Origin: Thelocarpon superellum | Taxonomy: Eukaryota | Length of the DNA stretch: 45,454 nt | Reading direction: 5' to 3' | Assembly (NCBI GenBank): GCA_026025795.1 | Contig: JAPEUG010000105.1 | Coordinates: forward strand, 1-45,454 | In this document: one piece after another, positions 1-45,454 of the stretch | Position numbering within the stretch: position 1 is the stretch's first letter | Layout: every line of letters starts with the position of its first letter | Notes under the pieces: generated by a model | What the model was told of the DNA's origin: nothing | Database searches by the model: none | What the model saw: the letters and a program-made list of their open reading frames with translations, nothing else | Position numbers and translations under genes: made by a program

Positions 1-93
1 CGCATCGGGCGCAGACCAGGGCGAGGTCTTGACCTCATCCATCCATCGACCGCATCGCTCGCCCACGCATCGTGAGGCATCAGTATCACCATC

Positions 94-3000
94 ATGTCAT
101 CCCTCCCACCACCACCGCCCCCCGGATGGGGCCCGTCGGCGCCGCCGGCGATGTCGCTCGCGCCGCCACCGCCGGGCTATCGACCCCCCGCCGATCCGCA
201 AGCCGCCAAATTTGCGCAGAAGCAGAAGGAATGGCTACGATCGCATCGCAATCGCTTTGGCGAACGGCGGAAGGCTGGCTTCGTCGAGACTGAGAAGGCC
301 GACCTGCCGCCCGAGCATCTGCGCAAGATCGTCAAGGACATCGGCGACGTGTCACAGCGGAAGTTCAGCAGCGACAAGCGGAGCTACCTAGGCGCGCTGA
401 AGTTCATGCCTCACGCCGTCCTGAAGCTCCTAGAGAACATGCCCATGCCGTGGGAGTCAGCCCGCGAGGTCCGCGTCCTATACCACGTCAACGGCTGCTT
501 GACCCTCGTGAACGAGGTGCCCCGCGTCATTGAACCTGTCTTCCACGCCCAGTGGGCTACCATGTGGGTCTGCATGCGGCGTGAGAAGAGCGACCGCCGC
601 CACTTCAAGCGCATGCGCTTTCCGCCCTTTGACGACGAAGAGCCGCCGTTGGCCTGGTCGGAGAATATTGCCAACGTCGACCCCCTCGAGCCCATCCAAA
701 TGGAACTGGACGAGGTGGAAGACGCGCCCGTGTACGAGTGGTTCTACGACCATCGTGCGCTGCTCGATACCCCGCACGTCAATGGCCCAACGTACAAGAC
801 CTGGAACTTGACCCTGCCGCAGATGGCCACGCTGTATCGGCTGAGCCACCAGCTCCTCAGCGATTTGGTCGACAAGAATTACTTCCACATGTTCGACCTG
901 AACAGCTTCCTGACGGCCAAGGCCCTCAACGTCGCGATTCCCGGGGGCCCGCGCTTCGAGCCCCTTTACAAGGATATCGACCCCAACGATGAAGACTTTG
1001 GCGAGTTCAACGCCATCGACCGGATCATCTTTCGCGCTCCCATCCGGACCGAGTACCGCGTTGCCTTCCCCTACCTTTACAACTCGCTACCGCGCAGCGT
1101 CAAGGTGGCCTGGTACTCTTACCCGCAGGTCGTCTACGTGCGTGCTGAGGACCCGAGCCTACCGGCCTTCTACTTCGACCCCGTCATCAATCCCATCTCC
1201 TCACGCTCCGTGGCGCCCAAGAATCTGAGCGTCAGCCACGAGGACGAGATCTTTGGACATGGCAACGATACCGACGACGAATTCACGCTGCCGGCCGAGG
1301 TCGAGCCCTTTCTCGCCGACGAGGACCTCTACACGAGCGAAACGGCGTCGGCCATCGCCCTCTGGTGGGCCCCGTACCCCTTCGACCGCCGCTCGGGCCG
1401 GACGGTGCGGGCACAAGACGTGCCGCTCGTCAAGCAGTGGTACCTCGAGCACTGCCCGCAGGGCCAGCCGGTCAAGGTGCGGGTGTCATACCAGAAGCTG
1501 CTCAAGACCTACGTCCTGAACGAGCTGCACAAGCGGCGACCGCAGCCGCAGAACAAGCAGAACCTGATGAAGACGCTACGCGGGACCAAGTTCTTCCAGC
1601 AGACGACCATCGACTGGGTCGAGGCCGGGCTACAAGTGTGCCGGCAGGGCTTCAACATGCTGAACCTCTTGATCCACCGCAAGAACTTGACCTACCTGCA
1701 CCTGGACTTCAACTTCAATCTGAAGCCTGTCAAGACGCTGACGACCAAGGAGCGCAAGAAGTCGCGCTTCGGCAATGCCTTCCACCTGATGCGTGAGATT
1801 CTGCGCCTCACCAAGCTCATCGTCGACGCGCAGGTGCAGTACCGGCTGGGCAACATCGACGCCTTCCAATTAGCCGACGGCATCCTATACGCCTTCAACC
1901 ACGTGGGCCAGCTCACGGGTATGTACCGATACAAGTACAAGCTTATGCACCAGATCCGCTCGTGCAAGGACCTCAAGCATCTCATCTACTACCGCTTCAA
2001 CTCCGGCCCCGTCGGCAAGGGCCCCGGCTGCGGCTTCTGGGCGCCGGCCTGGCGCGTCTGGCTGTTCTTCATGCGCGGCATCATCCCGCTGCTGGAGCGC
2101 TGGCTCGGCAACCTGCTGTCGCGCCAGTTCGAGGGCCGGCACAGCAAGGGCGTGGCCAAGACGGTGACGAAGCAGCGCGTCGAGTCGCACTTTGACCTCG
2201 AGCTGCGCGCCTCTGTCATGGCGGACTTGATGGACATGATGCCCGAGGGCATCAAACAGAACAAGGTCAACACCGTGCTGCAGCACCTGTCGGAGGCCTG
2301 GCGCTGCTGGAAGAGCAACATCCCGTGGAAGGTGCCGGGCCTGCCTGCGCCCATCGAGAACATCATCCTGCGCTACGTCAAGAGCAAGGCGGACTGGTGG
2401 GTCTCCGTGGCGCACTACAACCGCGAGCGCATCCGGCGCGGCGCCACCGTCGACAAGACCGTGGCCAAGAAGAACCTCGGCCGGCTCACGCGGCTCTGGC
2501 TCAAGGCGGAACAGGAGCGGCAGCACAACTACATGAAGGACGGGCCGTACGTGTCGTCGGAGGAGGCCGTGGCCATCTACACCACTACGGTGCACTGGCT
2601 CGAGTCGCGCAAATTCTCGCCCATCCCCTTCCCCAGCGTCTCCTACAAGCACGACACCAAGATCCTCATCCTCGCCCTCGAGCGCCTGCGCGAGGCCTAC
2701 TCCGTCAAGGGCCGGCTGAACCAGAGCCAGCGCGAAGAGCTGGCGTTGATCGAGCAGGCCTACGACTCGCCCGGCACGACGCTGGCGCGCATCAAGCGCT
2801 TCCTGCTGACGCAACGCGCCTTCAAGGAGGTGGGGATCGACATGAACGACAATTACAGCACCATCAACCCCGTCTACGACATCGAGCCGGTGGAGAAGAT
2901 CACCGACGCCTACCTGGACCAGTACCTCTGGTACCAGGCCGATCAGCGCCACCTCTTCCCGGCGTGGATCAAACCATCGGACGCCGAAGTGCCGCCGCTG

Positions 3001-6000
3001 CTCACGTACAAGTGGGCTCAGGGCATCAACAACCTGGACGGCGTGTGGGAGACGGCGGCGGGCGAGTGCAACGTCATGATCGAGACGCAGCTGTCGAAGG
3101 TTTACGAGAAGATGGACCTCACCCTGCTCAATCGACTGCTGCGGCTGATCATGGACCACAACCTGGCGGACTACATCACGTCGAAGAACAACGTGCAGCT
3201 CAACTACAAGGACATGAACCACACCAACAGCTACGGGCTGATCCGCGGCCTGCAGTTCTCGGCCTTTGTCTTCCAGTACTACGGGCTCGTGATCGACCTG
3301 CTGCTGCTGGGCCTGCAACGTGCCAGCGAGATCGCCGGCCCGCCACAGAGCCCCAATGACTTCCTGCAGTTCCGCAATCGGGCGGCGGAGACGGTGCACC
3401 CCATCCGGCTGTACACGCGCTACATCGACCGGATCTGGGTCTTCTTGCGCTTCAGCGCCGACGAGTCGCGCGACCTCATCCAGCGCTTCCTCACGGAGCA
3501 GCCGGACCCGAACTTTGAGAACGTGATTGGGTATCGCAACAAGAAGTGCTGGCCGCGCGACTCGCGCATGCGCCTGATGCGGCACGACGTCAACCTTGGC
3601 CGCGCCGTCTTCTGGGATCTCAAGAACCGGCTGCCGCGCTCCGTGACGACGATCGAGTGGGACGACACGTTTGCCAGCGTGTACAGCCGCGACAACCCGA
3701 ACCTGCTCTTCGCCATGTGCGGCTTCGAGGTCCGCATCCTGCCCAAGCTGCGTAACCTCAACGAGGAGTTTCCCGTCAAGGACAGCGTCTGGTCGCTCGT
3801 CAACAACACGACCAAGGAACGCACGGCGCACGCCTTCCTGCAGGTGACGGAGGAGGACATTGCCAAGTTCAACAACCGGATCCGCCAGATCCTCATGTCC
3901 TCGGGCTCGACCACCTTCACCAAGATCGCCAACAAATGGAACACCACGCTCATCGCCCTCTTCACCTACTACCGTGAGGCGGCCGTGTCGACGGTGAACC
4001 TGCTCGACACCATCGTCAAGTGCGAGACCAAGATCCAGACGCGCGTCAAGATCGGCCTCAACTCGAAGATGCCCTCGCGCTTCCCGCCGGCCGTCTTCTA
4101 CACGCCCAAGGAGCTGGGCGGGCTCGGCATGATCTCGGGCTCGCACATCCTCATCCCGACGAGCGACAAGCGCTGGTCCAAGCAGACCGACGTCGGCGTG
4201 ACCCACTACCGCGCCGGTATGACGCACGACGAGGACACGCTGATCCCCAACATCTTCCGCTACATCATCCCGTGGGAGGCGGAGTTCATCGACTCGCAGC
4301 GCGTCTGGACCGAGTACTCGCAGAAGCGGGCGGAGGCGAACCAGCAGAACCGGCGCCTGACGCTCGAGGACCTCGAGGACAGCTGGGACCGGGGCCTGCC
4401 GCGCATCAACACGCTCTTCCAGAAGGACCGCAGCACGCTGAGCTTCGACAAGGGCTTCCGCACGCGCACCGAGTTCAAGACGTACCAGCTCATGAAGAGC
4501 AACCCGTTCTGGTGGACGAGCCAGCGGCACGACGGCAAGCTGTGGAATCTCAACGCCTACCGCACCGACGTGATCCAGGCGCTGGGCGGGGTGGAGACGA
4601 TCCTCGAGCACACGCTCTTCAAGGCCACGGCGTTTCCCTCGTGGGAGGGTCTCTTCTGGGAGAAGGCGTCGGGCTTCGAGGAGTCGATGAAGTTCAAGAA
4701 GCTCACCAACGCCCAGCGCTCCGGTCTCAACCAGATCCCCAACCGTCGCTTCACGCTGTGGTGGTCGCCGACCATCAACCGGGCCAACGTGTACGTGGGC
4801 TTCCAGGTCCAGCTCGATCTCACGGGCATCTTCCTGCACGGCAAGATCCCGACGCTCAAGATCTCGCTGATCCAGATCTTCCGCGCGCATCTGTGGCAGA
4901 AGATCCACGAATCGGTGGTGATGGATCTGTGCCAGGTCTTCGACCAGGAGCTCGAGTCGCTCGGCATCGAGACGGTGCAGAAGGAGACGATCCATCCGCG
5001 GAAGTCGTACAAGATGAACAGCTCGTGCGCCGACATCCTGCTCTTCGCCAGCCACAAGTGGAACGTGACGCGGCCATCGATCCTCTTCGACACCAAGGAT
5101 GTCATCGACAGCACCACGACCAACAAGTTCTGGGTGGACGTGCAACTGCGCTACGGTGACTACGACTCGCACGACATCGAGCGCTACGTGCGCGCCAAGT
5201 ACCTTGACTACACCACGGACAGCATGAGCATCTACCCCTCGGCCACGGGGCTGATGATCGGCATCGACCTGGCGTACAACCTGTACTCGGCCTTTGGCCT
5301 CTACTTCCCCGGCCTCAAGACGCTGGTGCAGCAGGCCATGGCGAAGATCATGAAGGCCAACCCGGCGCTGTACGTGCTGCGCGAGCGCATCCGCAAGGGC
5401 CTGCAGCTGTACGCGTCGGAGAGCAACCAGGAGTTCCTCAACTCGCAGAACTACTCGGAGCTCTTCAGCAACCAGATCCAGCTCTTCATCGACGACACCA
5501 ACGTGTACCGCGTGACCATCCACAAGACGTTCGAGGGCAACCTGACGACGAAGCCGATCAACGGCGCCATCTTCATCTTCAACCCGCGCACGGGCCAGCT
5601 CTTCCTCAAGATCATCCACACCAGCGTGTGGGCGGGCCAGAAGCGCTTGGGCCAGCTGGCCAAGTGGAAGACGGCGGAGGAGGTGGCGGCGCTGATCCGG
5701 TCGCTGCCGGTGGAGGAGCAGCCGAAGCAGCTGATTGTGACGCGCAAGGGCCTGCTGGATCCGCTCGAGGTGCACCTGCTCGACTTCCCCAACATCTCGA
5801 TCCGGGCGTCGGAGCTGCAGCTGCCCTTCCAGGCCGCGATGAAGGTGGAGAAGCTGGGCGACATGATCCTGCGCGCCACCGAGCCGCAGATGGTGCTGTT
5901 CAACCTGTACGACGAGTGGCTCAAGACCATCTCGTCGTACACGGCCTTCTCGCGTCTGATCCTGATCCTGCGCGCGCTGCACGTCAACATGGACAAGACC

Positions 6001-7256
6001 AAGCTGCTCCTGCGGCCGGACAAGACGGTCATCACGCAGGAGCACCACATCTGGCCGTCGCTGTCGGACGAGGACTGGATCAAGGTGGAGGTGCAGCTGC
6101 GCGATCTGATCCTGAATGACTACGGGAAGAAGAACAACGTCAACACGTCGAGTCTCACCAGCAGCGAGGTGCGCGACATCATCCTGGGCATGGAGATCAG
6201 CGCGCCGTCCATGCAGCGCCAGCAGGCCGCGGAGATTGAGAAGCAGCAACAGGAGCAGCAGCAGCTGACCGCGGTCACGACCAAGACGCAGAACGTGCAT
6301 GGCGAGGATCTGATTGTGACGACGACGTCGCAGTACGAGCAGCAGTCGTTTGCCTCGAAGACGGAGTGGCGGACGCGGGCCATCGCCACGTCGAACCTGC
6401 GCACGCGCGCCAACAACATCTACATCTCATCGGAGGACGTGCAGGAGGAAGGCCATTTCACCTACATCATGCCCAAGAACATCCTCAAGCGCTTCATCGC
6501 CATCGCCGACCTGCGGGTGCAGGTGGCCGGCTTCCTGTACGGCTCGTCGCCGCCCGACAACGGGCAGGTCAAGGAGATCAAGTGCATCGTCATGGTGCCG
6601 CAGGTGGGCAACACGCGCGACGTGCAAGTGGCGCAGCAGCTGCCGCAGCACGAGTACCTCCAGACGCTCGAGCCGCTCGGCGTCATCCACACGGTGTCGG
6701 GCAACGAGCCTCCGTACATGACCTCCATGGACGTCACGGCGCACTCGCGCCTGATGGCGGCCCATCCCTCGTGGGACAACAAGACGGTGACGATGACGGT
6801 CTCCTTCACGCCCGGCTCCGTATCCCTCGCGGCCTGGGCCCTCACCCCGGCCGGGTACAAGTGGGGCGCGGAGAACCGCGACACGGGCTCGGACATGCCG
6901 CAGGGCTTCAGCACCAGCATGGGCGAGAAATGCCAGCTCTTGCTGAGCGACCGGGTGCGCGGCTACTTCCTCGTGCCGACCATCGGGCTCTGGAACTACT
7001 CCTTCATGGGCAGTGCGTTTTCGTCGGTGGAGAAGAAACGGGTGGATGTGAAGATTGACACGCCATTGGTGAGTGACCCAGTACCTTGTTTCCCATTCCT
7101 ACTCCCCTCCGATTCTCTTATCATCATCCTACCACAAGGGCCACATGCTCATTGTGAGAACAGCCCTTCTACAGCGACCAGCACCGCCCGCTACATTTCC
7201 AGAACTTTGCCGAGTTGGAGGATATCTGGGTGGATCGGAACGACAACTTTGCGTAG
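94..7256 (+). CDS. PRP8: Pre-mRNA splicing factor Prp8 (U5 snRNP); exons 94-7068 and 7164-7256
   Basis: Unmistakable Prp8 sequence (e.g. [46 protein letters not shown]). Intron 7069-7163 (GTGAGT...GCTCAT...CAG) restores the conserved C-terminus [30 protein letters not shown]. The ORF track reads through this intron. Confidence 0.98.
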
Positions 7257-8713
7257 TCTCTCTGCTCGTTTCTTACCCTGCCTTGCCCCCTACCTCCGTT
7301 ACTGGATTGCCAAGTGAGAATCACGAGAAGAGGACAGAGAGAACGGAAATGGGCAAAATGGCGTTGACGTGATTTGATCTGACGCGTACGTCACGTGGCA
7401 TCCGTACCTGTTTCTGTACCTGTACCTCTGTGTGTGGATCGAATCTGTCAATGTATTCTTACCTCTTCCGAGCGAGCATGCCGTCGACATGTCCGTCATC
7501 AGCGAACTAAAGAAGCCATAACCCAAGAAACCGAGCAATTGAAAAGTCAGGAAGTCGACTGAGTAGATGAAAATTACGCTTGGGTGTTTGTGACAGAACA
7601 GCAAGAAGGTTTGGTGCGCCACAAAAATATCGATTTTTATATTCAAAGTATTTCTCCGTTCTGTATTTTTCTTGAATTCCTCCCTCCGGAGCTGCAGTAC
7701 TCCTGAGCAGGGAAGATAGACCCACGACGTCCGACTACGGTCTCAACCTCTTCATTCTAACCCAGCCATAAGACAAACACAGGTACAGACACTAGGTAGT
7801 GTTGGACATCGCTGCTCCCAGGCCCCCGTGGCTCCTGTGGGTGCTTGACACACTGTCTTCCACATAGACGACCAAGACGATTATATTACGTGGACGTCTG
7901 GGAGCCAGGGAGCCACGACACGACGGTCGATCACAGACTTGGCTTGGTCTCGTATTCGTGTAACTACTCAGTGAATCAGATGGCGGGAGCTAACTTCCTC
8001 GTTGGCCGTCGTGGCTCCCGGTCCCCCGGCCTCTTGGAAAGAAGATGTAATCAACATGACCAGATTGTCTGCGCGTGTGGGGGGCCAGGAGCCGCGACGT
8101 TCGACGATGGAGTTGGCGTACTGGAGGGGGCTCGTACAGGAGCTCTCGTCACTTGACTGCATCGCTGCACGTGACCTATCCTGGCTGTATAGTAGCACGC
8201 AGAATAGCTTCTGTAGACCAGATCACCTGTTCCAGTGGATTCTCTGGGACGCGTCAGTACGAACCAAGTGCTTACCGCACTCTTTGAGCTGGATTGTATT
8301 GACGCAACCCGAAAATTAGACTGGAATGGGTGATCTATGCTATGGAAGCTATCTGTCGTTCAACTATACAGCTATGGTGGGTCACGTGCGGCAGCTTCGT
8401 CAAAAGCCTAGAGCTCCCGTATGGAGCCTCCACAGGACCAACATCGATGACTACCATGTGTATTGTGCCACCTTCTACGCGTAATGAAGGATGCCCATTC
8501 CATCCTTCTTCGTCTTCGCTCTCGTGCTCGTTCCTGCCCTGATGCTCGTCTCGCTATTGCTTTTCCAGTGGATTTCTACTCTACACTCCCTCTATCCTCT
8601 CGCTTTCTTCCCCTGCCGAACCCGCTTCTCTTACACCGTCCATGTCAACCATCACCTGCCAGGACCACTTGAGCAGGTGAGATGCATGGAGAGAAAACCA
8701 AGTCGTTGTACAT

Positions 8714-10063
8714 CTACCGATACTCGGGACGCACGAAATCCGCCATCGTCTTGGGCTCTTCGTAGTTGTGTGCGCCGTCCGCGTCTACTCGCATGGTCAG
8801 GTCAGGTCAATGTCACAGAGACGATGGGGAGAGACGCGCAGGGAGGATTGGAGGAACTCACGCTCGCCATCGTGATGGTGATCATGCGGATCCTCTTGCG
8901 GTCCTACATAGTGCATCTTGTACACGCTGCCGCATTCGGGGCATCGTTCGATCGGTCGATTACGCGACATCTGTCCATGCCATGGCTTCAATTATCGCTC
9001 CACTACAGCGAAGGGCAGTAGAGACGGAGGAGGGTAACTCACCGTCAACCAAATCGTAACATGCGAATCTGCCGGATAACCCGTACATCCGGCATATTGC
9101 TCGTCGCCAAGCGATCTGACGGTGATGGGATTCTCCATGGTGCCTGTTGTTTGCACGACCCTCATCTCAGCCGGTCATCCTTTTCCCTTGCTGCATCGTC
9201 TCGACTCGACTCGTCTTTTTGGTCGAGCTACATCAATTCGCCTTCGCTAGCATCCCTCCTCATCCTCAACCGCATGTCGCACAGCGGATATCGGATGTGG
9301 CGGCGGCGGATCGTCGATGCTCTCGGGAGAACACAAAAGAAGGATGGCTCTTACCTTTTCGAGACGCATCCAAGGGCTTCATGTCGAAGATATCAATCGC
9401 TTGCATCTTGCCCAGGATCTCCAACCGCTCCAGTCCAGTCGCCTGTTCCAGGTCCGTAGGGACTGTTCCTGCCTTGGCGCCCGGCGGTAACAGATCGCTC
9501 TCCTTGGTCACCTCTGTTATGACCACATTCATTGGATTAGCCCACATATACCCACACCTCGCCGAATATTCGCCATGTCTCCATCGCCGCGAGGAAGGCA
9601 AATATTTCACGCAAATCACGATCCATCAACAGCGACAGCGACAGACCATCTTGTGTCCAAAAACACCCTGCAACTGAGGACGAAGGAACGTGGCCGTGGA
9701 CGGACGATGGCAGGAGAGCCGCGGAAGGATAGCAGGCCGGTAGCCGGCGGCGTATCTCCCAGGGACGGACAAGAGTAACCCACCTTCGAACTTCTTCATG
9801 CGCGTGTCGGCCGTGGATGAGGAAGAGGAAGAGGAAGAGGAGGAGGAGCTCGGCGTCTTGGCAGTTGCTTTCGCGTCGCCTATGATGTCCAGGAGAGTGA
9901 TCAGCCGCGGTGCTTCCCAAGGCATAGTCCTCATCCGTGCCACCTGTCACGCCTGTCACGTACCTCGGCGCACGGTGGTGGCGAAGCTGCGGACCGCCAA
10001 CGGCTGAAGGGCTACCCGTCGCGCAGCCAAAGCCGCGACATGGGTAGAGCGTCGAAGGAGCAT
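8714..10063 (-). CDS. COX4: Cytochrome c oxidase subunit 4 (fungal Cox4 / mammalian Vb); exons 10063-9964, 9879-9784, 9513-9355, 9143-9043, 8970-8862, 8784-8714
   Basis: Arg-rich presequence MLLRRSTHVAALAARRVALQPLAVRSFATTVRR; motifs GTVPTDLEQATGLERLEILGK, YAGCTGYPADSH and zinc-binding ERCPECGSVYKM; five GT-AG introns join all exons in frame. Confidence 0.95.
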
Positions 10064-10300
10064 GATGCGGGCAGGCAATGGATGGATGGAGGGTGGTAGA
10101 GGCGATGGAGACGGTGTGGTTGCTGCCCGTCCGACGGGCGTCGCGATATTCGGTAACCACCAGCGCTCGACCACTACGACCGGTGGATTCCCCGGGCCAC
10201 GAGACCGAGTATTTTCATTAGTCCGCAATAGTATTTTGTCGCGCTTTTCGCGTGCATAAAGCGCCCGACCGCGCGCCGCTGAGACTTGCATAACTAGCGA

Positions 10301-10328
10301 TGCTCCGTGCTCCGTGCTCCGTGCTCCG
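10301..10328. repeat. Tandem heptamer (TGCTCCG)x4 upstream of COX4
   Basis: Direct reading of the sequence. Confidence 0.9.
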
Positions 10329-11371
10329 TCCGGAGCGGCGCTCTGCACAATTGCTTGTGGTTTCAGCTTATGAGCAGCCGTTAGTCAGCTATTCCGCTTC
10401 CAAAGCTCCGTGCACGTCTCCCCTTCGCACCCACTCGTGAGACTGGCGCCGGTCCAGCTCGAATCCAAGCTGAGACCAGGACATTAAGCTCCGCCAGGGG
10501 GGTAGCGGTATAACTTATGCAATATGCTACATGCTCACGACCATGCTTGGGGGGGCATGTGAGACGCGAGCAGGCAATATCACCCCTTCGCTATGGATAA
10601 GTCCCTGGTCCGTTAATGCACGAAATAGCCTCTGCTACCGGTCCACCGCTTCTTTGCTTGTGGGACTCCCCACGGAGGGCCGTGCGACGCGCCCTGAGGA
10701 GCTCTGCGGCTGATGCCCAAGTCGTGACGAAGCCCCGAAATAGCCGGAATGGGGTCCCGCATACCCTCCAGTGGGGCCCCAATCCGCCGCCCATCTTCCC
10801 GCACCCGTCGCTCGATGCCGACGTTGTGTCTAGCCATGCCCCCGCAACTGCCGGCAGATCCGGTCATTTCTGATCGGCCGTTCGGGTAGGCTAACGTCAT
10901 ATCGTCCTGCCGGCCGCGTCCCTCATGATTCACGTCAACATCACTGGTCAGCATTAAGACGTCAACATGGTGTATCCCAGTGGGGCACCGGATGACGGCC
11001 GGTCGTCAGACCGGCGATTCCCGTCTATGTAGAGCCGAGGGGACTGCTTGGCCAGAATTTTCGAATGAATGTTGCCCTATACAAGCCACACATGACGCGA
11101 GCCTCCGAAGAGCAGTGCAAGAGTGACACAACACAACACCAAGGAAAAGGGCAAATCTATCCTGTCATCCCGAGCATCCAAGATCTCACGCGCAGCACGT
11201 CGCGTCGTGGCGACACTACTCCCCCCTCGCGAAAATCCCATTCTCCAGAGTCCACCCCCGTAAAGGTCAATCACCGCAAGAGACGGTCTACATCCATGGA
11301 GGAGGAGGAGAGGCACCCCTCCCAAAGGGGCCGGCGTCACTTCCGTGGCCCATCCCGCGCCCCAGCACCCG

Positions 11372-12458
11372 TCACAATTCCTTGGCTTTGTCGCGGCAGG
11401 CGGCGGGCGAGAAGCCATTGCCCACCTTGCCGGCGACGATGCGCCATCGGTCTTGCTCGTACTCCTCGATGGCGTTGCGCAATCGAGCCGTCTGCCACAC
11501 CCTTTAGCCGTCGGGTTCGGGTGCGTCTTCACCAACCCTCGAGTCGCTCACGTACCGTTTCATCCGTCCACTGCGTCGTCTTGGCCTTCAGCTTGGTGCA
11601 GTAGCGCACTTGCAGCGTGCCCGACGAGCGTCCGGGGAAGAAGTCGGCGATTTGCTTCCACGTCAGGTTCTTGTTCTCCTTCAGCTCCACCAGGAGCTGG
11701 TCGTCGTCCGACGTGAACTTGAGCTTGGGACCCCGCGGCGCGGGCGCGGGCTCCGGCATGCCTTCTTGGCCGACGACGCTCGGCGGGCCACCGGCGCTCT
11801 CGGAGGGACGACCGCCCTCCCGTCGAGCTTGCTTGGTCGGCGGCGAGTGATCCGGAAGCCGGTGGTGATGATGTTGCTGCTGTTGCGGCTGCATCGAGGC
11901 GTGGTAGATGGCCAGGTTGGCAGGTCCGCCGCCCGGTCGTGCCATCCCGAGCGAGAGGGCGGTGGGGTCCCCCTCTTCTTCATCTCCCTCCTCCCCCTCC
12001 TCCACATCAGAGTGGAGGCCCAGGAGGGACAAGTCAGAAACGTCCTCGGTCCTACGCCGTTTAGCACCGGACGGTTGTGCCAAATGTGTAGGGGTGTGGT
12101 ACCCGTAGAGTGGTTGTGCGCTGGCATACTGGGGCGAGGGCCACTGATAGGGCGTGATGTGCTGCTGCGCTAAGAGCGCGGCATGGGACTGCTCTAAGTT
12201 CCCGAGAGCACTGCCGGGCCCCATGTGCATTCCCGGCCCGCCGCCCTGCCCGGCACTTGGCTGGCGTGAGCGTGCCGGCGCGCCCCCGTGGGCATGTGAT
12301 GGGTGGACGTGATGCGGGGGCGGCTGAAGAGACTGCGACGACGACGCTTGCTGCCGCCCCGGCGGCGGTGGGCCTTGCTGGCCGTGTTGTGAGGGATGGG
12401 TCGGCGTGCCTTGATGCTGCCGTGGGTGGTGACGCTGATGTGGCGTGCTCTGCTGCAT
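11372..12458 (-). CDS. Myb/SANT-domain transcription factor (Myb-1); exons 12458-11556 and 11491-11372; true start uncertain
   Basis: Q/H/P-rich N-terminus followed by KLKFTSDDDQLLVELKENKNLTWKQIADFFPGRSSGTLQVRYCTKLK. Intron 11555-11492 (GTACGT...GCTAAA...CAG) leads into a second repeat, TARLRNAIEEYEQDRWRIVAGKVGNGFSPAACRDKAKEL*. The first in-frame ATG is at 12458, but the frame is open further upstream. Confidence 0.88.
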
Positions 12459-14987
12459 CGCGCCGTACGGATCGTCGCCCGGTGCGTCGTCGCCGTGCTC
12501 GGGGGGATAGTCCAAGGCATACTGCGTGCCTGCTCGGTATGGGCCAGCCAGCTTGGCGATGACACATGAAGCCAGCCAGAGCTCGTGTGCGCGGGGCGCG
12601 CCGCCGATCGCGTCCGGGGCCTCGTGGATGGGTGGTGACGAGCGGCAGGCGGGTTGGACGACGGCGGAAGACAGGGTGATGGGTCGAGACCGAGGCGGGT
12701 CCCGTGCTTGCTCCCGTGTGCGGTCCCGCGGCGCGTCGCGTGAGTGGCTCCCGTCGCTGGTCCCGTGTGCGGTCCACAAGCTCTGTTTGCCAGGGTGCGG
12801 CGTGGGGAGGGGGCGTGTTTGACGATTGTCGATGGCGCGAGGACAGGTCTGAGAGAGCGGAACCAGACTGAGGATCGAGAGCGGGATGGGCGGCTTGATA
12901 TCGATATGTGATGAACTTATCAGTGCGCACTGCCCTCGACTTAAGAGCAGAGCAGAGTTTGGGAGGATGGTCGAGGCGGGCGCCCTGACATGACGTTTCA
13001 CGCCCAAAGGGTGCAGCTGCGGTGTCGTCAGAGGAGCCGGAGGAAGGCGAGGGACGCCATCGTGCACGCCGAACCCCCTCAAACAGAGTGCTCAAGGCTT
13101 GACGATGCAATAACGTCTCATTTCCAGGCGAAGGCCGGCCCCTACGCCCACCCAGCAACCCCTACCGGCTCTACCGGGGACGACTCGGACTGAGTGCCGG
13201 GCGGATCAGGGCGCGGTCTCAGGGCCCGCCGCCCGCTATGGGCTGATGGGTGCGATGCCGGCCATGAGACATCCGTTAGGGCCGGCGCTGGACCCCGCCC
13301 TCCCAGCCCTAGCCAGTGGCCGAGCCAAACGCGCCGGAATCCCCTCGTGGTTCCGTTCCCGCCTGGTATATTAGGGCCGCCGTCAGGGCATTGCGAGACT
13401 TGGGCTGCACGACCTGCTGCCTTGGTGCTAGAAGGCGAGCCCGCCCGGGGTGAGGTCAGAGCACGACCGGCTTGGCATGTGAAGCGTCGCGGGGGGGGAT
13501 GGCGTAGGGTGGGGCCGTCAGCATAATCCACCGCGGCCGCTCATTAGAGCTACCTAGGTACGGGGGGGGGAAGATGCTGACGAACTTGCCACCAGCCTGA
13601 CCAGGGTCCTGGGCAGGCTGGTGGGGACCGCATGATGAAACGGACGAGGGTAGCCGTGCGTCAAAACATGGTCGAGCGCCGTCGCTTCGCCTGGTCGGCG
13701 TCGTAGCAGCAGCTACGACGACGGTGGGGGCGGAAGTGGAGGAGGCGTTGGAGCTGGTGGAGCTGGTGGACCTGGCGGAGGTGAGAGGAGGACGGGTCAG
13801 CCGCATCGGGCGAACCAGTGCATCCACAGACCAAGGCATAGTGAGGGCTCCATCGTCGAAGCCAGGGAGAATCTTTCTTCTGGTCATTGGGACAAGAACG
13901 CATGAGCCTCGCGTACTTGCCGATCCTGAAGCGATCCTCGTTTCTAAAGCAAGCACTCCATCGCGAGCCTCGGGTGAAGCATGAGAAGGGCACAGGGCCT
14001 GTGCGTACGAGCGCACGACCTGCCCGGGGCTGCGGTGCGTGCTGGGAGGGTGGGAGGGTGGGAGGGAGGGAAGGGGGACGGGAGATGGACCGGGGCAGAG
14101 CACGGTTCACTCCGCCGTGGGTCCCGGAGTAGATGGAGCTTGCTTCAGGCGCATGGGTCAAGTTGTGCCACGACAGATGCTTGCATCAATGCATCTCTTT
14201 GTCCCCATCATCGAGCTCGCCTGCGGCGATGGATACGAGAGATCGTAGATAGAGTTGATCGGTGCCCGGCACCGTTAAGGCTGGGCACTCCAGCGTGGCC
14301 TATCACCCGCCCGCCTAACCAGCGAAAGGGGGCGGGGGAGTGTTGGTCGGTGTGGGAGGACGGGCGCTGTGACGGGACCCTGGCCGACCACAGCCACCTC
14401 CGCGATGGCATTCACAACGCCGACGACACGGCATTCCACGCATCCGCGGGGGTGTGTGAGAGTTGTGCACACGGTGTGCACTATGCAGAGGGCGGAGGGT
14501 TCCATGGGGCACGTCGTGCGACATCGCGCCACGGGTTGGTGGCGACGATCTTCTCCGCGAAGGCTCAACTTGCGGGACGATACCGGGTGGGGTCTGCGCA
14601 GATACCAACTTCAAATACGTGGACTTTATGGCATGACGATTGGCCAAACCTCGACCATTGTCACAAACGACGTGCGATGCTACGTCGCCCACTGGCAACA
14701 CGACCTGCAGACATAAATTGCATACGCACACACTACACCAAAACCCCCCCTCAACACATCCTGCACGCGCTACCGCGTTCCAGTGGATTAGGCGGCCGCC
14801 GCAACGGAGGCCCTCGCCTCGGTTACGGAGTCGCTTACCTGGCACCATGGCATTGTCTGCCGGCGATGCATTGTCCTCCTAGAAGCCTTCATCAAGAGCC
14901 CGCCGGGCATGCGTGTCGTCGCAGCCGGCTCATGCTCACCCTCTGGCTACCGCTCGCGGCACATCAAAGAGAAGATCGGATAGAATC

Positions 14988-15084
14988 CACGCGGAAGCTA
15001 CGCGGAAGCCATGCGGAATCCATGCGGAAGGCCTGAGGAAGACCTGAGGAAGACCTGAGAAAGCTCCATGGAAGCCATGAAGGA
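14988..15084. repeat. Degenerate 11-bp tandem array (about 9 units, GGAAG core)
   Basis: Units cacgcggaagc/tacgcggaagc/catgcggaatc/catgcggaagg/cctgaggaaga/cctgaggaaga/cctgagaaagc/tccatggaagc/catgaagga. Confidence 0.85.
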
Positions 15085-15831
15085 CCCTCTTTAAAGCACA
15101 AGAAGAAGAAGGGCGGTACAATTGATGCATCGGGGATTTTTAATCTGCCAGGAACTAGGGCTTGTCGCAATAGGACGCGTGCTATGGCCGCGATGCCATG
15201 CCTGAATGGGCCTCGGGTCAGGTCCTCAGCCCGGGCTGGGACGCGCTCATTGGATCAAGTTTCCTCCATTTCACTCAGCTGCCGCGAAGGTCGTGTGCGT
15301 CGACTATCCGACTTCAGGCCGTGACCAAGAGATGGAACCAATACCATAGATGGTAATCCACCCCGCCGTTCCCGCAAATAGCCCCGTGGGCGGAAGCCTG
15401 ATCATGCTCTGAAAATCCTGGGACCATAGCACCCACAGCCCCGCTACGTCACTCATCCGCGGCCGCTGCGCCCTCACCTCCTTCCGGACCCAGCCCAGAC
15501 CAGATCCATGTCGCCCTAAAGAAAAGCTGGCACATGACTGCTATCGCGTGCATTGAATGGTATGTGTGAAGAAATTGAGATCACACATCGCGGCCCCCCC
15601 ATCCGTCCCCCCTTCCCTACCTCCACGCGGCGGCGGTGGCGATGTCGCGTCAAATGAAAGCATGTGGGCACGATCGTTCCTCTGTACGCCTGTGCCCCCA
15701 ATCCCTAAAGATGCCGAGTCGAAGAGGCGTAGACGGGAGCGGATGTGGACCCTGTCAGCGGTCAGGGCCGTTGCCGCAGAGATGGCCGATGTCACGGGTG
15801 GACCACCCGCGGCATCCTGACCATCTCCGAA

Positions 15832-17105
15832 CTACAATCTTCCCCCAAAGTGCTCCTTTGCGTATTGTTCGCACGCCTTTGGCTCGTCGTCATCATTAGT
15901 ACCACGCCGACATCGCTCGAGAGGAGTTGCGACTGACCTTGGCAGGCTTGCCCACCTTCTGCCCGATCACCTTCCACTTGCTCGTCTCGTACTCCTTGAT
16001 GGCGGCGAGCAAGGCCGCGCTCTGTACGTACGACCCGCTCATCAGCCTCTGCACACCATGACTGCGGCGTGACGGCGGTACTCACCTCGTCTTCCGCAAA
16101 CTCGGCATAGTGCATGTCCTGTGCGAGTCGGTGAGCCCCGGTCCACTCGGCTTGGAGCGTATCTGACATGGCACCATACCTTGTACCAGTGCTTTTTGAC
16201 GCTCCCTTCAGTCCGATTGGGAAAGGTCTGGAGTCCAGCACGTCAGCGTCACGGCCTTGGGCAGCAAGAAATATCACCATCCACGAGCCGAGATGGTCGG
16301 TGCGGAAGACGCACCTTGGCAATCTCACTCCAGCTGTTTCCAGCGTCCCGCATCGTCTTCAACCGCTGCTCCTCAGCCGGTGACCACGGCGTGTTCGTTC
16401 GACTCTTCTTCGTCGCCGGCGAGGATGACACGCCCTCGCCGCCCTCATCCGCAGCCTCCGCCCCCGACGGCGCCGTGGCAGACCCGGCTTGCGGGCCCGG
16501 GGCCTTGCGCTTTCGCACGCTTGGCGACGTCGTCTGCGGCGGCGGGGCGATGGTGCCGTATGGGGCCTGTCCGGCTAACGAGGGCTCCGCAAATGTCATC
16601 CCTGGCGCGAGCGGATCCGATCGCGCCTGCACGACAGGCTGCGTGGGATCGGGCGCCGGTTGGAGGTTTCGTTTCGACATGGGCGACGGAGCACTGTCAT
16701 TGCTCGCGTCAGTCTATCGCGAACCCCGGGTCGTGCGCGCGCGCCTGCGCCGGTGCTGCCCTGCCCGTTCATGGGTCGCCGTGGCCAGCGATTCTCGAGC
16801 GATAAGGGGACATCGCACGGCGAAGGGAGGGGCAGAAAGGAGAGAGAAGGGCGAAAGGAGACGGAGGGCAGGGGCGCGGCGGAACGGCCACGATCCTCAA
16901 CGGGAGATCGCCGGGTTACACGTGTGGTTGGTGCGCGCGGTTGCGGGGGAAGAGTGGTGGGGGAAGGGCCCGCCAGCGATGAGATGACGGCGAGCACGCA
17001 GCCAGCGACGAGAGCAGTAGCAGCACGGGGGAGGGGAGTAGCTTACCTTGCGGTGATGATCTGGTACTCAGACTGGTCGCTCGCATGGGGGAGGAATTCG
17101 TACAT
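15832..17105 (-). CDS. Myb/SANT-domain transcription factor (Myb-2); exons 17105-17047, 16693-16315, 16227-16180, 16118-16086, 16021-15938, 15876-15832
   Basis: Spliced product contains TPWSPAEEQRLKTMRDAGNSWSEIAK|TFPNRTEGSVKKHWYK|DMHYAEFAEDE|SAALLAAIKEYETSKWKVIGQKVGKPAK|ACEQYAKEHFGGRL*. Upstream exon MYEFLPHASDQSEYQIITA joins in frame via intron 17046-16694 (GTAAGC...ACTGAC...CAG). Confidence 0.9.
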
Positions 17106-18598
17106 TGGGTCAGCGGTCACGCACGGCGCGGGTCACTGGAGGTGGTGGCGGGTGTGGGTTGGGGAGTGTAACATGCGATGGGGCGCTTCGGCGACGGTGC
17201 GGAGGTCGGTCGAGTCGGGTCGAGTCGAGTCAAGTCGAGACGGGGCGAGTTCGGAAGCGGTCGTTGTGGATCGTCGTGTCCAGAGATCGGAGCCCGGCGG
17301 CGGAGCACGTCAGTGGACGAGGAGGCGGGGGGCAACGATGCGGGCCAGGGTCGAGCGGCGGCGATATGCGAGGATGGCATGCAGCTCTTCGTAGCGGGAC
17401 CGGACAACACCCGCGATGCGATACCACGGAAGGCCGACGGCGGAGGTATCTGGCGATTTACGGAGTACTTGGCCTTCTGTACGAGGGGGGCCGGGTAGGG
17501 TGGATGGGGAGGCGACGGCAGCGGCAGCGACAGCGACAGCGACGGCGGTCGTGGTCACAGTCGGTCGCGGTCGCAAGAATAGCCCGGAGCCGCAGCAGCG
17601 TCGGGAGGCGAAAGACAGCAGCACAGACAGGTACGAGTACAGGCACAGGTCGGGGGAGAAGCAGTGAACACCAAAGGACGCAGGGCGTGGGTGTCGTCGG
17701 TGCGGAGCGCTGGGTAGCGGGTGCTGGGTCGTGAATGCTGGCTGGCCGTGTCGCTGATGGCGGTCCCTCACCTGCCTCGCCCAGGCGATAGGCACTACGG
17801 TCGCTACGGTGGAGTCCCGCCCAAGGCCGGTCCCGCCCACTCTCCCCTGCTCGTGGCCCCACGACTCCCGTCGGCGGGGGACCAATGCGGGGTAGACAAA
17901 GCACGGGGGGCTGGCAGCACCACGATAGCGGCGGCCACCGCCGCCCCGACGGGCCTGCCGCGGTCCCAGCGCGCGCCTTTTGCGAGAGAAACGGCGTCAG
18001 ATTCGCCAGCGCGCACTTGGCCCTTGACCCTTGGCCCCACCACGCGAGTCCGCTGAGCACGCAACATCTACAAGGGCGGCGCGATGTCCGATGGGATCCT
18101 GCACGATCACTGGGGGCGAGCGATGGGGGTGGTGGGGGGACCACGGAGGGTGTGGCGGCGCAAGAGAGGAATGAGGGAGGGAAAGAGCGGCGCCGTCGCG
18201 CTCGCCTCGCACCGGGAAGGCTCCGAGGGTCGAGGGTGAAGCGATTGCAACTGAGTGGGCAGCCGAAGCGAGCGATGAAGCGAAGCATGCGGCGCCCCAC
18301 CCGTTCGAACTCGCTCCGGAACGCCGCTGCCACGACACATCCAACACGTCCAACAGAAGCATCGGCTCTCCAACGTCGCAGGGAGTGTGCCCGAGACATC
18401 GGCCCTCCGCACACAATGCTTCAATCATTCCGACATGTCCTCGGTGGGACCTACACACGATGCTTCAATCACGTTCGGTGAGTGCGCGCATAATTGGAGG
18501 GGATGATTCGACACGCTCGTGTCGGGAACGCGGGGGCCCTCCGACACGGCGGCGCTGGCTGCAAGCCTGCGGGCGCGGAGCCTCGAGGCTGGAAGCAA

Positions 18599-18635
18599 GA
18601 GGCACGAGGCACGAGGCACGAGGCACGAGGCACGA
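18599..18635. repeat. Tandem heptamer (GAGGCAC)x5
   Basis: Direct reading of the sequence. Confidence 0.9.
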
Positions 18636-18797
18636 AGGCGTGCGCCGCCGAGGGTCGGGCTCGCCGCCACCTCTCTCGGCTCTGCGCATTGCCCAGCTGC
18701 AGGTCTTAGTGGTAGCCAGCAGCGGTCCATGGATTGGGCGCATTTCGTGCATTTCGTTGCCGCGCAGTAGTCGCCCGTCGGAGTGCCCAAGAGCAGA

Positions 18798-18869
18798 GCA
18801 AGTAGCAGCAGCTGTAGCAGCAGCTGTAGCAGCAGCAGTAGCAGCAATAGAAGCAGCAGCAGCAGCAGC
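18798..18869. repeat. Imperfect (GCA)n trinucleotide microsatellite
   Basis: gtagcagcagctgtagcagcagctgtagcagcagcagtagcagcaatagaagcagcagcagcagcagc. Confidence 0.85.
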
Positions 18870-19527
18870 GTCTATGAGCACGAGTGCACGCGGAGGAGAA
18901 GGGGCTATTCGAAAGGGCGCATAACGCATGCTGTGGCCCTGGTTTCGATCGTCCAACCTTCTGGAATATCATGACGCGCTCATCATCTCCCGTTCCTCGT
19001 TGGTGCGGTCTCGTTGAGGTCACGAGTGGCTCCACGGGGAAAGAAGGTGGCACAGTTGTGTTGGAGGACGCAGCGGCGTCGCTATTGGCTAGCGAAGCGG
19101 GCCGCCAAAGGCCGTCCGGTTCCGACCGAACGTCTCGTAGTGGTTAGGGTGGAATTTGGTTTCGCTGTTGAAACCCCTGGCCTGCATCTTGCACGATCCG
19201 CTCGATCCCATCTCCGCCCGTCTCCTGGATCGCTCAGCTCTTGGCGCGGCCGCGACCGCGACCAGCCGATCCGATCCCCTCTTGCCCACTCGGGCCACCA
19301 CGTCCTTCGAGGCCTCTGCACAAAGCCGACCCGAGACGTCTAGAAGTGCACATCCGTGGGGATGTGCACGGATGTGCCTATTCTTACCATCAGAGTTGCG
19401 CCTGACGTTCGCTCCAGCCTTTGCTCCAAACTTTGCACGCCCGACCCCCATCCGCGCGCGCGAGAGCGTGCGATGACATCGCAGGAAAGTGTAACGGAGG
19501 TTCAGGTTCATATGTGCGACACTCGAG

Positions 19528-19578
19528 GCCACGGGGCGCACAGGGCGCACGGGGCGCACGGGGCGCACGGGGCACACG
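19528..19578. repeat. Tandem 9-mer (GCACGGGGC)x~5, imperfect
   Basis: gccacggggcgcacagggcgcacggggcgcacggggcgcacggggcacacgg. Confidence 0.88.
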
Positions 19579-21822
19579 GTTGGGGCGAGCCGCGTTCCTG
19601 CTGGATGTCGAGAACATGTTTTGTGGGGATGACAGGATGGCGCGAGGTGGCGAGCCAGCATATGTGTTCCTGTAATCTGGAGGGATAAGATCCCAGTCGA
19701 TTCGATAATTGATAAGGACGACTCTATGTAAAATGTGTCGACTGGGGGGACATTTCAATTGAATCGTTGCAGTCAAAAAGCAAACCCCGGTCGAGTCGGC
19801 GGGCACACGAGCCGCCCGCTTAACCAATGAGGTTCAGGCGAGGGAAGGAACAAGGCTGGGAAATAGCGAAGGGATCGTCCGACAGCAACGAAACACTTTA
19901 CCTACCTTGCCCGCACGGTTCACGGCCATGGCAAACTGGAATTTCTCCGCTCCGACGCAGATTTCAGGAGAACCCGTGTGCTGAGGAACCGCAGGACAGG
20001 ACCGCACAGACCGTACGCGCCTACCTGACGCACTCACACCCGGACAGGTTGCTTTGTCCTTTGTGCTGGGAGTCGCTCTTGGCATGATCGGATCCCCTCG
20101 AGACGAGCCTGAGTAGTAGGCGACGACGAGGGCGACGATGTGACAAACCTTGCACGATGCAGATGTGTCGGGGCGAAGGGGTGTGTGGGTGCGAGTGTTC
20201 GGTGGGGTGTTCGTGGCGAGGGGCGGATGTACCTCCGTACCTCCGTGCGGGTACGGAGTAACCTCGAGCGCGCAAGTATCCGTGTTAGCTTACGCGATCA
20301 TCCGATGCTGCTGGAGTTTGGTCGGGTTCATGCAACAAGACGTTCAGCGTTCGCCGTTCATGCTTCGCCTCACGGGACTTGTGTCGGATGGCAGAGGCGC
20401 AGACGAACGGGTATGGTCGATGAAGCAACACGCGACGAAGCGACGAAGCATTGCTGTACCTGGCGCTGCCACCGTTTCCAACGTCCTCGCCCCGTAGCTG
20501 TTAGCTTGCCGATGCGGCGAGCCCGGGTGCGCGGATCACCGCAAGCTCTGGGCCACCAGCTCCGCCGTGGCTGCTCCGCTGCTATTCGAGGCTCGCGTGC
20601 GGATCGGACCAGGGGACGATGGCTGCTCGATGGGCCTCGGGTGCCAATCACGGCCTGTGTTGGGCGCTGGCCGGCTTTCTGGGTTTGTCGTTTGGGGAGA
20701 CGACAGCTCTGGCAAGGCCTAGCCGCGGTCACCAACGCTCGGGCCTGGGAGCTGTCGTGGGTAATTTGGTTAAGGCTCGGTAGCCGAGTTTCGGCTGCAA
20801 CGCCACTTGGCCGCCCAGCGCTGACGCGAGACAACCGTCTGAACGAGCATCCTGATTATCCCAGTTAGTGCGGGCGAACCCTCGACCCTCGCGCCGCTGC
20901 ATAGCACGTCTCGACTCGCACACTGGCAAGCTTCGTTGCGACCCCCGTCTCCACCCCTCCGGCCATGACCATGGCGCTGTCGACGCGGATCCCCCCCGCG
21001 AGGGGTGAACGAGGCCCGGTTCAACGTCAAGCGCTCTCGCACGTCCCACCTTGCAGCGGCCCGGCGAGCCCTCCCACGTTTGCCGTGGCCTGCATCCAGC
21101 ATCGCGCGTCAGGAACGGCGGCCATCGAGGAGCCCCCCCCGGCCTCCCACCCCACCGGCGCCGGACATCAAACGTATCTGCCGATCGAGCGCGCGAGTGA
21201 GTGAGGGACCCGGGCGGCCAGAACGGCGACCAGGCGGTCAGGTCTCGTCAACCCTCCTCTCTCCCTCCTGGCTCAATCGGGGCTGGCCTCCACACGCGGC
21301 AGCGCAAGTGTGGGTTTGAAACGTTGCCCCATCGGACCTCTGACAAGGTCTCGTTGATATGATGGCGCTCGATCGCTCACAAAGTTCATACACGCTCTCC
21401 ATCTCTAACACTTCATCTTCTCGAACAGAACGCCAGACCCTGGTGTCAAAGTCCTGATTCTATTACCGGTGCTGCGACACGGTTCAGGAGACTCTTGGCT
21501 CTGCTTCCCCTCCCATCTGCTGGACCTCACTCTTATATCACCCTCCCCGCCCGCTCCATCATCTCTCTTCCCGCCTCTACCGTCCAGCACCACTCTCGCT
21601 TTCTTGCCCCGCTCTCCTCTACTCGTGCGTCGTGCATTCCCACTGGTTGGGCCGGTCTTTGCACTTCACTTCACTTCTCTTCTACGGCATCTGGCTCTGC
21701 GAGCCCCTTGTCGTCGCTTCTCCTACCCAGCAGCCAGTTCGTGACTGTTGTCGGCTTCTCCCACGCCACCTCCACTACCCCGCTCCTCGTAATACTCTCG
21801 GATCCTCCGTTGTACCTCCACC

Positions 21823-23003
21823 ATGGCTACCGTTAGCATGAGCATGAGCCCCGCGGCTCCTACGGCCTACCCCCCCAATGAGCACGCGGTCTCGCCTATG
21901 AGCGCGGTCGAGCGTCATGACTTTGGCGCCCAGAAGAACCGCAAGTACTCCTCCACGGGCGGCGGACGCGCCTGGACCGAACAAGAGGTGAGCAGTGACC
22001 CCTCCTCCGTTCCCCACCCTCTCACTCGGATGCTCATATCCTGCAGGAGGTCTACCTTCTCCAGACACGTCTCCAAAAGATGCCCTACAAGCACATCGCG
22101 GCCCACCTCAAGAAGACGGAGTTGGCCTGCCGTCTCCACTACCACCAGCTGTCACATGGCACCAACCGCCGCAAGCGTGCGACGTCCATCTCCTCGTGCT
22201 CCTCGGGCCAGTCCCCCATGACGCCGGAGCAGCGCATGTCCCCGGACGTGGAGGTGGCCACGGCCTTTGCCACGCCCGACCGGTCGCCCATTGAGGGGTC
22301 TGTGAAGCTCTGGAACATCCGCGAAGACGTGGCACATTCGCCCTCGGATTCACCCCAGATGGCGCAAAAGCCGCTCCTACCCAAGCCCATCTCGGCCTAT
22401 CCCCGTCACGCGCGAGCCATCAACAAGGTGCTGCGCCTGGACTGCCGCACCAACATCGGCCGGACCCGGCCAATGATCAACCGTGAACGGCTCCGACAGG
22501 TCTACGAGGCTCATCGGGTCAGCTTCTGGAAGATGATCGCGGCGGACTACGGAGAGGGCGCAGATCCGGCCATGCTGGAGGAGATCTGGCGCGACGGCGG
22601 CGTGCAGGGCTCGGCGACACCGCAGAGCTCGATGGCATCGCTGAGCTCGATGACACCCGAGTCGGCCGTCGAAGACATGCGACTCGGTGCTGAGGTGATC
22701 CGACGACTGGCGCCGTCGGCCTTGCCTCCGCTGGGCCCGTCGGATCGAGAGCGTGCCTTCAGCCCGATCAACCGCATGGGATCGTCTGCGCTCAGCTACG
22801 GCACCAACGCTCGCACCTTGCCGGCCCCGCACTCGCACTCGTCGCCGCCGAGCGCCAAGCCCGGCAACGGATCGGATATGCGTGCCACGGCTATCTCCAA
22901 CCTCTTGACCGAGAACATTGAGACGAGGCGATCGCTCAAGCTCAACACGAACGCCGTCGGTGACCGTGATGAGCCCATGAAGGACGTCGCGTCGTCGGCA
23001 TGA
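21823..23003 (+). CDS. Myb/SANT-domain transcription factor (Myb-3); exons 21823-21987 and 22047-23003
   Basis: GGGRAWTEQE|EVYLLQTRLQKMPYKHIAAHLKKTELACRLHYHQLSHG Myb repeat across intron 21988-22046 (GTGAGC...GCTCAT...CAG); a second helical block RLRQVYEAHRVSFWKMIAADYG; C-terminal TAISNLL motif. Confidence 0.9.
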
Positions 23004-23956
23004 TACGACACCAGGGATAGTCGACTCCGGTCGGCCGGCCTGAAACTATGTACAGAGTGCGGACTGCCTGTTTTCTTTTGGCTCGGCGCTCGGTGTGGAT
23101 TTGGATTCGCACCCACGGTCCTTTCTGGAAAATGTGTTCTCCTTGTTCCGTTCATCCTACACACGTCACCGACCTTCGTCACCCCTTTGCACTGATGGAT
23201 CGAGGAACGATCTGGCGTGTCTGCCCGCTTTGACGCTATCCTATTTTCTCCATAATACGAGTCCGCTCGGTTTACGGTCCCTACCACGCCCATTGTCCGG
23301 GCCATGAGATGAGCTGAGAAGGTTCTTTTGATGTGGATTGTGAATCTTGAATCACATGTCTGATGAATGAGCTGTCCTTCTGACGTAGCGTGAATCGGTC
23401 GGCCTGAGACAAATGATGTGACGAACGAACGGATGGAGTGGACAGGTGAACGATCGAAGGAGGCGAATGTTGGAGGTTGATGATGATCGTGTCAGCTCGT
23501 CGCAGCTGACATGGCTAACACATGGGCAGGGACAAGCGTGCACGTAACGAGGATCACCGCTACTGGCGAAACCACGGCAGGGCGCTCCCCCGAACTCTGT
23601 CCAGCAGACTTCGTGAGGGAGCACGCAATGCCATGGGAACTGCTATACTGGGTATTTTAGCCCACCGTAATTCCTACGGAGTGCGAGTACACTCGCACTC
23701 TTGTCGCCACGCCTCGGATCTGTAGTGGGCAAGATGTTGACGAACCAATCGGGATCTTTCCGGCCGCGACATACCATGTCGCAGTAGGCAGAGCTTTTAT
23801 GAGTGGATTGGTTCTTCTAGCTAGCTAAGCCGGGAACGGTGGATATACCCAGGCTAATCCTGGGTCAGGTGACCGTAGCGTCAGGTGACCGTAACATACC
23901 ACCCACCACACCCCACGGCGCTGAGACTGGCATCTCTCGATGGACGACATTGTACG

Positions 23957-25024
23957 ATGCCCCCTCGGATGGAGCGTACGACTCCGTCATCCGCTCCCTC
24001 CTCGCGTCCGCCGATCCAAACACTCCGCCAAGCTCGCAAACAATATCAGCGCTCGACCAACACCTGCAACCTCTCGGCGGTAGAGCTACGACGGCTCGAG
24101 CGGGCCGCCGAGCTCCAGGCGCGGGCCGATGCCATCAAGGAGAAAGAACGGCGGCGCAAACAGAATCGTGAGCGACGCGAGCGCAGACTCCATCGGGAGA
24201 AGGCGGCGGCGGGTCGGCGGGATAGTGCCGCACGCGGGGACGAGAACAAGGGAGATGGCGGTGACGATGGGGACGAGGCCGGCCCGCTGATGGTCCCGCG
24301 CAGCCAGGAGGTGTTGGGCACATTCTGGGGCCCGGGGAAGAAGCGAGGGGGCCGAGCTGCAACACTAGCAACGGACTCGACGGTCGAGGGTGCGGAGGGG
24401 TCGGAACAGCGTGCCGGTCGTGGAGCTCTAACAGACCTGTCGACCAACGTCTTCAATGCAGCTCTAACGGCACCCCCCAGTCCGACATGTGAACGATCTG
24501 TCGCACAGTCGACTCCCTCTATCTCGCAACATCACTTCCTCCCGCCGTCCCAACCTGCGTCCTCGATGCGACAGCAGCTGGCTCTACCCGAGTCCGACCA
24601 CGGAGAAGAAGCTGGAGACTGGGACTCGCTCTTCCCCAGCAACACTCAAGTTCAGCGGGAGCTATCGCAGGACGTATCGGCCGCGAGATCAGCACGGATT
24701 TCTCCACCACCACGACCGCCCCCCTCACATCCACCATCTCGACCGGCTCCGGCACAGCCCATACGCCTTTCTCCACGGAATGAATGCGACGACCTGGAAG
24801 AGGTGCTCTCGACGCAAGATCTCGAAGTCACCCATGCAGACCTAGCGGAGATCAAAGCTTGCACACGGACAAGACAATCTTCGCCTGACCAGTCACTTGG
24901 TCCACCTCCTCTGCTAGACAAGGAGGATGTTTCCCAACGAAAACACGAAAACGACGGAGAGCGAGAACGAGAGAAATGGGACGAATCGTCCAACGTAGAC
25001 GAAGAGGTGCTTCGACTCCTCTAG
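23957..25024 (+). CDS. Hypothetical protein with N-terminal charged coiled-coil and disordered S/P/acidic C-terminus
   Basis: Uninterrupted frame from ATG 23957 (MPPRMERTT...) with coiled-coil-like LSAVELRRLERAAELQARADAIKEKERRRKQNRERRERR and a DWDSLFPSNTQVQRELS motif. Function not recognised; start uncertain. Confidence 0.7.
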   Translation: MPPRMERTTPSSAPSSRPPIQTLRQARKQYQRSTNTCNLSAVELRRLERAAELQARADAIKEKERRRKQNRERRERRLHREKAAAGRRDSAARGDENKGDGGDDGDEAGPLMVPRSQEVLGTFWGPGKKRGGRAATLATDSTVEGAEGSEQRAGRGALTDLSTNVFNAALTAPPSPTCERSVAQSTPSISQHHFLPPSQPASSMRQQLALPESDHGEEAGDWDSLFPSNTQVQRELSQDVSAARSARISPPPRPPPSHPPSRPAPAQPIRLSPRNECDDLEEVLSTQDLEVTHADLAEIKACTRTRQSSPDQSLGPPPLLDKEDVSQRKHENDGEREREKWDESSNVDEEVLRLL

Positions 25025-25356
25025 TCTTGGCCCTCGCGCGGTGCATCCTCATTCTCACCCAATTGAGCCTTGAGTTGGACCGTCATTTGACGAGATGTGG
25101 CTAGGTTGGGCGAGCGGGACATGGCATGGTGGACGAGAAGGTGTTTAATTCTTTTTCTTTTCGATTCAGGATTCATTTCATTTACTTTACTGGACTTGGG
25201 ACTGGAGCTGGTCATGGGCGGACTTGCGATGCGTGACAGGATGCATTGACAACCAGACAGATGGATGCATGCGAGGGATGGGATGGAATGGGACGGGATG
25301 GACAGAGATACGGAACGGTCGGGAGCATGGAGTATTGATTTTGTATATCTCGCATG

Positions 25357-25400
25357 CACCATCACCACCACCACCATCACCATCACCACTACTACTACTG
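25357..25400. repeat. (CAC/CAT/CTA)n trinucleotide microsatellite
   Basis: caccatcaccaccaccaccatcaccatcaccactactactactg. Confidence 0.8.
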
Positions 25401-25710
25401 CCAACATGTCGATGATAACGGCCGGATCAGATGGATTGTGATGAGGTGAAGTAAACTCTCCTCAGTGTCGTCTTCAGGTGTGAGTTTGATCCTGTCCGTC
25501 AAGACGCAGATGCAGATGGAGATGTGGTGGCTTTTTTGGAGGAGTGGAGGAGACGTTATATGCATGGTAGCATTCTCAATGCAGCACGCCATGTCCGTTC
25601 TTTACATAGATGGCCCGCTACCCCCCCGCTCCCTCTCCGTCAGCAACCGTATCTTCATTCTCCCACGAGCACGATATGCAATGACACGGACGGCGCGACA
25701 TTACACGACT

Positions 25711-26544
25711 TTATTCTTCAACCTCCTCCTCTTCTGCTTCCAGAGTCGTTTGTGCAATCCCTTTTTCGACGGCACCCGTTAGCCTTGTTCATACTCCACC
25801 AACGCGTTGACGATTCCTCGGAGGCGAAGTGGGAACAACTCACGATCTAAATCCCGCTGACCGCTCTGAGTAATGCGACGACCGCCCTTGTCCTCGTCCT
25901 GCTCCAGCACGCCAATCTTCTCGAGCGCCTGCATCACTTTCCGGTCCACGCTGCCGCTGGCATCGACGTGGTGGCTGGGGCGCGAGCCGCGGTTCTTCTG
26001 GGATCCGTGCAATTTTCGTAGCCGTCCTACGCCCACCGTTTTGCGCATGTAAACGTGTCTTGCCACTGCGGCGGCGCGTGTGTAGAACCTGTTGGGGGGT
26101 GTGGGTCAGTGTCGGCCTTGATGCGTGGAGGTTGTACATGTCTGGTCGAGGGTGGAGGAACGTACCAGTCGATTGATTGCGGAGGAAGCTCGTTGCTATG
26201 TGACGTCTTGACCGTATCCACCCAACCTGAAGAGATCTCGTCAGGATATGACCCCCCTGAAGACCCGTCAAGGTGGAAAAGGTCTTTCGAACCTGGAATG
26301 GGCAGTTTGCCCTGTCGCTTCAAAAACGCCGCGTATGCGTCGATGAACTGCTGCGCCTACGATGGAAAAGAAATATCAGCTGCCACTCTCCGGGTTGGCT
26401 CGTCCGCGAGCAGTGAGAGCCACGGGACCCAGGGTAGGTGTGATGTCGAAGAGGACGTCGAGGGACGAGCTGGTCGGATCTTGCAAAGACGTGCTCCGAC
26501 TGGTAGCTACTCACATCGACATCTCGCACAGACACACCACCCAT
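25711..26544 (-). CDS. RPS19: 40S ribosomal protein eS19; exons 26544-26515, 26356-26293, 26226-26166, 26088-25844, 25760-25711
   Basis: Spliced product MGGVSVRDVD|AQQFIDAYAAFLKRQGKLPIP|GWVDTVKTSHSNELPPQSIDW|FYTRAAAVARHVYMRKTVGVGRLRKLHG...GGRRITQSGQRDLD|RIAQTTLEAEEEEVEE*. Confidence 0.97.
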
Positions 26545-26928
26545 AATTGCGGTCAGACAGCAACTCCTGGTCGGAAGGCTGTGGGCAGGACAAGCGCAAA
26601 GTTCTATTGCCAGACCGTTGTCGTCGACCTCGAATCTGTAGTGTGGTGGGGCGGACATCGCCGGGTTTCGAGATTCAGGTCTATACTAGCGGGCGCTAGT
26701 CGTGTTGTGGTTAGACCACCTCACCGGCAGCCCTAAAGACAGTCTCGCATGCGAGTGGTCAGACTCTTATCCAGCGGTCTGACCCCTCCTTTACTCAGAT
26801 GAATGTCTATAAAACACATCATCATTGCGATTCAATCTGTACGTTGGATGTATCCCTCTGCAAGCTTGCGCTCTCTGAACTCCCATCCACCATGAAGATG
26901 CCCCGCTGCCGATACTCAATCGCAAACA

Positions 26929-29139
26929 TTAGACCGTTGGCGCCCGCCGTAAACCAATACAGTACCGTACGAACAGGGCGTCAATGAAGTGATCGTGCTT
27001 GATTCCCGGAGGCCGACATTGCGCAAATTCGTCAATCGCTGCTCGTACCTTGTACCCTCGTCGCTCGACCAGGTAGGCGACGATGAAGAAGCCGGTGCGA
27101 TTGAAGCCATAATGGCAATGCACGCCGATCAGAGGACCCGGAGCAGCTGAATCATCCGCGGGATTGGAAGTCTTCTTTCGCTCAGATAAGAGCTGATCGA
27201 CCAGATCCACAAACTCCCTCACCTCCTCCACAGTAGGCGGGATCTTGCTAACGGTCGCGAGCTTGTGATACTTGACCCCACCTTTCTCCAATCCTCGGGG
27301 GTCGTAGACAGGACTCTCGTGGCTAATGTCAATCACGTCGGTGATTCGACCCGCCCATTCGCGAACAAAGATGTCCGGTCGATGCCGTTCATCAACCTCT
27401 CGCAAGGTCTTCATGGCGCAGAAGTGGCCATCGATAGGGGTCGACACTGGCGCGACAGCCTGCCACTTTTTCAAATTTTTGACATCCCATTTGCCTTCAG
27501 TGGATAGGTACTGTAGTTGCCATCCCAATGAGAGCCGAAGCGAGATGTGAGCAGCCATGAAGTCGGAAAGAAGACCTGAAACGATGCGAGCCGTGGCAGG
27601 CATGTACATGAGCCCATGCGCGGCTGGACTAGGGACAACAGTCGTCTTGAGAACGCTGCGGATGGGCTCGGCAGCAGTCTCTGGAGATGCGCTGGCCATA
27701 GCTCGTCCCGCGGAAACCGTATTGTTCACGTCACTCGGCAAAAGGGAACGAATGGCGGTGTCCCCGCTGTCGAACGAGCGTCCCAAGAAAGCGGCAATGT
27801 CTTCGACCTCTTTGGCTTTCGTGACCGCATCGTCTTCGCCGGCGATGAGTAGCACTGGAAGGTTGAGACCGGCCCAGACGTCTTTCCCGGGAAATCCTCC
27901 TAAATAAGTCCCGCCCTTGTCGTGTTTGGGCAGTAGCCCCCAGATCATCCGCTTCAGCACAGCCGTGTTGCTCTGCGCATTGAATCGCGCTTGTAGTCGG
28001 CGAGTTTCGGTGTCGGCATTTCGACCCACGAAACGGATGACACTGGGACTGTCTAATCCCCCGCGCCGATCCCATGCACGCCAGGCATCCCAGACAAAGT
28101 CAGGCAGATACAACGCCCGCCGAGCGGCGCGTGCGTCAGCCGCCGGGGGGCCAGTTGCCTTGGGACAAATAGCGAGCAGTCCGGCCGTCTGCTCGACTAG
28201 TTTGCTCGGATATGGGGAGGTGGGAGAAGCAAGCAGCGCGGCTAACGAGCAGCCCATGCTGTGACCGATCAAAATAACCTTTTGACCAGCGTCTTGATCG
28301 CGGTGCTCCTCGATGACGGTGGCGAGGAGCTCGACCAGCGCCTCTGTGGTGTATCCATCCCAGGATTTGGGCGCAAAGGACGACAAGCCACAGCCCGGTA
28401 GATCAATCCCCAGACAGGGTGCGAGATGTACGAGGCTGGTGAGGAGCGGATGGAATTGGGCTAGTGAGCCGCCAAGGCCATGGATGAAGACCAACAGCGG
28501 TAGTGGCGCCGGAGTAAGCGGGAGCTTATCAGCCTGAGGATGAGGTCGGTAAAAGGTACGAATGCCAGGATAGGTGAGTCCTCGACGGGGAAGCGTGTAG
28601 GATCGGGGTTTGGAGTGCCGATTGAGCAACGGCGGATCCACGGCTGATTTCTCTGATAAGGATCCGCCTTAGCCATTGACCTGGAATGGATGGGATCCGC
28701 GAGAGAAACGCAACTCACCAGAAGAGTTGGAGGATCCATCGCTCGACCCTCGTCCCGAGCGACCAAGGTTGCGAATGGAATCATCGACATCCCGGTCGTC
28801 TCGACGAACTTTGCCGACCAGGAGCCAGAGCGTCGACATAAACGCACATGTTGCAGCTAATCGGACCATCCCCCAAGCGTCAAGTTTGCTCGTCTGGGTT
28901 TTGATATACCCATCAAAAGCGGAGGCAGGTGAGACGTCGTAGCAGTGACGAATCCACTCGCCGAGGCCGGACCTTGTCCTTTGGATCGTTGTGAAGCTGG
29001 TTGTCTGCGCTGGTCTGACAGATCCACTGGACGTTGTGGTCGTCGATACCTTTCCTGCTGCAACGGTAGTCTGGACGAAGAGAAAAGCAAGGACGCCGAG
29101 AATCGTGATGTAGGACATGCGGGCGGATACATTGGCCAT
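26929..29139 (-). CDS. Fusion protein: hydrophobic N-terminus + alpha/beta hydrolase + dual-specificity (PIR1/DUSP11-like) phosphatase; exons 29139-28719 and 28652-26929
   Basis: FIHGLGGS oxyanion motif, GHSMG nucleophile elbow and IAGEDD acid; C-terminal P-loop VHCHYGFNRTG. Intron 28718-28653 (GTGAGT...GCTAAG...CAG) joins an upstream exon with hydrophobic segments (YITILGVLAFLFVQTTV; LAATCAFMSTLWLLV) in frame. Confidence 0.88.
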
Positions 29140-30444
29140 GGTCGATACGTATACATCAAACACGACGTTCCGATTGCGGTCAGGGATTAGACTTGTGTGT
29201 GCAGGGACCCGGTCATATGAAGACTGTACTCCAAGGCCATGCATGGGTCAGCCTGTGCTCCGTGACGTGCGCCCCGGGCGTCGACCAGCGCGGCTTGGCA
29301 GCTGTGACCGAGCATAGGATGAGCTTGCGTGCAGGATGACTTGGACCATCACCCGCTGAAACTTCCACTAACCTTGCGTGACACGTCAAATCATAGCCGT
29401 GGCCCTGATCCAATCCCGAGCTGGTGCGGCGAGGGGCATCAAGCCGACGAAGCATCAGAGACGGCTTGCACGCGCGCCAGTAAATCGGACGATTGCGGAG
29501 AATGGAGGTCGTCGTTGGGATTCTGGCCGACCATGCCGCACGCCTATGCAACCTCGGGGCCGGATTTACACAGGTGCATATGGTGCTCTGGAAGCTCCAC
29601 AACAGAGTCTTGTCTGACGCTGGACCCATCAAAGCCTAAGGGACGATCCGTGCCGAATCAAAGCTCCTCATTGGCTAGGGGGAATACGCAGTCACGTGGG
29701 TGATCTTCCCTGCGCCGCCGGCCTCTGCGTAGTCAGACGACTTTCCAGTTCCAGAGCCTGGCTGCTAACCGGGTACGTTCGTCACGAACTTACCGAGCGG
29801 ACGGGGCGAGCGAAAGGCTCTACTCAAGCCACAGTGGCTGCTGGGCGAAGAAAAGGCGCTGTATGAAACGGGGAAGCGATACGTGGCGCGGCCACGTCCA
29901 CTTGCAAATGGGCATACGACTGAGCAGCGTCATGGGCAAATAGAGCTGGTGATTGCGACGACCACGCTGGCAAGGGCCCTCTGACCAATGCTCTCACCTC
30001 GGATAAGACATTGGATAACAGTTCTACCAGCCTTGGTAGGCACCTGAGTCTTGCCGCAGATCTCCGTGGACCTGAGCAAGTTCGGGCTTTTGGCGACTAG
30101 CCACTAATAGCGGGGCACGCTGGTTGTCGGCAATTGGCTTAGCCATCCAGAACCATACGGTCGTAGGGAGCGATTGGATTGTTGACGATGTGGGGTCAGC
30201 CGGTGGCCTGTGACCCCACCGAAGGAAATGATCTTTTCCGGGGCCCAGCAATGCCCCTTCGTCGCCCGGTCAATCTGGAAAATGCAGGACCTTGCGATCG
30301 TGGTGGCCATCATCACGTCGTCTAGCTCCTGTGTTGGGCGGCTTGCGCAGACAGCGAGCTCTGTTCTCTACTCTGCTGTCTAGACTGTCTAGACGATCGC
30401 GTGGGCCCGGCTCGGAAAGCCTACGAGAAGTGTTGCAAGGGATT

Positions 30445-32561
30445 ATGGCTTCAAACAATGCGAACCAAAAGTGCGAAGATGCAGGCGACCCAAGATATCT
30501 CGCCTTCCGACCCCTCCCCGAAGGAGCGACGCGAGACGGCAAGCCGGCCCTCAATCGATATTCGACCGTGTTGACTCGTGAGCATGACTTCCCTGGCGCG
30601 CAGGTACGCGGGACGAGTGGAGTGGGGGAACATCTGGACATCGACTCGTGGACTGACGCGAAGTCGTAGGCGATGTTGTACGCAGCCGGAGTGCCAGATC
30701 GGGAGACGATGAAAAACAGCCCGCATGTTGGTGTCGCGTCGATTTGGTGGGAAGGGAACCCTTGCAAGTGAGCCATGTCCTGTCATCCCAGCCTGCACTC
30801 GGTCTGGCACAGGAGCTGTGCTGTAGAAACGTTGATGCTGATCCGCATCATGCAGTACGCACCGTGAGTCTTCCCTGTCTGTACAAGGCACCAGTCGCGG
30901 GGAGCGATTGAGAAGCGAGCGATAGACTAAGATGCATCTCCAGTGCTGGACTTGGGCAAGACTGTCAAAGATGCGGTGCAGAAGCAGGGGATGCTGGCCT
31001 GGCAATACAACACCATTGGCGTGTCTGACGCCATTGGCATGGGATCCGAGGGTGAATCGTCATTGGTGGCCAAGGCTGTCGCCCGCATGAGGCTGACTTA
31101 CATCTGGCAGGCATGCGGTACTCCTTGCAATCGCGCGAGATCATCGCCGATTCCATCGAGACTGTTACCTGCGCCCAACATCACGATGCCAACATCTGCA
31201 TTCCCGGATGTGACAAGAATATGCCGGGGTGCATCATGGCCATGGCACGGCACAACCGGCCGTCGTTGATGGTCTACGGCGGCAGCATCCTGCCCGGATA
31301 CTCCAAATTGCTCCGCCGAACGATCAACATCAGCACGTGTTACGAGGCACATGGAGCGTATCTCTACGACACACTAGAGAATGGCGGGGACGCAACCAAG
31401 TCCAAGAGCGACATCATGGATGACATTGAGGAACACGCATGCCCAGGAGCCGGAGCATGCGGGGGCATGTACACGGCTAACACGATGGCATCCGCCATTG
31501 AAGCCATGGGACTCACGCTACCGGGATCGTCGTCAACACCCGCCACGTCGCCAAGCAAGATGCGAGAATGCGTGAAAGCAGCCGACGCCATCCGGATCTG
31601 TCTGGAGCGGAATATCTGCCCGCGTGACCTCCTCACCCAAGAGAGCTTTGAGAATGCCATGGTCCTCACCATGGCCCTGGGCGGAAGCACCAATGGCGTC
31701 GTGCACTTCCTGGCCATGGCCACAACAGCCCAGGTCGATCTCACCTTGGACGACATCCAGCGCGTCAGCAACAAGGTCCCCTTCATTGCCGACTTGGCGC
31801 CTTCCGGCCGCTACTTCATGGCAGATCTGTACGAGATTGGCGGCGTGCCATCAGTCATGAAGCTCCTGGTCGCGGCCGGGCTCATGCACGGGAACATCCC
31901 GACCGTGACAGGCAAGACACTGGCGCAGAACATCGAGGCCTGGCCCTCACTCCCACCCGACCAAGTCATCATCCGACCGCTGAATAACCCTATCAAAGCC
32001 ACGGGGCATCTCCAGATCCTACGCGGCAACCTTGCACCAGGCGGAGCCGTGGCCAAGATCACCGGCAAAGAGGGCACGGCATTCACAGGCAAAGCGATGG
32101 TCTTTGACAAAGAGTCCGGGCTCGACGCCGCCCTCACCAGCGGTAAGATCCCGCACGGCGAGAACCTGGTGTTGATCGTACGATACGAGGGCCCCAAGGG
32201 CGGGCCGGGCATGCCGGAGCAGCTGAAGGCGTCGGCGGCCATTATCGGCGCCAGTCTGACCAACGTCGCCCTCGTCACCGACGGCCGCTACTCGGGCGCC
32301 AGCCACGGCTTCATCGTCGGCCACGTGGTCCCGGAAGCCGCGGTGGGCGGCCCTATCGCCGTGGTCCGCGACGGCGACGTTGTTACGATCAACGCCGAGA
32401 CCAACGCCCTCAACATGCACGTCTCCGATGACGAGATTCGCGCCCGTCTCGCCACCTGGCGTAGACCCGCTCCGACCGTCACCAGGGGCACGCTGGCGAA
32501 ATACGCCGCCCTGGTTTCCGACGCCTCGCATGGCGCCGTCACCGATCTCTTCGACTCCTGA
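30445..32561 (+). CDS. ILV3: Dihydroxy-acid dehydratase (IlvD/Ilv3 family); exons 30445-30603, 30670-30767, 30856-30863, 30944-31051, 31111-32561
   Basis: Motifs GNPCNTHLLDL, SDAIGMGSEGMRYSLQSRE, PGCDKNMPG, ACGGMYTANTM, RYEGPKGGPGMPE, TDGRYSGASHG; four canonical introns. Probably the second (Ilv3B-type) paralogue rather than the main mitochondrial Ilv3 (inference from the acidic, non-presequence sequence after the AUG). Confidence 0.93.
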
Positions 32562-32731
32562 CCTGGACGTAGTCGGTCCCTGCGTGTTGTGCATCGCGGG
32601 CCGATAGCTGATAAATGGCAATCTAGCGGATGTAAACCACGTGGAGATTGCCACAAGCTGCGTAGGGCGGGCCTGAATCGTCTTCGGCCATGGCGAGGCA
32701 GCCAAGTCTCGTATCAGCCGTCTCCTCCCTT

Positions 32732-34070
32732 CTAATTTGTCGTCGTCGTCTTGTCTCCTGCCCGTCCCTTTCCTTTCTCGTTCGTGGCCCCGCCACCCTC
32801 TCCCTGTTCCTCCTCCTCTCGCTTCCCTTCTTCCCCCTCATCGTCCTCTTCATCCTCGTCATCCAGGTCCTCCAGTGGAAAGGTCAGCAACGCCGCAATG
32901 CCACCGAGGGCCTCGAGGCGCTGGCCACTCTCATGCATGCTCGAAAGGACTCTGGCGTCGCCGCCCTCGGCCTTCACCGCGTCGACAAGCCGCACCCAGC
33001 GACGGCGGGCGCCGACGTCATGGCTGCGAAACAGCGCGTTGCTAACGAGCAGCACGCCGCCGCCTCGGCCCACCGCGCCCTTCTCCACGGCGCGCTCGAC
33101 CTCGCGCGGTCCGTACCACGCGCGCCCGTCGTCTTTGCGCAGCATCGTGAGAAATTGCTCCATGTACCGCGTTTCGCGTGCGTACTTAGTATCTTTGAGC
33201 CGGGAGAGCACTTCGGGCGATTGCAGCACTTCGTTGAGCGCGTGCACGTGGCCAGACGAGGAGTGCACGACGATGAAGTTCTTCTTCTGCGCCAGCAGGG
33301 CTCGGTCGTTGCTTTCCCGCGCATGGTTCATGGTGTATTCGAGGAAAGAGGCGGCGGTGAAGCCTGGAGAGGCCAGGAGGACGGGCTTATTCGAGACGGC
33401 GGAGGCGCTGTTGCTGACGTCCGCGTGCCGAAGGAGCGTACTCAGCACCAGGGCAAAGAACTTGGCCAGCCCCTTGTCATGGTCCGCGGCTCGGCCGGCG
33501 CGTTTCCGCGGAATGGTGGCTTCGACGCGTTGGCGCAGGATGGTCTGATGCTCGGTGATGAGGCAGATGTTGGCCAGGCCTTCTTGCATCACGACGGCCA
33601 CGACCTCGGCGCGCTTGGTGGGGTCGGTGGCATCGTGGAGGGCTTCCAGCGCCACACTGTCCCATCCCTCCGCCTTGGACAGCGTAAAGGGCCGAGAGAG
33701 CGTCAGGTCCAGGGTATGGTGCGCCCCGACTTTCGTATAGGCGTTCTCCGCCGCGATGATGCCGCTGATGTGGAGCTCGGCCGCTTGCGAATCGAAATCG
33801 AGTCGTTGCACCGTGATCAAAAAGGTCGTGTGGATTCGTGTAGACGACGTACTGCCCGTGCTGGACTCGGTCGTGACGCGCCGTAGGGCGGAGGCCAGTA
33901 GTTGGTCGCGGGGCCGGATGAGATTGTAGGCATGCCACTGACAGAATCAGTCTCGTTGCGTGGATGCATCTCGCCTCGATGATGATGCATACCATGTCTT
34001 CTGGCTCTTCTGGGAGAAGGGTGACGCTCCCGGAGCCATCCCGGTCCAGGCTCTTCTTCAAGATGCGCAT
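32732..34070 (-). CDS. DOM34: Ribosome rescue factor Dom34/Pelota; exons 34070-33993 and 33937-32732
   Basis: MRILKKSLDRDGSGSVTLLPEEPEDM|WHAYNLI..., GAHHTLDL, AWYGPREVERAVE, SSMHESGQRLEALGGIAALLTFP, then an acidic tail. Confidence 0.96.
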
Positions 34071-34475
34071 CGTGCACGAATGCACGTTGAATGGACGTAC
34101 GCGTCCAGGTGCGTGGTCGGTCGTTCGTGATACAGGATGTGTAATGACTGTCCGTTTGACCTCGGCGACGGTAGCCCCGCTACCGCACTACATCCCCACA
34201 CGCTTCAGCAAGGGCCTGAAGCCGCATACGTCGAAGGTGACATCAACGCCTAGCTTTTTCCATTCGACCCATTTCCCAACATTCCTCGCCGGAAAGCATC
34301 GTCTGCTCAAGTCGACACTCCATCACTCGGGTACAAAGTACATTGTTGTAATCGTCGTGAAGGGTAGTACGAGATAACAAGTGACCACGCATGTCATTAT
34401 AGAGACCAGGGATATCGAGATCGCCCGAAAGATTAGCCGAAGACGTCACGCAGCTCCAACAATAGCCGGCACCCG

Positions 34476-35613
34476 TCATCTCGCCGGACCATCCCTCCAC
34501 TCCTGTCCATTATCAAGGCCCTCAACGGCCGCATCCACATCTCCGGGCGCAGCCAAAACGCCGTCTGCATCATCGTCGTCTTCTTCCAGGATGCCCGCCA
34601 GCTCATCTTCGGTGCCGGGCTCTCGTGTGGATGATGCCTGCTTCTTAGACAGCACGTCGACTACCCCTTCGTCCGCCGAGACGGAAATTCCTCGCGCACC
34701 CCACCGGCCCGCTGGCTTCGGCCGGCTGTCGGCTCCGTCTGCTGCTGGCGCTTCTTCGTCCCCGTGATCCACGTGCTTCGTGCCGATGATCCGGCTGACT
34801 AGCCACCCTTTGCTCAAGTCCTCCGAGTCGACGATGCCGCCTCCCCGAAGCTTCACCCGCTGCCGCGACCAATACACCCAGGCAAAGTCGCAATACAGTG
34901 CCGTCTGGATGACGCCGAAGATGATGGCGATGGGGTGAGATGGGCCGGGGTGGTCATCTGCATCGGCCGCACGCGCGATCCAATTGAGGATGTAGAAGGC
35001 CCGATAGGTGCCGAGCGCGAGGAGATAGAACGAATCGATCACCGTGGGCACGGTCGTCTGTCGGAGGAGCAAGAGTTGCGGAAGCACACAAACCGACTCC
35101 AAGACCTCAGAGAAGGACCATAACACCTACACGGGATGAGCACCTCCACCGCTAGAGGCCAAGCGAGGACACACACCTTCACCAGCCCTGTATGCGACCG
35201 CTCAAAAATGAGCGTGACCAGGGGAGCGGCGACCAGGGCGCCACCCAAGCAGGCGCCGCCCAGCTTCCATGCCTTCTCCCGCTCCCGAGTACGGGGGTAG
35301 ACGCGCATCATCAACACGATGACGTAGATGGATGAACAGATGTAGAAGATCTTGAGCACAAAATTCCACCATGCCACACTCGGGGGGACCCAAAACAGGT
35401 CCAGGTAGCGAGTGACAAAGACGAGGACATAGAGGCCCTGGGTGATGAGTGATACCCCTGTCCATCGGGTCAGCCACGACGCCGCCCAAGCGAGGCGGGG
35501 ACGAGTGACCCACCTTCGGCGCTCTTGTTGGAGTGGATGGCCCAGATGAGGATGCATTTCGACAGCGTGTGCGAGATGTCCCCTAGCAATCGAAAGACGT
35601 TCCACACCCCCAT
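34476..35613 (-). CDS. ERD2: ER lumen protein retaining (HDEL) receptor; exons 35613-35514, 35457-35177, 35126-34476
   Basis: NVFRLLGDISH, SAE|GVSLITQGLYVLVFVTRYLDLF, WSFSEVLESVCVLPQL, LGTYRAFYILNWI, GVIQTALYCDFAWVY; long acidic C-terminal extension. Confidence 0.93.
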
Positions 35614-38600
35614 GACGAACAGACGCAAAGGCGAAGCCGGCCAACGAGGTCCTGTCCGCCGAGCCTAGGAGCCGTCAGCACCAATCATCTCAATCCTGGC
35701 GCTCCTTCGCCATCCCTTCGGATTCAACGTGAGGCACGGCATCTGAGACTGCATGGCCCGTGAACTGACCGAGGATGGACCCGGCACGAGTGGCCTGGCA
35801 AGAGGGACGCTCGGTCGTTTTCTGTGCCGCCGGCGGCAAGAGCTCGAGCGGTCGCGCGCGGCGCGATCCTGCTGGTGTAGATAGTTCTGGCCCGGGGGGG
35901 GCTGATGATGGATGGGGGTGAATGCGCGCTATCGGGGCAGGCGGAGTGGACACCGCGCTTCGAGATACCACGTTCACTTACTTGGCCAGTACGATGAACC
36001 CCGTACCCCGTACTGGCTTCCGAATCCGGGCGTGTCAGAAGTCAACGGTCGGGCGGGTCTTGCGTCAGACCGGCTCTGGCGTTTCAGGCCTGCTCGGGAC
36101 TACTGCTCCTATCGGTAGGAGGAGGCTGCGTCGATGCATCTAATCGTACGACGAAGGGCGGATGCTCACGCTAAGCGAGCCGCCGCCACCTGGCAGTTTG
36201 GATCTCGCCACAGGATCTTCCTGCCGTTGCTGAGCCTCACCCTTACGCCCGGCCGAGGTCGTTGAGAAGGAAGATGAACGAGTGCATATTCTCACCCGTG
36301 CGTTTTATGAAACGGAGTAGGGTACGACCACGGGCCTGGGCCTTGAATTCGCTCGTGAGAATTGACCGGCCCTGTCGTGAGGTGGAGGCGCTCCGCAACT
36401 ATATGGGGAGCTCGCTTGACCACGAAATTCCGTTCCAGAAAACAACGCATATTGTCAGACAGACATCACGTATTCGAGTAGGAGCTATAATCACGGGTCA
36501 GATCTCTCTCGGAACACCAGATCTCTCAGATGTAGACCGAACAAGCAAGCAATGGGGCGACGGCCCTCTTGCGAGGAGAGCAGTGCGACGGTCGCAACCT
36601 GATCGCTCTGTTTACTGCCACCATCCGTCTCGGCGAAGCGAGAATCAATCGGAATTTCCCGAAATAGACCATGACAGGGTTCACGCTCGAGTACAGGGTC
36701 GCGTACACAGCCTTCAACCAGGATGGATACAAAGTTCGTCTCGACGGGCTCGAATCCTCCGGTTGCAATAAAGGAGCCGCTTGGACATGAGCCCTGTCGA
36801 GAACACGGAGAGAGTGATTGGCTGTGTACCAGGCACGAGGCCGACACGACTTCGGACTTTATGAGTTGGGACAGATGACTAGTCACTTGCTGCGTGTTTA
36901 CGCAGTAAAGCTGGAGCGAGCCTCGTCCACGAGTGACCACCTGATCGACACTGCACTGCCCAGATAGCTTCGCAGTGCGCCAGTCCGGGAGGTTAGGCTC
37001 TCCAGACCCGCTCATCTTCGTGAGGAGATGGTCAAGCCAGGAGGGGGCGGTAACACGCGCGACAGGTACAATCACGAGGTTCAGCTTTCTGTCAGCTGGT
37101 GTTGTTGCCGTTGCCACCGCTCAAGACTGCTTTTCGACTATTCTCATTGACGGTGGACACGTAATGTTTACATCTGGCCGACCATAGACACGAGCCCTGC
37201 ACATGCCCGAGACGCGTGGTGAGCAGTTCAACTCGGGCTCCGCAACATACTCGTAAGCCCGCCCGCCCGGCCTCAGATGCGCGCGCTGGCCGTCATTCTA
37301 CGCTCGCGTTCCTGAGGCGCCGCGGCACGCATGAAACGAGCCTTGGGGGGCAGGAAAGGCGTGATGGCGATGAAAAAAGGGACGCGCACTGCCAAGCTCC
37401 GCAACTCTACGATTGGTCGAGTTGTGGCTCTTGGTCGTCGGGCGGAGGGGGGCACCCCACGTCACCAAAGTTTGTCGGTAGCCTCACGATGGTTTGAATT
37501 GCATGATGTTTTATCCGTCTTCTCCCAGTACGCGGATTGGTGCCTGCCCTCTCATTTCCAGCTCGCCTACGGAGCACACGGCCGCACCTTGCGGCGCCGT
37601 GGGCCTGGCGCGGTGACGGTCGAGGCCGGAAGATCTCCAGACGACGTCGCGACTTCCCGGCCGTGCCGAGCGAGCGCGCTCCGCGTCCGGTCGCACCGTT
37701 GCTTGGTCGAGTGGTGATCGTGGACCTGCCATCACCGTCATTTCACGGAATGAGCAGGGGAGCCTCGCTAGCGTGGTGGAGGATCAATCATTCGTCATGA
37801 GCGCTGGTGGGAAGGATGCTGGCGTGCCTTGACGGCCCGCCTGGGATTGGGGTGGGCAGGTCGATTTGACTACTGTTTCATCGCCCGCCTCCACGTTTGT
37901 CGCTAGTGTGGCAGTCGATCTCGGGTCACGCTCTGGCAGTGTTTCATCACGGGCTCGAAAGCCACCCGAACGCCCACGGCTTGCACCACCGTGCCACCAC
38001 ACCACCGCGCCACCGTGTGCGGAGGATTATGCCACACTTATCCCAGATCCGACCAGCACGAGGTCCGTGTGCCGGGGCATTGTTGATCATGCTGCTCTGC
38101 CGTGTCGCGACGCCCCCGATCGTCGTTATGTGCGGAGTTTGAGAAGGTGGCATAAGTTATGAAGGAGCACGGACAGCGTCTGAACGATGAAGATCGGACG
38201 AGCGCACGGGCGGATGGCGCAGGAATGGGTGCGCGGATTGTGACAGCACTGGCATAACGCTCAGTATTATACACCGTAGCGGCCGAGCGTTGACAGCCAA
38301 GGACGACGGCGGAGCTTCGGCTCGCTATGGCGAACCAGTCACCATCCGCCGTCGGGCGCGCCACGGCCCACGCACCGCCGGCGACGAGCAGCGGTGGGAT
38401 GAGCTGGCCCAGGCGTTTTAGCATCGCCCTTGATTTCCTGACGACTTGACCCTAGCGACGGCCCCCCGGCGGCCATTCTCGGACGAGCGTGAGCCGCGGG
38501 TGGGGCCAAACAGGACAGGACACCAGCCACGACAACGGGGGCCGAAAGGCGGCCGGGCGACGGTGGAAGGGCGCAAATTGGCATGGGGCAGATTGACGAC

Positions 38601-38819
38601 GGTCCGGTGAGCCCCAAGCGTCGGCCCCCCGGAGCCTGGGTGGGCGCCAGGTGGGCGAAGTTCTGGCAGCGCTTACGGAACGAGGCGTCGCTACCAGACT
38701 TCCGCAACGCGACTACGGTCGTTGCGGTAAGTCGAGGAGCTGGCCGCTGCACGTAGTCGTGCTGTCGTCGCTCCCGCCCTGCCTCGGACCAGGGTCGGAA
38801 TGGGAGGGAGGCACCCGGT

Positions 38820-38840
38820 GATGGCTGATGGCTGATGGCT
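38820..38840. repeat. Tandem heptamer (GATGGCT)x3 upstream of Myb-4
   Basis: Direct reading of the sequence. Confidence 0.75.
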
Positions 38841-39267
38841 AAAGTTAGGGCCCGAGGCTCCTAGCCACAGCTGCCCTCCGCAGCAGCTGCTGGCGGCGAT
38901 GCATCGCCCTCCGCGACCTCATCTGGTCGCGGCACAGCGTGCAGCGCTGCCACCATCGTCATGGACATGAAACGACCCCGGTCGATGAGCTCCGCGCCCT
39001 ACGTCCGACGCCGACGGCGTCCGGCGTGCGCCATGTCCGTCGCGCCTTCAAAAGCTCCCCACCTGCCCGTCCCATCCGTCCTGTCACGTTTCGCTGGAAA
39101 CGACTCAAACACGCCCGCCGCCATCCGTCCCACCCCACGCCCCGCCCTTCTCGCCCTGAGGAATCCGCTCTGGTTGTCGCGGCTTACACTCATTTGCTCC
39201 CTGGTCCTCGCCTGGTCCACGCCGGATCGTCCCCGCCGAGACCCTCCCCGTGACACGCGGCGCATCA

Positions 39268-39273
39268 TATAAA
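39268..39273 (+). promoter_or_regulatory. Candidate TATA box (TATAAA) for Myb-4
   Basis: A TATAAA in an otherwise GC-rich region, about 145 nt upstream of ATG 39417 and followed by a pyrimidine-rich leader. Confidence 0.5.
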
Positions 39274-39416
39274 CCTGGCGCGTCCGCCCTCACCGCACCC
39301 TCATCCTTCCTCGCTCGGACGTTGCTCGACGGGCCCCCCTCCCCCCGGCGCACGCCCCCGTTGACGCCCTGGCTTCCCTCGATCTCTTCCCGCCGCACCG
39401 GCAGCATCCCAGCTCG

Positions 39417-40508
39417 ATGCTGGAGGACTTCTACCTGCACGAATTCGAAGCCATGAGCCAGTACAACGAGGCCGACTGGGTGCCCAATTGCACGGTACGT
39501 GCCCATCCGTGCCCGCTGTCGTCCTGCCACTGACCCTTCACCCCGTGTCCAGACCGCGCTGGGTCAGATCTCGTACTGCGTGGATGATACCTACCTCACC
39601 CCTCAGCTCACCTCCGCCGACACGGCCTCCTTTCCCGCCACCCCGGCGACCAACCGGCCCCGGAGCAGCGCCGGCTTCTACAACCAGGATGTGGAAGGGA
39701 TCGGGCGACGCCGCAGCCAGAGCGCTGGCTACTATACCCCGCATTTGGATGACCTCACCTATCACCAGGCTGGTCTTGGAATCAAGCACGAGAGTCCGCA
39801 GACCCTCAGCTTTGCCCCCCTTGACTTTGCCAAAGGCCCGGCCGGCTCGGCGGCGCCTCCCAACCACTTCTTCGGTAGCCTCCCTGTGCCGGACATGAGC
39901 TATGCGGCGCCGCGACTCGCCCCCGTTCCGATCGCGCCCAACCCGGCCGGTGGGCAGAAGCTTGGCTCGCTGAAGCGTGGCCGCGAGGACGAGACCAGCG
40001 CCGACGTGGCGGCCAAGCGCACGCGGCGATCGTCGGTCAACACGAACAACTTGGAACTGACTGAGGAAGAACGGCTCTTGCTGCAGCTGAAGGACGAGAT
40101 GAACCTCCCGTGGAAGGATATCGCGCTCCGGTTTCAAGTGGAGCTGGGCAAGAATCACCAAGTGCCCGCCTTACAGATGCGATACAAGCGGCTCCGGGAA
40201 CGTCTCCGGGTGTGGACCGAGGTTGATGTGAGTGCACCGTGCGACGGCCGCCGTCGGACCACAGCCATATCCATCGTCCTGACCACCACGCCCCACAGGT
40301 GCAAGCGCTGCAACAAGCTCGCGACTACTGGGAGAAGTTCAAATGGGACATCATCGCGCTCAAGATGCTGGACTTTGGCTGCTCGGAGAAATGGCCGGCC
40401 AAGTACTGCATCCGCAAGTGGGAAGAATTACACCCGGACGCCGACATGTCCAAGGAGCGGGCTGGCTCGGACCACGGCACGCCCGAGCTTCTGACGCCAC
40501 GCGGGTGA
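39417..40508 (+). CDS. Myb/SANT-like transcription factor (Myb-4); exons 39417-39494, 39553-40227, 40299-40508
   Basis: LTEEERLLLQLKDEMNLPWKDIALRFQVELGKNHQVPALQMRYKRLRERLRVWTEVD|VQALQQARDYWEKFKWDIIALKMLDFGCSEKWPAKYCIRKWEEL; introns 39495-39552 and 40228-40298 are canonical. Confidence 0.88.
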
Positions 40509-41136
40509 GACGTCTCTTGTCGATTTCGTCGTTGGCCCATGGAGCGAATCCCTTGGTTTGTCTATATCGTTCACGTGGGATTGGTCGGTTGTACATAGCG
40601 ACCGCCCGTCATGTTTCCCCTGTCTATTCCGGCGACCACGGCATCGGATCGCATCGCGTTGCATCGTGGCCGGCGTTCTCAGCATCGTTGCTATTCTGTC
40701 TGTTGACTGCTGTATCTACCTTGTACGGGAGACTGTTGATACCTGGCTGGACGCTGAACGTTGATGGAAATGACGCCCATGTGTATGCACGACGAGCCAT
40801 CCGGTCCTCACGTAGAGGGGCTAGCGAGGATGAAACTCGGTCTGATTGCATTTGAGTCTCTATATGCACAGGCTATATCTCGTAGGGAGGTCGATCTGCG
40901 GTCTGTTAGACGGAGCTCTTCGCGATCAAGGTCCAGAGGGAGCGATTCATCCACTCACCTCTTGACACGTGAGTACGCCCCTGCGGTAGATTCTCCCTCT
41001 TGTTTCTTCCTCCCCTCGGCGCCGGTAGCGTGCGCCGCGTGGGTAGGGCAGCTTGAGTCTGTGCATTGGTCTGCATCGTCGCGGCTCGTCCGACTTGCGG
41101 CGTCTAGGCGTCAGCGGTCAAGGAAGGCGTCGAGCA

Positions 41137-42561
41137 TCAAGGCGGAAGAGCAATCCCGGTGGAGGGCTGCCGCGCCATTTTCTCGACCACGGGCTCATCG
41201 TCCTCGGCAAAGCCCACGCGTTTCGTCGCCGTAGCAGGCCGGCTCATCTCCTCCAGTACGTCGCCGTTCCACGGTTTGCACTCGCGAACCAGCTCGCCGC
41301 AGCGCAGACAGATCCAGCCCTCGCCCTCCTCGGCCTCCAGGCGCTGGCCGAGACACACGAAGCAGTAGATGCATCCGCATGGGATGGTCTCGTAGGGGTT
41401 GGTGACGTCGGTTTGGGCCGAGCCCACCACGCCTCCGGAGGCGCCGGACACGGCCAGGATCTCGCTCTCGGACGTGGAGGTGGGGTTTTGGTCCTGGTAG
41501 CAGATGGCACACGTGCGCTCGGGGAGGAAGGCCAGCTCGCCGCCTTTGTTCTCGTCTGCTTCGTCGGCTGCTCCGGTGCGTCGTCCGAGCGACTTGACGC
41601 TGCGCCAGGCCCGCGCGAGCCAACGCCGCCATCGCCCGATGCCGACTAAGGGGAGGACGAAGAGGAGGAATTCGGTAAAGGCGTGCCACACCAGCTGCCG
41701 GTTGAGGTACTCGAAGGAGACCTCGCGGCTGATCTGGCTGGTGGGCGGCATCAAGCGCAGGCGTAAGACGCGGTCGAGGAGGGTCCGGTATTTGCCATTG
41801 ACCAGGAAGACGAGGAAAGAGGCAAAGGCCGCGACGGAATGGAAGTTTGATAACAGCATTGTCATCTTGGACAGCAGTCGAACATTGGGCGGCGGCTAAA
41901 CGATTGCTGGTCAGCGACGGAAGTATCACTGGCAAGTCGGCAAAACTACCTCCTCGTACCCGCCGTCTTGGTCCGTCAACCAGTTCTCCCACTTGCCCCA
42001 GGCGTACTTGCCCCCTACCGTAACAAGGCCATACGCCCCCTTCTGCCACCTGGACGGCGACACGTGGACCAAGCTTTGCTTCCTGGCATCGGTATATCTG
42101 AGGTTCTGGAGCGCCGCCCCATAGGTGGCGTCATGGTCCCAGAGGCTGAGCTTGAAGAGGATCGTTCGAAGAATGAGGAGGATCTCGGCCGACCAATCCT
42201 CCGTTAGATGTGACTGTCAGCCCGGTCAGCACGGCTGGATGGGGACGTGACGTGGACGGACGCGACCTACCCCGAAGTACTTGAGCGCTTCCCCCACGTG
42301 GCTCTTCAGCAGCGCCAACAGCTCTTCGTCGAGGAGTTCGGCGTCGACCTGGCCCACGCGGAAGGCGGGCTGGGTCCCCTCCCGCCCACTGATGCGCGAC
42401 CACACATGCGCGCCCGAGAGGCGTAGGCCGTCCAATCGCGTCGATGGACCTGCGATCGCAGTTGGACCTGATCGCACTTCGGCCGCCTGGACTGCGGCTT
42501 GTCTGGCCTGGCGACGCGCCGCCAGCCGCTGCTGCGCTTGCAAGAAATCACTCGACGTCAT
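41137..42561 (-). CDS. PEX2: Peroxin 2, RING E3 ligase; exons 42561-42271, 42213-41950, 41895-41137
   Basis: FRVGQVDAELLDEEL, ATYGAALQNLRY, VSFEYLNRQLVWHAFTEFLLF; split RING CAICY...IPCGCIYCFVC...WICLRC. Confidence 0.95.
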
Positions 42562-43221
42562 GAGAACAACATGGTGGAGCTTGAAGCTCCCAGGAAGATG
42601 GGACGGGGGATACGAATACAGGCATTCGTGACCTGCGTCAGGAAAGCGACTTGGCTCGCTCGAGCCGAGGTGGATGAGATCGACGGCAGTTTGCCGGGGA
42701 CGAGTTTGCTCAATTTGCTCAGCGGCGCCCCGTAGCCGGAGTCGCTTCCCGCTCCTCACCCATCGGCCTGACACGCCGCGCACTGCGAGTCACGGGGTCG
42801 CTAACTGGTGGGAGCAATGGCCATTATACTGGTCCGTGCTTGGTACAAATGGCACGGCCAATCGTCGCTAACAACCTGATGCTTTAGAGGACGAGTACTG
42901 GACACTGTCCAAGTCATTCGGCGCTGAGCTGGCATGTAGACAGTCGCTACGCTCTCGGTGGATCATGCCGATATAGACCGCAACCGCGGTGACGCACATG
43001 TCGTGACGCATACAATCAATCTGTCGGAAGAAAACCAAACCCTGCAGTTGACCCAGCCGTCCAATGCCCATCGTCTCGTGATGCACTGCTCCTGCAAGAT
43101 CCCACCGCTCTCTCCCTGATGATGCTAAGCACTGTGTTTGATCTGCGCAGCAGCTCGGGTTCTTGCGTGTATCGTCCATTCCGGAAGGAAGACCGGTCAA
43201 CCGAGACATCCGGAGCCAGTC

Positions 43222-45454
43222 ATGGACGGGCCCATCGAGCTGCCCGCCGATGCCAATCCGTTGACCGTCCAACAGCTATTTCAGACCCTTCAATCCGCCG
43301 TCTCCTCGCAGCAGCTGCAGATTCGAGTTGGCGGGCAGCAGTTGCAGACGTGGGAGCGGGAGAAGGGCTATTACAGTTTGCTCCAGGTACGTGACCATGC
43401 CATTGACGTACCCGTGGCCCATCAAGATGCTCAACCCTGGCACCAGGACATCTTCATTGACCGGAGCTTGCCCTATGATATCCGTCACCTCGCCATCATC
43501 CAGCTGAAGAATGGCATCGACAAGTACTGGCGGAAGACGGCGGCCTCGTACGTTCCCCTCCCCTCCCTCCTGGGGGAATATCTGTCAGCCCGCCAAGTGC
43601 CTTGGCTGATCCTGTCCCTAGGGCTGTCTCCCAAGAGGAGAAGCAATACATTCGCTCCAGGTTATTGGACGCCGGCGTAGATGAGGCCGACCACCAACTC
43701 GGTCTGCAGAATGCCCTGGTCATCTCCAAGATTGTCCGATTTGAATTTCCCACCGATTGGTATCCTTCCCGCGCAGACGTGCTTGGATCATGGCCCCCTC
43801 GCACCACGCGGCCTTGCTGACGTTGAGGCAGGCCTGATGTCATCACCTCCATCGTCGCCCGGCTGCGATCGGCCACGGTGCCCGGCGCTAATCCCGGCCA
43901 CTTGCCGCGTCTGCTGCTCATTCTGCTTCGCATCGTCAAGGAGTTGTCCACGGCCCGCCTCCAACGATCACGCGCGAGCCTACAATCTGTCACGCCTGAG
44001 ATCATCTACGTGCTGGGTCGCATCTACATCGAGAAAGTGCAGCGATGGCGGACCTTTCTGACTCAAGGTGGAGACGACGAGGGTGGGGCGATGGATGACC
44101 TCGAGCAGAGCCTGCTGGCGGTCAAGGTCCTCCGTCGCCTGCTCATCGCCGGATACGAGTTTCCCAACCGCGATAAGGATGTTCAGGAATTCTGGGTGGT
44201 GACGCGAGACCAGTTCGGTGACTTCTTAGGACTAGTCACCCGCGACGACGCCCTCGCTCCCCACGTCACGCAACTACTGGGCAAGATCTTGATCCAGCTG
44301 GCGAAGCTGCATGTTGATATGGCCAAGACGCACCCGGCTGCCTTTGCTCTTCTCCCCGACTCCGTCGGTCTCACACGGGCGTACTGGGGGCTCGTGTTTC
44401 AGTTTGGACTAGACTTCGGCTCCAAATTCGCCGTCCTTCCGTCCGCAGTCCAGAGCAGCGGCGACGTGGACGACGGGAAGCCTCTGACCGAACGACTGAG
44501 TCTACAGGGGTTGCTGTTGTGCCGATCCTGCGTTAAGATGGCCTGCAGCCCGACTAAGAGCTTCAAGTATCGACACGAGCAGGAGCGGGAGGAACAGAAA
44601 CAATCCATCGACCTCATCAAGTCGGATTTGCTGACCGATGAACTCGTCCGCCAAGTCATGGAGGCCCTCGTCACACGCTTCTTCGTCTTCCGTGAGAGCG
44701 ACCTACGCGACTGGGAAGAGGAGCCGGAGGAGTGGGAGGCCCGGGAAGAAGGGGAGGGCGACGCGTGGGAATACTCGATCCGCGGCGTGTCGGAAAAGCT
44801 CTTCCTCGACCTGATCATCTACTATAAAGACTCCTTGGTCCAGCCCTTGCTGGCCGTATTCCTCTCCGTGTCCTCGCCCGGCACGGATAACATTCTCTTC
44901 AAAGACTCCATCTACACTGCCGTAGGGCTGGCCGCGTCGGTATTGCAACGCGACCTCGACTTCGATGCTTTCCTTACCTCCACGCTCGTGGCCGAGGTGC
45001 AAACGCAGCAGCCGGGGTTTAACGTGCTCCGCCGACGGATTGCCATCCTCCTCGGGCAATGGACCCCGGTCAAGATCGCCGGGGCGAACCGGTCGGTGGT
45101 GTATCAGATCTTCGCCCATCTGTTGAACGCGGACGATCCGCTCAACGACGAGGTCGTCCGGATCACAGCAGGCCGGCAGCTGAAGCATGTGGCCGACGAG
45201 TGGGAATTCGCCGCGGCACCCTTCCTCCCCTACGCGCCCGACGTGCTGGGCCGTCTGATGGCGCTGATCCGAGAGATCGAGCTGACGGAGACCAAGATGG
45301 CCTTACTCAACACCGTGAGCGTCATCGTCGAGCGCATGGAACATCACATCACCCCCTTCGCCGAGGAGATCGTCGCCCTCCTGCCACCCCTGTGGGAGCA
45401 ATCCGGCGAGACGCACCTGATGAAGCAGGCTATCCTTGCCCTTTTCACCCGGCT
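43222..45454 (+). CDS. KAP120: Importin-beta family karyopherin (importin-11/Kap120-like), 3'-truncated by the window; exons 43222-43386, 43447-43547, 43622-43759, 43832->45454
   Basis: IBN_N domain (QLQTWEREKGYYSLLQ|DIFIDRSL...LAIIQLKNGIDKYWRK), KIVRFEFPTDW|PDVI, DLRDWEEEPEEWE, VLRRRIAILLGQW; the last exon stays open to the window end. Confidence 0.9.

What the first reader, a model, noticed from the sequence alone, without database searches (positions are those of the whole stretch)
11372..40508. Cluster of four diverged Myb/SANT regulators sharing one intron position
Seen: four Myb-type genes in 29 kb (11372-12458 -, 15832-17105 -, 21823-23003 +, 39417-40508 +), three of them consecutive. 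Outside the repeats they show no obvious similarity. Yet each has a phase-0 intron exactly four codons after the first aromatic residue of a Myb repeat: WTDET| (11555), FAEDE| (16085), WTEQE| (21988), WTEVD| (40228). In Myb-1, -2 and -4 the following exon starts the same degenerate second repeat (LRNAIEEYEQDRWRIVA / LLAAIKEYETSKWKVIG / LQQARDYWEKFKWDIIA). Inference: ancient tandem duplication produced a paralogous transcription-factor cluster that has stayed linked among housekeeping genes, possibly a co-regulated developmental cassette. I do not know of this being described as a unit.
Basis: partly seen in the sequence, partly recalled or inferred. Interest (0 to 1): 0.8.

Follow-up and report, generated by a model that had tools for sequence, protein, structure and literature searches.

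The report
Ancient linked fungal Myb paralogues
Four real Myb-type regulator genes have stayed close together in several classes of filamentous fungi, and their odd second repeat is predicted to pair protein copies rather than bind DNA; ordinary neighbouring genes stay linked too, so a co-regulated cassette is not shown.

Summary
The four Myb genes and their phase-0 introns are real, at the stated coordinates, and each intron is conserved in orthologues. None of 17 unlinked Myb/SANT genes of this genome has the intron. It is homologous in only three genes: Myb-1, -2 and -4 carry it in repeat 2 and group together (87/83). Myb-3 carries it in repeat 1 and groups with an unlinked gene (93/84); monophyly of all four is neither shown nor rejected (p-AU 0.116). 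Linkage is old: Myb-1/2, Myb-2/3 and Myb-2/4 stay together in 3 of 3, 4 of 5 and 4 of 5 named assemblies from several classes. But PRP8, COX4, DOM34 and ERD2 stay linked too, the block is broken in Sordariomycete-like loci, and the Aspergillus orthologues are only partly co-expressed. New here: AlphaFold straightens repeat 2 of Myb-3 and Myb-4 into a long helix, and a Myb-4 homodimer is predicted through repeat 2 alone (0.63, best control 0.00). Best reading: old local duplicates of a fungal Myb subfamily that binds DNA with repeat 1 and dimerises with repeat 2, inside a conserved microsyntenic block. I found no description in print.

The parts
11372..12458 (-). Myb-1 (orthologue of A. nidulans AN4524): disordered N-terminus, repeat 1, degenerate repeat 2 at the C-terminus; start codon uncertain
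11492..11555 (-). Myb-1 phase-0 intron, four codons after the first Trp of repeat 2
   Evidence: conserved in 70 of 80 loci
15832..17105 (-). Myb-2 (orthologue of AN4527), six exons, repeats 1 and 2 at the C-terminus
16022..16085 (-). Myb-2 phase-0 intron at the homologous site of repeat 2
   Evidence: 13 of 13 loci
17106..21822 (.). 4.7-kb divergent intergenic region between Myb-2 and Myb-3; head-to-head layout kept in other classes; no conserved non-coding element detected across classes
21823..23003 (+). Myb-3: N-terminal repeat 1, separate degenerate repeat 2 (about 22460-22590); closest to the unlinked C7/AN5118-type gene
21988..22046 (+). Myb-3 phase-0 intron at the W+4 site of repeat 1 (not repeat 2), in a GAG|G context
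   Evidence: 6 of 6 loci
39417..40508 (+). Myb-4: below the Pfam threshold; repeat 1 three-helix HTH; repeat 2 predicted as a homodimer interface
40228..40298 (+). Myb-4 phase-0 intron at the homologous site of repeat 2
76..7314 (+). PRP8, conserved neighbour
8711..9487 (-). COX4-like gene (conserved exons; identified by eye and by the position of AN4525), between PRP8 and Myb-1; conserved neighbour
26932..28668 (-). alpha/beta-hydrolase plus dual-specificity phosphatase gene; linked in L071 and probably in A. nidulans (AN4531)
32735..35126 (-). DOM34/pelota and ERD2 (main exons); linked to the Mybs in Eurotiales

Best explanation
A filamentous-ascomycete Myb subfamily with one DNA-binding repeat and one degenerate repeat duplicated locally before the Pezizomycotina classes split. 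Myb-1, -2 and -4 descend from one ancestor that had the repeat-2 intron. Myb-3 comes from an older sister branch (with the unlinked C7 and C722 genes), and its repeat-1 intron is a separate gain or an old retention at a recurrent Myb intron site. The copies sit in a slowly rearranging microsyntenic block with PRP8, COX4, DOM34 and ERD2, and different lineages have cut it at different points. Mechanism: repeat 1 is a three-helix HTH that binds DNA (fold predicted; binding inferred). In repeat 2, helices 1 and 2 fuse into one long helix that pairs antiparallel with a second copy, apparently with swapped last helices. Each protein would then act as a dimer presenting two repeat-1 heads (predicted for Myb-4; inferred for Myb-1 and -2 from conserved interface residues). 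They are probably nutrient- and development-responsive regulators with different targets, since the recognition helices differ. Shown: genes, introns, orthology, linkage. Predicted: fold and dimer. Inferred: DNA binding, role, duplication history.
For: Profile cross-scores over both repeats: M1-M2 37-39 bits, M1-M4 36-42, M3-C7 39, M3 profile to M1/M2/M4 11-12. Tree of 41 rows, 96 columns: six fungal types against FlbD/CEF1/REB1 98/91; M1+M2+M4 87/83; M3+C7 93/84. Repeat-2 signature: Ala258, aromatic 262 and Lys273 in all 25 M1/M2/M4 rows; Tyr259 instead in all 11 M3 rows, C7 and C722. Linkage by locus tag and equal contig length: M1/M2 3 of 3, M2/M3 4 of 5, M2/M4 4 of 5, M3/M4 3 of 5. Neighbours are linked too: AN4523 PRP8, AN4525 COX4, AN4530 DOM34, AN4531 hydrolase; Myb-3 is annotated fused to ERD2 in Paecilomyces. 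AlphaFold2: Myb-4 helix 249-276 and Myb-3 helix 205-227 are continuous, pLDDT above 85 there; repeat 1 of Myb-3 matches Myb repeats (best Z 7.3, rmsd 1.7, 49 aligned). Homodimer of Myb-4 residues 190-300: score 0.63, best of 3 controls 0.00, runs agree in at least 97% of contacts, pLDDT at least 86, interface only in residues 242-295. The mark was reached by 21 of 30 microbial pairs and 0 of 23 single chains; in eukaryotes by 17 of 29 pairs (1 of 7 without an older solved relative) and 0 of 30 single chains. No solved sequence relative of repeat 2 was found (best E 0.23). AN4524 and AN4527 both rise in nitrogen starvation and fall in veA and mtfA nulls.
Against: Supports are moderate. With 18 rows M1+M2+M4 drops to 70/78, and holding all four together is not rejected (p-AU 0.116). 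Single-repeat trees are unresolved; there repeat 1 of the unlinked C178 gene groups with M1 and M4. The M2-M4 cross-score is only 11-12 bits. C7 and C722 are single rows. The dimer was tested for Myb-4 only and is a model's confidence, not a measurement; 'swapped' is my reading of the contact list. Myb-1 and -2 were not modelled. In 4 Dothideomycete-like loci with Myb-2 upstream and 10 kb downstream (L047, L078, L080, L081) the Myb-2/Myb-1 link persists without PRP8 or COX4, which fits selective retention as well. No DNA-binding data exist for any member.
Confidence: 0.55

Rival explanations
1. A selectively maintained regulatory cassette: the four proteins heterodimerise through repeat 2 in combinations, as bZIP or bHLH factors do, and stay linked for co-expression or dosage in a starvation-to-development switch.
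For: Linkage across Lichinomycetes in the wide sense, Geoglossomycetes, Lecanoromycetes, Dothideomycetes and Eurotiomycetes. Head-to-head M2/M3 layout in 5 loci plus L100. The locus-tag gap between M2 and M4 varies from 4 to 9 while they stay linked. Shared interface residues. AN4524/AN4527 contrasts correlate (Spearman 0.52, p 0.04, 15 contrasts, no control pairs).
Against: Same sign in only 8 of 15 contrasts; opposite in veA1, osaA and pH 8. AN4524 falls in conidia while AN4527 is not among the listed changed genes. The pair is inverted in A. nidulans. In 5 of 12 loci with a full 10-kb upstream flank (3 of 9 after merging near-identical ones) PRP8, not Myb-2, lies upstream. M1 and M3 are on different megabase scaffolds in Xylariales PMI_506, and M3 and M4 on different long contigs in Sarcosagium. 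Non-TF neighbours are linked too. No shared non-coding element across classes. Single deletions are mild.
Confidence: 0.2
2. Passive linkage only: distantly related Mybs lie in a conserved block, the W+4 introns are parallel gains at an acidic-codon proto-splice site, and repeat 2 is an ordinary second DNA-binding repeat.
For: Myb-2 and Myb-3 donors follow GAG. The same offset occurs in two different repeats. An intron in repeat 1 of 3R-MYBs is described as broadly distributed in eukaryotes (PMC5405339); I recall it lies at W+4 but did not check. Tree supports are moderate.
Against: Myb-1 and Myb-4 donors follow ACG and GAT, not AG. 0 of 17 unlinked genes have the intron. M1, M2 and M4 share a repeat-2 signature. 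Clustering by chance was 19 of 200,000. Two independent models give a non-HTH repeat 2 and the dimer passed its controls.
Confidence: 0.15
3. They are SANT-like protein-interaction or chromatin-complex subunits, not sequence-specific transcription factors.
For: Myb-3 and Myb-4 are at or below Pfam thresholds and their motifs are absent from a curated A. nidulans TF table. In Myb-2 the Asn of the c-Myb R3 recognition helix is replaced by Lys.
Against: Repeat 1 is 75-82% identical over 102 residues across classes in Myb-1, with basic recognition helices and flanking basic clusters. There are no other chromatin domains. Expression is strongly regulated.
Confidence: 0.1

Closest known systems
A. 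nidulans AN4524 and AN4527 (PMC11199622, PMC8396895)
   Same: Orthologues of Myb-1 and Myb-2 by sequence; about 5 kb apart next to PRP8 and COX4; introns confirmed by RNA-seq there
   Different: Listed singly, AN4527 as having no paralogues; now convergent; no cluster or dimer described; the AN4527 deletion showed no reported defect
N. crassa rcn-1/NCU07834, F. graminearum GzMyb007/FGSG_02538, M. oryzae MoMYB9
   Same: Myb genes two locus numbers from PRP8 (NCU07832, FGSG_02536), so probably Myb-1 orthologues (position only, sequence not checked)
   Different: Sordariomycete-like loci lack Myb-2 upstream; phenotypes are mild (reduced conidia for rcn-1; none significant for MoMYB9)
R2R3/3R-MYB factors (c-Myb, FlbD) and CEF1/CDC5
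   Same: Tandem Myb-derived repeats; Myb-2 repeat 1 aligns with c-Myb R3 (E 4e-12)
   Different: Repeat 2 lacks the Gly turn and is modelled as a long helix and dimer interface; the six fungal types are set apart from FlbD/CEF1/REB1 at 98/91
A. nidulans AN5118 (the C7 gene here)
   Same: Same two-repeat architecture; nearest relative of Myb-3
   Different: Unlinked; no W+4 intron
PF22980 Myb_DNA-bind_8 gene arrays (earlier scan findings e1-7653711, e1-7647138)
   Same: Conserved arrays of diverged Myb-like genes in ascomycetes
   Different: Small single-repeat proteins; no PF22980 hit here

Membership tests
Myb/SANT repeat proteins (PF00249, PF13921) | Score above the Pfam gathering cut-off: Myb-1, Myb-2, Myb-3 | tested here: met
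   Myb-1 55.3 bits (cut-off 22.9), Myb-2 50.7 (24.4), Myb-3 orthologue P0336 25.2 (22.9); the window's own Myb-3 exon 2 gave no hit
Myb/SANT repeat proteins (PF00249, PF13921) | Score above the Pfam gathering cut-off: Myb-4 | tested here: not met
   18.9 bits against 22.9; no hit at E 0.001 for the full protein. Profile homology to Myb-1 is 36-42 bits
Myb/SANT repeat proteins (PF00249, PF13921) | Three-helix HTH in repeat 1 | tested here: met
   Models of Myb-3 and Myb-4; Myb-3 best match is the Cdc5 Myb repeat, Z 7.3, rmsd 1.7, 49 aligned; Myb-4 matches generic HTH domains
R2R3-MYB (c-Myb/FlbD type) | Two adjacent repeats, each folded as an HTH | tested here: not met
   Repeat 2 of Myb-3 and Myb-4 is a fused long helix plus a short helix in the models; Myb-1 and -2 were not modelled
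R2R3-MYB (c-Myb/FlbD type) | Sequence-specific binding of an AAC-core site | not testable with these tools
   Needs binding assays; recognition residues differ
Tandem paralogue cluster of four | All members form one clade | tested here: inconclusive
   Best trees put Myb-3 with unlinked C7; p-AU 0.116 for holding the four together
Tandem paralogue cluster of four | Homologous intron in all members | tested here: not met
   Repeat 2 in Myb-1, -2, -4; repeat 1 in Myb-3
Tandem paralogue cluster of four | Linkage conserved across distant lineages | tested here: met
   M1/M2 3 of 3, M2/M3 4 of 5, M2/M4 4 of 5, M3/M4 3 of 5 named assemblies; Myb-2 upstream of Myb-1 in 7 of 12 full-flank loci
Co-regulated regulatory cassette | Members more linked than flanking non-TF genes | tested here: inconclusive
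   Neighbours linked in Aspergillus, Acarospora-like and Sordariomycete-like loci; not within 10 kb in Dothideomycete-like loci; no genome-wide null
Co-regulated regulatory cassette | Co-expression | tested here: inconclusive
   Two of four genes, one species: rho 0.52, 8 of 15 same sign, no control pairs
PF22980 Myb_DNA-bind_8 arrays | PF22980 match | tested here: not met
   No hit

The most novel reading that the evidence does not exclude
Filamentous ascomycetes turned a Myb repeat into a domain-swapped dimerisation module and built a combinatorial network of Myb homo- and heterodimers. Four members have been kept linked since before the Pezizomycotina classes split because they act as one starvation/development switch. 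The main model fungi hide it because they split the block, and two members fall below domain-annotation thresholds.
Probability: 0.17. Interest if true: 0.85.

Novelty: new variant of a known kind. Interest (0 to 1): 0.55.

Why it matters
Old linked paralogous transcription factors are uncommon in fungi: dispersed duplication is described as the main route for A. nidulans zinc-cluster TFs (passages). A Myb repeat used for dimerisation would be a new use of a textbook DNA-binding fold. It predicts palindromic or spaced sites and possible partner exchange, and could explain the mild single-deletion phenotypes. Myb-3 and Myb-4 are conserved across classes yet escape standard TF catalogues, so they are untested regulators. 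All of this can be tested in laboratory model fungi.

Tried and rejected
No RNA holder was listed for window 11301-21300. NCU07846 as a cluster member: a recalled lead, rejected because it is a zinc-finger protein. MYT1/MYT3 of F. graminearum as this cluster: their locus numbers (FGSG_00318, 00324) are far from PRP8 (FGSG_02536); sequences not compared. A fifth Myb in the window: pan-family profiles found only the four. Further close paralogues in the genome: single-protein searches added only the C7/C722 pair and canonical Mybs; weak hits on C423 and C41 were chance. Conserved non-coding elements between the window and 15 loci: none; the only hits were COX4 exons. Fold searches listed no match for repeat 2, but the rows covered repeat 1 only, so this is untested. 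ESM Atlas for Myb-4 gave ascomycete Myb-like clusters under 0.9. Single-repeat trees were uninformative. Literature searches for a described cluster or dimer found none. The library lacks most subscription papers; bioRxiv supplements and one picture-only PDF supplement of PMC11199622 could not be seen. Dot6/Tod6 as the nearest characterised yeast relatives is a recalled lead, not tested.
Full report
Observation. The window is a whole 45,454-base fungal contig (G000:C8). Protein searches returned identical NCBI models labelled Thelocarpon superellum. Gene order: PRP8, COX4, Myb-1, Myb-2, Myb-3, an unknown ORF, a hydrolase-phosphatase, ILV3, DOM34, ERD2, Myb-4, PEX2, and an importin-like gene (COX4 and the importin by eye). 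The four Myb genes splice to open frames of 340, 215, 373 and 320 aa, with phase-0 GT-AG introns at exactly the reported positions. Outside the repeats none of the 6 pairs is similar (best E 2.1). Random placement of 21 genes in 19.15 Mb put four within 29 kb in 19 of 200,000 trials.

The intron. It is conserved in each orthologue set. Myb-1 has it in 70 of 80 metagenome loci; 5 are unclear and 5 lack it and read like spliced transcripts. Myb-2 has it in 13 of 13 loci and Myb-3 in 6 of 6. RNA-seq notes say the predicted introns of AN4524 and AN4527 are processed (PMC8396895 supplement rows). None of the 17 unlinked Myb/SANT genes found in this genome has it, though an exon-wise search can miss split, diverged repeats. 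The position is homologous only in Myb-1, -2 and -4, where it lies in repeat 2. In Myb-3 it lies in repeat 1, and Myb-3 has its own intron-free repeat 2 about 150 residues further on. Myb-3's site has a GAG|G proto-splice context. An intron in repeat 1 of 3R-MYBs is described as widespread in eukaryotes (PMC5405339, passages); that it lies at W+4 is my recollection, unchecked. So the site may recur, and it marks three genes, not four.

Relationships. Profiles over both repeats give M1-M2 37-39 bits, M1-M4 36-42, M2-M4 11-12, and M3-C7 39 against 11-12 for M3 to the other three. C7 is an unlinked gene orthologous to AN5118. A 41-row tree separates six fungal types (M1-M4, C7, C722) from FlbD, CEF1 and REB1 at 98/91, with M1+M2+M4 at 87/83 and M3+C7 at 93/84 (P0064, P0375 and the single-repeat C178 were left out). 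With 18 rows these supports fall to 70/78 and 87/81, and forcing the four together is not rejected (p-AU 0.116). Repeat-2 residues split the same way: Ala258, aromatic 262 and Lys273 in all 25 M1/M2/M4 rows, Tyr259 in all 11 M3 rows, C7 and C722.

Linkage. M1/M2 are linked in 3 of 3 other assemblies (Geoglossum umbratile, Taxawa, A. nidulans). M2/M3 are linked in 4 of 5 (Trichoglossum, Kuettlingeria, Bachmanniomyces, Cirrosporium; different contigs in T. impressellum). M2/M4 are linked in 4 of 5 (Piccolia, Trichoglossum, Glutinoglossum, G. simile; not T. impressellum). M3/M4 are linked in 3 of 5 (T. impressellum, Trichoglossum, Lineolata at scaffold level; not Sarcosagium or the short Chaenotheca contigs; Macrophomina could not be judged). 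M1 and M3 are on different scaffolds in Xylariales PMI_506. Of 80 loci fetched around Myb-1 (184 confirmed, 80 kept), 12 have a full 10-kb upstream flank. Seven of these have Myb-2, 4 also Myb-3 in the window's order and orientation, and 5 have PRP8 instead; merging near-identical loci gives 6 of 9 against 3 of 9. The triplet loci resemble Pleosporales and Acarospora. Myb-3 also occurs in a Pezizomycete. No Sordariomycete or Aspergillus name appears among the 95 Myb-4 hits, a search limited by length and word seeding.

The control matters. In A. nidulans PRP8, Myb-1, COX4, Myb-2, DOM34 and a hydrolase are AN4523, 4524, 4525, 4527, 4530 and 4531 (PMC11199622 supplement rows). In Paecilomyces Myb-3 is annotated fused to ERD2. 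COX4 is linked in 5 of 80 loci and PRP8 in 8. Four Dothideomycete-like loci keep Myb-2/Myb-1 without PRP8 or COX4 in 10 kb, while Sordariomycete-like loci keep PRP8/Myb-1 without Myb-2. The block breaks on both sides, so excess Myb-Myb linkage is not shown.

Expression and phenotype. AN4524 and AN4527 both rise in nitrogen starvation and fall in veA and mtfA nulls, but move oppositely in veA1, osaA and pH 8. Over 15 contrasts rho is 0.52 and 8 have the same sign, with no control pairs. The AN4527 deletion had no reported defect (bioRxiv 10.1101/2021.03.09.434684, passages). The probable Myb-1 orthologues, assigned by position next to PRP8, give reduced conidia in Neurospora (PMC5592922 passage and table row) and no significant phenotype in M. 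oryzae (PMC8660761 supplement). Motifs of Myb-3 and Myb-4 are absent from the A. nidulans TF table.

Mechanism. AlphaFold2 models of Myb-4 and a Myb-3 orthologue fold repeat 1 as a three-helix HTH, but fuse helices 1 and 2 of repeat 2 into one long helix. Repeat 2 lacks the Gly of the canonical turn. Two copies of Myb-4 residues 190-300 scored 0.63 against a best control of 0.00, with at least 97% agreement of contacts and pLDDT of at least 86. The mark was reached by 21 of 30 microbial pairs and 0 of 23 single chains, and in eukaryotes by 17 of 29 pairs (1 of 7 without an older solved relative) and 0 of 30 single chains. The interface lies wholly in repeat 2 (242-295): antiparallel long helices, with residues 288-292 of one chain on residue 255 of the other, which I read as a swap. 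No solved sequence relative was found. The interface residues are kept in Myb-1 and -2. I therefore propose dimeric regulators that bind DNA with repeat 1. This is a prediction for one protein; heterodimers, DNA binding and targets are untested.

Comparison and novelty. Myb-1 and -2 are catalogued singly. Searches found no description of the linkage or of a dimerising repeat; the library lacks most subscription papers. Other papers seen as passages only: PMC4650311, PMC8062887 (plus supplement rows), PMC3462118, PMC4603784, PMC4825928, PMC4549623, PMC3778014; PMC3983115 as a listing only. Earlier scan notes report arrays of a different Myb-like family (PF22980), for which these genes have no hit.

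Verdict. A real, old and apparently undescribed linkage of three paralogues plus a cousin, inside a conserved block, with a credible new structural role for the second repeat. The co-regulated cassette remains a minority reading. Interest 0.55; new variant of a known kind.

Noticed in passing
L100:2987-3540: Myb-3 repeat 1 runs straight, out of frame, into the conserved part of Myb-1, with Myb-2 divergent upstream; a mis-assembly or a deletion/inversion at a short shared word.
   Followed up: partly
L089:7400-7600: Decayed duplicate of the Myb-1 repeat-1 exon with stops and a frameshift, about 2.6 kb downstream of the intact gene: a recent local duplication that died.
   Followed up: no
window 23879-25021 +: Disordered 381-codon ORF with no Pfam hit; ESM Atlas features match unnamed ascomycete clusters at 0.90-0.94.
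   Followed up: partly
window 26932-28668 -: alpha/beta-hydrolase fused to a dual-specificity phosphatase domain; also linked to the Mybs in L071.
   Followed up: no
G000:C178:1113-1235 (L011): Unlinked single-repeat Myb whose repeat resembles repeat 1 of Myb-1 and Myb-4 (23-30 bits); no repeat 2 seen.
   Followed up: partly
G000:C782:39323-45146 (L005, L016): The FlbD-like gene has a second, single-repeat Myb-like gene about 5 kb away.
   Followed up: no
L061, L065, L080, L081: This Dothideomycete lineage lost the Myb-2 intron inside repeat 1 but kept the repeat-2 intron.
   Followed up: no
L087:6934-7717: A BTB-like gene (by eye; no Pfam hit for the exon scanned) is inserted between Myb-2 and Myb-1 in Acarospora-like loci.
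   Followed up: no
window 16694-17046: Long first intron (353 bases) of Myb-2; the A. nidulans orthologue is noted as alternatively spliced in intron 1 to a nonsense product, a possible regulatory feature.
   Followed up: no
L078 against L047, L070, L100: Intergenic DNA between the Myb genes is 70-82% conserved over 0.4-1.5 kb among Pleosporales-like loci; may reflect long UTRs or close kinship.
   Followed up: no
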